From Lysobacterales bacterium (lineage in GTDB: Bacteria > Pseudomonadota > Gammaproteobacteria > Xanthomonadales > SZUA-5), in contig JABAQR010000038.1 in assembly GCA_019187485.1 (NCBI GenBank), positions 4,407-68,406 of the forward strand: DNA of 64,000 bases, read 5' to 3'. Positions within the stretch are counted from its first letter, which is position 1; every line of letters begins with the position of its first letter. Made by a program: the position numbers and the translations under genes. Under the pieces are notes generated by a model. It made no database searches. It was not told the DNA's origin and was given only the letters and a program-made list of their open reading frames with translations. Positions 1 to 64,000 of this stretch are shown one piece after another.

Positions 1-48
1 ACGCCATCCCGAAGCGCGTCGATCCCGACGGCACGATGCAACGCACAC

Positions 49-2391
49 TCAGCGCTGCGGCGATCCGGTGTCGATCATCGCCGCCACCGACTCGCGCTCC
101 TGACGTAGCCAGGCCGGGTTCTGGCCGGAGTGTTCGATGCTGCGGTCGGCTTCGGCGAGCCGGGTGCGCGCGGTCGCGGCGTCACCGGTTTGAGCGGCGA
201 GCAAGGCGTGGGTCAGGAACATCGCCGAGAACACGGTCGGACTGGTGACTTCGGTAACGGCGAGCGCGGCGTCGGCACGTTCCAGATAGGCCTTCGCCGC
301 AGCCGGGTCGTCGCTGCGCGCCGCCACCGCCGCAAGCATGCGCAGGGCATTGATCTTGCCGACCGGTGAACCGTTCTCGGCGTAACCGAGCGCTGCTTCG
401 GCATGTACCCGGGATTGCGCCAGATCGCGCAACTGGTAGGCGCAGGTGGCGACCCGCCACGACGGGTTGAAGCCCTGCGTACTATTGGGTTCGGCGACAC
501 GGCGATAGATGGCGAGCGCCTGCCCGGCCTGCTCGATGCAGTCGGTGAGGCGTCCCTGCTGCCACAGCACGTTGGCATAGCCGTCGCGCAGCTGCGCGAT
601 CACCACGTCGGCCCCCGCGCCACGATGCTGGATCGATTCGGCTGCGGCCAAGGCATCGCGGACCGTGCCCTCGGCCTCTTCCCAGCGTTCGAGCCGCGCC
701 AGCGAAACCGCCAGCAGGCCGGCCGTGGTCAGCGCGCTGCGGTGGGTCGTCCCATAGACCTGCCGCGCCAAGCCCAGGGCGCGCTGCAACAGCTCAACGG
801 CGTGCCGGTCATCGCCGGCCGTCTGCAGGTTGGCCGCGAACATGCGCGTGGCGCGGTACTCCTGCTCGGTCGCGTGCGACTGCCGGGCCAACTCCAGCGC
901 CTGCTCGAACAGGCGGTTAGCCTCTTCGATCCGATCGTCGAGTGAACGCAATTGCCCGCGATCGACCAGGATGAAAGCGCGCAACGCATCGGCCTCGGTG
1001 CCGGACTGGTCGGCGAGCGCTTCCCGGGCCGCGTCCAGCTGCTGCCACGCGAGCGCTCGCTGGTCGAGCACGAGGTGACATTCGGAGTTCAGGATCAGGC
1101 TGCGCGCCCGCCAAAGCGGCGTCGCCTGCGCCAGATCCGCGGCCGCGGCGGTGCCGGCGAACAGGTCGAGGCAACGCCGTCCTTCATCCAGATTCAGGTA
1201 GACGCCTCCGATGCGGAGCCGCAGCTCCCGGCGCACTTCCGGTGCGTCACCGAGCTCGGCGTCGAGCTTGCTGGCGGCGAAGTCCATCGCTTCGAGCACG
1301 CTGACATTGCTGCCGTTGGCGGCGTAGGGATTGGCCTGGCTCAAGGTATCGACCAGGAAGCGGGCGACCCCGTCGGCGCGTTGCGCGTGCGCCAGCGCCT
1401 GCCGATGCTCCTGGCTCAAGCGCCAGGCCGCCAGCGCCAGGCTCGCCACCAGTACCACGGCGGCCAGCGCGAACACGATCGCGGCGTGCCGTTGGCGTTC
1501 GAGCAGTCGCGCGAAACGGATGCGCGGCGTGGCACGGTCTTGCGCCAGCGGCCGACGCGACAGCACGGCGTCGAGATCCTCGCGCAGCGCGGTGACCGCG
1601 GGATAACGCTGTTCCGGCGCGGCTGCGGTGGCGGTCGCGAGCAGGCGTTCGAGGTCTGTCCGCACCGCGCCCGTAGCGGCCGGCGCAGCGGCGAGCAAGG
1701 CGCGCAGCACCAGACCGAGCTGGTAGATGTCCGAGCGGGTGCTGATCTCCTGCCCGGCCAATTGTTCCGGACTGGCGAATCCCGGCGTCAGGACACGGTC
1801 GGCCGCATCCGCATCCTGCTCGGCGAGCGCGATGCCGAAGTCGAGCAGACGCGGATGCCCTCCGCCATCGACCAGAATATTGCCGGGCTTGAGATCGCGA
1901 TGGATCAGTCCGCGCCCGTGGGCGTATTCGACCGCGGCGCACACCGTATCGAACAACCGCAGGCAGGCGCGCCAATCGAGCGCATGCGCGCGCACATGGG
2001 CGTCGATGCTCGTCCCTTCGACCAGGGCCATCGCGAACCACAGGTCGCCTTCCACGGTGTCGCCGCCATCGACCAGGCTGACGATGTGCGGATGCCGCAA
2101 ACCGGCCACGATCTGGCGCTCGTGGCGCAGGCGATGGCTCAACTCGACATTGCCGCAAACCAGCTTCAGCGCGACACGCTGTTCGAACTCGCCGTCGGCG
2201 CGCTCGGCCAGATAGACATGCGCCATACCGCCGGAACCGAGCAATTCCAGGATCCGCCACGGTCCGACCAAGCTGCCGGCGGGCCGGATCGCGCCGGCGC
2301 CATGACGCCCCACCAGCTCACGCAACAGTGGGCCCTGCAAAGCCTGACCGGTGCGAAAGCGATCGAGCGCGCGCGGATCCATCGTCGCCAT
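49..2391 (-). CDS. Serine/threonine protein kinase with one transmembrane helix and a TPR-like C-terminal region
   Basis: 780-aa ORF. Hanks kinase motifs are readable (GGMAHVY, VALKLV, HRDLKPGNILVD, DFGIA, SPEQ). One hydrophobic helix (IVFALAAVVLVASLALAAW) is followed by a long Ala/Leu-rich repeat-like tail. The start codon abuts the stop of the ECF sigma gene (2391/2392). Confidence 0.9.
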   Translation of the reverse strand: MATMDPRALDRFRTGQALQGPLLRELVGRHGAGAIRPAGSLVGPWRILELLGSGGMAHVYLAERADGEFEQRVALKLVCGNVELSHRLRHERQIVAGLRHPHIVSLVDGGDTVEGDLWFAMALVEGTSIDAHVRAHALDWRACLRLFDTVCAAVEYAHGRGLIHRDLKPGNILVDGGGHPRLLDFGIALAEQDADAADRVLTPGFASPEQLAGQEISTRSDIYQLGLVLRALLAAAPAATGAVRTDLERLLATATAAAPEQRYPAVTALREDLDAVLSRRPLAQDRATPRIRFARLLERQRHAAIVFALAAVVLVASLALAAWRLSQEHRQALAHAQRADGVARFLVDTLSQANPYAANGSNVSVLEAMDFAASKLDAELGDAPEVRRELRLRIGGVYLNLDEGRRCLDLFAGTAAAADLAQATPLWRARSLILNSECHLVLDQRALAWQQLDAAREALADQSGTEADALRAFILVDRGQLRSLDDRIEEANRLFEQALELARQSHATEQEYRATRMFAANLQTAGDDRHAVELLQRALGLARQVYGTTHRSALTTAGLLAVSLARLERWEEAEGTVRDALAAAESIQHRGAGADVVIAQLRDGYANVLWQQGRLTDCIEQAGQALAIYRRVAEPNSTQGFNPSWRVATCAYQLRDLAQSRVHAEAALGYAENGSPVGKINALRMLAAVAARSDDPAAAKAYLERADAALAVTEVTSPTVFSAMFLTHALLAAQTGDAATARTRLAEADRSIEHSGQNPAWLRQERESVAAMIDTGSPQR

Positions 2392-2955
2392 TCAACCGGC
2401 CAGTCGTTCGGCGAGCCAGCCGCGCGCCAGATTCCACTCGCGCTGCGCGGTGCGCAGGCTGACGCCGAGGACATCGGCGGTTTCCTGTTCGCCGAGCCCG
2501 GCGAAATAACGGCATTCGAACACCCGCGCCGCACGCTCGTGCTCGCGCTCCAGGCCGACCAGCAGATTGTCGATTTCGACTAGATCACTGGCTTCGGCGT
2601 GGCCCTCGGCATCGAGCACGGACTCGGTCACCCGGACTTGCCCGCCGCCGCGTTTCTCGGCCAGGCGCTGACGCGCGTAATCGCACAGCACCTGACGCAT
2701 CACCCGGCTCGCCAGGTTGAAGAAGTGGTGCCGCGAGGCGACGCTGCCGACCGAGGAGCCGGCAATGCGCAGATAACACTCGTGCACCAAGGAGGTCGTA
2801 TTCAGGGTGGCCGGCGCAGCGACCTGGCCGCGTTGCGCCCGCGCCAAACGCCGCAAGTCGCCATAGACCAGCCGAACCAGGCGCGCCGACGCATCCGCAT
2901 CGCCGCGGCGGCAGGCGTCGAGCAGTCGTGCGAAGTCCTGGGTGGCCTCACTCAT
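2392..2955 (-). CDS. ECF-type RNA polymerase sigma factor (TIGR02999-like, kinase-associated class)
   Basis: The ORF is open to 3249, but its first 98 codons translate the heptamer repeat (SRVPSPE x3) and are rejected. The ATG at 2955 gives MSEATQDFARLLDACRRGDADA...LVYGDLRRLA...SLVHECYLRI, the N-terminal signature I recall for this ECF family. A region-4 HTH is present (ETADVLGVSLRTAQREW). Confidence 0.85.
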   Translation of the reverse strand: MSEATQDFARLLDACRRGDADASARLVRLVYGDLRRLARAQRGQVAAPATLNTTSLVHECYLRIAGSSVGSVASRHHFFNLASRVMRQVLCDYARQRLAEKRGGGQVRVTESVLDAEGHAEASDLVEIDNLLVGLEREHERAARVFECRYFAGLGEQETADVLGVSLRTAQREWNLARGWLAERLAG

Positions 2956-3118
2956 TCCGGGTACCAGCAAGCTCGCCTCGAGAATACCAAGGCCCCGCTT
3001 CGGAAGCCGAGCGGCTTGTGCACCGCTGGCCGGTTCGGATCCTCCCATCCTGGATGCTGGCCAGAACCCGCCCGGGGCGCCGGGCGCATTCGGAGCCGTC
3101 GGCGAGCCGTGTGGCGAT

Positions 3119-3183
3119 GACTCGGGACTCGGGACTCGGGACTCGGGACTCGGGACTCGGGACTCGGGACTCGGGACTCGGGA
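3119..3183. repeat. Perfect tandem heptanucleotide repeat (GACTCGG)x9 plus a partial unit
   Basis: Counted directly: units start at 3119, 3126 ... 3175. The tract lies in the divergent spacer between the sigma gene and the nucleotidase gene. A degenerate inverted partner CCCAGTGCCGAAGG sits at 3211-3224. Confidence 0.97.
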
Positions 3184-3232
3184 TGCAGCATGATTGCGGC
3201 CTCGCACGCACCCAGTGCCGAAGGGTCGGATC

Positions 3233-4183
3233 GTGACCACCACTTCCACACCACCGGAAGCCCGCGACCCGGGTTCTGCATCCCGAACCCCGCCTTTCCC
3301 CGACCGCCTGGTCGTGGCGATTTCCTCGCGAGCGTTGTTCGATCTGTCGGCCGAGCACCTGCTGTTCGAGCGCGATGGGCTGGATGCCTACCAGGCCTAC
3401 CAGCTCGCCAACGAGGACGCCGTGCTGAAGCCCGGAATCGCGTTCCCGCTGGTGCAGAAGCTGCTGCGCCTGAACCAGATGAAACCGGACACGCCGCAGG
3501 TTGAAGTCATCCTGCTCAGCCGCAACAGCGGCAATTCGGGACTGCGCATCTTCAACTCGATCGAGCACTACGGGCTCGAAATCGTGCGCGCGGCCTTCAC
3601 CAACGGTGCGCCGCCCTTCCAGTACATCGAGCCCTTCGGCGCCAGCCTGTTCCTGTCGGCGCACGCCGAGGACGTGCGCCAGACGCTCGACGCCGGCTAC
3701 GCCGCCGCGAGCATCCTGCCCTCGCAGGCCAGTGCCAGCCGGCATCCGGAACTGCGCATCGCCTTCGACGGCGACGCGGTGCTGTTCTCCGACGAGGCCG
3801 AACGCGTCAGCCACAGCGAGGGCCTCGACCGCTTCCACGAAAGCGAGCGCGCGCTCGCGCAGCAGGCCTTGTCGGGCGGCCCATTCCGCAGCGTGCTGCT
3901 GGCGCTGCACCGGATCCAGGCGGCGTTTCCGGCCGAGCAGTCGCCGATCCGCACCGCGCTCGTGACCGCGCGTTCGGCGCCGGCGCACAAGCGCGTGATC
4001 CTGACCCTGCGCGAATGGGGCGTGCGCATCGACGAGGCGCTGTTCCTCGGCGGCCGCGACAAGGGTCCCTTTCTGGCCGCCTTCGGCGCCGACATCTTCT
4101 TCGACGACCAGCGCAAGAACGCCGAGAGCGCGAGCCGCTACGTGCCGACCGGGCACGTGCCGCACGGCGTCGCGAATCCCTGA
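3233..4183 (+). CDS. 5'-nucleotidase family protein (PF06189-like)
   Basis: The ORF is open from a TTG at 3194; the GTG at 3233 has AAGGG about 10 nt upstream. Sequence LVVAISSRALFDL...VILLSRNSGNSGLRIFNSIEHYGL...IAFDGDAVLFSDEAE...FFDDQ matches my recollection of this family. The start is uncertain. Confidence 0.7.
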   Translation: MTTTSTPPEARDPGSASRTPPFPDRLVVAISSRALFDLSAEHLLFERDGLDAYQAYQLANEDAVLKPGIAFPLVQKLLRLNQMKPDTPQVEVILLSRNSGNSGLRIFNSIEHYGLEIVRAAFTNGAPPFQYIEPFGASLFLSAHAEDVRQTLDAGYAAASILPSQASASRHPELRIAFDGDAVLFSDEAERVSHSEGLDRFHESERALAQQALSGGPFRSVLLALHRIQAAFPAEQSPIRTALVTARSAPAHKRVILTLREWGVRIDEALFLGGRDKGPFLAAFGADIFFDDQRKNAESASRYVPTGHVPHGVANP

Positions 4184-4247
4184 TCCCGCCGCGCAGCGCT
4201 GGACTGCCATTCAGCCGCAGGCAGTCGACGCGAGCTATGGTTCACGC

Positions 4248-5723
4248 ATGCAGCGCCTGCCCCTTGTCCTCGCCTGCTCGATCGCGCTCGCCGCCTGCAC
4301 GCCCGGCGTCGGTGTCGACGTGCGCCGCGCCGATGATGCGGCTGCACCAGCGCCGCCTGCGACGCCGATCGCGGCGCCGGTGAGCATGGAGCCATCGCCG
4401 GGTCTGGCGCCGCCGGTCGTGGCGTCGATGGCCGCCGACCTTGGCGGCCCCTTCGAATCGGCGCCGACGCTGGCGAGCGCCGAATTGCTGCCGGGTTTCG
4501 ACTTGATCGGCCCCGGCTACCGGGTCGCCGAGCAGGCTCCGGTGGTCGACTACTTCGGCCAGTTCCAACTGCGCAGCGATGTCGGCGCGCTGCTGGCCGA
4601 AGGCTCGCAGGTGCTGCGCTTGCGCGTGCGCGAACTCGAAGCGGTGCGCGCACTCGACCGGGTCGGCTATTCCGAGGTCTTCGTGGGCGCGGCGCGGCGC
4701 AGCGCGGAGCGCCCGGTCGAGGCGGTGCGCCAGGTGGGTGCGGAGCCGGTCGACACCGCTTCCGGCCTGCCGGCAGGAATCGGCCGTTACCTCGTGCGTG
4801 CGGCGCGCAACCTGCGGGAATTGGCGCTGGACTTGAACGACGTCGCACGCGATGCGATGGCCGGCGACCAGGAAGCGGCGCCGGATGGCAGGCCGAAAAA
4901 GACCACCGGCGAGCGCGCACAGAGAATCGTCACCCAGGCGACCCTGCGCTACATCGGCTACAACAAGGCGCGTCGCCAGATTGCGCGCGAGGTCGGTGTC
5001 GACCCTTACAGCACCAATCCCCTGCTCGACGAACGCCTCGATCGCCTCGCCTGGGCATCCTGGTCGGGCGCCAAGCTCACGGGTCTTGCGATCGGCATGG
5101 TCGGTGGGGTTGCCGGGCAGTTGCTGGGCTACGCGCGCGACGCCTACGAGCTGGTGTGGGAACTGCCGCCGGAGGATCTGAAGCGTCGCAATCTTCAAGT
5201 GCTGGCCGAACTTGGCATCACCGGCAAGCCCGCGCGCGATCTGGTGCGCCACGGCAGGGCGTTCACGCTGACCCAGCAGACCGAGTTCGTCGAACTGCTG
5301 CGCCTGCCGCTGTTCGCCGGCGCGCGGCGGCCGTTGTTCGAGCTGGCGCGCCACGCCGACCGCGAGGTGCACGCGCGCTTCCTGATCGACGCGCTGCGCA
5401 TGCTGCTGCACGCGGCACGCTCCGAATCCCCGCAGACGTACGCCGTCGTCGTCGGCACCGCGCCCGCGCTGCAGCGCGCGGATGGCAGTCACATCATCGC
5501 GCTGCCGGTGGACCACCTGTACTGGACCCGGGAAATTGCCGCCTTCGCCTGGCGCGACGATCTGATCGGCCGCCACAACCTGCTGCTGGTCGCCGGCAAC
5601 CTGTCGACAGCGGCACTGGACGCCTTCTCGCGAGCCGGCTGGAGCGTGCGCGAACGTGTGGACCCGCACGCATCCGACGAGGAGACGGATGCGATCGACG
5701 GTGCGCCGACATCGAGTCCGTGA
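4248..5723 (+). CDS. Hypothetical lipoprotein (491 aa)
   Basis: The N-terminus MQRLPLVLACSIALAAC carries a lipobox (LAAC). Codon third positions are GC-rich throughout. No recognisable catalytic motif. Confidence 0.75.
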   Translation: MQRLPLVLACSIALAACTPGVGVDVRRADDAAAPAPPATPIAAPVSMEPSPGLAPPVVASMAADLGGPFESAPTLASAELLPGFDLIGPGYRVAEQAPVVDYFGQFQLRSDVGALLAEGSQVLRLRVRELEAVRALDRVGYSEVFVGAARRSAERPVEAVRQVGAEPVDTASGLPAGIGRYLVRAARNLRELALDLNDVARDAMAGDQEAAPDGRPKKTTGERAQRIVTQATLRYIGYNKARRQIAREVGVDPYSTNPLLDERLDRLAWASWSGAKLTGLAIGMVGGVAGQLLGYARDAYELVWELPPEDLKRRNLQVLAELGITGKPARDLVRHGRAFTLTQQTEFVELLRLPLFAGARRPLFELARHADREVHARFLIDALRMLLHAARSESPQTYAVVVGTAPALQRADGSHIIALPVDHLYWTREIAAFAWRDDLIGRHNLLLVAGNLSTAALDAFSRAGWSVRERVDPHASDEETDAIDGAPTSSP

Positions 5724-5830
5724 GGCGGGACACGGGGCCCGGAAAGGCCTGCTCATCGTGGCATTCCTGCGGTTTCCGGTCGGACCCCGCCATGGCACTG
5801 CACCAGGTCTCCCCGCTCCCGTGCCCTGCG

Positions 5831-6625
5831 TTACCCGGTCTTCACCGCCAGCGGCTTGATCCGCGCGACCATCGCCGCGGCCACCTTGAGGTTGCCGGCG
5901 ATGACGTTGCCGCTGTCGAACCAGCGCTCGTCGCCGTCGAAGTCGAGCACGCCCCCGCCGGCTTCGCGCACCAGCAGGGCGCCCGCCGCCATGTCCCAGG
6001 GCTGCAGGCCGTATTCGAAATAGCCGTCGAGGCGACCGCAGGCCACGTAGGCGAGGTCGAGCGCCGCCGAGCCGGTGCGGCGCAGGTCCTCGGCGTCCTC
6101 GAGCAGCGCCTTGACCATCCGCATCTGGGTGTTGAAGCGTGCGCGCTGCTTGAACGGGAAGCCGGTCGCGACCAGCGCACCGGCCAGACCGAGGCGCTGG
6201 CCGACGCGGATGCGACGATCGTTCAAATAGGCGCCGCCGCCCTTGGTGGCGTGGAAGATCTCGTCGCGCACCGGGTCATAGACCACGCCGTGCTGGATCA
6301 CGCCTTCTTCCATCAGCGCGATCGACACCGAGCAGTGCGGGAAGCCGCGCATGAAATTGCTGGTGCCGTCGATCGGGTCGATCACCCAGACGTAGCGCGA
6401 GTTGCCACTGCGGCCGCTCTCCTCGCCCCAGATCGCGTGCTCGGGATAGGCCTTGCGGATCTCGCGGATGATCTCCTGCTCGGCCAGACGGTCGGCCTCG
6501 GTGACGAAATCGAACCGGCCCTTCTCGCTGACGGCGATCGCGTCGGCGCGGTGGATGCTGCGCTGGATCACCGCACCGGCCCGGCGCGCGGCCTGGACGG
6601 CGATGTTGACGGCAGGCTTGCGCAT
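5831..6625 (-). CDS. suhB: Inositol monophosphatase family protein
   Basis: 264 aa. The WVIDPIDGTSNF motif and GAALDLAYVACGRLDGY are typical of SuhB/IMPase. Confidence 0.9.
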   Translation of the reverse strand: MRKPAVNIAVQAARRAGAVIQRSIHRADAIAVSEKGRFDFVTEADRLAEQEIIREIRKAYPEHAIWGEESGRSGNSRYVWVIDPIDGTSNFMRGFPHCSVSIALMEEGVIQHGVVYDPVRDEIFHATKGGGAYLNDRRIRVGQRLGLAGALVATGFPFKQRARFNTQMRMVKALLEDAEDLRRTGSAALDLAYVACGRLDGYFEYGLQPWDMAAGALLVREAGGGVLDFDGDERWFDSGNVIAGNLKVAAAMVARIKPLAVKTG

Positions 6626-6756
6626 GGCGGCGATCCGGACCTCAGGGGACCGCGCAGCCTAACAGACGCGCCGGCAGCAACCAAACCGCAGCCAAGGCTG
6701 TGCCTGCGACTCCGGACGGTTGCTATCTTTGCCGCTGATCGACCCGGGACCGCGCC

Positions 6757-7155
6757 ATGACCAGAGAACAACTGACCGCGATGTACATGGAGTACCTGAC
6801 TGCTGAGGGCTTCCTGCCGCGCATCGACGCCGACGGCGATGTCGCCTTCAAGTTCGAGGGCGGCAACTACGTGCTCATGATCGCGGACAACGATCCCGAG
6901 TACTTCCGTCTCGCCTACCCAGGCTTCTGGGCGATCGAGAACGAGGAAGAACGCATCCGCGTACACCAGTCGGCGTTGCAGGCCTGCATCGACATCAAGG
7001 TCACCAAAGTCTATCCGGTGGCCAACGACACCTGGGCCGCGGTCGAGATGTTCTGCAACCCGCCCGAGCACTTCAAGAGCGTGTTCATGCGCTCGCTGCG
7101 CGCGATCAAGGCCGGGGTCGACAGCTTCCGCAAGCACATGCACGCGCAGAACTGA
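6757..7155 (+). CDS. Hypothetical small cytosolic protein (possibly YbjN-like)
   Basis: 132-aa ORF with balanced, non-shadow amino-acid composition (MTREQLTAMYMEYLTAEGFLPRIDADGDVAFKFEGGNYVLMI...). The family assignment is only a recollection of similar sequences. Confidence 0.65.
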   Translation: MTREQLTAMYMEYLTAEGFLPRIDADGDVAFKFEGGNYVLMIADNDPEYFRLAYPGFWAIENEEERIRVHQSALQACIDIKVTKVYPVANDTWAAVEMFCNPPEHFKSVFMRSLRAIKAGVDSFRKHMHAQN

Positions 7156-7454
7156 CCCGGATGTCGGACCAGCGGCCCAGTACCGGCCGCACCTTCCCGC
7201 CATCGCCGTCTTCTCCATCCGTGCGGACCTCGACGGCGGCAGCCGCCCCGCGGTTCCGGAAGCCACCTCCGCAGGGTACCGGCTCGTGTCGGCGTGGACC
7301 GTTCCGGGACCACGCCCACGGGCAGCAGGAACTGACCTTCCGCAACCGTCACCGCTGCTGCCCTTCCCTGCCGACGAACGATGGTTCACGCGCGGCTCGC
7401 ATCGTGGCCATCCCGGTGCGCGATGATGGCGGCGTCGACCTCGAGGATCTTCCC

Positions 7455-7868
7455 GTGCGTGTTTTGAGTCCGCTGACTGGGATCGCGCTGATGGCGCTGG
7501 CAAGCTGCACGACGTCGGCGGCGTACCGCGCACGGCTGGACGCGCGGCTGGCCGAGTACGAGGCGCACGCCGGCGCACCGGTCAAGCAGATCCGGCTGTA
7601 CACCGGCCTGGACCGTTGGGAAGTGCTGGCGCCGGACCGGATCGCAATCTTCATTGGCGCCAACCGCGCTTATCTCCTGAAGTTGCGGGGACCGTGTTCG
7701 GGCCTGGAGTTCCAGACCCGGATCGGCATCAGTTCGACCAACCAGTCGATCGACCTGAAATTCGACCGGCTCTACTTCGAGCACCAGGTCTGCTACTTCG
7801 CGGAGTTCCGGCCGATCGACTATCGGGCGGTGAAGCGGGAACGAGCGGCACGTTCGAAGACGGACTGA
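7455..7868 (+). CDS. Hypothetical lipoprotein (DUF6491-like)
   Basis: The GTG at 7455 gives VRVLSPLTGIALMALASC with a lipobox. The upstream part of the 7161 ORF is Pro/Arg-rich shadow-like sequence and is rejected. Confidence 0.65.
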   Translation: MRVLSPLTGIALMALASCTTSAAYRARLDARLAEYEAHAGAPVKQIRLYTGLDRWEVLAPDRIAIFIGANRAYLLKLRGPCSGLEFQTRIGISSTNQSIDLKFDRLYFEHQVCYFAEFRPIDYRAVKRERAARSKTD

Positions 7869-7871
7869 AGC

Positions 7872-8144
7872 TCATGCCTGCGGCGGCGAGTACCCCGGCG
7901 GTCGCTCGGAGCCATCGCCGAAGAAGTAGGCCTCGGCCTGCTGTTGCAGGAAGGCGCGCGCCTTGGGATCGACCGGCGACAATCGGTTTTCGTTGATCAG
8001 CATGGTCTGTTGCGCCAACCAGTCGTTCCAGGCGCGCCTGGAGACCCGGGCGAGGATGCGTTGACCCAACTCTCCGGGGTAGGGTGCGCGCTCGAGACCT
8101 TCCTGGCCAGCGCCGTAGCGCACGCAGTCGACGTTGCGAGTCAT
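7872..8144 (-). CDS. yggX: Fe(2+)-trafficking / oxidative damage protection protein
   Basis: 90 aa from the ATG at 8144 (MTRNVDCVRYGAGQEGLERAPYPGELGQRI...WLAQQTMLINENRL). The start overlaps the mutY stop (ATGA), the conserved mutY-yggX arrangement. Confidence 0.85.
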   Translation of the reverse strand: MTRNVDCVRYGAGQEGLERAPYPGELGQRILARVSRRAWNDWLAQQTMLINENRLSPVDPKARAFLQQQAEAYFFGDGSERPPGYSPPQA

Positions 8145-9283
8145 GTTCCGGTTTCCGGCTGTGCGAACCGCCGGACCATATGGTTCTGCGCAGCGCACGG
8201 CAACCGATGCCCCTGCCCGCCGTGCCCGTCGATTTGCGGCCGGTCCGCCTGGGCCCCATGCCCGTGAACCTCGTCGAGCAGTCTCCGCACGGGTTGTGGC
8301 AGACCAAGCGCACGTGCAGCGTCCGGCGTGAACCAGCGGCTGTCGGCATCCCCGACCGGCTCCACTCCCGCGACCGCGCACGCACGATGAACGTCGATTT
8401 CCAGCGTGAAATGCGTGAACTGGTGGCGGATGCGCGTCCGTGCGCACCGATCCAGCACCACGGGCACTGCTCCGGCAAGCGCCGCGATGTCGGCGCCTTC
8501 TGGCAAGGACCACAGATCCGGCCAGACGCCAGTCGGTGGGCGTCGTTGCAACAACACGCGCCCAGTGGCGTCGCGTGCCAGCAGCATGGCGGTACGCCGC
8601 AAGGGGCGGCTGCGCGGGGTACGCGGCGTCGGCAGTTCGTGCACGCGCTCCTGCGCCAGCGCAAGACAGTCATCCCGCAGCGGGCAGCCCGCGCAGGAAG
8701 GCCGCGCACGGATGCACACACCGGCGCCAAGATCCATCAACGCCTGGGTGTAGTCAGCCAGACGCGCCTGCGGCAAACGCTCCGCCGACAGTTCCCACAA
8801 CCGGCGCTGCACCGCCGGCGCCGCCGGGTCGCCGGCTACCGCGGCATGTCGCGCAAGCACGCGGCGCGCATTGCCGTCCAGGATCGGGTGGCGCTGACCG
8901 TGGGCCTGAGCGAGGATCGCGCCGGCGGTCGAGCGGCCGACGCCCGGCAGCCTCGCCAGTGATTCGATCCTCTCCGGAAGTTCGCCGCCATGATCGCGGA
9001 CGACGATCTGTGCCGCGCGATGCAGGTTGCGAGCCCGAGCGTAATAGCCAAGGCCTGACCAGACGGCGAGCACCGCGTCGAGTGGCGCCGCGGCGAGCAC
9101 GGCGGGTTCCGGGAAACGCGTCAGGAAAGCATCGAAATAGCCGATCGCCGTTCGCACCCGGGTCTGTTGCAACATCACTTCGGCGACCCATACGCGATAG
9201 GGCGTGCGTGGGTGCTGCCAGGGCAGGTCGTGGCGACCGTGGAGGTCGAACCAGGCGAGCAGGCGCGCCGCGAAGTCGCTCAC
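8141..9283 (-). CDS. mutY: A/G-specific adenine DNA glycosylase
   Basis: 380 aa. It shows LPWQHPRTPYRVWVAEVMLQQTRV, an HhH-GPD region, an Fe-S cluster Cys motif (CIRARPSCAGCPLRDDC) and a NUDIX-like C-terminus. Confidence 0.92.
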   Translation of the reverse strand: MSDFAARLLAWFDLHGRHDLPWQHPRTPYRVWVAEVMLQQTRVRTAIGYFDAFLTRFPEPAVLAAAPLDAVLAVWSGLGYYARARNLHRAAQIVVRDHGGELPERIESLARLPGVGRSTAGAILAQAHGQRHPILDGNARRVLARHAAVAGDPAAPAVQRRLWELSAERLPQARLADYTQALMDLGAGVCIRARPSCAGCPLRDDCLALAQERVHELPTPRTPRSRPLRRTAMLLARDATGRVLLQRRPPTGVWPDLWSLPEGADIAALAGAVPVVLDRCARTRIRHQFTHFTLEIDVHRACAVAGVEPVGDADSRWFTPDAARALGLPQPVRRLLDEVHGHGAQADRPQIDGHGGQGHRLPCAAQNHMVRRFAQPETGT

Positions 9284-10509
9284 GCCTGCCCGAGTTCGCG
9301 CGGCAACAGGGCGTCGACGAAATCGGCGGCGACGAATTCGCGCAGGTCCTCGCGCTTTTCACCGACGCCGATGAAGCGGATCGGCAGCTTCATCTCGCGG
9401 CACAGCGCGAACACCATGCCGCCTTTCGCGGTGCCGTCGAGCTTGGTGACGGCGATGCCGGTGAGGCCGACCGCCTGGTGGAACTGGCGCGCCTGGTTGA
9501 GTGCGTTCTGGCCGGTACCGCCATCGATGACGAGCAGCGTCTCATGCGGCGCCGACGGGTCGATCTTGGCGAGCACGCGCTTGACCTTGGCCAGTTCCTG
9601 CATCAGGTGGCCCTGGGTGTGCAGACGCCCGGCGGTGTCGGCGATCAGCACATCGACGCCGCGCGCACTCGCGGCTTGCAGCGCGTCATAGATCACCGAG
9701 GCCGAGTCGGCACCGCTGCCCTGCGCGATCACCTGCACCTGGTTGCGTTCGCCCCAGGTTTTCAACTGTTCGACGGCGGCAGCGCGGAAGGTGTCACCGG
9801 CCGCGAGCATCACCGCCAGGCCGGCCTGGCGATAACGCATCGCGAGCTTGCCGATGGTGGTGGTCTTGCCGGCGCCGTTGACGCCGACGGTCAGGATCAC
9901 GAAGGGCCGTGGCGTCGGCGGGATCCGCAGCGGCCGGGCGTGCGGCGCGACCAGGCCGGTGAGCTGGGCACGCAGAGCGGCGAGCAGCGCATTCGCATCT
10001 GCGAACTCGCGCTTCTTCATGCGCACGCGCAACTGCTCGACCAGTTCGCTGCTTGCGGTAACGCCGACATCGGCCTGGATCAGCGCCGTCTCGAGCTCCT
10101 CGAGCAGGTCTTCGTCGAGCTTCGGGTTGCGCCGGAACAGATTGCCGACGCTCGCGGTCAGCGCACGCGCGGACGCGGCGAGGCGCTCGCGCAGGCTGCG
10201 CGGTTTCGGCGGCTCGGGTGCGAGAGCCTCCTCGCCGGCGAACAGCGCGGGCACGCGCTCGGTTTCGGCTGCGGGCGCGGCGATTGCGGACAGGACGGTC
10301 CCGACCACCGGCGTCGGCGCCGGCATCGGCGCTGGCTCGACTGCCGGACGATGCGCGGGCGCCAGCGAATCGGCGGCAGCTGCGATCGCTGCGTCCACGC
10401 CAGTCGCGGCTTCGGGCAACGCAGATGACGGCTCGGCCATCGCCGCCGGCGGTGGCGGCGCCTCGATGGCCGGTGGCGCGCCCTTGTCCTTGCGGAACCA
10501 CTTGAACAT
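9280..10509 (-). CDS. ftsY: Signal recognition particle receptor
   Basis: An Ala/Pro/Glu-rich acidic N-terminus precedes an SRP GTPase domain (GVNGAGKTTTIGKLA, DTAGRL, TKLDGTAKGG). Confidence 0.95.
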   Translation of the reverse strand: MFKWFRKDKGAPPAIEAPPPPAAMAEPSSALPEAATGVDAAIAAAADSLAPAHRPAVEPAPMPAPTPVVGTVLSAIAAPAAETERVPALFAGEEALAPEPPKPRSLRERLAASARALTASVGNLFRRNPKLDEDLLEELETALIQADVGVTASSELVEQLRVRMKKREFADANALLAALRAQLTGLVAPHARPLRIPPTPRPFVILTVGVNGAGKTTTIGKLAMRYRQAGLAVMLAAGDTFRAAAVEQLKTWGERNQVQVIAQGSGADSASVIYDALQAASARGVDVLIADTAGRLHTQGHLMQELAKVKRVLAKIDPSAPHETLLVIDGGTGQNALNQARQFHQAVGLTGIAVTKLDGTAKGGMVFALCREMKLPIRFIGVGEKREDLREFVAADFVDALLPRELGQA

Positions 10510-10578
10510 GCGGGGTTGTCGCTGGAAGCAAAGGCCGCGATTCTAGCCCGCCTCCACCAAGCGGAAATCCGATCGCGC

Positions 10579-11720
<1,142 letters not shown>

Positions 11721-11805
11721 CCAGGCTCGAATCTGGTGTGCCCTCTCGGGATATCCGGGCTAGCATCCGACCCACCTTGGCATCCGCCATCCGAGGAGCT
11801 TTCTC

Positions 11806-14316
<2,511 letters not shown>

Positions 14317-14325
14317 AGTCCATTG

Positions 14326-14439
14326 GTCCGCAGAGGACGCAAAACCCGGAGGGAAGACTCGGTGGCAATTCACACGGACAATCGCCTGCCGAAAAACCTG
14401 CCGACATCCATTCCGCCTCTCTTTGCGTCCTTTGCGGAC
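14326..14439. repeat. Palindromic intergenic element with GACGCAAAG-type arms
   Basis: The left end GTCCGCAGAGGACGCAAA (14326-14343) is complementary at 17 of 18 positions to the right end TTTGCGTCCTTTGCGGAC (14422-14439). It starts 10 nt after the ggt stop. Confidence 0.9.
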
Positions 14440-14471
14440 AAGAAAAGCCCTTCACGACGATCCGCTCGATC

Positions 14472-15389
14472 ATGAAAGCCTGGTCCATCATCGGCAATAC
14501 GCAGCGCCTGGATGGTGGTGCGATGTTCGGCAACGTACCGCGCGCCATGTGGGCGAAGTGGCTGACACCGGATGCCGAGCACCGTGTGCCGCTGGCCTGC
14601 CGCGCGCTGCTGGTGGAACTCGACGACGGCCGGCGCGTGCTGTTCGAGACCGGTATCGGAGCCTTCTTCGATCCGAAACTGCGCGCGCGTTTTGGCGTGC
14701 TCGAGGAAGAGCATGTGCTGCTCGATTCGCTGGCGGCGCTCGGACTGACCGATGCCGACATCGATGTCGTCGTGCTGAGCCATTTGCACTTCGATCACGC
14801 CGGCGGCCTGCTTGCGCCATGGCAGGAAGACCAGGGTGCGCGCCTGCTGTTCCCGCATGCGCGTTTCGTGATCGGCCGCAACCACTGGGAGCGCGCGCAG
14901 CAGCCGCATCCGCGCGACCGCGCTTCCTTCATCCCGGAGCTCAACGCGCTGCTCGAGGCCAGCGGTCGGCTGGAGCTGATCGACCTCGGGCCCGCGAACG
15001 CGATCGGCACGCCAGGCGCTTTGCCGGCGCACTGCCGGACGCTCGGCGACTCGGTTGGCTTCTACGAGTCGCACGGACACACGCCGGGGCTGATGTTGAG
15101 CGAGATCGGTGGCGACGGTGGCCTGGTGTTCTGCGCCGACCTGATCCCCGGCAGGCCCTGGGTGCACCTGCCGGTGACCATGGGCTACGACCGCTACCCG
15201 GAACTGCTGATCGACGAGAAACATCACTTCCTCGCCGACAAGCTGCGCCGTGGCGTGCGCCTGTATTTCACCCACGACCCGGCGATCGCCTGCGCCGCCG
15301 TGCAGCAGGATGCCGGTGGACGCTTCGGCACACGCGCCGAACTCGCCGCGCTGTTTGCTGTCCAACTCCCGTTTCCCGCCGCCGTCTGA
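14472..15389 (+). CDS. MBL-fold metallo-hydrolase
   Basis: The ATG at 14472 gives [23 protein letters not shown], and the HLHFDHAGG metal-binding motif is present. The rest of the 920-aa track ORF upstream is an out-of-frame shadow over ggt. Confidence 0.85.
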
Positions 15390-15398
15390 GGTTTCCAC

Positions 15399-15878
15399 AT
15401 GATCCGCAGCACCACGCTCGCGCTCGCCCTGGCGTTCGCCAGTCTCGCCACCCTCGCCGCCGATGAACCCGCCCCGATCGCCGTCGTCGACGGCAAGCCG
15501 GTCTACGGCGCTGCGATGCCCGAGGGTGAGCCGACGCCGATCGGCGCCGCCCTCGCCAAGCCGGAGGATTACGCCGGCAAGCCCCGGAAGTTCAGCGGGC
15601 GCGTCGCCAAGGTCTGCCAGAAGAAAGGCTGCTGGATGGTGCTCGCGAGCGGCGAGCAGAGCGCGCGCGTGATGTTCGGCCGCGACGACTTCTTCATCCC
15701 GAAGGACAGCAGCGGCGAGGCCATCGTGCACGGCACGTTGACGATGAAAGCCATGAGCGAAGCCGAAGCGAAGCACATGGCGCAGGACGGCGGCCAGGAT
15801 CCGGCGGCTGTCAGCGGCCCGAGGGTGGAAGCGCAGATCAGCGCGACCTCGGTGATGCTGGTGCCGACGGCGGGTTGA
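15399..15878 (+). CDS. DUF4920-like secreted protein
   Basis: Signal peptide MIRSTTLALALAFASLATLAA and a KVCQKKGCWM motif; 159 aa. Confidence 0.75.
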   Translation: MIRSTTLALALAFASLATLAADEPAPIAVVDGKPVYGAAMPEGEPTPIGAALAKPEDYAGKPRKFSGRVAKVCQKKGCWMVLASGEQSARVMFGRDDFFIPKDSSGEAIVHGTLTMKAMSEAEAKHMAQDGGQDPAAVSGPRVEAQISATSVMLVPTAG

Positions 15879-17121
15879 AGGCACACACGCAGCTCTCGTG
15901 TCCGCATCGGGAGCGGCACCGTGATGGCGCAATCGTGCGAGACGTTCGCCTGCCCTGCGTGTGGAAATATTTCAACGCAGACTCAGGGAGGGGGGCGCGG
16001 CGCCGGTACAGTTGCAGGTTGGAATCTGTGGCGCTGCGCCGATAGCCGATCCAGAAGGGCAGCGGCCGCGCCGGCGCGGCAAGGTAGGCGTCGCGCAGAT
16101 CCGCCTGCACCTGGTTCTCGAAACCGCCGCCGCCACGGCGGTAGGCGCCGTACACCGTCGACGCCCAAAGCGTCGACGGGAACGATCGCCAGGGGATCCC
16201 CGAGTCGTCCTGCAGCAATGCTGGCGACACCTCCAGCAGCAACTCCCGGATATCGCTGAATTCGCGCGTGTGCAAGAGGTAGGAAGCAGACTTCAGGAAG
16301 CTCACGCGCACGCCCAATCCGCGAACCAGCCGCGCGTATCCGGGGGTGCCGGCGAGCCCGCGATCCGACAGATCCGCGCGCAGGTACACCAGGCTGCGCA
16401 ATGCGGATTCTCCGGCCGCCCGGAAGCGGATCCCGATGCCGGCAGCGTCCCTGCGCTCGGCGAACTCGCGAGCGCAGAGCCGGCCGTCGTCGTCCAGTCG
16501 CAACGCGGCGACACTGTCGATCCGATGGCCGGCGCGCGCCAGCAGCAGCAACAGGATCGGTGTCGCGCCGCGAAAGCGATTGCGGTGGAACTGTTGCTGC
16601 ATCTGCGCGGTGACGAAGAAGCTCTGCCCAAGCAGACTGACCAGCGAGCGTCGCAATTCAGCGAAGCTGTCGGGGAGATCGGCAGATCCGAAATCCTCGG
16701 CGGTCGGTGGAGCGCCCACCGTCTCCAGGCCAGTGAACAGTAGTTTGCGCGCGTGCGGAAAGAGCGCGGTCGGGTACAGCACGTCGGGACCGCTGAATGG
16801 ATAGAACAACACCTCCGCCCCGCTCACATCGGGCGGCAACACCGTCGCCGACCACCGTCGAATGCGGCCGAGCTGAACCTTCTCCAGCCGCACGAAAGAT
16901 CCATCCATCTGGCGTGCATGCGTGGTGATCGCCGGCCCGACTCCGGCCACCGGCATGCCCGCGAGCATGCGCGCATACCGGTCCATCGCCGGATCACGCA
17001 CGAACCGCGGGGCAGAACAAGCCGGAGACGTGTCTGCAGGAGCAAATTCCACACCGGCGACGCACGCGACGGGCATGGCCGACCACAGCAACCACAGCAT
17101 CACAGCGCGGGCAGGGCACAT
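15838..17121 (-). CDS. Hypothetical secreted protein
   Basis: The ATG at 17121 gives a signal-like N-terminus (MCPARAVMLWLLWSAMPVACVAG); the ORF is open to 17181. The last ~50 residues are Arg/Ser/Cys-rich and overlap the 3' end of the convergent gene by 41 nt, so the true C-terminus is uncertain. Confidence 0.6.
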   Translation of the reverse strand: MCPARAVMLWLLWSAMPVACVAGVEFAPADTSPACSAPRFVRDPAMDRYARMLAGMPVAGVGPAITTHARQMDGSFVRLEKVQLGRIRRWSATVLPPDVSGAEVLFYPFSGPDVLYPTALFPHARKLLFTGLETVGAPPTAEDFGSADLPDSFAELRRSLVSLLGQSFFVTAQMQQQFHRNRFRGATPILLLLLARAGHRIDSVAALRLDDDGRLCAREFAERRDAAGIGIRFRAAGESALRSLVYLRADLSDRGLAGTPGYARLVRGLGVRVSFLKSASYLLHTREFSDIRELLLEVSPALLQDDSGIPWRSFPSTLWASTVYGAYRRGGGGFENQVQADLRDAYLAAPARPLPFWIGYRRSATDSNLQLYRRRAPLPESALKYFHTQGRRTSRTIAPSRCRSRCGHESCVCAFNPPSAPASPRSR

Positions 17122-17266
17122 GCGGGGATTTCCGGTCGCGGATCGAGGGTCATGTTCGGGCAAGCGTTGACTGGCGTCCATCGAGGCTACGCCGGCAGAC
17201 CATGCGCAGCGGTCGCGTTGACGGCGATGCCCATTCCGACGCGGTGCGCCAATGCCGTCGTTTCGC

Positions 17267-18817
17267 TCAGCCTGCCGGCCGATAGTTCTCCATCAGCGGG
17301 TAGTGCCTGGCGTACAGGCCGAACAGCAAGGCCGCCACCAGGGCGAAACCGGCGAAGAAAAACATCTGGAAGGCGGCCACGCTGATGCCGGTGGAGCCGA
17401 TCCATGCGGTGAAACCGGCATTGCGCACGCTCGCGTTGGCGAGCAGCACCCACAGGTTGCCGATGGTCACCGCGAGGTACCACAGGCTCATGATCACACC
17501 CTTCATCGAGGCCGGCGCCTGGCTGTAGGCGAATTCGAGGCCAGTGGCGGACACCAGGACCTCGCCAAAGGTCAGCAGCGCATACGGCAGGACCTGCCAG
17601 GTGATCGACACCGCGTCGCCGCCATCCATCCACAGCTGCAGCATGCCGGCGGCGATCCACGACACGCCGGAAAACGCGATGCCGGTGGTCATGCGCCGCA
17701 GCGCGGTCGGCTCCCAGCCGAACTTCCTCAACGCCGGGTACAGCACGAGGTTGTTGAAGGGGATCAGGATCATCACCAGCAGCGGGTTCAGCGCCTGCAT
17801 CTGCGCCGGCTCGAACCAGTCGGGTTTGGTCATGCCGCCGGCCTGCAGCACCCAGGTCGATGCCTTCTGGTCGAACAGCGACCAGAACGGCGTGGTCAGC
17901 GCGAACACGATCAGGATCCGCAGCACCGCGCGCACGCCGTCGACCGCCTCGTCCGGATGCCGGCCGCGTGCGCGCTCGAGCTGGATCCAGGTGCCGAAGC
18001 CGCCGAAACCGAGGGCGAACACGATCGCGATGCAGATCGCCGACACCCAGCCCACCTGCGGCACGAAAACGAAACCCGCCAAACCCAGCAGCAGACCGAG
18101 CACCGCCAGCGTCAGGCCCGGACGCGCCTCACCCGGCGCGCGCGCCAGCAGCGCGGTGCGCGCGACGTTCATGAAGGAATCCAGGTTCGGCGGCGGCGGC
18201 GGAACGTCCACGTACTTGCGGCGGCCCATCCAGAACACGATGGTCGCAATCAGCATCAACACGCCCGGGATGCCGAAGGCCACCATGCCGCCGTGCTCGC
18301 GCAGCAACCAGGGCATCAGCAGCGAGGCGAACAGCGAGCCGAAGTTGATGATCCAGTAGAAGGCATCGAAGGCGACCTTGGCGAGGCGCTTGTTCGACTG
18401 GTCGAACTGGTCGCCCATGAACGAGGCCACCAGCGGCTTGATGCCGCCGGATCCGAGCGCGACCAGCGCCAGACCGGTGTAGAAGCCGTGGAGGTTGTCG
18501 ACGAAGGCGGCCAGGCAGAACTGGCCGACGCAGTACAGCAGCGAGAAATACAGGATGGTCCGGTACTTGCCGAGGATGCGATCGGCGATCCAACCGCCGA
18601 GCAGCGGGAAGAAATAGACGCCGATGACGAAGATGTGGAACACATCCTTGGCAGCGCCCGGACGGTCCACTTCCGGCAGGTTCACCAGCAGCGAGGTGAC
18701 CAGGAAGGGCGTCAGGATGTTGCGCATCCCGTAGAAGCTGAAGCGCTCGCAGCCCTCGTTGCCGATGATGTAGCGGATCTGGGGTGGGAAGCGCTCGGAA
18801 CTTGCGGATGCGGTCAC
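17267..18817 (-). CDS. Proton-dependent oligopeptide transporter (POT/PTR2 family)
   Basis: PTR2 signature ERFSFYGMRNIL plus many hydrophobic helices. I prefer the GTG at 18817 (VTASASSERFPPQIRYIIGNE, AAAGG upstream) over the Arg-rich extension to 18940. Confidence 0.88.
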   Translation of the reverse strand: MTASASSERFPPQIRYIIGNEGCERFSFYGMRNILTPFLVTSLLVNLPEVDRPGAAKDVFHIFVIGVYFFPLLGGWIADRILGKYRTILYFSLLYCVGQFCLAAFVDNLHGFYTGLALVALGSGGIKPLVASFMGDQFDQSNKRLAKVAFDAFYWIINFGSLFASLLMPWLLREHGGMVAFGIPGVLMLIATIVFWMGRRKYVDVPPPPPNLDSFMNVARTALLARAPGEARPGLTLAVLGLLLGLAGFVFVPQVGWVSAICIAIVFALGFGGFGTWIQLERARGRHPDEAVDGVRAVLRILIVFALTTPFWSLFDQKASTWVLQAGGMTKPDWFEPAQMQALNPLLVMILIPFNNLVLYPALRKFGWEPTALRRMTTGIAFSGVSWIAAGMLQLWMDGGDAVSITWQVLPYALLTFGEVLVSATGLEFAYSQAPASMKGVIMSLWYLAVTIGNLWVLLANASVRNAGFTAWIGSTGISVAAFQMFFFAGFALVAALLFGLYARHYPLMENYRPAG

Positions 18818-19057
18818 GACCAGCCTTTGTGCCAGGAGCGAAGCGCGCGATCCTGCGGGCTGTCGACCGCAGCGCCGCCAGCGGCGCGGGCGTTGCAGGC
18901 GGCTGCGGAGTCTGCAACGAGCGAGTGCGAGGAGCAACACCGGACCACGCGGGAACCCGGCTGCGCCAGTTCAACCGCTCACCCGCCCGATGCGTGGGCT
19001 CGTCATCCCCGACCGGCACGTCATTCCGCATGCGGCTCGGACCGCCCGGTGGACGGG

Positions 19058-19948
19058 TCAGTCGAAGCCGAGCCGACGCAGGGCGCGCTCGCTGTCGCTC
19101 CAGTCCGGGCGCACCTTGACCCACAGTTCCAGGTGTACGCTTCCCTCGAGGAGCCGCTCGATCTCCTCGCGCGCCTTCGTGCCGATCCGTTTGATGCGCT
19201 CGCCACCCTCTCCGATCACGATCGCCTTCTGGCCATCGCGCTCAACCCAGATGATGGCGGCAATGCGCCGCCGTGCACCCTCGACAACGAACTGCTCGAC
19301 TTCCACCGCACAAGCGTAGGGCACTTCCTCGCCGAGCTGGCGCATCAGCTGCTCGCGCACCAGTTCAGCCGCCAAATGGCGTTCGCTGCGGTCGGTCAGG
19401 GTGTCGGGCTCGTACAGTGCCTCACGCTCGGGCAGCAGGGCAACGAGGCGTCGGCAGGCTTCCTCGGTTCCTTGCTCCTTGCGCGCGCCGACCAACAGGA
19501 CTGCAACGAAATCGTGGCGCTTGCCGATCCGGTCGAGGTAGGGCAGCAATTGCGGCTTGTCCTTGACGAGGTCGATCTTGTTGACCGCCAGTGCGATCGG
19601 CAGACCCGTTTGGCGTGCCCGCGCGAGCGCGTCGTCGTCGCCGCGCTTCCACTGACCGGCCTCGACCACCAGCACGACCAGGTCGACCGCCGCGAAAGCC
19701 TGTTCGACCGCGCGGTCCATTGCCTTGTGCACCGCCGTCGGCCGGCGTTGCTGCATCCCAGGCGTGTCCAGGAAGGCGATTTGGCCGTCGTCGAAGCTGC
19801 GCACACCGAGCAGGCGCTGACGGGTGGTGTGCGGCTTGGCGGACACCGCGCCGAGATGGGCGCCGACGAAGGCGTTCAGCAGGCTGGACTTGCCGACATT
19901 GGGCCGGCCGACGAGCGCCACATGTCCGGAGCGGAAGAGAGTGGTCAT
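19058..19948 (-). CDS. era: GTPase Era
   Basis: The ATG at 19948 gives MTTLFRSGHVALVGRPNVGKSSLLN (G1). DTPG, NKID and a C-terminal KH region follow. Confidence 0.93.
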   Translation of the reverse strand: MTTLFRSGHVALVGRPNVGKSSLLNAFVGAHLGAVSAKPHTTRQRLLGVRSFDDGQIAFLDTPGMQQRRPTAVHKAMDRAVEQAFAAVDLVVLVVEAGQWKRGDDDALARARQTGLPIALAVNKIDLVKDKPQLLPYLDRIGKRHDFVAVLLVGARKEQGTEEACRRLVALLPEREALYEPDTLTDRSERHLAAELVREQLMRQLGEEVPYACAVEVEQFVVEGARRRIAAIIWVERDGQKAIVIGEGGERIKRIGTKAREEIERLLEGSVHLELWVKVRPDWSDSERALRRLGFD

Positions 19949-20046
19949 GCCGGCGCCGACAAGGTGGCGGGTGGGCACGAGAACACGCAGGCACGCAAGA
20001 AAAGGCGCGGCGCCCTACGGGCACATGCACGCCGACGATGAACAGC

Positions 20047-20170
20047 GGAGGGCACGCGGGTACGCGAGCTTGCGCTCGGATACACGATTTCCTGCGCGTG
20101 CCTGCGCACCGACGAAGTAGAAATATGCGGCTTCACGTGCCCTCGTGTCCTCGTGTCCTCGTGTCCTCGT
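20047..20170. repeat. Intergenic element with (CCTCGTGT)x3.75 arm and degenerate inverted partner
   Basis: CCTCGTGT units lie at 20141, 20149 and 20157, with a partial unit at 20165-20170. The partner GGAGGGCACGCGGGTACGCGAG lies at 20047-20068. Weaker ACACG-type units extend to about 19983. The element ends 13 nt from the rnc stop. Confidence 0.8.
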
Positions 20171-20183
20171 AGGGGCTGGTGCC

Positions 20184-20879
20184 CTACTGCGCCGCGCCCA
20201 CCACCGCCGCACCAGCACCGGCGTCGATGCGTTCGAGCAGCGCTGCGGCTGCGGCCTGCTCCGCAGCCTTGCGGCTGCGGCCCGCGGCATCGCTGCAAAG
20301 ATCGAGATCGACCACGCGGCAGAGCACACGGAAAACCTTGTCGTGATCCTTGCCGACAGCGTCGAGCATGCGGTACTCGGGTAGCGCCATGCCGCGCGCC
20401 TGCAACCATTCCTGCAACCGCGTCTTGGCATCCTTGGCGGCGCCGATGTCGGCCGCATCGAAAGCACCGGCGAAGAGCACGCACACCAGCGCCCGACACC
20501 GCTCCCAGCCACCGTCGAGATAGACCGCAGCGACCAGCGCTTCCAAGGTGTCGGCGAGGATCGAGTCGCGCCGGAATCCGCCGCTCTTGAGCTCTCCCCC
20601 ACCCATGCGCAAGCAGTCGGATAGCTCGATGCCGCGCGCCAGCTCCGCAAGGCTGGATTCACGGATGAGCGCCGCGCGCAGGCGCGTCAGGTCGCCCTCC
20701 GGCGCGCGCGGAAAGCGCGCATACAGCTCGATACTGACCACCGCGTTGATCAACGCGTCGCCGAGGAACTCGAGGCGCTCGTAGTTGGCGTGCCCGGCGC
20801 TGCGATGGGTGAGCGCGCGTTCCAGCAAGGCCGGATCGGCGAACTCGATCCCGAATCGGAGCAGCGGATTCGGGGTCAC
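20184..20879 (-). CDS. rnc: Ribonuclease III
   Basis: The ERLEFLGDA signature and a C-terminal dsRNA-binding region; 231 aa. Confidence 0.95.
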   Translation of the reverse strand: MTPNPLLRFGIEFADPALLERALTHRSAGHANYERLEFLGDALINAVVSIELYARFPRAPEGDLTRLRAALIRESSLAELARGIELSDCLRMGGGELKSGGFRRDSILADTLEALVAAVYLDGGWERCRALVCVLFAGAFDAADIGAAKDAKTRLQEWLQARGMALPEYRMLDAVGKDHDKVFRVLCRVVDLDLCSDAAGRSRKAAEQAAAAALLERIDAGAGAAVVGAAQ

Positions 20880-21262
20880 TCGTTGACGGCGTCGGTGCGT
20901 CCGAGTTCGACCGAGTGATCGAACTTGGCCACCACGTCCAGGTTGTAGACGAGCGGTTTGCGGACCTCGTAGGCGATGCGCAGGAAATAGCCGTTCTGAC
21001 GGACCAGTTGCACGTTCTGGCGCTGCACGCTCTCGACGTAGCTGGTGTAGAAAGTCGCGTCCAGGATCTTCCAGACCTGATCGGGCGCCAGTCGCGCCGA
21101 GCCCGGCGTCTGCTGGACCTTCACCATGGCCCCCTTGACCGCGTAGTACTCGGTGTACATCGGAAATAGCTTGGCGCCGACGAAGAAGAAAAATCCGAGG
21201 ACGGCCGCCACCAGGACGAAGCCGATCAAGGTGATGCCGCGTTGACGCGTTGCCATGCTCAT
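20876..21262 (-). CDS. DUF4845-like membrane-anchored protein
   Basis: Pilin-like N-terminus QRGITLIGFVLVAAVLGFFFFVGAKLFPMYTEYY. It overlaps the rnc start. Confidence 0.75.
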   Translation of the reverse strand: MSMATRQRGITLIGFVLVAAVLGFFFFVGAKLFPMYTEYYAVKGAMVKVQQTPGSARLAPDQVWKILDATFYTSYVESVQRQNVQLVRQNGYFLRIAYEVRKPLVYNLDVVAKFDHSVELGRTDAVNE

Positions 21263-21271
21263 GTGCCTACC

Positions 21272-22096
21272 TCAGCCCAGTTTCATGCCGATCCGATCCC
21301 AGGACACGAAGCCCCGGATCTTCCAGTCCCAATGCATCCAGACGAAGAAGGCACGCCCGACCAGGTTCTGTTCCGGCACCAAGCCCCAGGCACGACTGTC
21401 TTCGCTGTTGTCGCGATTGTCGCCCATCATAAAGTACTGGCCCGGTGGAATCTCCCAGGTGCCGCCCGGCAACAGCCCGCGGCCGCCGCGCAGCAGAATC
21501 TGGTGCTCGATGCCCAGCAGCGATTCCTTGCGCAAATCGCCGCCGGTGGACTCGCTGTTGCTGCCTTCGCCGAAGTATCGCCCCACCGGGGTCTGTTGCA
21601 TCGCCACGCCGTTCACGTAGAGCACATCGTTGACATAGCTGATCTTGTCGCCTGGCAGACCGACCAGACGCTTGACGTAATTCTTGTCGGGATGCGTCGG
21701 TGGGCGGAACACCACGATGTCGCCGCGCTGCGGTTCACCGACGTCGAGGATCTTGGTGTGCACCACCGGCAGTCGTACGCCGTAGCTGTATTTGTTCACC
21801 AGGATGAAATCGCCGATCAGCAGCGTCGGCACCATCGAACTGGACGGGATCGTGAACGGCTCCACCAGGAAGGAGCGAATCAGCAGCACCGCGAGGATCA
21901 CCGGGAAGAAGGACTTGCTGTACTCGACGATCACCGGATCGCGCGCCGCCGGCGCGGCCGCCGCCTGCTGCTCGCCGGCCACGCCGAAGCCCGCCCCCGC
22001 CAGCGCCAGCCGGCGCTTGCGGAAGAACAGGCTGTCCACCGCCCAGACGAAGCCGGTCAGGCCGGTCAACACCACCAGAATCAGCGCGAAATCCAT
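21272..22096 (-). CDS. lepB: Signal peptidase I
   Basis: Catalytic Ser box SSSMVPTL, Lys box (YVKRLVGLPGD) and the GDNRDNSEDSR box. Confidence 0.93.
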   Translation of the reverse strand: MDFALILVVLTGLTGFVWAVDSLFFRKRRLALAGAGFGVAGEQQAAAAPAARDPVIVEYSKSFFPVILAVLLIRSFLVEPFTIPSSSMVPTLLIGDFILVNKYSYGVRLPVVHTKILDVGEPQRGDIVVFRPPTHPDKNYVKRLVGLPGDKISYVNDVLYVNGVAMQQTPVGRYFGEGSNSESTGGDLRKESLLGIEHQILLRGGRGLLPGGTWEIPPGQYFMMGDNRDNSEDSRAWGLVPEQNLVGRAFFVWMHWDWKIRGFVSWDRIGMKLG

Positions 22097-22150
22097 GTTC
22101 GTTCCGTCACTCCACGTCCACAGCGCACGCGCTGCTCAGAAGGCCTGATT

Positions 22151-22304
22151 GGGGACGCAAAGTACGCAAAGGGGCGCAAAGGACGCGAAGAGAGCGAAAG
22201 CCACCGGATGGCAATCGGATCAGACACTGGCTCTTGCTTCCTTTGCGTCCTTTGCGCCCCTTTGCGTCCTTTGCGTCCTTTGCGTCCTTTGCGTCCTTTG
22301 CGTC
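22151..22304. repeat. Palindromic intergenic element with 9-10 bp GACGCAAAG / CTTTGCGTC tandem arms
   Basis: The left arm has 5 units (22154-22200). The right arm has 8 units (22231-22304), including five consecutive perfect CTTTGCGTC copies. The centre is CCACCGGATGGCAATCGGATCAGACACTGG. Confidence 0.95.
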
Positions 22305-22335
22305 AAAAATCAACCGCCCTGATCAAGGCGGAAGC

Positions 22336-24135
22336 CTACTTGTCGTCCACCTGCAGCACCGCGAGGAAGGCTTCCTGCGGGATCTCCACGCGGCCGACCT
22401 GCTTCATGCGCTTCTTGCCGGCCTTCTGCTTCTCGAGCAGCTTGCGCTTGCGTGTGATGTCGCCGCCGTAGCACTTGGCGAGCACGTTCTTGCGCAGCGC
22501 CTTGACCGTGGTGCGCGCGATGATCTGCGCGCCGATCGCGGCCTGGATGGCGACATCGAACATCTGCCGCGGGATCAGCTCGCGCATGCGCTCGGCGAGG
22601 TCGCGACCGCGCCGGTCGGCCTGACTGCGGTGCACGATCAGGCTGAGCGCATCGACGCGGTCGCCGTTGATCAGCACGTCGACGCGTACGAAGGGGCCGG
22701 CCTCGAAGCGGTCGAGGTGGTAGTCGAAGGAGGCATAGCCACGACTGGCGCTCTTGAGGCGGTCGAAGAAATCCAGCACCACCTCGGCGAGCGGCATCTC
22801 GTAGTTGATCTGCACCTGGGTGCCGAGGTAGTTGATGCCCTTCTGGCGGCCGCGCTTTTCCTCGCACAGCGTGATCACCGGCCCGACGTAGTCCGGCGGC
22901 ACCAGGATGTTGGCGACGATCAGCGGTTCGCGGACTTCCTCGATCTCGCTCGGCAACGGCAGCTTGGCCGGATTGTCGATCTCGATGACCTCGCCGCCCT
23001 TCTTGACGATCTGGTAGACCACGGTCGGCGCGGTCGTGACCAGGTCGAGGTCGTATTCGCGTTCCAGGCGCTCCTGGACGATCTCCATGTGCAGCATGCC
23101 GAGGAAGCCGCAGCGGAAGCCGAAGCCCATCGCCTCGGAGGATTCCGGCTCGAACTGCAGCGCGGAATCGTTGAGCTTGAGCTTTTCCAGCGCTTCGCGG
23201 AGCGCGCCGTAGTCGTCGGCCTCGGTGGGGAACAGGCCGGCGAACACGCGCGGCTTGATCTTCTGGAAACCGGGCAAGGCCTCGGTGGCGGGCTTGGCCG
23301 CCTGGGTCAGGGTATCGCCGACCGGCGCGCCGTGGACTTCCTTGATCGCCGCGCACACGAAGCCGACCTCGCCGGTGCCGAGGCGTTCGCGCTGCACGCG
23401 CTTGGGCGTGAACACGCCCACCTGCTCCACGTACCAGCTGCGTCCGGTCGACATCACCAGGATCTTGTCGCCGACCGCGATCTCGCCCTGGACCACACGC
23501 ACCAGCGAGATCACGCCGAGGTAGTTGTCGAACCAGGAATCGACGATCAGCGCCTTCAGGGTCTTGTCGGCCGGGTCGGCCGGCGGCGGAATGCGCTGGA
23601 CGATCGACTCCAGCACCCTGCGCACGTTGAGGCCGGTCTTGGCGCTGATCTCGATGGCATCGGTGGCGTCGATGCCGATGACGTCCTCGATCTCCTGGCG
23701 CACCTTGTCCGGGTCGGCGCTCGGCAGGTCGATCTTGTTCAGCACCGGCACCACTTCCAGGCCCTGTTCGACCGCGGTGTAGCAGTTGGCGACGCTCTGC
23801 GCCTCCACGCCCTGGGCGGCGTCGACCACCAGCAGCGCGCCTTCGCAGGCGGCCAGCGAGCGCGAGACCTCGTAGGAGAAATCCACGTGCCCGGGGGTGT
23901 CGATGAAGTTCAGCTCGTAGGTGTTGCCGTCCTCGCTCTTGAACGGCAACGAGACCGACTGCGCCTTGATCGTGATGCCGCGCTCGCGCTCGATCGGGTT
24001 CGAGTCGAGCACCTGGTCCTCCATCTCGCGATCTTCCAGGCCACCGCAGATCTGGATGAAACGGTCGGCCAGCGTCGACTTGCCATGATCGACGTGGGCG
24101 ATGATCGAGAAGTTACGGATGAGCTTCATGGACAT
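22336..24135 (-). CDS. lepA: Translation elongation factor 4
   Basis: The ATG at 24135 gives [25 protein letters not shown], followed by DTPGHVDF and NKID. The 19-codon extension in the track is rejected. Confidence 0.96.
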
Positions 24136-24340
24136 CGGGCGGGCCAGTGGTGCGTCCACGCCAGCGCCAGGCGCCGCGCGGCAGCCGCGCACGACGCGGC
24201 CTCGGGGAACCCGCGATTAAACCACGAGCCGGGTCGGGACTGCGACCCAGGCGATCCGCCTTGGTTCCCGACCCGGGAAGGCTCGAACAGCGCAACCGAC
24301 GCACCGGTTGGCGCTGCGAATCGGGAAGTTCGCCCGACTT

Positions 24341-25060
24341 TCAGAAAGATTCGCCGTAGGGTCGCAGGTCCAGCTCCTGCGTCCACGTGCCGCGCGGCTG
24401 CTGGTGCAGCAGCCAGTACTGCTCGGCGATGTCGGCTGGGGACAGAAAACGCTCGTCGCCGCGATCGGGAAAGTTCTGGCGCACCGTGGGCGTGTCGATC
24501 ATGCCGTCGATGACGACGTGGACCACGTGCACGCCCTGCGGGCCGAATTCGCGCGCCATGCTTTGCGCCAGTGCGCGCTGGCCGAATTTGCCCACGGCGA
24601 TGCCGGCAAAGTTGGCCCCGCCGCGCAGCGCCGCCGTGGCGCCGGTGAAGAGGATGGTGCCGGCACCGGCCTTGATCATGGCCGGCAGCACCTCGCGCGC
24701 CGCCAGAAAGCCGCCCAGGCAGTTGGCGCGCCAGGCGCTTTCGAAGCTTTCGGGTGTGAGCGTGAGGATGCCGCCGGTGGCAAAGGCGCCGGCGTTGCAC
24801 AGCAACACCGAGGGATCGCCAAGCGCCTCGCGGATGCGGGCAAAGGCCCGCGCGGTGGAAACCGCGTCGGAGATGTCGCAGTCGAAGCCGCGCGCCCTGC
24901 CGCCTGCCTGCGTGATGGCGTCCAGCGTGGACTGGCGACTCGTGCCGCTGCGCGAAAGCAGCGCCACAGCGTGGCCGCCGCGTGCAAAGCGCTCGGCCAG
25001 CGCGCTGCCCAGGCCGGGGCCGACTCCGACCACTGCGGTAATGGGTTGATTTGGGGGCAT
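24341..25060 (-). CDS. SDR-family oxidoreductase
   Basis: 239 aa with the dinucleotide-binding loop VVGVGPGLGSALA and an SDR-like core. Sequence composition looks slightly lower in GC than the flanks. Confidence 0.8.
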   Translation of the reverse strand: MPPNQPITAVVGVGPGLGSALAERFARGGHAVALLSRSGTSRQSTLDAITQAGGRARGFDCDISDAVSTARAFARIREALGDPSVLLCNAGAFATGGILTLTPESFESAWRANCLGGFLAAREVLPAMIKAGAGTILFTGATAALRGGANFAGIAVGKFGQRALAQSMAREFGPQGVHVVHVVIDGMIDTPTVRQNFPDRGDERFLSPADIAEQYWLLHQQPRGTWTQELDLRPYGESF

Positions 25061-25149
25061 GCGGAAAACTCCTGGAGACTGGAAGTCGGCACGGCATCAC
25101 CTCACGCCGCCCAACCGGGGCGAGATCGCCCGCCCCCGGACGATGCGGA

Positions 25150-25749
25150 TCAGGCGCCAGCCTTCAGCCGGCCAGCCACGTCGAGCAGGCGCAGCGTCTG
25201 CACCTTGATCGATGCCTTGGCCTCGTCGGTGAAGGGCTGGCCCTGCGTGTGGCTGTAGCCGTAGGGGTTGCCGCCGGTCTTGTAGATGGCCGGATCCGTG
25301 AAGCCCGGCGCCACCACGATGCTGCCCCAGTGCAGCGCGGAGGCATAGAAGGACATCAGCGTCTGCTCCTGGCCACCGTGGGCGTTCTGGGCAGAGGTCA
25401 TCGCCGAAACCGCCTTGTTGACCAGCTTGCCCTGGGCCCAGATCGGTCCCAGGGTATCGATGAAGGCACGCATCTGGCTGGCCTGCACGCCGAAGCGCGT
25501 GGGGCAGGAAAACAGATACGCATCGGCCCAGACCATGTCGTCGGGGGTGACGTTGGCAATGTGCGCGGTCCGCTCGGCCACGGCCTTCCAATGCTGCTGT
25601 CCGGCAACCACCTCGGCGGGTGCGGTTTCGCGTGCCTTCAGCAGGCGCACTTCGGCTCCCGCTGATTTGGCGAATTCGGCGGCGAGGGTGGCCATCTCGT
25701 AGTTGGTGCCGTAGGTCGAGTAATAAATGACGGCAAGTTTGATGCTCAT
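25150..25749 (-). CDS. wrbA: NAD(P)H:quinone oxidoreductase (flavodoxin-like)
   Basis: MSIKLAVIYYSTYGTNYEMA N-terminus; 199 aa; WrbA-like throughout. Confidence 0.85.
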   Translation of the reverse strand: MSIKLAVIYYSTYGTNYEMATLAAEFAKSAGAEVRLLKARETAPAEVVAGQQHWKAVAERTAHIANVTPDDMVWADAYLFSCPTRFGVQASQMRAFIDTLGPIWAQGKLVNKAVSAMTSAQNAHGGQEQTLMSFYASALHWGSIVVAPGFTDPAIYKTGGNPYGYSHTQGQPFTDEAKASIKVQTLRLLDVAGRLKAGA

Positions 25750-25788
25750 GGGGTGTTCCTTGAATAAAAGAGGGAAGAGGAGGAAATT

Positions 25789-26766
25789 TCAGGCCAAGTC
25801 TCTGCTCGGCGCCTGGTCGAGGTCGAGAATGGGCCCGGCAGGCACGATGCCGTTGGGGTTGATCGTGGGGTGGCTGCGGTAATAGTGCTGCTTGATGTGG
25901 TCCATGTTCACCGTCTCGGCCACGCCCGGCGCCTGGTACAGCTCGCGCGTGTAGCTCCACAGATGGGGGTAGTCCACCAGGCGGCGCAGGTTGCACTTGA
26001 AGTGGCCGTGATACACCGCGTCGAAGCGGATCAGCGTGGTAAAGAGGCGCCAGTCGGCCTCGGTCAGCGCCTCACCCAGCAGCCAGCGCTGACCGGAAAG
26101 CGTGGCTTCCAGTTGATCCAGACGCGCAAACAGCGCCTGCACGGCCTCATCGTAGGCCCGCTGCGTGGTGGCGAAGCCGGCCTTGTAGACGCCGTTGTTC
26201 ACTTCGTCGTAGATCACTGCATTGATGGCGTCGATCTTGGGCAGCAGCGTGGCCGGCGCGTAGTCGCCCGCCTTGGCGCCCACGCCGTCAAAGGCCGAAT
26301 TGAACATGCGGATGATGTCGGCCGACTCGTTGCTGACGATGGTGTCCTGCTTGAGGTCCCACAGCACCGGAATCGTCACGCGGCCGCTGTAGTTGGGGTC
26401 GGCGCGCAGGTAGAGCTCGTACATGCGCTCGGCACCCATCACCGGGTCGGCAACGACGCCGGGGCCGGACTCGAAGGTCCAGCCCTCGCTGCCCAAATGG
26501 GGGTTGACCACCGACAGGCCGATCCTGTCCTCCAGGCCCTTGAGCTTGCGAAAGATCAGCGCGCGGCTGGCCCACGGACAAGCCAGCGACACGTACAGGT
26601 GGTAGCGCCCGGGCTCGGCCTTGAAACCACCGCGTCCGCTGGGGCCGGCGCTGCCGTCCGTCGTGACCCAGTTGCGAAACCGCGCCGCGCTGCGCTCGAA
26701 GCGCCCGCCCGTGCTCGCGGTGTCGTACCCCTGGTCCTGCCATTGGCCGTCAATCAGTAGTCCCAT
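25789..26766 (-). CDS. yqjG: Glutathionyl-hydroquinone reductase (Xi-class GST)
   Basis: The ATG at 26766 gives MGLLIDGQWQDQGYD. The CPWASR active-site motif is present after RYHLYVSLA. The upstream 117 codons of the track ORF are rejected. Confidence 0.85.
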   Translation of the reverse strand: MGLLIDGQWQDQGYDTASTGGRFERSAARFRNWVTTDGSAGPSGRGGFKAEPGRYHLYVSLACPWASRALIFRKLKGLEDRIGLSVVNPHLGSEGWTFESGPGVVADPVMGAERMYELYLRADPNYSGRVTIPVLWDLKQDTIVSNESADIIRMFNSAFDGVGAKAGDYAPATLLPKIDAINAVIYDEVNNGVYKAGFATTQRAYDEAVQALFARLDQLEATLSGQRWLLGEALTEADWRLFTTLIRFDAVYHGHFKCNLRRLVDYPHLWSYTRELYQAPGVAETVNMDHIKQHYYRSHPTINPNGIVPAGPILDLDQAPSRDLA

Positions 26767-26941
26767 GCAGATATTTCTCCTTGTCTTGAATCCTCGTGCC
26801 GGTGCCGTCACTCGCGCTGCGAATCGGGCACTTCGTCGTTCTTCACCATGTTCTGGACCTTGACGTAGGACTCGTACAGCAGCGGGTACTTGGGGTAGAT
26901 GTGCGCGGGAGCGGGACACGGGAAGCGGTTGATCGGGCATG

Positions 26942-26964
26942 GACGAGTCCGGCCGGGACTCGTC
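26942..26964 (-). terminator. Perfect 9-bp stem-loop downstream of mucB
   Basis: GACGAGTCC-GGCCG-GGACTCGTC lies 38 nt after the mucB stop. There is no U-tract, so terminator function is inferred from position only. Confidence 0.4.
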
Positions 26965-27001
26965 AACCCGCGCTTCGGTCCAGCGCATGCCCGGACCGGA
27001 C

Positions 27002-27901
27002 TCAGTCGGCCGGCATCGCCGCCTCCCCCACCCGCCGCAGGGTCGCCTGCGGCAAGTCGCCGAGCACGTAGTACCAATCCTCGCCGTTGCGCAGGGTGAC
27101 CTGGCCGAGCGCACCATGGCGCCAGCCCTCGGTCTCGATCACCTTGCCCGGAGGGAGATTCAGACGATAGACCGAGACCCAGGCCACCCCGTCCGAAAGC
27201 ACCCAGTGGTGCGCACCGGCGAGACCGGGAACAGCCAGCGCCGAGCCCACGAGCTGGAATCCCGCCGGCAACTTCCAGTCGGAGGGTATGCTGGATGGAG
27301 TGGATCCCGGCACAGGCGACCCGGCGAACCCGAGTACCGCCAGGCGCGTGACCATGCGCCGCTCCAGCGGACTCTGATCGTAAGCGCGGCGTTCACTGCG
27401 CAACGGCAGCCCGGTATCGACGTCGATCCACACTCGCAGCCCGTAGCGGTCGGGATGACGCGGCTGCAGGCTCAGGCGCACGGCGCGCCGGCCGGCGACA
27501 CGGTCGCGCGCGTCGACTGCGACCTCGTAGGACTGATCGAGCGCCGCCAGCAAGGGCCCGGCGCGGAACTGCGGTCCCTGGCCGATGCGCTGGTCGCCTT
27601 CCGACGAGAGCACCGAGATTCCCTGGGCGGTGCGCACCTGGCGACGGCCGGCACCGTTCTGCGCGACCCACTGCTGTTCGGGTCCGGCCGGACCGATGCG
27701 TTGCGAGACCTCGAACAGCTCCCAGTCGTCGTTGCCGCTGTCGATCACCAGCGTCGCGTCGTAATTGAGCGCACGCTGCGCCTTGTCCATCCGCAGCGCC
27801 CAAACCCGCCAGTCCTCGCCCGGCAGCGTCGGCGCGGACGTCGACTGCGCGAGGGCGGCGCCGGCGGCGAGGCCGAGCAGACAGCCGGCGAGCCAGCGCA
27901 T
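27002..27901 (-). CDS. mucB: Sigma-E regulatory protein RseB/MucB
   Basis: The ATG at 27901 gives a signal peptide (MRWLAGCLLGLAAGAALA). It is positioned after rseA, and its length and composition fit RseB. Confidence 0.8.
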   Translation of the reverse strand: MRWLAGCLLGLAAGAALAQSTSAPTLPGEDWRVWALRMDKAQRALNYDATLVIDSGNDDWELFEVSQRIGPAGPEQQWVAQNGAGRRQVRTAQGISVLSSEGDQRIGQGPQFRAGPLLAALDQSYEVAVDARDRVAGRRAVRLSLQPRHPDRYGLRVWIDVDTGLPLRSERRAYDQSPLERRMVTRLAVLGFAGSPVPGSTPSSIPSDWKLPAGFQLVGSALAVPGLAGAHHWVLSDGVAWVSVYRLNLPPGKVIETEGWRHGALGQVTLRNGEDWYYVLGDLPQATLRRVGEAAMPAD

Positions 27902-27909
27902 GCTGCCGC

Positions 27910-28539
27910 TCAGCGCGGTGCATCCTGCACGGACACCGGCAGCAGCATCCGCTGTTCGGGGCGCGCGTACACCGGCTGCGAACCACCCACCCACCAGCCG
28001 CCGTCGACCAACTGGCCGTGGCGCATCAACAGCATCTGTTCGGCGGTGATCGGCGTCGGCAACGGAGCGAGCACGCGACTGCGTTCGCCAGCGACCGGCT
28101 GCACGCCGTCGCCCAGACCCGCCAGGCTCGGTGCGATCGGCCCCGGCACGCCGACCGGCAACGCCGTACGCGGCGCCGGCGCCCGCGCGGACAGATCGCC
28201 CGCCGGCTCCAGTTCCATGCGCGGCGAGAACGCGAGCACCGCGGCGAGTGCCACCGAGGCGGCCAGCGCCAGGCCCGCGAGCGGCCGCCAGACGCGTGCG
28301 GCGCGCGGCGCGGTGGGAGCGGCGTCGCTGCTGGCGAGCGCGCGCATCACGCGATCGGACAGATCCAGCGGCGCACCGCCCGGACGGTGGCTCATGACGT
28401 CGCGCACCAGGTGCATGCGCGTCCACATCGAGCGCAGTTCGGCATCGTGCTCGAGGCGGCGCAACAGGAAGGCGCGTTCGTCGCGGCCGAGCTCGCCGTC
28501 CATCAAGGCCGACAGTTGTTCGCGGATGTCTTCGCTCAT
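27910..28539 (-). CDS. rseA: Anti-sigma-E factor RseA/MucA
   Basis: The ATG at 28539 gives MSEDIREQLSALMDGELGRDE (anti-sigma N-terminal motif). A central hydrophobic helix is present, and the gene lies between rpoE and mucB. Confidence 0.8.
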   Translation of the reverse strand: MSEDIREQLSALMDGELGRDERAFLLRRLEHDAELRSMWTRMHLVRDVMSHRPGGAPLDLSDRVMRALASSDAAPTAPRAARVWRPLAGLALAASVALAAVLAFSPRMELEPAGDLSARAPAPRTALPVGVPGPIAPSLAGLGDGVQPVAGERSRVLAPLPTPITAEQMLLMRHGQLVDGGWWVGGSQPVYARPEQRMLLPVSVQDAPR

Positions 28540-28543
28540 CGTC

Positions 28544-29209
28544 TCAACCCTCCACCAGCGGACGGATCCGGCGATCCACCGCATCGCGCCCGCGGAAGAT
28601 GCGCGAGCGCACCGTGCCGATCGGGCAGTTCATGATCTGCGCGATTTCCTCGTAGCTCAAACCATCGATCTCGCGCAGCGTCAGCGCCGTGCGGATCTCC
28701 TCCGGCAGGTCCTCGACCGCGGCGATCACGGTGCGTTCGACTTCCTCGCGCAGGAATTCGTTCTCGGGCGTGGCGCGCTCGTGCATGCGCGCGGTCGCCT
28801 CGTGGTGCACGGCATCATCCATCTGGATGTCGTCCAGCGGCGGTCGCCGCGACTGCGACACCAGGAAGTTCTTCGCGGTGTTCACCGCGATCTTGTACAG
28901 CCAGGTGTAGAAGGCGCTGTCGCCGCGGAAGTTCGGCAGCGCACGGAAGGCCTTGATGAAGGCCTCCTGGGCGACGTCCTGGGCCTCGTGCCAGTCCGGC
29001 ACGAAACGCTGCACGAGCGCGACGATGCGATGCTGGTACTTGCGCACCAGCAGGTCGAAGGCGAGGCGGTCGCCTGCCTGCACGCGCTCCACCAGGGCCG
29101 CGTCGATTGCCGCCTCTTCCACCGATCCCCCCGTCTGTGTGACCGGCCTCGGCGCCGGCGGCAGGCTGCGCGCCACAGGCGCGTGCCTCTGGAAGTTCAA
29201 CAGGCCCAT
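28544..29209 (-). CDS. rpoE: RNA polymerase sigma-E (sigma-24)
   Basis: From the ATG at 29209: DAALVERVQAGDRLAFDLLVRKYQHRI...DVAQEAFIKAF...FYTWLYKIAVNTAKN...LREIDGLSYEEIAQIMNCPIGTVRSRIFRGR. Confidence 0.93.
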   Translation of the reverse strand: MGLLNFQRHAPVARSLPPAPRPVTQTGGSVEEAAIDAALVERVQAGDRLAFDLLVRKYQHRIVALVQRFVPDWHEAQDVAQEAFIKAFRALPNFRGDSAFYTWLYKIAVNTAKNFLVSQSRRPPLDDIQMDDAVHHEATARMHERATPENEFLREEVERTVIAAVEDLPEEIRTALTLREIDGLSYEEIAQIMNCPIGTVRSRIFRGRDAVDRRIRPLVEG

Positions 29210-29238
29210 GTTGCTCCTCGCCACTGCTCGACCGCGAT

Positions 29239-29266
29239 TGTGACCGGGTCTTGCCGCGAAAGTTCC
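29239..29266 (-). promoter_or_regulatory. Sigma-E/AlgU-type autoregulatory promoter candidate
   Basis: The minus strand reads GGAACTT (29266-29260), then 16 nt, then TCACA (29243-29239), about 30 nt upstream of the rpoE ATG. It matches the GGAACTT-N16-TCnnA consensus known for sigma-E promoters. Confidence 0.6.
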
Positions 29267-29315
29267 GCGGGCACGGGGAGCGTGGATTAGACGCAATGGT
29301 TGCCGAGGGTGCAAA

Positions 29316-29404
29316 GGCGGGGCTGGGGACTGGGGCTGGGGCGCAATCACGGCATTTCGGTCGGGCCGAAGTGCTCGAATTCGCACCCCAGCCCCAGTCC
29401 CGCC
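29316..29404. repeat. Palindromic intergenic element with GGGGCT/GGGGACT tandem arms
   Basis: The left arm is GGCGGGGCTGGGGACTGGGGCTGGGGCG (29316-29343). The right arm is CGCACCCCAGCCCCAGTCCCGCC (29382-29404), which carries one unit fewer. The core contains its own hairpin, CATTTCGG...CCGAAGTG. Confidence 0.93.
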
Positions 29405-29415
29405 TCTGCTGCTGC

Positions 29416-31926
29416 CTACTCCGCCGCAATCTCCGCCAGCAGCCGCGCGCGCTCGTTGAGCAGATTCTCGAAGCTCGCGGCCGGCAGCGGACGGCAGAAC
29501 AGGTAGCCCTGCAATTCCTGGCAACCGTGATCACGCAGGAAACGCAGGTGATCCTCGGTCTCGACGCCTTCGGCGACCACGATGCGGTCCATGTTGCGCG
29601 CCATGTTGATGGTCGCGCGCACGATCGCCTCGTCGGCCGGGTCGACGCCGATGTTGCGCACGAAGGTCTGGTCGATCTTGATGCGGTCGGCCGGGAAGCG
29701 CTTGATGTAGTCGAGCGAGGACTGGCCAGTGCCGAAATCGTCGATCGCGATGTGACAACCCAGTTCGTTGAGCGCGCCGAGCAACTCCATCAGGTTCGGA
29801 ATGTCCTTGATGTTGATCGACTCGGTGACTTCGAGGTCGAGGTATTGCGCCGCCAGCCCGGACTCCTCGAGCGCCGACTCGATCACTTCGACGAGGTTCG
29901 GCTGCCTCAACTGAAGCGCGGAAAGATTCACGCTGACGCGCAGCGGCAGGCCGAACTTGTCGATCCAGCGGCGCGCGTCGGTGCAGGCCGTGCGCAGGAT
30001 CCACTCGCCGATCGGCACGATCAGGCCGGTGTCCTCGGCGATCGGGATGAAGAATCCTGGCGAGATCAGGCCGAGCTCCGGATGCTCCCAGCGGATCAGC
30101 GACTCCATGCCGATGATGTCTTCGGTCTTGGCGTCCACCTGCGGCTGGTAGTAGGCGCGCAACTCGTGGTTGCGCTCGGCCACGCGCAGCTTGGTCTCGA
30201 GATCCAGCCGCTGGCGGTGCGACTCCTCGGGCACCGCCACGTAGACCTGGTAGCAGTTGCGGCCCATGCCCTTGGCGCTGTACATGGCCACGTCGGCGTG
30301 CTTGAGCAGGGTCTCGCCGTCCTTGCCATCGTCCGGGAAGAAGCTGATGCCGATGCTCGCGGTGATCTGCAACTCGCGACCATCGGTCAACGTCAGCGGC
30401 GTTTCCAGCACCTTGACGATCTTGTCGGCGATGCGGGTGACGTCGTCGCGCTGAACGATGTGGCGCAGGATCAGCGTGAACTCGTCGCCGGCGTAACGGG
30501 ACACCGTGTCCGAGGCGCGCACCGAAGCGCGCAGGCGCTTGGCGACTGCGCTCAGCACCTGGTCGCCGACCGCGTGCCCCAGACTGTCGTTGATGGTCTT
30601 GAAGCGATCAAGGTCCACGAACAGCACCGCGAACTGCTCGCTGCCGCGACTGGCCTCGGCGATCGCGGAAGTCAGGCGATCATTGAACAACAGCCGGTTG
30701 GGCAGCCGCGTCAACGAGTCGTGCAAGCCCTGGAAGCGGCTGTCGGAGCGGTAGCGGGCGACCAGCGATTGCAAGGCCAGGTGCGAGCCGACCATGCGCA
30801 GCACGCTCAGCAGCTCGCCCGCGCGCGGCTGTGCTTTGCGCCCGCCGGCGATCAGCGCCCCGATGGCGCGTTGCCCTTCACCGAACAGCGGCAACGCAAG
30901 CACGCTCGCCAGACGCAACTGCTTGAAGAAATGTTCACCCAGGCGGGTGATCGCGTCTTCGCCGGCGCTGAACTCGGCGCCTGCCAGCACCCGCCGGTAG
31001 AGCTCGGTCTGCCACACCGGATGCACCCCGCCCTGGCCGGTGCGCGGGAAGGCGGCGAGCACTTGCGGCTCGGACTCCGAGCCACCGCGCTCGACGCAAA
31101 CGTAGAAGAAATCGAGACCATAGTCGGCGATCAGCCGCTTCAGCACCGGCTGCACGCCCTGGCTGTCAAGGCCGCTGCGCGCCAGGCCCGCAAGCACTTC
31201 GAGCGGCGAGTCGGCCAGCGCGCTCGCGGTCAGCAGCACCAGCCGACCGTGCGCATCACCGTAGCCGAGCGCGGCGAGGCCAACCAGACGCGGATCGCCC
31301 TGGGCGTCGATGCGAGCCTCGCCCAGGCCCAGGCCCTCGGCGCGTACCGGCGGGAGTTCGCCGACCAGCGCGTTCGCCGACGCGCCGGCGAGCGTCTCGC
31401 GATCACAACGCAGCAGCTTCAGGGCGCGGCCGTTGGCCTGCCGAACCCGGTCGGAGGCCAGGTCGACGATCAGCGCTGGAGTTTCCAGTTGCTCGATCCA
31501 GTCGCCGCCGCCCTCTCCAGCCGAGCTGCTGCGCACGGGGGCCAGCAGATCACGCGCGTGGCGCAGCACTTCCGGTGCGTTGACCGGACTCTTGACCCAC
31601 ACGGCGACCGGCGCATTCGGGCCACCGGGCGTTCCGGGTGCGCTGGCGTTCGCAGCCAGCACGCCGATGCGCGGCACCAGGCGCCAGCGCGGATGACCGG
31701 CAAGCAGCCGACACAGGCCCTCGGCTTCCGCATTGGGTTCCACGAACTCGACGAAAATCAGCGCCAGCTCCGGTTCCTGCGCGAGCAACGCATGCGCCTG
31801 TGCGGCATCGCGAGCGGTGTAGATCGCGTCGAAATCGGCACCATCGAAGGCGTCGAAAAGCACGCGCCGGTCGTCGCGATTGTTGGCGACGATCAGCACA
31901 CCACCATCCGAATTCTCGTTTTTCAT
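29416..31926 (-). CDS. FimX-like c-di-GMP protein: degenerate receiver, GAF/PAS-like region, GGDEF (AGDEF) and EAL (ESL) domains
   Basis: 836 aa. The N-terminal receiver-like fold lacks the acceptor Asp (LALIFVEF). The GGDEF domain has RYAGDEFTLIL. The EAL domain has ESLIRWEHP, DDFGTGQSS, KIDQTF, EGVE and QGY. Confidence 0.9.
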   Translation of the reverse strand: MKNENSDGGVLIVANNRDDRRVLFDAFDGADFDAIYTARDAAQAHALLAQEPELALIFVEFVEPNAEAEGLCRLLAGHPRWRLVPRIGVLAANASAPGTPGGPNAPVAVWVKSPVNAPEVLRHARDLLAPVRSSSAGEGGGDWIEQLETPALIVDLASDRVRQANGRALKLLRCDRETLAGASANALVGELPPVRAEGLGLGEARIDAQGDPRLVGLAALGYGDAHGRLVLLTASALADSPLEVLAGLARSGLDSQGVQPVLKRLIADYGLDFFYVCVERGGSESEPQVLAAFPRTGQGGVHPVWQTELYRRVLAGAEFSAGEDAITRLGEHFFKQLRLASVLALPLFGEGQRAIGALIAGGRKAQPRAGELLSVLRMVGSHLALQSLVARYRSDSRFQGLHDSLTRLPNRLLFNDRLTSAIAEASRGSEQFAVLFVDLDRFKTINDSLGHAVGDQVLSAVAKRLRASVRASDTVSRYAGDEFTLILRHIVQRDDVTRIADKIVKVLETPLTLTDGRELQITASIGISFFPDDGKDGETLLKHADVAMYSAKGMGRNCYQVYVAVPEESHRQRLDLETKLRVAERNHELRAYYQPQVDAKTEDIIGMESLIRWEHPELGLISPGFFIPIAEDTGLIVPIGEWILRTACTDARRWIDKFGLPLRVSVNLSALQLRQPNLVEVIESALEESGLAAQYLDLEVTESINIKDIPNLMELLGALNELGCHIAIDDFGTGQSSLDYIKRFPADRIKIDQTFVRNIGVDPADEAIVRATINMARNMDRIVVAEGVETEDHLRFLRDHGCQELQGYLFCRPLPAASFENLLNERARLLAEIAAE

Positions 31927-32441
31927 CCGCGGATCCAGCGACCGTCGCGCAGGCGCAGACGATCAGAAGGACCATGCTTGTGCACGATCGATTGCGAAAT
32001 CGGGAGCAGCGCAGGAACGTTGATGCCGGTACCGAGCACGAGTATGCGCTTGCCGCCATCCTTGGCGCGCCCGATCTGGCGCAGCAGCGCCATCACCTGT
32101 GGGGTGTACTCGCTGCGGTCGGCCGGGAACACGTACACGCCGAAATGGCCGGATTGCAGCACGAAGCGCACCGCTTCGGCCATGCGCTTGCTGCCAGCCA
32201 CGGTGATGCCGTGCTCGCGCAGACTGGCGAGACCGGTCTCCTGGTTCCACGCGTAAATCGAATGCCCGCGACGTTGTGACATCTGCCGCATGTGCGCCAG
32301 CAGTTCATCGGGGAAAGGGGTGTCCAGCAACACAAGGTTGCTCGTGGCCTCGAGCACCTGGTCGTACAGGCGGTGCGGCACACGCTCATCCCCGCTCGTG
32401 CGCAGCAACAACTGGGTTTCGTTGGACACGGGGACGGACAC
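31923..32441 (-). CDS. Hypothetical protein (172 aa), translationally coupled to the FimX-like gene
   Basis: GTG start. The stop overlaps the downstream ATG (ATGA at 31923-31926). Composition is coding-like and I recognise no motif. Confidence 0.65.
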   Translation of the reverse strand: MSVPVSNETQLLLRTSGDERVPHRLYDQVLEATSNLVLLDTPFPDELLAHMRQMSQRRGHSIYAWNQETGLASLREHGITVAGSKRMAEAVRFVLQSGHFGVYVFPADRSEYTPQVMALLRQIGRAKDGGKRILVLGTGINVPALLPISQSIVHKHGPSDRLRLRDGRWIRG

Positions 32442-32543
32442 AGGGCGGCAGGCGATCGTCGGGTCGGGGTCAGTATAGGCTGCGCGTGCCTGGCGAACCC
32501 CGTTCCTTCACAGCGAAGCCAGCCCGCAGCGCATCGTCGTCCA

Positions 32544-32903
32544 CTACATGGTGTGCGTGGGCCGCTCCGATCCGAGTATGCCGGCCAGGATGGACTCGAT
32601 CTTGGTCTTGACCGCCTCGCCGTCGGCGCTCTCGCCGAACTGCACGCCGATGCCGGCGGTGCGATTTCCCTGCGCGCCGGTCGGCGTGACCCACACCACC
32701 CTGCCGGCAACCGGCATGCGGTCCTTGTCGTCCATCAGCGTCAGCAGAATGAAGACCTCGTCGCCCAGACCGTAGCGCTTCTGGGTCGGGACGAAGATGC
32801 CGCCACCCTTCAGGAAGGGCATGTACGCATGGTACAGCGCACCCTTGTCCTTGATCGCAAGCGAAAGGATGCCCTGGCGTGGAATCCCGGGTCCGGTGCT
32901 CAT
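32544..32903 (-). CDS. pilZ: Type IV pilus assembly PilZ protein
   Basis: The ATG at 32903 gives GILSLAIKDKGALYHAYMPFLKGGGIFVPTQKRYGLGDEVFILLTLMDDKDRMPVAGRVVWVTP, a close match to the PilZ family. It follows holB, as in Xanthomonas. Confidence 0.85.
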   Translation of the reverse strand: MSTGPGIPRQGILSLAIKDKGALYHAYMPFLKGGGIFVPTQKRYGLGDEVFILLTLMDDKDRMPVAGRVVWVTPTGAQGNRTAGIGVQFGESADGEAVKTKIESILAGILGSERPTHTM

Positions 32904-32913
32904 CCTGGATGCC

Positions 32914-33894
32914 TCATGCCACACGTCCTCTTTGCCCGGTTCGAAAGGCGGCCGACCAGCGCGCCGCCAGGTCGTGGATCAGCAGGTCCTCGCGGACACC
33001 GCTGCCGGCCAGCGCGCGCGCGCGCTCGAGTTGCGTGGCCAGCGGCAGAAGCGTCGACATTTCCAGGCGCGAAGTCAAGCCGAGGAAGTCCTCGAAGGCT
33101 CCACCCGGCACGGCCTGCGCGCGAACCGCGAGCGCGATCAGGCGCGACCAGCGCTGCAGCAGTTGCGGACCCTCGCCGCGAAAGGCGGCGACAAATGCAG
33201 GCGCGTCCACCTGTCCGCGCGCGAGGTCGACCAGGCGCTGCACCAGACCGAGCAGCGACTTCCAGGGTTCGGCGGCCAGCACCGCCAAGGCCAGTTCCGG
33301 ATCGCCGCCGGCGTAAGCCAGCGCCGCCTGGGCCCGGGGTCCGTCGACGGCCGCAAGGCGCGCCACTTCGGCGGTCGCCTGCGTCCCCTGCGCGCGCGCC
33401 AACGGCAGACGCTGGCAACGGCTGCGGATGGTCGCGGGCAAACGACCGATGCGTTCGGCGAGCAGCAGCAGGTGGGTATCCCCGGCGGGTTCTTCGAGCG
33501 TTTTCAGCAGCGCGTTCGCGGCGGCGGCGTTCATCGCTTCGGCTGGCCACAACAACGCCGCCTGTCGCTGCGCGAGCTGCGGGCGCATCGCCAAACGCTC
33601 GGACAGTTCCCGAATTTGGTCGATGCGGATCTGCACCGAATCGACCGGCTGCACTTCGATGTAGTCCGGGTGGTTGCCCACCGCCAGCAACGCACACTGG
33701 CGGCACTCGCCGCAGGGCAGGCCGCCGAGCGGCGCGGCGCACAGCAGTCCGTGCGCCAGCGTGCGCCCGAACGCCAGTTTGTGCATTCCGCCCTCGGCGT
33801 GAATCAGCAGCGCGTGCGCGAGCTGGTCACGCGCCAGCGAGGCGGAGACTCTCTGCCAGGCAGTGGCGTGCCAGGGGAAGGTGGTGGGAGGCAT
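32914..33894 (-). CDS. holB: DNA polymerase III subunit delta'
   Basis: The ATG at 33894 gives PWHATAWQRV...HALLIHAEGGMHK, followed by the CGECRQC zinc module, LKTLEEP and the TIRSRCQ sensor motif. The remaining 307 upstream codons of the track ORF are rejected. Confidence 0.88.
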   Translation of the reverse strand: MPPTTFPWHATAWQRVSASLARDQLAHALLIHAEGGMHKLAFGRTLAHGLLCAAPLGGLPCGECRQCALLAVGNHPDYIEVQPVDSVQIRIDQIRELSERLAMRPQLAQRQAALLWPAEAMNAAAANALLKTLEEPAGDTHLLLLAERIGRLPATIRSRCQRLPLARAQGTQATAEVARLAAVDGPRAQAALAYAGGDPELALAVLAAEPWKSLLGLVQRLVDLARGQVDAPAFVAAFRGEGPQLLQRWSRLIALAVRAQAVPGGAFEDFLGLTSRLEMSTLLPLATQLERARALAGSGVREDLLIHDLAARWSAAFRTGQRGRVA

Positions 33895-33906
33895 GGGCTC
33901 CTGAGT

Positions 33907-34006
33907 GTCGGTTGTCGGTTGTCGGTTGTCGGTGGCGAGCTTCACACGATGAAGCGTCGGCCGGGATTGCGGGCGACGGTTGCCAACAGACAGCATCCGC
34001 CGACCG
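33907..34006. repeat. Intergenic element with (GTCGGTT)x4 arm and short inverted partner
   Basis: Units lie at 33907, 33914, 33921 and 33928 (the last is GTCGGTG). The partner CCGCCGAC lies at 33997-34004. An internal hairpin CTTCA-CACGA-TGAAG is present. The element ends 10 nt from the mltG stop. Confidence 0.8.
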
Positions 34007-34016
34007 GCAGACTGCT

Positions 34017-35042
34017 TCACCGCCCGAGCTGGAACCGTCGCACCGCCGCATTGTGCTCGTCCAGCGTGCGCGAGAACACATGACTGCCGTCGCCGCGGGC
34101 GACGAAATACATCGCGTCGGTCGTCGCGGGCTCGACCGCGGCCTTGATCGCGGCGCGCCCGGGCAGGGCGATCGGGGTCGGCGGCAGCCCGAAGCGGGTA
34201 TAGGTGTTGTACGGCGTGTCGGTCTGGAGGTCGATGCGCCGCAGGTTTCCATCGAAAGCCTCGCCTAAACCGTAGATGACGCTCGGATCGGTCTGCAATC
34301 GCCAACCCCGACGCAGGCGGTTGATGAACACGCCGGCGATCTGCCTGCGCTCGCCGACGCGACCGGTTTCCTTCTCGATCACCGAGGCCAGGATCAGCGC
34401 CTGGTAGGCGTCGACCAGCGGCAGTTCGGGCGCGCGCGCCTGCCAGGCTTGTTCGAGCAGCCTCTTCTGCGCCCAATAGGCGCGCCTGAGCAATTCGACG
34501 TCGGCAAATCCACGTGGAAAGAAGTAGGTGTCGGGCAGGAACAGGCCTTCGGGGTGCGCCTCCGTGGCGCCGATCCGCGCGAGCACGGCGGCATCGTCGA
34601 GACCGCCGAGCGTTTGCTCCAGCTCCGGCGTTGCCGCCAGCGCTACACGCAGATCGCGAAAACGGGATCCTTCGACGATGGTCAGGCGGTACTGCACAAC
34701 GCGGCCGTCGGTGATCGATCGCAGCAGATCGGGCGGCGTCATGCCGGCCTCGATCCGATACTCGCCGGCCTGCAGCCGCGCCGCGAGGCCACTGCGTTGA
34801 GCCAGCAGCCGCCACTGCCAGTAAGGCGCGTCGCTGATACCGCGAGCGGCCAGTTCCGCGCTCAGCTCGCGCAGGCGCATGCCGCGCTCGAATGTGATCA
34901 CGCTGCCGACGCTGCCCAGCGCCCGCTGCTCGAAGCGGTGAAACTCGCGCCAGCCGAACCAGGCCATCGCCGACAAGGCGAGCGCCAGGCAGGCGAGCAG
35001 CAACACCCAGCGGATGCGGCCCAGCGGGGGTGGCGGCGGCAT
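34017..35042 (-). CDS. mltG: Endolytic murein transglycosylase
   Basis: The ATG at 35042 gives a membrane anchor (IRWVLLLACLALALSAMAWFGW) followed by a YceG-like domain (ASVIEKET, YNTYTRFGLPPTPIALPG). Confidence 0.88.
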   Translation of the reverse strand: MPPPPPLGRIRWVLLLACLALALSAMAWFGWREFHRFEQRALGSVGSVITFERGMRLRELSAELAARGISDAPYWQWRLLAQRSGLAARLQAGEYRIEAGMTPPDLLRSITDGRVVQYRLTIVEGSRFRDLRVALAATPELEQTLGGLDDAAVLARIGATEAHPEGLFLPDTYFFPRGFADVELLRRAYWAQKRLLEQAWQARAPELPLVDAYQALILASVIEKETGRVGERRQIAGVFINRLRRGWRLQTDPSVIYGLGEAFDGNLRRIDLQTDTPYNTYTRFGLPPTPIALPGRAAIKAAVEPATTDAMYFVARGDGSHVFSRTLDEHNAAVRRFQLGR

Positions 35043-35118
35043 CCGGGTCACGTCCGGGCCAGGTCGATCACGACCGGGCCGCGACGCAGCCGGCGAACGG
35101 ACGAGGCGGGTCCCGTCC

Positions 35119-35892
35119 CTACGCGCACGAGCGGCTCGCCGCGAACATCGCATCCCAGGCCGCGCGCAACTCGCGCACCCGGCGGTCGGTGCGCCAGCGG
35201 CGCGTGCCGAGTTCGCGCACGCCGCGCGGACCGCGCAGTGCATTGCACAGCAACAGCGCGTCGGCGGCCTCGACTTCTGCCGGAGACAGCGGGCGTTCCT
35301 GCACCTCCAGTCGCACCTGCAACCAGCGCCGCGCCACGCCGGCGACGCCGCAGCGATCCACCGGCGGCGTGACCCACTGGCCGTCGATGCGTGCGCACAG
35401 GTTTGCCGAAGTCGCCGCCACCACCCTGCCGTGCATGTCCAGCATCAGCCCCTCGTCGAAGTCGTCGCACCATTCCGCGCGGGCCAGCACCTGCTCCAGC
35501 CGGTTCAGGTGCTTGATGCCCGCCAGCGCCGGTTGCAGCGCCAGCCGCGTCGCACACCAACGCAGTCGTAGCCCCCGCGGCTCCACCACCGGCGCCGGCC
35601 CGAGCTGCAACAGTAGCCGCGGCCGCGGCGCTGGTGGTCGAGCATAGCCGCGCGGACCTTCGCCTGCGGTCCACAGCAGCTTGACCGCCGTGTCGCCCTG
35701 CGCGCCCGCCGCGCGTCGCACGCGCCGCCACAACTTCTCGGGATCCGGCGCCGGCAGCCGCAGACGTGCACAGCCGTCGAGCAGGCGCTGCATGTGCCAG
35801 TCCCACAGCGGCGCGCGACCGGCGACGATCCGCAGGCTTTCGAACAACCCATCGCCATAGTGCAGACCGCGATCCCTCGTCAGCGCACTCAT
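35119..35892 (-). CDS. pabC: Aminodeoxychorismate lyase
   Basis: The ATG at 35892 gives a class-IV aminotransferase fold (RGLHYGDGLFESLR, GIKHLNRLEQV). It overlaps the pabB stop. Confidence 0.75.
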   Translation of the reverse strand: MSALTRDRGLHYGDGLFESLRIVAGRAPLWDWHMQRLLDGCARLRLPAPDPEKLWRRVRRAAGAQGDTAVKLLWTAGEGPRGYARPPAPRPRLLLQLGPAPVVEPRGLRLRWCATRLALQPALAGIKHLNRLEQVLARAEWCDDFDEGLMLDMHGRVVAATSANLCARIDGQWVTPPVDRCGVAGVARRWLQVRLEVQERPLSPAEVEAADALLLCNALRGPRGVRELGTRRWRTDRRVRELRAAWDAMFAASRSCA

Positions 35893-37202
35893 CCATTGGC
35901 TCCGAGCGCGCGCAGCAACCCGAGTGCCTTGTTGCGGGTTTCCGCGAGTTCGCGCGCAGCCAGCGAGTCGGCGACGATGCCGGCACCGGTGCGGAACAGC
36001 AGGCGCTCGCCGCGCGCGACCATGGTGCGGATCAGAATGCTGAGGTCGAGCGCGCCATCGTCGCCGATCCAGCCGAGCGCGCCGGTGTAGGCGCCGCGGC
36101 CCGTACCTTCGAGCTCGGCGATGATCTGCATGCAGCGCACCTTGGGGCAGCCGGTGATGGTGCCACCCGGGAACAGCGCGCGCAGCAACTGCCAGGCATC
36201 GATCCCATCGCGCAGCCGGCCGGCGACGTTCGACACCAGGTGATGCACATGCGCGTAGCTCTCGACGATGCCGAGCTCGTCGACGTGTACGCTCCCGGGC
36301 TCGCAGAGGCGACCGAGGTCGTTGCGTTCGAGGTCGAGCAGCATGATGTGCTCGGCGCGCTCCTTGGGGTCGCGTCGCAATTCGGTGAGCAGTTCGGCGT
36401 CGCGCACGGGATCGCCATCGCGTCGGCGGGTGCCGGCGATCGGCCGGGTCTCTACGCGCCGACCGCGCACCGACACCAGCCGCTCGGGCGACGAGGAGAC
36501 CACCGCAAAGTCGTGCCAGCACAGCAAGCCGGCGAAAGGCGCCGGATTGGCGGCGCACAGCCGCGCGAACAGCGCATCCGGAGCAATCGGCGACGACGCG
36601 CCGGCGCGCCAGGCGCGCGAGAGATTGACCTGAAAGCTGTCGCCTGCGGCGAGGTAGTCGTGGATGCGGGCGACTCCATCGAGAAAACACTGCGGATCGT
36701 CTTCGACCAGCCGTATCGGAGGCAGCGACGAAGGTGGCGGATCGTTCGTCGCGAGCGCATCCAGCAGGCGTGGATGCCAGTCGGCCGCACCGTCCCCGAG
36801 CAGCTCACAACGCGCGCTCGCGCGCTCGCGCCGCAGCAGCGCCGGCACTCGCCACAGCAGCGCCAGAGGCTCGTCGAGTTCGGGCCGCAGCAGCGGCACG
36901 CGTGGCTCGAAGACGGCACCGAAATCGTAAGCCAGATACAGCAGCCAGCCACCGCGGTAGCCGGCCTGCGGTTCATCGCTGCCGACGCGGATCGCGCGCA
37001 GAGCCTGCTCGAACTGCGCCAGCGCGGTCGCGTGCTGCGGATGGTTCGGATAAGGCAGGTGCAGCGGTTCACCGGCAACCAGTGGCAACAGATCCAGCTG
37101 CCCCTGTGGTCCCGCCGCCGCGCTCAACAGCAGCGCCGGCGCCGTGTCACCGAGCGTTCGGCGCAGTTGCGCGAAGTTGGCGTGGGACGGAAACGCAGGC
37201 AT
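35889..37202 (-). CDS. pabB: Aminodeoxychorismate synthase component I
   Basis: Chorismate-binding enzyme motifs (LFPGGTITGCPK, RGAYTGALGW). The pabB call over trpE rests on coupling to pabC. The ATG at 37202 was chosen because the longer ORF runs into the repeat element. Confidence 0.8.
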   Translation of the reverse strand: MPAFPSHANFAQLRRTLGDTAPALLLSAAAGPQGQLDLLPLVAGEPLHLPYPNHPQHATALAQFEQALRAIRVGSDEPQAGYRGGWLLYLAYDFGAVFEPRVPLLRPELDEPLALLWRVPALLRRERASARCELLGDGAADWHPRLLDALATNDPPPSSLPPIRLVEDDPQCFLDGVARIHDYLAAGDSFQVNLSRAWRAGASSPIAPDALFARLCAANPAPFAGLLCWHDFAVVSSSPERLVSVRGRRVETRPIAGTRRRDGDPVRDAELLTELRRDPKERAEHIMLLDLERNDLGRLCEPGSVHVDELGIVESYAHVHHLVSNVAGRLRDGIDAWQLLRALFPGGTITGCPKVRCMQIIAELEGTGRGAYTGALGWIGDDGALDLSILIRTMVARGERLLFRTGAGIVADSLAARELAETRNKALGLLRALGANG

Positions 37203-37245
37203 CGCGGCGTCGTGCGGGTCGGATGGGGCGCATTCTGTCCATAAA

Positions 37246-37354
37246 GGATGCGAAGGACGCAAAGAACAGCGGAAGTCGGAGTTGGACATGGCCCGGGCAC
37301 CCGGCACTCCCGCCCGAGGGGCTCTCCTGCTCTCCTTTGCGTCTTTTGCAGATC
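37246..37354. repeat. Palindromic intergenic element with GACGCAAAG-type arms
   Basis: The left arm is GGATGCGAAGGACGCAAAGAACAGCGGAAG (37246-37275). The right arm is CTCCTGCTCTCCTTTGCGTCTTTTGCAGATC (37324-37354). It ends 22 nt from the fabF stop. Confidence 0.88.
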
Positions 37355-37376
37355 AACCGCTCTTCAAAGTCCGCCA

Positions 37377-38621
37377 TCACATCCGTCGCAGCACCAGCGT
37401 GCCGTTGGTGCCGCCGAAGCCGAAGCTGTTCGACATCACCACATCGAGTTTCGCATCGCGCGCGGTGTTCGGCACCAGGTCGAGGTCGATGCCTTCCTCG
37501 GGGTGGTCGAGGTTGATCGTCGCCGGGACCACCTGGTCGCGCAACGCGAGCACGCAGAAGATCGCCTCGACCGCCCCGGCGGCGCCGAGCAGGTGGCCGG
37601 TGGTGGACTTGGTCGAGCTGATCATCAGGCTCGCGGCATCGGCGCCGAAGGCGGACTGGATCGCGACGATCTCGCCGCGGTCGCCGAGCGGCGTCGAGGT
37701 GGCGTGCGCGTTCACGTACTGCACCTCGGCCGGCGCGATGCCGGCGTCGGCGAGCGCGTTGCGCATCGACAGCGCGGCGCCCGAGCCGTCCTCCGGCGGT
37801 GCGGTCATGTGGTAGGCGTCGTCGCTCATGCCGAAGCCGATCACTTCCGCGTAGATGCGCGCGCCGCGCGCCTTGGCGTGCTCGTATTCCTCGAGCACCA
37901 GCGCGCCGGCGCCGTCGGAGAGCACGAAGCCATCGCGGTCGCGGTCCCAGGGCCGGCTCGCGGCCTTGGGATCGTGGTTGCGTTCGCTGAGTGCGCGCGA
38001 GGACGAGAAACCGCCGACCGCGGTCGGCGTGGTCGCGTGTTCGGCGCCGCCGGCGAGCATCAAATCGGCGTCGCCGTAGGCGATCAGACGCGCCGCGACG
38101 CCGATGTTGTGCGTTCCGGTGGTGCAGGCGGTGACGATGGAGAGGTTCGGCCCACGCAACCCGAAGTTGATGCCGAGGTGCCCGGCGACCATGTTGATGA
38201 TCGTGCCCGGCACGAAGAAGGGCGAGACCCGCCGCGGGCCGTGCTGGTGCCAGGTCAGCGTGGTCTGCTCGATGGTCGAGATGCCGCCGATGCCGGCGGC
38301 CATCATCACCCCGAAGCGGGTGCGCAGCTCCTCGGGCACCGGATCGAAGCCGGCGTCGCGGATTGCCTGGGTGCCGGCCGCGATCCCGTAGTGGATGAAG
38401 GGATCCATCCGGCGCGCGTCCTTGGGCGCCACCCAGTCGGAGACGTTGAAGCCCTGCACCTGCCCGGCGAAGCGGGTCGCGAAGGCGGAGCAGTCGAAAT
38501 GGGTGATCGGGCCGATGCCGCTGCGACCGGCCTTGAGGTTGTCCCAGGCGGTGGCGATGTCGGAACCGATCGGCGACACGATCCCGAGCCCGGTGACGAC
38601 GACGCGTCGAGCGCTGCGCAT
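37377..38621 (-). CDS. fabF: 3-oxoacyl-ACP synthase II
   Basis: The ATG at 38621 gives [15 protein letters not shown]. Active-site contexts are [17 protein letters not shown] and NSFGFGGTN. Confidence 0.95.
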
Positions 38622-38634
38622 TGAGACTCCATCA

Positions 38635-38733
38635 GGAAAAAGGAAAAAGGAAAAAAGGAAAAAGGGAGAGCGAAAAGCGGGACCGCGGCGTAGACCGCTC
38701 TTCCCTTTTCCATTTTCCCTTTTCCTTTTTCCC
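38635..38733. repeat. Palindromic intergenic element with GGAAAA(A) / TTTTCC tandem arms
   Basis: GGAAAAAGGAAAAAGGAAAAAAGGAAAAAGGGAGAGCGAAAAGCGG - GACCGCGGCGTAGA - CCGCTCTTCCCTTTTCCATTTTCCCTTTTCCTTTTTCC. It lies between acpP and fabF. Confidence 0.93.
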
Positions 38734-38738
38734 AACGA

Positions 38739-38765
38739 GCGCGCGCGACCGCGGGTCGCACGCGC
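38739..38765 (-). terminator. GC-rich 12-bp stem-loop immediately downstream of acpP
   Basis: Positions 38739-38750 pair with 38754-38765 around a 3-nt loop. The single mismatch is a G.U pair in the acpP-sense RNA. There is no U-tract, so it may be an attenuator or a stabiliser rather than a terminator. Confidence 0.45.
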
Positions 38766-38772
38766 GAGGCCA

Positions 38773-39012
38773 TCAGGCCTTGACGTTGGCCTTGATGTAA
38801 TCGACCGCCTGCTGCACCGAGGTGATCTTCTCGGCTTCCTCGTCGGGGATTTCGCACTCGAACTCTTCTTCGAGGGCCATCACCAGTTCGACAGTGTCGA
38901 GGGAATCGGCGCCGAGATCGTCGACGAAGGAGGAGTTTGGCTTGACTTCGTCTTCCTTCACGCCCAGACGGTCGACGACGATCTTCTTGACGCGGTCTTC
39001 GATGCTGCTCAT
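38773..39012 (-). CDS. acpP: Acyl carrier protein
   Basis: 79 aa with the [13 protein letters not shown] phosphopantetheine attachment site. Confidence 0.97.
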
Positions 39013-39195
39013 GGCTACTCGGTTCCTCGATCTGACATGTTGGAGCGGCTGTTTGCCCCCTTGAGTCAAGGGGGCGACCGGGCGCAGAGCGCCCGGTGGG
39101 GGATGTGGGTGCAAGCAGGCTCTGGAGTTCCGGTTTTCGAGGTCGCTTGCCGCCCGAAAAGGGTGCAGATGATAGGGGCGAAACCGCCGCAGCGG

Positions 39196-39933
39196 CTACG
39201 GCATGTACATGCCGCCGTTGACGTGCAGGGTCTCGCCCGTGATGTAACCGGCCGCCGGCGACGCCAGGAAGGCCACCGCCTTCGCGATGTCGGCGGCCTC
39301 TCCGAAGCGCCCGAGCGGCACGTCGGCGAGCAAGGCGGCGCGCTGTGCTTCCGGCAGTGCGCGCGTCATGTCGGTGTCGATGAAGCCCGGCGCGACCACG
39401 TTCGCGGTGATGCCGCGGCTGCCGACCTCGCGCGCCAGCGACTTGGTGAAACCGATGATGCCGGCCTTGGCGGCCGCGTAATTGGCCTGGCCGGCGTTGC
39501 CGGTGAGGCCGATCACCGAGGCGATCGAGATGATGCGGCCCTGGCGTTCGCGCAGCATCCGCTTCAGCACCGCCTTGGACAGCCGGAACACGCTCGCGAG
39601 GTTGGTGTTGATGACCGCGGCGAAGTCCTCGTCCTTCATCCGCAGCAGCAACTGGTCGCGGGTGATGCCGGCGTTGTTGACGAGCACGCGCACCGGACCG
39701 AGGTCCTTCTCGACCGACTCCACGAAGGCCTCGATCTGCGCCGCGTCGGCGACGTCGAGCACGCGCCCCTGGCCGCGCTCGCGCAACCGCTCCGTGATCG
39801 CGACGGCGCCGGCCTCGCTGGTCGCGGTGCCGACCACGAAGTGCCCCTGGGCGGCAAGTTCGTCGGCGATCGCGGCGCCGATGCCGCGGCTGGCGCCGGT
39901 GACGATCGCGAGCTTGCGGTCTGCGTCGCTCAT
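39196..39933 (-). CDS. fabG: 3-oxoacyl-ACP reductase
   Basis: The ATG at 39933 gives AIVTGASRGIGAAIA, followed by NAG and YAAAKAG motifs. Confidence 0.95.
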   Translation of the reverse strand: MSDADRKLAIVTGASRGIGAAIADELAAQGHFVVGTATSEAGAVAITERLRERGQGRVLDVADAAQIEAFVESVEKDLGPVRVLVNNAGITRDQLLLRMKDEDFAAVINTNLASVFRLSKAVLKRMLRERQGRIISIASVIGLTGNAGQANYAAAKAGIIGFTKSLAREVGSRGITANVVAPGFIDTDMTRALPEAQRAALLADVPLGRFGEAADIAKAVAFLASPAAGYITGETLHVNGGMYMP

Positions 39934-40874
39934 GCCTTCAGGCCCTCCAGGGCGGCGTCGAATCCGGCCGGCTCGCCGATGGCCTGGCCGGCGATCTCCG
40001 GCGCGATGCGCTTGACCATGCCAGTCAGCACCTTGCCGGGGCCGCACTCGATGGCATGGCGCACGCCGCGCGCGGCAAGCGCCTGCACCGACTCGGTCCA
40101 GCGCACCGGCGCGTGCAACTGCAAGGCGAGCGCGGCGCGGATCGCGGCCGCATCGGCGTGGCTGGCGACATCGGCGTTGTGGAGGACGGGGATGGCGGGT
40201 GCTGCGATCGCGATGTCGGCCATGAAGGTGGACAGGCACTCGGCGGCGCTCCGCATCAGCGGCGAGTGCGAGGGCACGCTGACCGGCAGCCGGATCGCGC
40301 GCTTGACGCCGCGGGCGGCGAGTTCGGCAAGCGCACGGTCCATCGCCGCGGCGGCGCCCGACAGCACGATCTGGCCGGGTGCGTTGAGGTTGGCCGGGAC
40401 GACGGGCTCGGCGTCGGTCGATACCTGCGCGCAGACTTCGGCCAGCAGCGGCAGCTCGGCGTTGAGCACCGCCGCCATCGCGCCCTGCCCTTCCGGCACG
40501 GCTTCCTGCATCAACCGGCCGCGCTCGCGCACGAGGCGCGTCGCGTCGACCAGCGTGAGCGCGCCAGCGCACACCAGCGCGGTGTATTCGCCGAGGCTGT
40601 GGCCGGCCATCGCGACGGGCTCGGCACCGCCGGCCGCGCGCCAGGCGCGCCAGCAGGCCACCCCGGCCGCGAGCAGCACGGGCTGGGTGTTGACGGTTCG
40701 GTTGAGCTCGGCCTCCGGACCCTGCTGGGCGAGCGCCCACAGGTCGAGCCCGATCGCGTCGGAGGCTTCGGCGAAGGTCTCGCGGACCGCCGGGTGCGCG
40801 TCGGCGAGCGCCGCCAGCATGCGCAGGGCCTGCGAGCCCTGGCCGGGAAACAGAAAAGCCAGATCGTTGCGCAT
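39930..40874 (-). CDS. fabD: Malonyl-CoA-ACP transacylase
   Basis: The ATG at 40874 gives LAFLFPGQGSQ, with the GHSLGEY active site. Confidence 0.95.
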   Translation of the reverse strand: MRNDLAFLFPGQGSQALRMLAALADAHPAVRETFAEASDAIGLDLWALAQQGPEAELNRTVNTQPVLLAAGVACWRAWRAAGGAEPVAMAGHSLGEYTALVCAGALTLVDATRLVRERGRLMQEAVPEGQGAMAAVLNAELPLLAEVCAQVSTDAEPVVPANLNAPGQIVLSGAAAAMDRALAELAARGVKRAIRLPVSVPSHSPLMRSAAECLSTFMADIAIAAPAIPVLHNADVASHADAAAIRAALALQLHAPVRWTESVQALAARGVRHAIECGPGKVLTGMVKRIAPEIAGQAIGEPAGFDAALEGLKA

Positions 40875-40890
40875 GGTCTTCGGAAACGGA

Positions 40891-41865
40891 TCAGATGCGG
40901 AGCAGCGCCGAACCCCAGGTGAAGCCGCCGCCGAAAGCCTCCAGCAGCAGCAACTGGCCGGGCTTGATCTGGCCGCTGTGAACACCGTGGTCGAGCGCGA
41001 GCGGCACCGAGCCGGAGGAGGTGTTGCCGTGCTTGTTCACGGTCACGATCACCCGTTCCATCGGCATGTCGAGGTGCTTGGCGGTGGCCGAGATGATGCG
41101 CAGGTTGGCCTGGTGCGGTACCAGCCAGTCGATCGCGTCCTTGGACAAGCCGTTGTGCGCGAGGGTCTCGTCGACGATCCGCGAGAGCGTACGCACCGCG
41201 ACGCGGAAGACCTCATTGCCGCTCATCAGCACGCGCACGCCGTGGTTCGGCTCGTCCTTGAAGCCACGCGAGACGCCGACCGGGTTGTGCAGCAGGTTCT
41301 GGTACTGGCCGTCGGCGTGGATGTGCGTGGAGATCACGCCGGGCGCGTTGTCGGCGCGCAGCACCACCGCGCCGGCGCCGTCGCCGAACAGCACGCAAGT
41401 GCCGCGGTCGGACCAGTCGAGCATGCGCGACAGGGTCTCGGCGCCGATGACGAGCGCGGTGCGCGCGGCGCCGGTGCGCACGAACTTGTCGGCGATCGAC
41501 AACGCGTACAGGAAGCCGGTGCAGGCGGCGTTGACGTCGAAGGCCGGGCAGTCCTTCGCGCCGAGGCGGTGCTGGACCAGGCAGGCAGTGCTCGGGAAGA
41601 TCACGTCCGGCGTGGTCGTGCCGACGATGATCAGGTCCAGTTCGGACGCGGGAACACCGGCGGCCGCAAGCGCCTTCTCGGCGGCGGCCACGGCCAGGTC
41701 GCTGGTGTACTCACCGTCGGCAGCGATGTGCCGCTGCTCGATGCCCGTACGCTCGCGTATCCACTGGTCGGTGGTCTCTACCCGCTTCTCCAACTCGGCG
41801 TTGGTGAGGATGGTGGCCGGCAGATGGCTGCCGGTCCCGATGATCCGGGCAGAGATCGAACTCAT
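40891..41865 (-). CDS. fabH: 3-oxoacyl-ACP synthase III
   Basis: 324 aa with the NAACTGF active-site Cys and HQANLRI and GNTSSGS motifs. Confidence 0.95.
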
Positions 41866-41922
41866 GCAGTGGCGCTCGTCCTGGGCTCGGGACCGCTGCG
41901 GGTCCCGCGGGCGGGCAGGCTA

Positions 41923-42123
41923 TCAGCCTTCGGCGGCTTCGACTTCGACGACCTTGCGCTCGATCACCTTGCGGCCGCGGTAATAGCCGTCCTTGGTGAT
42001 GTGGTGGCGCAGGTGGGTCTCGCCGCTGGTCTGGTCGACCGACACGGTCGCCGCGCTCAGCGCGTCGTGGGAACGGCGCATGCCGCGGCGGGAGGGCGTC
42101 TTGCGACTCTTCTGAACGGCCAT
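41923..42123 (-). CDS. rpmF: 50S ribosomal protein L32
   Basis: [22 protein letters not shown]; 66 aa. Confidence 0.93.
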
Positions 42124-42139
42124 GTCTGTTGCAACTCCT

Positions 42140-42652
42140 TCAAATATTTCTACTTTCGCGCTTGAACCCGGCCAGCGCCGCGAACGGATGCGGCCGCTCT
42201 TCCTCTACTGCCGGCGCAGGCGCCGGAGCGTTCACTTCGACGCCGGGCTTGCGCGCGATCACCGGCACCGCAAGGATCAACTCGTCCTCCAGCAATGCCA
42301 GTGGATCGACCAGACCCGCGTCCATCAGCGCCGCCTCGAAGCCTTCCGGAAGTCCGGCTTCGTCGGCCTCGTCGGCGATCAGCCCGAGACGCACATCCAC
42401 TCTCACCGGCAACTCGAATCGATCCAGCGTGGTCTGGCAGACCAACGGCAACGCAGCGTCCGCCTGCAGCGTCGCCATTCGCTGGCCGATCTCATTGCGT
42501 CCGAATTTCAGCTCGAAACGCAATTCGCCGCGGGTGTCCGCCAACAAGCCAGCCAGCCGCTCGAAAACGGACAGCGGAACGCTACCGGAATAGACCCGAC
42601 CCGTCGCCACCGCGCGTTCGACATCCACTCGCTCGGGCAATGGCGCATGCAT
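42140..42652 (-). CDS. yceD: DUF177 protein YceD
   Basis: 170 aa, acidic, located upstream of rpmF in the conserved yceD-rpmF-fab arrangement. Confidence 0.85.
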
Positions 42653-42878
42653 AGCCTTGGGATCGTAGTGGGAATGGTTGCCTATGTCAATGCCTGCTTG
42701 TCCCGCGCATGCACAGTCCCGACCAGAGGGCGCATGACGTTATGCTGCGTACGCCCGCGGGCACGCCAAACCGGGCGCGGGGCACGGGAACTGCTGGCGC
42801 AATCGAGGGCCACGGCAAGTCCGCGACCCATCCCGGGCCTCGTCCTCTGCGCCCCCGCTGCATTCGGAGGGTTCACGC

Positions 42879-43469
42879 ATGCACCATTTGCTCCGCCTTG
42901 CCCTGCTTTGCGCCGCACTGCTGCTGATCGCATGCGGCTCCACCTCGGGCCTGCGCACCGAGTCCGCCGCCGCGCGCAAGCAGATCGGCGACTACACCCG
43001 CGTCGAGGTGGCCGATTTCGCGGTGACCGCGACCAAGGACACCAAGGACGACCACGAGGCGCAGGCGAAGTACCAGGCGCAACTGGCCGAGGCGCGCGCG
43101 CGCATCGCCGACCTGATCGCCAAGGAGATCGAGGAGCGGGCGGCCTTCGACGAAGTCAGCCGTGCCGCGCTCGAAGGCACCGCGCTGCGCGTGACCGGCA
43201 CCATCACCCGCTACGAGGAAGGCAACGTCGTCGCGCGTATGGCCACCGGCTTCGTCGGCCAGGCCCACTTCGAGGCCACCGTGACCGTCTCCGACCGCGA
43301 GAGCGGCGAGGTCCTCGGCAATTTCGTGATCGACCGCAACAGCTGGCCGCTGCCGATCGGCGCCTCCAGCAACGCGGTCCAGAACGTCGGCATGTTCATG
43401 TCCGGCGCCGCCAAGCGCATCGCCGACGAGCTGGCGGTGGCGAGGGGGAAGAAGTCGGCGCGGAAGTAG
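42879..43469 (+). CDS. DUF4410-like lipoprotein
   Basis: MHHLLRLALLCAALLLIAC lipobox; 196 aa. Confidence 0.7.
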   Translation: MHHLLRLALLCAALLLIACGSTSGLRTESAAARKQIGDYTRVEVADFAVTATKDTKDDHEAQAKYQAQLAEARARIADLIAKEIEERAAFDEVSRAALEGTALRVTGTITRYEEGNVVARMATGFVGQAHFEATVTVSDRESGEVLGNFVIDRNSWPLPIGASSNAVQNVGMFMSGAAKRIADELAVARGKKSARK

Positions 43470-43481
43470 CTGAAAGGGAAG

Positions 43482-43617
43482 GAGCGGGGCTGGGGGCTGG
43501 GGGCTGGGCGCATTGTTAGAGTCCGCCGGATTCCTGCGGCTTTTCTGGCAAGCGCCAGCGTTCACTGACCGGTAGCCGACGTCCACCGCGCACACGCCCC
43601 AACCCCCAACCCCGCTC
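43482..43617. repeat. Palindromic intergenic element with GCTGGGG / CCCCAAC tandem arms
   Basis: The left arm is GAGCGGGGCTGGGGGCTGGGGGCTGGGCG (43482-43510). The right arm is CGCCCCAACCCCCAACCCCGCTC (43595-43617). The core is 84 bp. The element starts 12 nt after the preceding stop codon. Confidence 0.93.
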
Positions 43618-43631
43618 TTTCATTGCTCCCC

Positions 43632-45935
43632 ATGCCCAACCTCCTCCTCACCGACTGCCTGCAGCACGATTTCGTCGGCCCGATCGGGCGCTTCCAGAGC
43701 CTGCCGAATGCGCTGCACGTGGGCCATGAGGAATCGCGCCGGCTGCTCGGGCCGGACCCGGCGCAGGGGCCGGTGGCGCAACTGGCGGCGTGGGCGCACG
43801 CGCGACCGGACAGCGAACTCCGGGTTATCCACATCCGCGACTGGCACGATGCCACGGTGCCGGCGCAGCGCGAGCACCTGGCGCGCTTCGGCAGCCATTG
43901 CCTGGCCGGCAGCGCGGGCGCGGAATTCGTGTTCCGCAGCGACGACATCGCGGCCGGCAAGCAGGTCGACCTCGTCGATGCGACGGTGCTCAGCAACTTC
44001 GTCGACACCCGACTGCCGGAACTGCTCGCGCGCCATCGCGGGCAGGCCCTGCGCGTCGGCCTCGCCGGCGTCTGGACCGAGGCCAAGATCAGCTTCCTCG
44101 CCTACGATTTGCGCACGCACTTCCCGGAGTTCGAGATCGCGGTCTGCTCGGCGCTGACCGCCTCGTCCTCGCGCGCGAACCACTTCCTCGCGCTGACGCA
44201 ACTGACGCGCATCCTCGGCGTGCGCGTGATCGATTCGCTCGGCGAGTTCATCGAGTACCTCGGCGGAGCGCGCGCCGACCTGCCGCTGATCGGATTCAAT
44301 GCCACCCAGCCGCAACTGGAGGCGCGCGACGCCACCTCGCTGGACCCGGCCGACGCGCAACTGCTGCGCTACCTGTTCCGCGGCTCGCGGCTGGTGCGCT
44401 ACCGCGCGCTCGACGGCGGCTTTTCCGGCAACCGCGTGCTCGACACCGAGAGCGTCGACCTGCACGGCCACGAGGAAGTCCCGCACGTGGTCAAGATCGG
44501 CCCGCAGGGGCCGATGGGTCAGGAACGCGCAGCTTTCGAGCGCATCGAGTCGGTGCTCGGCAACAGCGCGCCGCGGATCGCCGATTTCGCCGACTTCGCC
44601 GACCGCGGCGGCATCAAGTACCGCTACGCGGCGATGGGCCGCGGCGGCTCGCGCTCGCTGCAGAAGCTCTACCAGCGCGGCGAGGACGAGGCCGAAATCG
44701 CACGCGTGCTGCAGCAGGTCTTCGGCGAGCAGTTGGGTCGCCTGTATGCAGCCGCCAGCCCGGAACGCACCGACCTGCTCGATTACTACGACTTCCAGCC
44801 GAAGTGGGCCGCCGGCGTGCGTCGGCGCGTCGCCGCGCTGACCGGCGGCGATGGCAGCGGCGAGGAGCTGCGCTTCGCCGGCGGGCGCGTGCTGCCGCAC
44901 GTCGGCCTGTTCTACGAGCGCGAACTGACGCGCCTGCCGCGGCTGGCGCGCGCGCACTACTTCGCCTGGGTCCACGGCGACTTGAACGGCGCCAACATCC
45001 TGGTCGATGCACCCGGCAACGTGTGGATGATCGACTTCTTCCACGCGCACCGCGGGCATGTGCTGCGCGACCTGGTCAAGCTCGAGAACGATCTGCTCTA
45101 CATCTGGACGCCACTCGATGAAGCCGAGCTGCCGCAGGCGCTCGACTTCACCGATCGGCTCTTGCAGGAAGCGGACCTCGGGCGCCCGCCCGCGCCGGAA
45201 GACGCCAGCCAGTTCGCGCTGCCGCAACTGCAGCGCGCCTGGCGCACGCTGTGCAAGTTGCGCAGCTTCTACCCGCCGCTGATCCAGGCCGACCGCGACG
45301 CCCAGCAACTGCTGATCGCGCAGATTCGCTACGCCGTGCACACGCTCGGCTTCGACGAATGCACCGACGTGCAGAAGCGCTGGGCGCTGTACACCGCGGC
45401 GGCGGCGATCGAGCGCTACAGCGAGCTGTGCGAGCGCAACGGCCCGCTGCGCGTGGACTGGCTGGCGGCGACCGACGCCGTGCCGGCGCGCGTCGGCCTG
45501 ACTCTGTTGCCCGGACGCCGCGACCTCGGCCGCGAACTCGACAGCGACCTCGCTTCGCTGCGCGAACAGGGCGTCGATGCGGTGCTGTGCCTGCTCGCCA
45601 GCGACGAGTTCGTGCACTACGGCGTCGAATCGTTGATGGCGGCGTACGCGCGGGCCGGTTTCGCCTCGTTGCACCAGCCGATCGTCGATGGCCGCGTGCC
45701 CGCGCACGCGGAGCTGCAGCGCGCGCTCGACTTCATCGACACCCAGCGCGCGCAGGGGAGCGATGTACTGATCCACTGCGTCGGCGGCCTCGGCCGCGCC
45801 GGCACCATCGCCGCAGCCTGGCTGGTGCGCCACGGCCGCAGCCCCGCGCAGGCCATCGCCGAAATCCGCGCCACGCGCTCGCCACGGGCGATCGAGACCG
45901 CTTTGCAGGAGGCGTTCCTGGCCGAACTGGCGTAA
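43632..45935 (+). CDS. Tri-domain protein: nicotinamidase/isochorismatase-like (catalytic Cys absent), APH-type phosphotransferase and CX5R Cys-phosphatase
   Basis: ATG at 43632 (a TTG lies at 43623). The N-terminal domain shows LLLTDCLQHDF, IRDWHD and FGSHCLAGSAGAEF, as in PncA, but GVWTEAKISF where PncA has GLATDYCV. The middle domain shows GGFSGNRV, VVKIG and WVHGDLNGANILVD..WMIDF. The C-terminal domain shows VLIHCVGGLGRAGT. Confidence 0.85.
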   Translation: MPNLLLTDCLQHDFVGPIGRFQSLPNALHVGHEESRRLLGPDPAQGPVAQLAAWAHARPDSELRVIHIRDWHDATVPAQREHLARFGSHCLAGSAGAEFVFRSDDIAAGKQVDLVDATVLSNFVDTRLPELLARHRGQALRVGLAGVWTEAKISFLAYDLRTHFPEFEIAVCSALTASSSRANHFLALTQLTRILGVRVIDSLGEFIEYLGGARADLPLIGFNATQPQLEARDATSLDPADAQLLRYLFRGSRLVRYRALDGGFSGNRVLDTESVDLHGHEEVPHVVKIGPQGPMGQERAAFERIESVLGNSAPRIADFADFADRGGIKYRYAAMGRGGSRSLQKLYQRGEDEAEIARVLQQVFGEQLGRLYAAASPERTDLLDYYDFQPKWAAGVRRRVAALTGGDGSGEELRFAGGRVLPHVGLFYERELTRLPRLARAHYFAWVHGDLNGANILVDAPGNVWMIDFFHAHRGHVLRDLVKLENDLLYIWTPLDEAELPQALDFTDRLLQEADLGRPPAPEDASQFALPQLQRAWRTLCKLRSFYPPLIQADRDAQQLLIAQIRYAVHTLGFDECTDVQKRWALYTAAAAIERYSELCERNGPLRVDWLAATDAVPARVGLTLLPGRRDLGRELDSDLASLREQGVDAVLCLLASDEFVHYGVESLMAAYARAGFASLHQPIVDGRVPAHAELQRALDFIDTQRAQGSDVLIHCVGGLGRAGTIAAAWLVRHGRSPAQAIAEIRATRSPRAIETALQEAFLAELA

Positions 45936-46033
45936 AGCCGGAACCGACACCCCCACGGCGCGCCGTCGCAGCGATGCACGCGGCGCGGCACTCCGCGGAA
46001 GCTCACCGGCAACCCGCGGCGGCTCCCGGCGGG

Positions 46034-47197
46034 TTATTCGAAACCGTTGCGCAGCAACAGATCGGCAAGCACTTCCGGCATGTGCATGACGATGCAGTGG
46101 ATCGCGCCCGAGAGACCGATGATGGAAGAGCAGTTGATCGGCACGATGGTGCGCGACGGGAAGGCCTGTTGAAACACGGCCAGCGCGTTCGCGTTCTCGG
46201 CGGCGTAGCCGTTGAACTGGCAGGTCAGCACGGTGTTGTTGAGAATCACCGCGTTGGCGTAGGTGTAGTGCGCACTGGTGCGCCAGCCGCCGATGCGCAG
46301 CACGGTCTTGCCGCGGCTGGCCAGCAGCGTCGCGGTGGCCTCGGTCACTTCGCGCGGAACCGTGTAGATGCCTCCGGTATTCGGGTACTCGTTGACGATC
46401 ACGCGGTTGCCGTCGGCCGGCAGCATCCACATGTCGATGTGCTGGGTGGAATCGAAACTCTGCGGCAACGGATCGGTCAGGGTGACGTCGAGGCCCTGGT
46501 AGGCAAGGTAGTAGTCGCGGATCTGCTGCTCGCTGAGCGAGGGATTCTCGTTGGCGATCAGGCGCGTCATGTAGGCGCTGCCATCGGCGAACAGGTGGAA
46601 GTTGCCGCCGCCGTGGGTGAGCGGGATGTCGAACTTGGTCTCTCCGGTGTGCTGCGCCACCAACCCGGGCACCACATCGTCCAGCGGTCGCGGCCGGTTG
46701 TAGACGTGGTCGACCATCGAGCGCCGGCCGTTCTCGACGATGTAGCGTGGACCGTAGTCGCGTATCCACACGCTGCCGCTCGGCCCGACGATGAACTGCA
46801 CACGCGACATGTTGGTACCAGCGTTCGCGAGGGTGGTGGCCGCGGAAGCCTGCAAGCTGCTCGACACGACGACGTACAGCGTCATGTCGGGTTCGTTGTT
46901 GGTCATCGCCACCGCCATCTCGGTCAGCAGCGCGTTCTGCGAACCCCAGCGGATCAGCAGGCCGTCGTTGCGCTCGTACTCGGCGGGCGTATCCACACTG
47001 CCGGTCGGCGGCACCAGCGGCATCCGCGACAGGTCCGGCAGCCGCCAGCGCGCACGCTCCTCCGGGGTGAATCCACGCGGCAGGGTCGGCTCGTCGTCCT
47101 TGATCGTCGCGAGGTAGGCCGGATCGGCGAGACGGAGTTCGGCGGCGAACAACGGTGCCGCCAGCATGGTGAGCAGCAGGGTAGCGACGGCTTTCAA
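46034..47197 (-). CDS. Secreted agmatine deiminase / peptidyl-arginine deiminase family protein
   Basis: The TTG at 47197 has GGAG 7 nt upstream and gives the signal peptide LKAVATLLLTMLAAPLFA. Motifs GGGNFH, HIDMW and GAIHCIVMH (catalytic Cys) are present. The upstream 737 codons of the track ORF are a shadow over tkt. Confidence 0.8.
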   Translation of the reverse strand: MKAVATLLLTMLAAPLFAAELRLADPAYLATIKDDEPTLPRGFTPEERARWRLPDLSRMPLVPPTGSVDTPAEYERNDGLLIRWGSQNALLTEMAVAMTNNEPDMTLYVVVSSSLQASAATTLANAGTNMSRVQFIVGPSGSVWIRDYGPRYIVENGRRSMVDHVYNRPRPLDDVVPGLVAQHTGETKFDIPLTHGGGNFHLFADGSAYMTRLIANENPSLSEQQIRDYYLAYQGLDVTLTDPLPQSFDSTQHIDMWMLPADGNRVIVNEYPNTGGIYTVPREVTEATATLLASRGKTVLRIGGWRTSAHYTYANAVILNNTVLTCQFNGYAAENANALAVFQQAFPSRTIVPINCSSIIGLSGAIHCIVMHMPEVLADLLLRNGFE

Positions 47198-47241
47198 GAT
47201 CGACTCCGGAATAAGAGCAGGTCGCGACGCATCCACGGCAC

Positions 47242-49245
47242 CTACGCGAGCAGTCGGCGCACGCTCGCGGCGATGCGCTCGGCGGTGAAGCCGAAATGCG
47301 GGTACAGCACCTTGTCCGGCGCCGAGGCGCCGAAGCGGTCGAGGCCGATGACGTCGCCGTCCAGCCCGACGTAGCGGTACCAGTAGCCGGACACGCCCGC
47401 CTCCACCGCGACGCGCCGGCGGCACCAGCCGGGCAGCACCGATTCGCGGTATTCGATCGGCTGGGCGTCGAAAGCCTCGGCGCAGGGCATCGACACCACA
47501 CGGATCGCGCGGCCCTCGGCGGCGAGTGCGCGCGCGGCCTGCATGCACAGCTCCAGTTCCGAGCCGGTGCCGATCAGGATCGCGTCGACCTGGTCGCTGG
47601 CGGTGTCCAGCAGCACGTAGCCGCCGCGCGCGATCGCCGCGATCTGCTCGGGCGTGCGCATCTGGTGCGCGAGGTTCTGGCGCGAGAAGGCCAGGCAGGA
47701 GGGGCCATCGCGGCGCTCCAGCGCACATTTCCACGCGACCGCCGATTCGACCGCGTCGGCCGGGCGCCACACGCGGTTGTTCGGGATGTAGCGCAGGCTC
47801 GCGAGGTGCTCGACCGGCTGGTGCGTGGGGCCGTCCTCGCCGAGGCCGATCGAGTCGTGCGTGTACACGTGCACCACGCGCGCGTGCATCAGCGCGCTCA
47901 TCCGCACCGCGTTGCGCGCGTAGTCGGAAAACACCAGGAAGGTCGCGGTGAACGGCAGCACGCCGCCGTGCAGCGCGAGGCCGTTGGCGATCGCGCTCAT
48001 GCCGAATTCGCGCACGCCGAAGTAGATGTAGTTGCCGCCGTCTTCGGCGCTGCGCACATCGCGGCTGGCCTGGACGATCGAGTAGTTCGAATGCGCGAGG
48101 TCCGCAGAACCACCGACGAGTTCCGGCATGGCCGGCACCAGCACCTCGAGCGCGCGTTGGCTGGCCTTGCGCGAGGCGATCGTCGCGCCGTCGCGGTCGA
48201 AGTCGGCGATCAGCTGGTCGATCGCCGCGAGGGCCTCGGCGGGCAGGTCGCCGCGCATGCGTCGATCGAACTCGGCCGCGAGCTGCGGGTGCTCGTTGCG
48301 GTAGGCGGCGTACAGCGACTCCCAGTCGCGCTGCCAGCCGGCACCGGCGACGCGCGCGTCCCATTCGCCGCGGATCTCGGCCGGGATCTCGAAGGGCGCG
48401 TGCGACCATCCGAGGTGCGCACGAGCGGCGGCGATCTCGTCCTTGCCGAGCGGCGCGCCGTGCGTGGACTCGCTGCCCTGCTTGTTCGGCGCGCCGTAGC
48501 CGATCACGGTCTTGCAGCAGATCAGTGTGGGCTTGTCGGGATCGGCGGCGGCGCTGACCAGCGCGGCCTTGATCGCCTCCGGGTTGTGGCCGTCGATGTC
48601 CGGGATCACCTCCCAGCCGTAGGCCTCGAAGCGGCGCGGCGTGTCGTCGCTGAACCAGCCCTGCACCTGGCCGTCGATCGAGATGCCGTTGTCGTCGTAG
48701 AGCACGACCAGCTTGCCGAGCTTCAAGGTTCCGGCCAGCGAGGCGACTTCGTGCGAGATGCCCTCCATCAGGCAGCCGTCGCCGGCGAACACGTAAGTGT
48801 AGTGATCGACGAGGTTGTAGCCCGGGCGGTTGAATCGCCGGGCGAGGATTTTCTCGGCGAGCGCCATGCCGACCGCATTCGCGAGGCCCTGTCCGAGCGG
48901 TCCGGTGGTGGTCTCGATGCCCGGGGTCTCGTGCACTTCGGGGTGGCCCGGGGTCTTCGAGTGCAACTGACGGAAGCGCTTGAGTTCCTCGATCGACAAC
49001 TCGTAGCCGCTCAGGTGCAGCAGCGCGTAGTGCAGCATGGAGCCGTGGCCGTTGCTGAGCACGAAGCGGTCGCGGTTGCACCAGCGCGGATCGGCGGGAT
49101 TGTGCCGCAGGAAGTCGTTCCACAGCACTTCGGCGATGTCGGCCATGCCCATCGGCATGCCCGGGTGGCCGGAATTGGCCTGCTGCACGGCATCCATCGC
49201 CAGCGCCCGCACGGCATTGGCCAGATCGCGTCGGCTCGGCTTCAT
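47242..49245 (-). CDS. tkt: Transketolase
   Basis: The ATG at 49245 gives [38 protein letters not shown]. The sequence is transketolase-like over its full length. Confidence 0.96.
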
Positions 49246-49425
49246 CGAAACTCCAGGGGGCGAAAAAGCTGGGGGCGGATTCTGCCGGATGCGGCGGCGG
49301 CTGTCCTTGACTGCGTGAGTGGCCGCGCAGCCTCGGGCTGCGACGGCGGTCACGCGACGCATGCCGGGCGCTTGCCGCGCGAGGCCGCCCGCGTACAATC
49401 GCGCGCACTCGAAGGCGCCTGAAGA

Positions 49426-50502
49426 ATGTCCGCCAAGCTCTTGAGCCTATTGCAAGCGAACGCCGCGGGCCTGTGGCTCGCGGCCTTGCTGCTTGCGCTC
49501 GGCTTCCGCCGCAACCGCTATGCGCTGGTGCTCATGGCGCTCGGGGTTCCCTTGTTGCAGGAGCGAGCCGAGTCCGCCGTGCTGCTCGGTTCTGCGGCGC
49601 TGGCGGCCGTGGCATCCCTGCTGCCGGAACCGCCCTTGCGTTCGCTGCGCGCGCTGTTCCTGTTGACGCTGGCGCTTTCGCTGCCCTGGTGGCCCGAACG
49701 CGCGTCCGCCTTCACCGGTTGGCTGGCGCAAGCCGCGCAATGGCGCTCGCCGGAGCCACTCGCGTTGCCCGCCGCCGCCTGGCTCTCGCTGGTGGCCGCG
49801 GCGAGTGCCCTGCTGCGCTGGCTGCGGCAGGGCTGGCCGCTGGACCTGTACCTCGCGCTCGCCTTGATCCCGGCGACTTGCGGTTTTGCGGTCGCGACGC
49901 CGGGCGACGCGGTCGCCTGGCTGGCGGCGGCCGCGGCCGCGATCGGCATCGGCGTGCTCTACGGTGCCTACTCGATGGCCTTCATCGACGCCCTGACCGG
50001 CCTGCCCAACCGTCGCGCCCTCGACGAACGCCTGGCGCGCAGCCACGGCCGGATCGCGGTCGCGATGGTCGACGTCGACCACTTCAAGCGTTTCAACGAC
50101 CGCCACGGACACGAAACCGGCGACCGCGTGCTGCGCGCGGTCGCGCGCCAGTTGCGCCGATGCGCCGGAGGCGATGCCTACCGCTACGGCGGCGAGGAAT
50201 TCGCGATCGTGTTCGAGGGTCGTGCGGTGGAGCGCGCGAGCGAGTCGCTCGAGCGCGTGCGCGAGCAGGTCGAGGCGCAACGGGTGCGCTTGAAAGCCGG
50301 TGGTGGACGCCGCGCGCAAGCGGTACGCCGCGGCCAGGCCGAAGGCGAGGTCGGGGTGACCGTCAGCATCGGCATGGCCGAGCGCGATCCGGAGCGACGC
50401 ACGTCGGCGGCGGTCGTGGATGCCGCCGACAAGGCGCTTTACCGTTCCAAGCAGCGCGGACGCAACCGCCTGACGCTCGCCGGCGCGGCTCGCGCGGCGT
50501 GA
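49426..50502 (+). CDS. Membrane-bound diguanylate cyclase (GGDEF)
   Basis: About 170 aa of hydrophobic helices precede a GGDEF domain with an intact [11 protein letters not shown] motif. Confidence 0.88.
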
Positions 50503-50583
50503 GCGCTTCCAAGCTGAATCGTGGCCATCCACACGTCGTTGTCCGGCCTTCCTGGCCACGCGCGCTTCATGTTTTCCGTGGAT

Positions 50584-50727
50584 GCTAGTGTGGTGTTCCG
50601 TTGTTAACCTGAACAAAGTTCCGATGGCTTTTGCGTCGAGGCAAGACGCATGGCGACGACGAGCAACGCCGCTTCGGTGGAAAAGGCGCGGAAATAGCTC
50701 AAGGCAATTACGGAACACCACACTAGC
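50584..50727. repeat. 144-bp element closed by perfect 18-bp inverted repeats (candidate structured RNA or MITE)
   Basis: GCTAGTGTGGTGTTCCGT (50584-50601) pairs with ACGGAACACCACACTAGC (50710-50727). The 108-bp interior is visibly less GC-rich than the flanks and contains several small hairpins. The element ends 48 nt upstream of the OMP gene. Confidence 0.85.
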
Positions 50728-50775
50728 CCCGCCCGCACTCCCGTGCGGCGCCCACTCAAGAACTCGAGGTTCCCC

Positions 50776-51330
50776 ATGCGTACTGCTGCCATCTTGCTCG
50801 CGCTCTCGGGCGCGCTCGCCCTGCCCACCCTGGCGCTGGCCGACAGCGGCCTCTACATCGACGGCGCCATTGGTCAGGCCTCGGTCGACGACGCGGGCAT
50901 CGACGACAACGACACCGCCTTCCGTCTCGGCGTTGGCTGGCGTTTCCTGGAGAATTTCGGCGCCGAGATCGGCTTCCAGGATTTGGGTGAAGTCGGCGAG
51001 GAAGTCGCCATCGGCGGTGCAACCGCCGAGGTCGATGCCGACGGCTTCTACGCGGGTGTCGCCGGCCGCATCCCTCTGCAGGACTCCGGATTTTTCCTGG
51101 CTGCCCGCGCCGGGGTGTACTTCTGGGATGCCACCGGGCGTTTCCGCCAGGGCACGACGTCGGTGAGACTGGAAGAATCCGACAACGATTTCTACGTCGG
51201 CGTCGGAGCGGGTTACGATTTCAACGAGCAGTTCGGAATCGGCGTTGGCTATGATCGCTATCAGCTAGACAATGGCCAGGGCGACTTTAATTACGGCGTG
51301 CTCGCGCTCAACGGCGAGGTTCGCTTTTGA
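50776..51330 (+). CDS. Small outer-membrane beta-barrel protein
   Basis: The ATG at 50776 gives the signal peptide MRTAAILLALSGALALPTLALA. Alternating Gly/aromatic beta-strand patterns are visible, and the protein ends in ...LNGEVRF. Confidence 0.75.
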   Translation: MRTAAILLALSGALALPTLALADSGLYIDGAIGQASVDDAGIDDNDTAFRLGVGWRFLENFGAEIGFQDLGEVGEEVAIGGATAEVDADGFYAGVAGRIPLQDSGFFLAARAGVYFWDATGRFRQGTTSVRLEESDNDFYVGVGAGYDFNEQFGIGVGYDRYQLDNGQGDFNYGVLALNGEVRF

Positions 51331-51338
51331 GTTGTGCG

Positions 51339-51365
51339 GCCGGCACCGGAACTCCCGGTGCCGGC
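51339..51365. terminator. Bidirectional terminator-like hairpin
   Basis: A perfect 11-bp stem, GCCGGCACCGG-AACTC-CCGGTGCCGGC, lies between the convergent stop codons at 51330 and 51367. Confidence 0.6.
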
Positions 51366-51366
51366 A

Positions 51367-52572
51367 TCACGGTTCGATCTGATCCAATTGCGGCGCCACC
51401 CGCAAAGGGTCGGTGCTGCTCGGATCGACCGGTTTTCCGACCAGCCAGCCCTGCAGATAGCGCACGCCATGGGCCTTGAGCGTGCGCGCCTGCTCGATGT
51501 TCTCGACGCCTTCTGCCACCACATCGGCTCCCATTCCGTGCAGCAGCCTGACGATTCCACATACCAGTGCGGCCGCCTTGCCATCGCCGGGCAGGGGCCG
51601 GACGAAGGCCTGATCCAGCTTGATCGAATCGAAATCCAGTCGGTACAAGTGGCCCAGTCCGGAATGACCGGTACCGAAGTCGTCGAGCGCCACGCTGATG
51701 CCATGCATCCGACAACGTGCGATGAGCTCCGAGACCCGCGTGTAGTCGAGCGCCAGACTCTCGGTGATTTCAGCCTTCAGACGACGCGGATCCAATCCAG
51801 CGTCGATTGCCGTACGCGCCAGCAAATCCGCGAAATCCGGCACCAGTGACTGGCGTGCGGAGATGTTGACCGCAATCCAGGGTTGCGGACCCACGCGACC
51901 GCGGCGATCGAGCTCGGCAAGCGACCGGCACGCGCGACGAAGTGCGTATTCCCCGACGGGCACGATCAGTGAGGTTTCCTCCGCGAGCGCGATGAACTCG
52001 GTTGGAGACACCGCGCCGCGCGTTGGATGGTCCCAGCGCACCAAGGCCTCAAAACCCGCAACCACGCGCTCTTGAAGATCGAATATGGGTTGGAAGACGA
52101 CTCGCAATTCATCGCGCTCCAACGCCTCCAGCAATTCTCGTTCCAGCCGGATCTTGTCGGCGACGCGTCGCTGCTGCTCGACGTGCGCACCATCCTTGTC
52201 CTGATCTTCCGCCTTGGCGCCGCGCGCGACGCGTAATCCTCGTCGATAACGTGCCAGCAGTCCGATCAGCAGGCTTCGCAATACCGGATCCGCCTCATCC
52301 AGCCGAGCTCGCAACTGGTCGGCACGGATCTCGGTCACCACGACGTCGGTCAACGCATCCGCGCTTGCGCTGCGTGGGGCGCGGTCGATCACCGCCATTT
52401 CGCCCAGGATCTCACCCGGACCAAGGTAACTCAGGGTCAGTCGCCGCGAGCCCTGAGCGGTCCACACCTCGATCCGCCCGGACTCCACCAGATAAGCGAC
52501 GTCGGGCGCGTCGCCTTCGGTAAAGATGCGGGCTCCGCGCAGAAAGCTACGCCTTGCGCTCGCAGCTCCCAT
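51367..52572 (-). CDS. Cyclic-nucleotide-binding domain / EAL phosphodiesterase fusion
   Basis: The N-terminal CAP-type cNMP domain shows IFTEGDAPDVAYLVESGRIEVW and GEMAVIDRAPRSASA. The EAL domain shows EALVRWDHP, DDFGTGHSG, KLDQAF, EGVE and QGW. Confidence 0.85.
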   Translation of the reverse strand: MGAASARRSFLRGARIFTEGDAPDVAYLVESGRIEVWTAQGSRRLTLSYLGPGEILGEMAVIDRAPRSASADALTDVVVTEIRADQLRARLDEADPVLRSLLIGLLARYRRGLRVARGAKAEDQDKDGAHVEQQRRVADKIRLERELLEALERDELRVVFQPIFDLQERVVAGFEALVRWDHPTRGAVSPTEFIALAEETSLIVPVGEYALRRACRSLAELDRRGRVGPQPWIAVNISARQSLVPDFADLLARTAIDAGLDPRRLKAEITESLALDYTRVSELIARCRMHGISVALDDFGTGHSGLGHLYRLDFDSIKLDQAFVRPLPGDGKAAALVCGIVRLLHGMGADVVAEGVENIEQARTLKAHGVRYLQGWLVGKPVDPSSTDPLRVAPQLDQIEP

Positions 52573-52686
52573 GAGACTCCCCGAATCCCGGTTGTGCGAA
52601 GCATAGCGGCGTACACGCCATCACGATCCCCGAAAAAGCGACGGGGGCCCCTTCCGAAGCCCCCGCCACTCCCATTCAAGCCGTGC

Positions 52687-55392
52687 CTATTGGCAGAGCG
52701 GCGAGAAGAAAATGGAACACAGATTGATACCTTGCATGGTTACCGTGGTGGATGGCGAGCCACCTGCGGCAGTGAATACACACTCACCACTGGCGGCGCC
52801 CTGTGGCTGATCCAGGTTGATCGCGGTGATGCGCGCAGTGGTCTCACCCTGGGCATTGGTCACGCCCGGCGGCTCCAGCAACTGGATCTGGGCGCCACCG
52901 CTGGCCGTGCACGCACCGGTAATCAACACACCCGGAATCGGCTCGGCGTTGCCGTTGAACAGGCGCAGCAGCACCGGTCCGCCGTTCCCGCCAAAGAAGG
53001 CCGATGGGAAGGCCTGCAGGAAGGAAATTGCCGGCGGCACCACGTTCACGACATCCGATCCACCGACACCGAAGAAGGTGATGCTCGGCGCCTGAACGGC
53101 GTTGGCAACGCCAGCAGTGGTCACGGTGGCCGTCGTGCAGCCCGACGTACCGGTGGGCGCGTTGACTACACCTTCGTTGGCCTGGCCATCCACCAGCGTC
53201 GTGGTCGACGGATTTGCAACGATGAAGCCGATCGGCACACCCTGGATCGGTGCGGCCAGCGCATCTTGCACGCAGATCGTGACCGTGGTCGTACGGTTGG
53301 CCGCAATGCTGGCAGGCGAAGCCACCAGCGCGCCCGGTGCCGCGCCCGCAAAGACCACGAGCTCGGCGTCGGTCACCAGTTCCTGGTTGCCGTTGACGAT
53401 TTCTCCGGCGCCGCGCGCCCAAATCGCCGCGAGGCGGCCCAACTGGTTGACCGGGTAGTTCATCGTGGTCGTCGCCACGCCGATCGCGTTGGTCGGCACG
53501 TTCGGTGTGATGTTGGCGATGGTCGCGCGTCCGATGACGTACGGCAGCACCGGCCCATTATTCACCGGGTTGCCGGTGTCGTTATTGTTGTTGAAGCGCT
53601 GCGTGACGTTCAGGCTGGTCGCGCTATTGACGCGATCAACGCGACGCGCGCTTTCCAGATCGCGGTTGGGATTCGACTGCTCCGCGAACACCAGCAGGGT
53701 GTCACCCGGACCCGCACCGCCACCTGCCGTCGTGAACGCACCCGTGGGGGCAGTGAACAGGAAGCCGGTTTCCTGCGGATCGCCATCAACGCCGCTCAAC
53801 AGGAAATTGCCCGGCCCGGTGCTCGGGAAACCGGAAGCTGGCGCGTCGATCAAGCCGAAGTCGATCGGGGTGCCGGGGATGACCGGATTTCCCTGACGGT
53901 CGGTCGCGAGCACGCTGATCGTCAGGCTGTAGGTGCCGTTCGGATCCGTCGGGATCGCCGTGGAGCCACCGATCGGCGCCACACCACCGGAAACACGGTT
54001 GAAGCGCAACGCGTTGACATCGGGCGAGGTGATCTTCAGCGAGAACAGCTTGCCGTCGGACATGATCACGGTTTCATCACGAATGACGGCTGAGGTGATG
54101 CCGTTGTCGACATTATTGTCGGCCGCGTCCGAGCTCACACGGATCAGGAAAGTGCCCTGGCGGGTGCCGGAGACGAGCGTCGCGGTCGCCAGGCCCTGCT
54201 GGGTGCGCACGCGGATCTGGCGGCCCTGCACGTTCTGGTTCGAGGCATTGACGCCGCGGAAAACCTCACCACCGTTGGGACCCTGGTCGATGATTTCCCA
54301 CTGCACATTGTTGAAAGTCGCAGTGGCGGGAGGATCTGGCACCAACGCGGAGGCGGCATCGGTCACGGTCGCCTGCATCACCAGAGTGTTATTGCCGCCA
54401 GAACCCTGCACATAAAGTGCCGCAGATGGACGGGTAACGACGATATTGGCAGGCAATTGCGGTGCCCCGGCGGCAATCGTGAACTGCTGGGTCTTCGACA
54501 GATTCGCGCCAGTGGTCGGGTCTACCGCAGTAATGGTCAGAGTGAAGGGACCTGGCTGCGTTGCCTGACCATTGATGTTGAAGGAATGGATGAACAGGGT
54601 CAACTTGCCGGCGACAATGTTTTCCGACCCTTGTCCGATCAATTGCTCGAACTCGTTGACGGCCGGTGTCGAAGGATCGTCCAGCGTTGAATAAGCGGTG
54701 TTCGTGATCGGGTTCAGCGAAACATTAACCGTGCCATTACCCAGCAACTCACCCCGGATCGTACGTCGTGTCACCGTGGTTTCGGAAATGAATGGTGATC
54801 CCCAGAAGGGAACGATACCAAACACATTCGCCGGCAACACGGTACGCGCGGGTTCGATGCTGATGCGCTCGAAAGGCGCCGGCCCTTCCGAGATCGAGAA
54901 CGGGATATTCAGAGTCAAGGTACGGGTCGGTTGTTCGGGGTCCGGCGACGACGCCGTCAGTGTCACTGAACCCACGGAGTCGCCGGAATGCACGAAGAAA
55001 GTGGCCAGCCCGCCGTTGGTTCGTGTGTTGATGACGCCAAACAAGGTTGTAAACTCGTTGACGTCGGTCGTTTCCGGGTCGTCAAGAATGGACACTGCGG
55101 CATTGCGAACGTTATCCGTGCGCAGGTTCACGACCGTGCCGTCCGCAACCGGCTGACCGTTGGCGCGCTCGACCCGAATATTCAACTGCACGTAGTAGGG
55201 CGAATTGTACTCAGGCGGGATCGACGCGCGATTGGATGGCAATGTACTGATCCCGCCAGCTGTGTCGTACCGCATCTTCCCAGCCGCGGGGGTATTGAAG
55301 GCATCGTCTCCGTTATCGCTGCCGCCTCCGCCGCAAGCGGCGAGCAGTGCGCTCATGGCCGCAATCGCCAGCAGTTTGTTCCAGGCGCCCAT
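52687..55392 (-). CDS. Large lipoprotein with multiple Ig-like (Big_1-type) repeats
   Basis: The ATG at 55392 has AGGAGA 7 nt upstream and gives MGAWNKLLAIAAMSALLAACGGGG (lipobox). Recurrent G-x-A-T...S...G...V-T-A strand patterns occur (GLATFFVHSGDSVGSVTLTASS, GLATATLVSGTRQGTFLIRVSS, GETTARITAINLD...). It starts 48 nt after pilQ. Confidence 0.8.
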   Translation of the reverse strand: MGAWNKLLAIAAMSALLAACGGGGSDNGDDAFNTPAAGKMRYDTAGGISTLPSNRASIPPEYNSPYYVQLNIRVERANGQPVADGTVVNLRTDNVRNAAVSILDDPETTDVNEFTTLFGVINTRTNGGLATFFVHSGDSVGSVTLTASSPDPEQPTRTLTLNIPFSISEGPAPFERISIEPARTVLPANVFGIVPFWGSPFISETTVTRRTIRGELLGNGTVNVSLNPITNTAYSTLDDPSTPAVNEFEQLIGQGSENIVAGKLTLFIHSFNINGQATQPGPFTLTITAVDPTTGANLSKTQQFTIAAGAPQLPANIVVTRPSAALYVQGSGGNNTLVMQATVTDAASALVPDPPATATFNNVQWEIIDQGPNGGEVFRGVNASNQNVQGRQIRVRTQQGLATATLVSGTRQGTFLIRVSSDAADNNVDNGITSAVIRDETVIMSDGKLFSLKITSPDVNALRFNRVSGGVAPIGGSTAIPTDPNGTYSLTISVLATDRQGNPVIPGTPIDFGLIDAPASGFPSTGPGNFLLSGVDGDPQETGFLFTAPTGAFTTAGGGAGPGDTLLVFAEQSNPNRDLESARRVDRVNSATSLNVTQRFNNNNDTGNPVNNGPVLPYVIGRATIANITPNVPTNAIGVATTTMNYPVNQLGRLAAIWARGAGEIVNGNQELVTDAELVVFAGAAPGALVASPASIAANRTTTVTICVQDALAAPIQGVPIGFIVANPSTTTLVDGQANEGVVNAPTGTSGCTTATVTTAGVANAVQAPSITFFGVGGSDVVNVVPPAISFLQAFPSAFFGGNGGPVLLRLFNGNAEPIPGVLITGACTASGGAQIQLLEPPGVTNAQGETTARITAINLDQPQGAASGECVFTAAGGSPSTTVTMQGINLCSIFFSPLCQ

Positions 55393-55439
55393 CGTCGCTC
55401 TCCTGATTTTCGTCTTTGCACTCATCTTGCGGGGTCCGG

Positions 55440-57692
55440 TCACTGATTATCCGACAGGATTTTCGGAGTCACGAAAATGAGCAGCTCCGCTTTCGAGTTT
55501 CTGCGGTCCTTGTTGCGGAACAGGTTACCGACCCCCGGGATATCTCCGAGAAACGGTACCTTGCTCAGGGTGTCGTTGCGCTCGAACTCGTAGATACCGC
55601 CCAGGACCACGGTTTGCCCATTGTCGACCAGAGCCCCGGTGTTGACCTCCCGGTTGTCGATGATCGGGATGGACCCGCCGTCGGGCTGTTCGATGAAGCC
55701 GGCAACATTGTCCTTCTTGACCGCGAGAACCAGAAACACACGCCCGTCGGACGTGATCCGCGGGGTCACGCGCAGTTCGAGCACGACATCCCTGAATGCA
55801 ACCGACGTCTGGCTGCGACCCGAGGAATCAGTGGTCACGGTCGAATACCCGATCTGTTGTCCTTGCTTGATGTACGCTTCCTGCTGGTCGGCGGTGATGA
55901 CCTTGGGGCTGGACAACAACTCGCCACGGTTCTCGGACTCGAGGGCCGACAATTCAAGATCCAGAATGTAGTCCGCGCCGAGTATGGTTGCGGCAAAGGC
56001 TCCCGCCCCGGCATCCGCGACCGGGAGGTTGAAGTTGAGACGATTGAGCGCCGAAGGCGCGACCACGCCGCCACCGCTCGCGTTGCCGATACCAACCGGC
56101 AGACCGGAAGAGTTTCCGGCCAATCGATTGGCCAGACCAACGCCCGTCATCTGGTCGGTCCCCTGAAGACTGCCGCCGATGCTGATCAGGTTGCCGTCGC
56201 TGTCCTCGCTTGCTCCGGAAACCCCGAAACGTGCACCGAGTTGTTTGCGGAAGCCTTCCTGGGCGATGACGACACGAGCCTCGATCAAAACCTGACGTAC
56301 CGGTCGATCCAGTATTTCGACCAGCGCACGCACCTTTGCCGTCCGTTCCGGGATATCGGTGACGATCAACGTATTGGTTCGAACATCGAAACTCACCGAA
56401 CCGCGCGATGACAGGACCCCCCCCCGCTGGTTCTGATCCTGACCGCCGCCAACATTGCCGACCAACGAATTGGTGGTCATCAGCTTGGCGATGTCCTCGG
56501 CCTTGCCGTAACTGATCGGGATGTAATCGACGATCAGCTCCGCGCGGTCCTCCATCGCGATTCGCGCATCCTCGATCGCCTGCTCGCGGTCGGCGATTTC
56601 CTTGGTTGGTGCCACCCAGATCACCGAACCGTTACGGCGCTTGTCCAGTCCCTTTGCCTGCAGGATGATGTCCAGTGCCTGATCCCATGGCACATTGACC
56701 AAGCGCAAAGTCACGTTTCCCTGCACCGTGTCGGCGACCACGATGTTGAGCTCGGACACATCGGCCACGAGCTGCAGTACGGACCGCACCGGGATGTCCT
56801 GGAAGTTGAAGGTGACGCGGTTCCCAGAGTAGACGGGCGGATCGGAAGCAGTGCGTTTCTTGGGTTCCTCGCGCTTGGGTGCGATTTCCACCACGTACTC
56901 CGAACCGGCCTGATAGGCAAGCTTTTCGTACTCGGCGGAGGTCGTGAACGTGATGCGGGTACCGCCGCCCTGGGCGCGTACGTCGATGGCCTCCACCGGA
57001 GTCGCGAAATCTGTCAGTTCCAGCTTGCGACGATGCTGTTCGGGGGTCGTGACGTTCGGCAGATCCAGAACCAGTCTGCCGGCCTCCTCGCGCAGATTGG
57101 CATTTGCGTTCTCGCTCGAGAAAGCCAGGATCAACCGTCCTTCGCCAGCTTTGCCGCGGCGGAAGTCGAGCGAGGTCAGTTCTGCGTTGCTGACCGATGC
57201 GACCGACTTCGCGGGATCAATCGGTGCCTTGCTCGACACGATGTCCGCAAAACCATTCTTAATCTGCACCATGAAGACCTTGCCCTCAAGGCGAGCTTCG
57301 TAAGGTGCCGGCCGGAACAGATCGATCACCACCCGAGTGCGACCGCCGGCCTCGACCGCCGTCACACCCTTGGCTGCGCCGGTCGCGATCGACAGCATGC
57401 GCTCCTCGAAGCGATTCGAGGTGTCTGGCAGGTCAATGGCGATTCGCGGAGGATCGCTGGTGGCGAAGACCTTCGGGTCCACGCTCCCGCTCTCCAGTTC
57501 GAGTGCGACATCGACAACTCCCCCAGCCAATGGCTGGAAGCTGACGTTGGTCAGCACGTCGGCTGCGGATGCGGTTCCTCCCGCGAGCAGCGATAGCACG
57601 GCGAGGCCCACGAATTCTGCCTTGCGGAAATGTTGCTGGAGCTTCGGCCCGAAATACTTTCCGAGCATGCGCGAGAGGCTCTTCTCAGTCAT
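55440..57692 (-). CDS. pilQ: Type IV pilus secretin
   Basis: N-terminal AMIN-like repeats precede a secretin domain (VLGGIYEFERNDTLSKVPFLGDIPGVGNLFR). It is the last gene of pilMNOPQ. ATG at 57692; a GTG or other alternative start lies at 57707. Confidence 0.95.
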   Translation of the reverse strand: MTEKSLSRMLGKYFGPKLQQHFRKAEFVGLAVLSLLAGGTASAADVLTNVSFQPLAGGVVDVALELESGSVDPKVFATSDPPRIAIDLPDTSNRFEERMLSIATGAAKGVTAVEAGGRTRVVIDLFRPAPYEARLEGKVFMVQIKNGFADIVSSKAPIDPAKSVASVSNAELTSLDFRRGKAGEGRLILAFSSENANANLREEAGRLVLDLPNVTTPEQHRRKLELTDFATPVEAIDVRAQGGGTRITFTTSAEYEKLAYQAGSEYVVEIAPKREEPKKRTASDPPVYSGNRVTFNFQDIPVRSVLQLVADVSELNIVVADTVQGNVTLRLVNVPWDQALDIILQAKGLDKRRNGSVIWVAPTKEIADREQAIEDARIAMEDRAELIVDYIPISYGKAEDIAKLMTTNSLVGNVGGGQDQNQRGGVLSSRGSVSFDVRTNTLIVTDIPERTAKVRALVEILDRPVRQVLIEARVVIAQEGFRKQLGARFGVSGASEDSDGNLISIGGSLQGTDQMTGVGLANRLAGNSSGLPVGIGNASGGGVVAPSALNRLNFNLPVADAGAGAFAATILGADYILDLELSALESENRGELLSSPKVITADQQEAYIKQGQQIGYSTVTTDSSGRSQTSVAFRDVVLELRVTPRITSDGRVFLVLAVKKDNVAGFIEQPDGGSIPIIDNREVNTGALVDNGQTVVLGGIYEFERNDTLSKVPFLGDIPGVGNLFRNKDRRNSKAELLIFVTPKILSDNQ

Positions 57693-57713
57693 GTCGTCAA
57701 CCCCCAAAAGGCA

Positions 57714-58247
57714 TCATTCTTCGTCGTCGAGAGCAATCGCGGAACGGCGTTCTTCCCAGCCACCGAGTCCGTTCGGAAACCACTCCGTCAATTCGATCCG
57801 ATCCTCATGAACTTCGAGGATCTTGCCGTGGCTCTGGCCCATGTAGTTACTCGGCCTAACCCGGTGCACCACGCCGGTCGGGTCTTTGATCAACCCGAAC
57901 ATCTCTTGCGCGCCGCCCATGGTGCCAACCATGTCGAGCGCGTCCAACGGATAGCTTTCAAGCTCCTCTTTGCGACGCGACAGGTCGGGCCCCTTGCCTG
58001 CGGCTGCAACCGCGGCGTCGCCAGCACTCGCTTGCTCGGAGGTCACCCGCGAGAACGGATCGCGCAATTCTTGCGCGGCGTATTCGAAGGTTTCGAATTC
58101 CTTCATCTTGGGCAAAGGCGGCAGCGGCCGCCCCGGACGCTGCTTGACGCTCGCGATATAACTCTCGAGTTCACTGCGGCTTTCGGCACAAGCGCCGAGT
58201 ACGGCAATGGTCAACACAACACTGGCGAGCTTCAGGGGGCGGTTCAT
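57714..58247 (-). CDS. pilP: Type IV pilus assembly lipoprotein PilP
   Basis: MNRPLKLASVVLTIAVLGAC lipobox; 177 aa; position between pilO and pilQ. Confidence 0.85.
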   Translation of the reverse strand: MNRPLKLASVVLTIAVLGACAESRSELESYIASVKQRPGRPLPPLPKMKEFETFEYAAQELRDPFSRVTSEQASAGDAAVAAAGKGPDLSRRKEELESYPLDALDMVGTMGGAQEMFGLIKDPTGVVHRVRPSNYMGQSHGKILEVHEDRIELTEWFPNGLGGWEERRSAIALDDEE

Positions 58248-58885
58248 TGGGGACTCCCTGGAGAAACGACTGCGGCCTGCTCGTCTTCATCAAGGTAGCG
58301 GTAGGTTTTCACCGTGCCTTCCAGGATCAACTGACCCGCGGGTGCATTCGGCCCGCGATCACTCTGCCTCAGGGAAATGTCGTGCATGGTCAGGATGACC
58401 ACTCGCGGCAACGAGGCAACACCACTGACAAATTGTCCAAACTGGTGGTAGCTACCAACCATGCGCAGAGAAATCGGCTTCTCCGCATAGAAATCCTTGG
58501 TGATTTCCGGCTGCGGCTCGAACAGTTCGTTGGCGATGCCGGTGGACAATGCGGTCTGCGAAATGTCGACGAGCAGATCCGGCATCTCGTTCTTGTTCGG
58601 CAACTGCCGCAGCATCTGCTGCAGCACCAGTTCGATCTGCTGCAATTGCTCGCGATACGCCTGGAGGTTGGCAGCCCGCTCCTGCTTCTGTTCGAAGTCG
58701 GCTCGGAGCGTCTGCTCGGTGCGCACCAGCTGGTCGAATTCCTCGTGGCGAGGATTGAAGTACATGTACCAGCCGGCGAAGCAGATCACCGCGAACAGCA
58801 AACCGGCAAAAATCGCCTGAACCGGAAACGGCGAAGAACCGAGGTTATTGATGTCTGCCTTGCGCAGGTCGTCGATCAGGCTCAT
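58244..58885 (-). CDS. pilO: Type IV pilus assembly protein PilO
   Basis: A single N-terminal TM helix then a coiled-coil region. It overlaps both neighbours, and its position in the operon fits PilO. Confidence 0.85.
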   Translation of the reverse strand: MSLIDDLRKADINNLGSSPFPVQAIFAGLLFAVICFAGWYMYFNPRHEEFDQLVRTEQTLRADFEQKQERAANLQAYREQLQQIELVLQQMLRQLPNKNEMPDLLVDISQTALSTGIANELFEPQPEITKDFYAEKPISLRMVGSYHQFGQFVSGVASLPRVVILTMHDISLRQSDRGPNAPAGQLILEGTVKTYRYLDEDEQAAVVSPGSPQ

Positions 58886-59483
58886 GGCGCACCCCCGGTT
58901 ACGGCGACCGCGCTGGCAGCCTCTGCCGCGTCCTTGTCGGCGTTCGGATCCTCGAGATTGACCTTCAACGAGAACACGTAAGGAACGGTCTTGTCAGTTC
59001 CGCGCGCCTCAATCTTGACGATCTCCGACTCCTTGAGCCAATCGGAAGCATCGAGGTTGCGCATGTAGGCGGATACACGGGCGTTCGACTGTGCGACGCC
59101 TTCGAGGGTGAGCGTCGCGCCACCCTGCTTGATCGAATCAAGCTGCACGCCATCCGGAAGGGTGCGCACGAGCTCATCGAACAGATGAACCATCTGCGAG
59201 CGGGTCGCCTGCAGCTGTTCGATGATCTCCTTGCGCGCGATCAACCGATCACGCTGACGATCGAGTTCCTCGATCTCCGCGATCTGCGCATCCAACGCCT
59301 TGATCTCGTTGGTGAGCGTATTGTTGCGCTCGGTCTGGGCGTCGATTTGACTGCCGATGAACCACAGCCCGATGAACACCGCAATGACGCCGGCGACCGC
59401 GGACATACCGAGCAGAACATAGAACTCTTGCTGACGCTGCTTGCGGCGCTCCTCGCGCCACGGAAGTAGGTTGATCCTGGCCA

Positions 59484-59484
<1 letters not shown>
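58882..59484 (-). CDS. pilN: Type IV pilus assembly protein PilN
   Basis: MARINLLPWREERRKQRQQEF is the conserved INLLP N-terminus; a TM helix follows. Confidence 0.88.
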
Positions 59485-60593
<1,109 letters not shown>

Positions 60594-60755
60594 TTAAATC
60601 CCAATGAGTAAGGCTTGGCAACATGAAGTTTGTTGGCACGCTCACACATTGAACTCAGGTCGTCGGATCGCGGTCCTGACGCTCTCGCGACGCCCTGCAT
60701 CACCCGGGGCACTCACCTAGAATCGCGCGCCTCGCCCGCCGTCCGGACCATCCCG

Positions 60756-63239
60756 ATGAAACGCTGGAAACGCCTGTTGCGCGCGATGGTCTGGGCTACC
60801 GTCGCCAGCATCCTGCTCGGCGCGCTGACGATCTGGCTCGTCTACCACCACTACGCGCCACAGCTGCCGGACGTCGCGACCCTGCGCGAGGTCCGCTTCC
60901 AAGTGCCACTCAAGGTGTACTCGCGCGACGGCAAGTTGATCGCCAACTTCGGCGAGGCGCATCGCTTCCCGACCAGGATCGACGAGGTGCCCGAGCTGCT
61001 GAAACAGGCCTTCATCGCCACCGAGGACGAGCGCTACTACGAGCATCCGGGCGTGGACTGGCAGAGCATGGCGCGCGTCGGCTGGGAGTTCGTGCGCGCC
61101 GGCGGCGAGTTCGGCACCGGCGGCAGCACGATCACCATGCAGCTCGCGCGCAACTTCTTCCTGACGCCGGAACGGCGCATCGAACGCAAGCTGAAGGAGA
61201 TCCTGCTGGCGCTGAAGATCGAGCGCGAACTCAGCAAGGACGAGATCCTTGGCCTGTACCTCAACAAGATCTTCCTCGGCCATCGCGCCTACGGCGTGGC
61301 CGCGGCCGCGCAGGTCTACTACGGCAAGGCGCTGGCCGACCTGACCCTGCCCGAGGCGGCGCTGATCGCGGGCCTGCCGAAGGCGCCATCCGACCTCAAC
61401 CCGATCCAGAACCCGCAGCGCGCACTCGAACGCCGCAACTACGTGCTGCAGCGCATGCACGAGGTCGGTTACATCGACGATGCGCAGTTGCAGTCCGCGC
61501 TCGCCACATCCGAGTCGGCGCACATCCACGAGCTGCCGATCGAACTGGAAGCACCGTACGTCGCCGAGATGGCGCGCCTGGAGGCCGAGCAACTGCTGGG
61601 CAGCGAGGAGGCTCTGACCGGCGGTTACGTGGTCTACACCAGCGTCGACTCTGCGCGGCAACTGGCCGCCAATGAGGCCCTGCGCAGCGCCCTCATCGAC
61701 TACGAGGAGCGGCATGGCTACCGCGGTCCCGAGGCACACGTGAGCCTCGCGACCGACGATGGTTTGGACACCGCTCGGCGACTGCTGCAAGGCCTGTCGG
61801 CGCCGGGTGCGCTGCTGCCGGCGGTGGTCACTCACCTGGACCCGGAACTGGCGACGCTGACTCTGCGGGACGGCAGCGAGGCAACGCTTGCCCTTGCCGA
61901 GGCGCAGTGGGCGCGACGCTACATATCCGCCGACGAACGCGGACCGACGCCGAAGTCCTTCGACGGACTGCTGAAACCCGGCGACGTGATTCGCGTGCGC
62001 TCACTGGAATCTGGCGCCTGGCGCCTGGCGCAGATCCCGGCCGTGCAAGGCGCGCTGGTCGCGCTCGACCCGGAAGACGGCGGGATCCAGGCGCTGGTGG
62101 GAGGATTCAGCTTCGGTCGCAGCAAGTTCAATCGCGCCACCCAGAGCGAGCGCAACCCGGGCTCCAGCTTCAAACCTTTCGTCTACTCGGCGGCCTTCGA
62201 CAAGGGTTTCACGCCCGCAACGATCGTCAACGATGCACCGATCGTGTTCGAGATCCCGGGCGTGGAGAAGGCCTGGCGGCCGCAGAACGACAATGAGACC
62301 TTCAGCGGTCCGATCCGCCTGCGCGAAGCGATGGTGCGTTCCAAGAACCTGGTGTCGATCCGCGTGCTGGATGCCATCGGCGTGCCCTACGCGCGTCGCT
62401 ACATCGAACGTTTCGGATTTGACCCGAAGCGCCTGCCCGAGAATCTCTCGATGGCGCTCGGCACCGCTTCGGCGCCGCCGCTCACGATGGCGCGCGGCTT
62501 CGCGGCATTCGCCAACGGCGGTTTCCGTGTCGATCCCTGGCTGATCGAGCGTATCGAAGACAGCGAGGGCAAAGTCGTGTACGCGGCCAACCCGGCACGC
62601 GCCTGCGCCGAGTGCCCCGAGCGCATCGCGCAAGAGTACGCGCTGCCGCTCACCGACGGCGACAACGAAGATCCCGCCACAGCGGTGGTGGCCGCCCCCG
62701 CCGAATCCGCGCCAAGCACGCAAGCGCAGGTGTCCGTCGACACGACGCCAACATCGAAACTGGCGCCGCGCGTGATCGACGCGCGCAACGCCTGGCTGAT
62801 CACTTCGTTGCTGATGGACGTGGTCAAGCGCGGTACCGGCCGCAAGGCGATGGAGCTGGGTCGCAACGACCTCGCCGGTAAAACCGGCACCACCAATGAG
62901 CACCGCGACGCCTGGTTCTCCGGCTTCAACCAGTCCCTGGTGGCGACCGCGTGGATGGGCTTCGACGATTTCTCGACACTCGGTAACGGCGAGTTCGCCG
63001 CCAAGACCTCATTGCCGATGTGGGTGAAATTCATGGGCGTGGCGCTGAAGGGAGTTCCCGAGCGCCTGCCGACGATGCCGACCGGCATCACCACCGCGCG
63101 CATCAACGCCGGCAATGGCCAACTGACCGGCGCGGGCGACCCGAACGCGATCATGGAAACCTTTCGCGTCGAAGATCTGGAGCGGCTCGGGCGCAGCGCC
63201 GGCGCCAGCGGCCGTCAGGATCCCTACGAGGTGTTCTGA
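60756..63239 (+). CDS. mrcA: Penicillin-binding protein 1A
   Basis: The ATG at 60756 gives a TM anchor. The glycosyltransferase domain shows EDERYYEHPGVD and RKLKEILLALKIE. The transpeptidase domain shows SSFKP, SKN and KTGTT. Confidence 0.95.
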   Translation: MKRWKRLLRAMVWATVASILLGALTIWLVYHHYAPQLPDVATLREVRFQVPLKVYSRDGKLIANFGEAHRFPTRIDEVPELLKQAFIATEDERYYEHPGVDWQSMARVGWEFVRAGGEFGTGGSTITMQLARNFFLTPERRIERKLKEILLALKIERELSKDEILGLYLNKIFLGHRAYGVAAAAQVYYGKALADLTLPEAALIAGLPKAPSDLNPIQNPQRALERRNYVLQRMHEVGYIDDAQLQSALATSESAHIHELPIELEAPYVAEMARLEAEQLLGSEEALTGGYVVYTSVDSARQLAANEALRSALIDYEERHGYRGPEAHVSLATDDGLDTARRLLQGLSAPGALLPAVVTHLDPELATLTLRDGSEATLALAEAQWARRYISADERGPTPKSFDGLLKPGDVIRVRSLESGAWRLAQIPAVQGALVALDPEDGGIQALVGGFSFGRSKFNRATQSERNPGSSFKPFVYSAAFDKGFTPATIVNDAPIVFEIPGVEKAWRPQNDNETFSGPIRLREAMVRSKNLVSIRVLDAIGVPYARRYIERFGFDPKRLPENLSMALGTASAPPLTMARGFAAFANGGFRVDPWLIERIEDSEGKVVYAANPARACAECPERIAQEYALPLTDGDNEDPATAVVAAPAESAPSTQAQVSVDTTPTSKLAPRVIDARNAWLITSLLMDVVKRGTGRKAMELGRNDLAGKTGTTNEHRDAWFSGFNQSLVATAWMGFDDFSTLGNGEFAAKTSLPMWVKFMGVALKGVPERLPTMPTGITTARINAGNGQLTGAGDPNAIMETFRVEDLERLGRSAGASGRQDPYEVF

Positions 63240-63241
63240 GC

Positions 63242-63670
63242 GTGCTCGGATGCGGCGGTCCCGGTGACCAGGCCACGCTGCGTGCGCAGCTCGAAGCTGC
63301 GTTGCAGGCGATGACGCTGCTCGCGAACTACTCGCCACGATTGGCCGGTTTGCTGGCGACAGGACACGCCGAGCGCCGCTTGCCGGTGGTGCTGCACCTG
63401 TGTGCGGAGCATGTGGACGAGGTACATCGCACACTGGTCGCACGCGATATTCCGGTACGCACCTTCGCCACTCGCCTGCACATCCCGCGGGAAGGCGCAC
63501 AGGTGCTGCCCGGCATTGGCTTTTTCGCCGGTGCGCAGGAGTTCCGTCTGCTGGTCTTCAGCGAGTCACAGTTCCGTCAGCGCCTGTGCGTCGGCGCCGA
63601 AACCGAGCCGTCGACGCGTCTGCCCGAGGCGAAAGTGCGCGAGTGGATCGCCCGCCTGCCGGCCGCCTGA
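63242..63670 (+). CDS. Hypothetical protein
   Basis: Third-position GC-rich codons run throughout. Possible starts are the GTG at 63242, just after the mrcA stop, or the ATG at 63311. No recognisable motif. Confidence 0.5.
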   Translation: MLGCGGPGDQATLRAQLEAALQAMTLLANYSPRLAGLLATGHAERRLPVVLHLCAEHVDEVHRTLVARDIPVRTFATRLHIPREGAQVLPGIGFFAGAQEFRLLVFSESQFRQRLCVGAETEPSTRLPEAKVREWIARLPAA

Positions 63671-63733
63671 TCCACAACACCAGGTCCGGACGGCCACCAC
63701 CGCCCACCCCGTGCCTTCGTGGTCTTCCCTGCC

Positions 63734-64000
63734 TCAGGGACCACTGCGGTCGGCGAGCGCCACGTAGTCGCGCGAAGGGGCCCCGACGTAGATCTGCCGC
63801 GGCCGCCCGATCTTGACGTCGCCCGAGCCATTCTGTTCCAACCAGTGGGCGATCCAGCCGGCGGTGCGCGCAAGCGCGAACATCACGGTGAACATCTCGA
63901 CCGGGATCTTGAGCGCCTTGTAGATGATACCGGAGTAGAAATCGACGTTCGGATACAGCTTGCGCTCGATGAAGTAGTCATCCTTCAGCGCGACGTCCTC
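63734..64000 (-). CDS. gltA: Citrate synthase, C-terminal fragment (5' part lies beyond the window)
   Basis: The reverse strand translates to ...[67 protein letters not shown]...*, which matches the conserved GltA C-terminus. It is not in the ORF track because no start codon lies within the window. Confidence 0.88.

Follow-up and report, generated by a model that had tools for sequence, protein, structure and literature searches.

Tandem-repeat-armed hairpin elements in intergenic spacers of an uncultured Xanthomonadales bacterium

Introduction

How do the intergenic spacers of a bacterium come to hold hairpins whose arms are built from short tandem repeats, with a unit that differs from spacer to spacer and two arms that match within each of them? 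The question is raised by the window, i.e., the whole stretch of 64,000 nucleotides analyzed here, which belongs to the uncultured Xanthomonadales MAG “Xanthomonadales bacterium PRO6”. A first-pass annotation had ascribed one shared architecture to nine loci, which we label E1 to E9 along the window. All nine tandem arrays are present at the positions described there (TRF, sequence), and a class of intergenic hairpin-forming elements with tandem-repeat arms that match at each locus does exist. The initial observation is largely real; the architecture itself is already known, as it has been published for the GGGAATC repeats of Xanthomonas (PMC4692102) and the STRR hairpins of cyanobacteria (PMC2670836).

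Architecture and location of the elements

The reverse complement of each array was aligned to its flank and compared with 1000 shuffles. Six loci (E2, E4, E5, E7, E8 and E9) qualify clearly as inverted repeats whose arms consist of tandem units, with 16-43 bases aligned at p≤0.001, whereas E1, E3 and E6 show one clean array and a decayed partner, so that the postulated nine-locus architecture holds in part.

Three of the clear inverted repeats are of the CGCAAAG type. E2 (14326..14439, plus strand) separates the genes for a gamma-glutamyltranspeptidase and an MBL-fold hydrolase; its arms at 14326-14346 (GGTCCGCAGAGGACGCAAAAC) and 14422-14439 (TTTGCGTCCTTTGCGGAC) are complementary at 17/18 bases (p=0.001), and its terminus GTCCGC is identical to that of metagenome copies. 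E4 (22153..22304, minus strand) occupies the lepA / lepB spacer with arms at 22153-22203 and 22228-22304, comprising about 4 and 7.8 units of GACGCAAAG, respectively, and the 51-nt arms are 88% complementary (p=0.001). Its irregular unit GGGCGCAAAG is mirrored in the other arm as CTTTGCGCCC. A small terminator-like hairpin (22314..22331, minus strand; CCGCCTTGATCAGGGCGG followed by TTGATTTTTG) lies between the lepA stop codon and the first arm of E4 and is the sole terminator-like match within 19900-22400. E7 (37249..37350, minus strand), located between fabF and pabB, has 27-nt arms at 37249-37275 and 37324-37350 that are 78% complementary (p=0.001) and resemble those of E2 and E4.

The units of E5 (29316..29404, minus strand) are GGGGCT/GGGGACT. 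This element follows a GGDEF-EAL gene upstream of the rpoE promoter region, and its arms at 29316-29342 (3.8 units) and 29386-29404 (about 2.5 units) share a perfect match of 16 nt (p=0.001). E9 (43478..43621, plus strand; (GGGGCTG)n) is flanked by genes for a DUF4410 protein and a TCAD9/phosphatase; its 34-nt arms at 43478-43511 and 43588-43621 are 82% complementary (p=0.001), and the second one stops 10 nt short of the ATG. E8 (38634..38733, minus strand), in the acpP / fabF spacer, consists of (GGAAAAA)n / (TTTTTCC)n arms at 38634-38677 and 38701-38733 with an inner GAGAGCGAAAAG unit (p=0.001); on the sense strand, a G+C-rich hairpin (about 38739-38766) comes before it.

Among the asymmetric loci, E1 (3119..3183, no strand assigned) is a perfect tandem array of GACTCGG (= GGGACTC) with 9.3 copies (TRF) and a possible decayed partner at 3254-3292 (p=0.01). 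E3 (19979..20170, minus strand) fills the rnc-era spacer; its array of 4.4 copies of CCTCGTGT (20136-20170; TRF) begins 13 nt past the rnc stop codon, and degenerate partner segments are found at about 19980-20002 and 20050-20056 (p=0.03). In E6 (33906..34009, minus strand), the fourfold array of TGTCGGT (33906-33933; TRF) ends 11 nt ahead of the holB start, and the decayed partner (33983-34009) extends from about 10 nt past the yceG/mltG stop codon (p=0.015).

The reported start 10-40 nt after a stop codon was borne out, since E2 to E9 begin 8-39 nt past a stop between co-directional genes according to our own gene map, which agrees with external gene calls. The spacer of E1 is flanked by divergent genes for an ECF sigma factor (minus strand) and a 5'-nucleotidase (plus strand; Pfam). 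The “stop codon” ahead of E1 is the end of a spurious ORF (2599-3120) that lacks a Pfam match and lies antisense to the ECF sigma gene. The neighbors of the elements are co-directional in 27 cases, convergent in 4 and divergent in 2, which is similar to the situation in Xanthomonas (PMC4692102).

Folding and families of arms

Whole-spacer RNA folds were compared with dinucleotide shuffles. The outcome was positive for E4 (z=-7.2), E5 (-7.1), E8 (-8.2) and E9 (-5.3), weaker for E2 (-3.8) and E3 (-3.4), and not significant for E1 (-1.1), E6 (-0.7) and E7 (-1.0). Similarity between loci is limited to the arms and defines two groups, namely E2, E4 and E7 on the one hand and E5 and E9 on the other, while the centers of E1 to E9 have no match elsewhere among the sequences compared. 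The idea of a single nine-member family is thus not reflected by the sequences, which fall into two arm families and four singletons with unrelated centers, and the inner-arm strings said to recur between E4 and E8 and between E3 and E7 are no more similar than expected by chance. The units of E3, E6 and E8 have no second copy within the window, and hence growth in place may apply to these three.

Probable gain in the PRO6 lineage, slippage and mirroring

In relatives with 75-86% identical LepB, the corresponding genes overlap or are separated by 7-61 nt, compared with 122-239 nt in PRO6. The lepA-lepB spacer measures 7-31 nt in relatives versus 239 nt in PRO6, and between rnc and era there is either overlap or a gap of 46 nt versus about 205-235 nt (205 nt when counted to the GTG of the ORF at 19978 and 235 nt when counted to 19948, where the gene calls place the start of era). 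In one relative (L087), yceG-holB is 30 nt long versus 122 nt and GGDEF-rpoE 61 nt versus 191 nt in PRO6. Such relatives bear their own elements with different units in different spacers (e.g., L093). The elements are lineage-specific and, judging from these spacers, appear to have been acquired recently in the PRO6 lineage.

Unequal arm copy numbers, as noted in the initial annotation, are evident for E4 and E5, and for E1 with its 9.3 units opposite a decayed arm. One observation speaks directly for the ongoing slippage that it proposed: the window and GCA_963204805.1 both have 9 units of E1, whereas two further assemblies with 99.9-100% identity elsewhere have 8, which is the only indel across 12.4 kb. 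No differences were seen in E2 to E9 among the other assemblies compared.

Unit variants are mirrored between the arms. In 97 elements, units with an equal index, counted from the outer end, carry identical variants in 35.5% of comparisons versus 14.7% for other indexes. Selection for a hairpin in RNA, one of the readings of complementary arms given in the first-pass annotation, was not supported. G.U-compatible arm mismatches are distributed evenly between the sense (35) and antisense strand (39) of 29 CGCAAAG-type elements with known orientation, a comparison of E2, E4 and metagenome copies that comprises just 74 informative mismatches and relies on crude gene calls. Folding energies are the same on either strand, the large hairpins fail the pattern of the terminator scan, terminator-like sites are not enriched, and the elements are missing from the same spacers of relatives. 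Given the G.U parity and the absence in close relatives, a common origin together with copying at the DNA level explains the matching arms better than selection on RNA does.

The dispersed CGCAAAG family

The motif GACGCAAAGGACGCAAAG is carried by 120 metagenome loci with 32-74% GC, among which 95 G-first inverted pairs contrast with only 4 C-first pairs (median center 60 nt). One of the CGCAAAG loci lies on a Bacteroidota contig, and the arm type is thus shared with another phylum. The termini of this type are conserved (TCACC/GTCC-GCAAAG...), and the window, L017 and L034 are the only places with CGCAAAG pairs in 1.41 Mb of unselected control sequence. The polarity extends to other units, with more G than C in the 5' arm of 36 elements versus 4. 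CGCAAAG-armed hairpins with conserved termini in metagenome contigs including Bacteroidota are new to this study, and so are the G-rich-arm-first polarity, the mirrored unit variants, the lack of a target-site duplication and the absence of a wobble bias toward the RNA strand.

One sample contains several whole-element copies with an identical center in both orientations. Most copies have unrelated centers, unlike ordinary mobile elements. No target-site duplication is present at the element boundaries, no transposase-like ORF recurs in 0.85 Mb of element flanks, and no transposase family appears in the external gene calls spanning 1-48.6 kb of the window. The Pfam scan of 36 window proteins, which left about 24 further predicted genes outside, revealed no mobilizing gene.

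Origin of the elements

We tentatively favor, with somewhat less than an even chance of being right, that the hairpins are foldback-type DNA elements whose evolution proceeds through slippage and copying between arms and which are tolerated at gene 3' ends. Each would be a non-coding unit of two inverted arms of 6-9 nt tandem repeats around an unrelated center that recently entered the PRO6 lineage by insertion into formerly very short spacers, mostly inside co-directional gene strings (lepA|lepB, rnc|era, acpP|fabF|pabB, yceG|holB). Replication slippage would alter the unit number and hairpin-templated strand switching would copy one arm to the other, thereby mirroring unit variants, so that every element could evolve its own unit with its arms staying complementary. 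At least the CGCAAAG type is a dispersed family with defined termini in very different bacteria, and would hence have spread by a mechanism without target-site duplication. Transcripts would fold into hairpins of 20-45 bp just past the stop codon, which would probably protect the 3' end lying upstream, invite cleavage by RNase III or terminate part of the transcription; these effects are presumably tolerated rather than the reason for the existence of the elements, and a G-rich arm in first position would keep the C-rich arm from ever facing Rho unpaired. The failure to find a mobilizing gene, the missing target-site duplication and the mostly unrelated centers count against the foldback reading. 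Drosophila foldback (FB) transposons likewise have long terminal inverted repeats of short tandem units, and their copies are very heterogeneous, with unequal arms and a variable or unrelated central loop. They are eukaryotic and kilobase-sized, with 9-bp target duplications and coding sequence in some copies.

The alternative that RNA structures arose in place under selection, as terminators or attenuators, barriers to 3' exonucleases or RNase III sites, is possible but doubtful. Such hairpins would uncouple or tune the expression of their neighbors, and their stems could readily be lengthened by slippage. The starts shortly after stop codons in transcribed co-directional spacers and the strong stems (20-45 bp, z down to -8) are in agreement with this scenario, as are the depletion between divergent genes (also PMC4692102), the location of E5 in front of the rpoE promoter motif, i.e., at a site where one would expect a terminator, and the STRR hairpins between hupS and hupL, which were proposed to stabilize transcripts or couple translation (PMC2670836). 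However, close relatives need no more than 7-61 nt of spacer or even have their genes overlap, neither the G.U mismatches nor the folding energies distinguish the sense strand, the terminator scan gave no support, and identical arms in Bacteroidota and Gammaproteobacteria are unexpected under independent local selection. It is unlikely that the hairpins are mutational by-products without dispersal, for which a small starting hairpin, e.g., a terminator with A-tract and U-tract, would grow by slippage of one arm, template switching would update the other, and the unit would be invented at each locus. The locus-specific units, the perfect outer units on only one arm of E4 and E1, the polymorphism of E1 and the mirrored variants fit such a process; the GGAAAAA arrays of E8 flank a GAGCGAAAAG unit that is their possible source, A-rich 5' and U-rich 3' arms look like extended bidirectional terminators, and a small terminator-like hairpin adjoins E4. 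Slippage of a 7-31 nt ancestor would still not account for unique centers of 24-85 nt plus 50-100 nt of extra new spacer, nor for the recurrence of CGCAAAG arms with shared termini at three loci of the window and on contigs of 32-74% GC, nor for the whole-element copies in one sample.

A role of the arrays on DNA as G-quadruplex formers or arrays of protein-binding sites, with an incidental hairpin, is quite improbable. At least four G-runs are present in E1 ((GGGACTC)9), E5 (GGGGCT/GGGGACT) and E9 (GGGGCTG), as in the GGGNATC and GGGGA(C/T)T repeats that form quadruplexes in vitro (PMC4692102), and inverted tandem sites are typical of operators. Yet E2, E3, E4, E6, E7 and E8 exhibit the same architecture and position without G-runs, the CGCAAAG family is unable to form quadruplexes, sites 7-9 bp apart do not keep in phase with the turn of the DNA helix, and hundreds of sites at gene 3' ends are unlike a regulator. 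An assembly artefact of the metagenome-assembled genome has next to no plausibility: short-read contigs do break within E4, but the elements recur with identical sequence in the interior of contigs from four independent NCBI assemblies, in one JGI contig and in several Logan assemblies, in the regions that these cover.

Comparison with known repeats

Rehm et al. (2015) reported convergent inverted arrays of GGGAATC heptamers between aligned ORFs of Xanthomonas without offering an explanation (PMC4692102). These repeats of 7-nt units occur in 2-26 copies at about 185 loci per genome, of which about 90% are intergenic, and 70-75 cases of two nearby arrays in convergent orientation were recorded; the repeats are located mostly between aligned ORFs, with the G-rich array on the coding strand no more than 50 nt downstream of the stop, are rare between divergent ORFs and differ in length among related strains (PMC4692102). 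The host order, Xanthomonadales, is the same, and the E1 unit GGGACTC fits the (GGGANTN)n definition of these repeats (PMC4692102). Xanthomonas has essentially one unit, which was read as a G-quadruplex former, whereas PRO6 has at least five unrelated units, most of them not capable of forming quadruplexes. Centers, arm mirroring, gain and loss, and the distribution of families that do not form quadruplexes were not part of that analysis (PMC4692102).

STRRs are intergenic heptamer arrays of Nostoc and Anabaena with the potential for hairpins between co-transcribed genes such as hupS-hupL (PMC2670836), and the STRR1-type unit GGGGA(C/T)T resembles GGGGACT of E5 (PMC4692102). They differ from the PRO6 elements in phylum and units, and neither a CGCAAAG family nor a polarity rule has been described for them. 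In 1997, Vioque reportedly found a helix of RNase P RNA to be enlarged by STRRs as well, in line with a title cited in PMC4046671.

The first-pass annotation was right in setting the elements apart from REP/BIME, ERIC, Correia and SMAG repeats. REP/BIME and REPIN sequences are likewise short, intergenic and located at gene 3' ends in operons, form hairpins from inverted pairs, have known effects on mRNA stability and polarity, and lack a target-site duplication. Each REP forms an imperfect palindrome of its own, has a conserved GTAG-type head and is linked to a RAYT gene, whereas the PRO6 arms consist of units in direct tandem and, apart from E1 with its G.U pairs, are not self-folding. The E. 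coli REP consensus has no counterpart in the elements, and no RAYT was seen. Intrinsic terminators differ from the PRO6 elements, which have loops of 24-85 nt and repeat-built stems of 20-45 bp without a consistent U-tract thereafter and which sit upstream of lepB and era, both essential in E. coli. Bidirectional intrinsic terminators resemble them in the position of the hairpin just past the stop codon, and E8, L017 and L049 share their A-rich 5' and U-rich 3' side.

Nine intergenic loci with tandem-repeat arrays, six of them with clear inverted arms

The nine tandem arrays described in the first-pass annotation are all present according to TRF and the sequence itself. The loci E1 (3119-3183), E2 (14326-14439), E3 (19979-20170), E4 (22153-22304), E5 (29316-29404), E6 (33906-34009), E7 (37249-37350), E8 (38634-38733) and E9 (43478-43621) each contain head-to-tail units of 6-9 nt in at least two copies, and all nine are located outside predicted genes. 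The underlying gene map is based on codon statistics and agrees with external gene calls and Pfam. The window of 64 kb has a G+C content of 59-71% and harbors two co-directional strings of housekeeping genes, namely rpmF-fabH-fabD-fabG-acpP-fabF-pabB-pabC-yceG-holB-pilZ-...-GGDEF/EAL-rpoE-rseA-mucB and lepA-lepB-DUF4845-rnc-era. Identical sequence was found in contigs of GCA_021404805.1 (PRO6, the metagenome-assembled genome that holds the window), three further NCBI assemblies, one JGI contig and several Logan assemblies. The best LepB matches among the GTDB species representatives are only 62-64% identical and come from Lysobacterales/Rhodanobacteraceae MAGs.

The reverse complement of each array was aligned to its flank, and the score was compared with those of 1000 shuffles. 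Inverted arms had been claimed for all nine loci; they are well established for E2, E4, E5, E7, E8 and E9 (p<=0.001), whereas E1 (p=0.01), E3 (p=0.03) and E6 (p=0.015) exhibit a decayed partner only, and the finding is accordingly real at six loci and marginal at three. Folding of the whole spacers against dinucleotide shuffles resulted in z scores of -8.2 (E8), -7.2 (E4), -7.1 (E5), -5.3 (E9), -3.8 (E2), -3.4 (E3), -1.1 (E1), -1.0 (E7) and -0.7 (E6), with about equal fold energies of the plus and minus strands. The arms folded singly are weak (0 to -11 kcal/mol) with the exception of E1, which reaches -32.7 kcal/mol via G.U pairs. The remaining spacers of the window contain ordinary hairpins, e.g., a textbook terminator inside 52573-52686, or none.

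The proposed start just downstream of a stop codon applies to E2-E9, which begin 8-39 nt after the stop and are located between co-directional genes, but not to E1, which occupies the divergent spacer between an ECF sigma gene and a 5'-nucleotidase gene. An ORF at 2599-3120 was rejected as the gene upstream of E1; it lacks a Pfam match and runs antisense to the ECF sigma gene. The G-rich arm comes first at all nine loci, a rule that is new to our knowledge. A common plus-strand orientation of the nine elements regardless of gene direction, considered as a hint at replication, was dropped because an inverted repeat reads alike on both strands; what is real is a polarity intrinsic to the elements, in which the G-rich arm precedes the C-rich one.

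Several details of the surroundings deserve mention. At E4 and E8, the interval from the stop codon to the first arm contains a small G+C-rich hairpin of its own (22314-22331 and 38739-38766), and several metagenome copies (L152, L165, L190) are likewise located downstream of a hairpin and a T-run; terminator sites may be preferred by the elements or may have given rise to them. The interval from E5 to rpoE contains a sigma-E-type promoter motif (GGAACTT-N16-TCACAA, about 29236-29265, minus strand), which is also conserved in the relative L089; E5 is therefore placed between gene end and promoter, the expected position of a terminator. The TCAD9/phosphatase gene starts at 43632, 10 nt past the second arm of E9, and has no recognisable Shine-Dalgarno sequence.

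Sequence relationships between the elements

The similarity between loci is confined to the arms in pairwise as well as multiple alignments. E2, E4 and E7 have GACGCAAAG-type units in common, the exact 9-mer of which is absent from the rest of the window, and E5 and E9 share GGGGCT(G) units. The centres, i.e., the unique stretches between the arms, are unrelated to each other and have no match in the rest of the window or in any fetched comparison locus. The inner-arm strings previously reported to recur between loci are no more common than in shuffled controls. The irregular unit GGGCGCAAAG of one E4 arm has its mirror image, CTTTGCGCCC, at the corresponding place of the other arm, and five perfect extra units are present solely in one of the two arms, at its outer end. 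E8 contains an inner GAGCGAAAAG unit and has a composite or nested build.

Gain, turnover and copy number among relatives

The comparison with relatives was based on fetched loci whose LepB is 75-86% identical. Their lepA-lepB spacers comprise 7-31 nt with the ribosome-binding site only, compared with 239 nt in PRO6, and their rnc and era genes overlap or are separated by 46 nt, compared with about 205-235 nt in PRO6, depending on the era start chosen. The locus L087, in which synteny is kept, has spacers of 30 nt between yceG and holB (122 nt in PRO6) and 61 nt between the GGDEF/EAL gene and rpoE (191 nt in PRO6). E3, E4, E5 and E6 are therefore lineage-specific additions. The relatives harbor like-built elements with other units in other spacers, e.g., L093 with CTTGGTT/AACCAAG, GGGCAC-type and G-run arms, and the turnover is therefore fast. 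The elements are gained quickly, even within the housekeeping strings lepA-lepB-rnc-era and acpP-fabF. A FemAB-like gene in L093 has its start codon directly next to the (AACCAAG)6 arm. In P0003, the nearest relative detected (89% LepB identity), the contig covers only 211 nt ahead of lepB, a stretch devoid of called genes, and rnc overlaps the next gene; this relative may possess an E4-like element and lack E3.

A difference in copy number was found among nearly clonal assemblies. The E1 array comprises nine units in both the window and GCA_963204805.1 and eight units in GCA_045864915.1 and GCA_021404805.1 (window 3119-3183 versus 9218-9273 in L216/L218), and this heptamer is the sole indel over 12.4 kb of assemblies that are otherwise 99.9-100% identical; E2-E9 are invariant among the assemblies compared. 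The practical side of the elements is that they differ in copy number and break de Bruijn short-read assemblies: the Logan short-read contigs with lepB (L002-L006) all start 78 nt upstream of this gene, inside E4 (position 1 corresponds to 22174 of the window).

Distribution of like-built elements and the CGCAAAG family

A scan of 80 lepB neighbourhoods from GTDB genomes revealed like-built elements in non-homologous spacers between co-directional ORFs of L017 (unit CGCAAAGG), L023 (CACGAAAAT), L039 (AAGATAA), L049 (AATGAAA) and L070 (Thioalkalivibrio; ATTCAAC). The exact sequence GACGCAAAGGACGCAAAG is present at 120 or more loci of metagenome contigs, whose G+C content among the matches listed ranges from 32 to 74%, none of them being PRO6. 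CGCAAAG-like inverted pairs among the matches listed have the G-rich arm first in 95 cases and solely the C-rich arm first in four. Their centres have a median length of 60 nt (4-394 nt), the arms most often comprise three units, and the two arms differ in unit number in 46 of these 95 listed pairs. In a control of 1.41 Mb of unselected sequence, CGCAAAG pairs were confined to L017, L034 and the window. The outer ends of the family are conserved and mirrored (TTT-(CACC/GTCC/CTC/CAC)GCAAAG), with E2 representing the GTCC type, and crude gene calls place 27 elements between co-directional, four between convergent and two between divergent genes. One locus with a G+C content of 32% belongs to Bacteroidota, as judged by its NqrF protein, and the CGCAAAG family therefore crosses phyla.

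Elements with other units are found on the same contigs as CGCAAAG elements; among these units are ACGAGGGC and AAGGACACA, which are similar to the unit of E3. A reverse-complement partner within 300 nt was found for 156 of the 461 short-unit arrays in the entire collected sequence, compared with eight in the reversed-but-not-complemented control, in a sample that is enriched for CGCAAAG loci by its collection. The polarity extends to units other than CGCAAAG, with more G than C in the first arm of 36 elements versus four. Nested elements are present in L227 (640-800 and 5190-5386), where CACAGAG arms lie inside CGCAAAG arms and both have TTTCACC termini, and in L240 (about 4530-4790), where GGGATT-type arms lie inside CGCAGAG arms. 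A 320-bp tandem repeat in L148 (5760-6660) contains in each unit one CGCAAAG element and a palindrome resembling Pseudomonas REP (GTGGGAGCGG...CCGCTCCCAC). A literature search for exact 17-18-mers of the CGCAAAG arm had no matches, and BLAST of the consensus arm against plasmids had two weak matches only.

Comparison with known repeat classes

In Xanthomonas, about 185 GGGAATC arrays per genome have been reported, with 70-75 cases as convergent inverted pairs; they are strain-variable, occur in most cases between aligned ORFs, the G-rich strand being within 50 nt after the stop, and rarely between divergent ORFs, and were interpreted as G-quadruplex formers for which no function was found (Rehm et al. 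2015, PMC4692102). The STRR heptamers of cyanobacteria form hairpins between hupS and hupL, with a proposed role in transcript stabilisation or translational coupling (PMC2670836). Among the periodic repeats of prokaryotes, heptamers in intergenic regions have been described as the most abundant class and as unexplained (Mori et al., PMC6344855). The nine loci fit this class. All of them have tandem intergenic units of 6-9 nt, the second array is convergent with the G-rich strand first (p<=0.001 at six loci, marginal at three), and eight of the nine, E1 excepted, are located between aligned ORFs with the G-rich array within 50 nt past the stop. However, the published sequence family (GGGNATC or GGGGA(C/T)T with at least four G-tracts and G-quadruplex potential) does not fit most of them. 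G-runs occur only in E1, E5 and E9 and in none of E2, E3, E4, E6, E7 and E8; the E1 unit GGGACTC fits the unit definition of Rehm et al., and the unit of E5 is similar to GGGGA(C/T)T of Nostoc. The loci are not a new kind of object, but a clear and instructive variation on a class already described in the literature, which is more widely distributed than was known.

The first-pass annotation had separated the elements from REP/BIME, ERIC, Correia and SMAG repeats, and our results agree with this distinction. The arms of the window lack the imperfect palindrome of about 20-40 nt with a GTAG-type head that defines REP/BIME/REPIN, and the window contains neither GTAG...CTAC palindromes nor a match to the E. 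coli REP consensus nor SMAG-like palindromes. The consensus strings of ERIC, Correia/NEMIS and BOX had no match in it at up to five mismatches apart from one chance match to BOX. No RAYT (Y1 transposase) was found among the 36 window proteins (Pfam) or the external gene calls over positions 1-48.6 kb; the surveyed sequence of PRO6 comprises the 64 kb and about 5 kb in addition. Rfam had no matches in the window at gathering score, and a permissive scan of eight metagenome loci returned miRNA-precursor matches only, far under threshold.

The CGCAAAG elements share with MITEs the terminal inverted repeats with a defined outer end, but they lack a target-site duplication (86 elements), and a common internal sequence, absent among the copies of the window, is present only in sample ERZ761602. 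This sample contains several copies of one complete element, some in either orientation, in which the 34-nt centre and about 30 nt of flanking sequence are retained. Foldback transposons have tandem-unit arms, unequal arms and a variable loop in common with our elements; the likeness is a resemblance only, and their defining 9-bp target duplication is absent here. An intrinsic terminator is defined by a G+C-rich stem, a loop of 3-8 nt and a U-tract, and none of the large hairpins was called as such, only the small one at 22314-22331.

Origin and upkeep of the elements

The best fit to these observations, which we hold tentatively, is that the loci represent DNA-level foldback-type elements. 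They would enter formerly tiny spacers at the 3' ends of genes and evolve by slippage and arm-to-arm copying, with a dispersal across phyla of at least one arm family. Unit variants are mirrored between the arms: identical 9-mers are found at the same index in 35.5% of the comparisons when counted from the outer end, 26.7% when counted from the loop and 14.7% at other indexes, and the mirroring is thus strongest when anchored at the outer end. Effects of the elements on RNA are conceivable, since long hairpins block 3' exonucleases, are cleaved by RNase III if their stem exceeds about 20 bp and cause partial termination. The elements would accordingly be expected to act as 3' exonuclease barriers, RNase III cleavage sites or partial terminators, and the G-rich-first order could keep the C-rich arm from ever being unpaired before Rho. 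The matching arms had initially been taken as the signature of a selected hairpin, in RNA or DNA, or of a mobile hairpin-forming element. The G.U-compatible arm mismatches of 29 CGCAAAG-type elements of assignable direction (E2, E4 and metagenome copies) amount to 35 in the sense and 39 in the antisense orientation. There is no sign of selection on an RNA helix, and we regard a selected RNA hairpin as unlikely.

Growth in place from terminators appears quite improbable to us. That the arrays serve as G-quadruplex or protein-binding sites is very improbable. The feature common to the window repeats is the inverted pair, i.e., the hairpin, and not the G-quadruplex. Foldback-type elements at the DNA level remain our preferred reading. 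The flanks of the 86 elements contain sparse direct-repeat matches, none of them longer than 4 nt (eight versus three in the control for k=2, three versus one for k=3, two versus one for k=4). No transposase-like recurrent neighbour was found as a mobiliser; the families that do recur are all generic (PAS/GGDEF/kinase and ABC ATPase). A few viral contigs carry elements, but no evidence for phages as the vector was obtained, and integron attC sites were set aside, given that the genes on either side belong to the housekeeping core. A mimicry of CsrA sites or Shine-Dalgarno sequences by the purine arm, judged from sequence only, is inconsistent across units.

A more far-reaching scenario, which we consider doubtful, is a cross-phylum superfamily of foldback-type hairpins with units of the type C-R-C plus purine run (CGCAAAG, CACAGAG, CACGAGG...), TCACC-type termini, a location in 3'-end spacers, no target duplication, nesting and a strict G-arm-first order. 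It might spread via single-stranded DNA or hairpin-templated copying, and the excess of intergenic heptamers in prokaryotes might largely be the footprint of such elements. The hairpin as the common feature, the quick gain, an arm family shared between phyla and the simple polarity rule make origin and function testable.

Further observations in the window

A non-repetitive inverted repeat of 29 nt (83% complementary) around 86 nt (50584-50727) is located in the spacer that separates a GGDEF gene from a co-directional OmpA-like gene. It has the whole-spacer hairpin layout in common with E1-E9, but lacks tandem units; its arm was found in 0 of 241 fetched loci. About 5 kb past the left end of the window contain no additional element. 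A large ORF without a significant Pfam match (52687-55392) is followed by pilMNOPQ (55440-60542) with overlapping genes. This region (52687-60542) is free of elements, has a G+C content of 0.59-0.65, below that of most of the window, and is followed by the divergent ponA gene at 60756.
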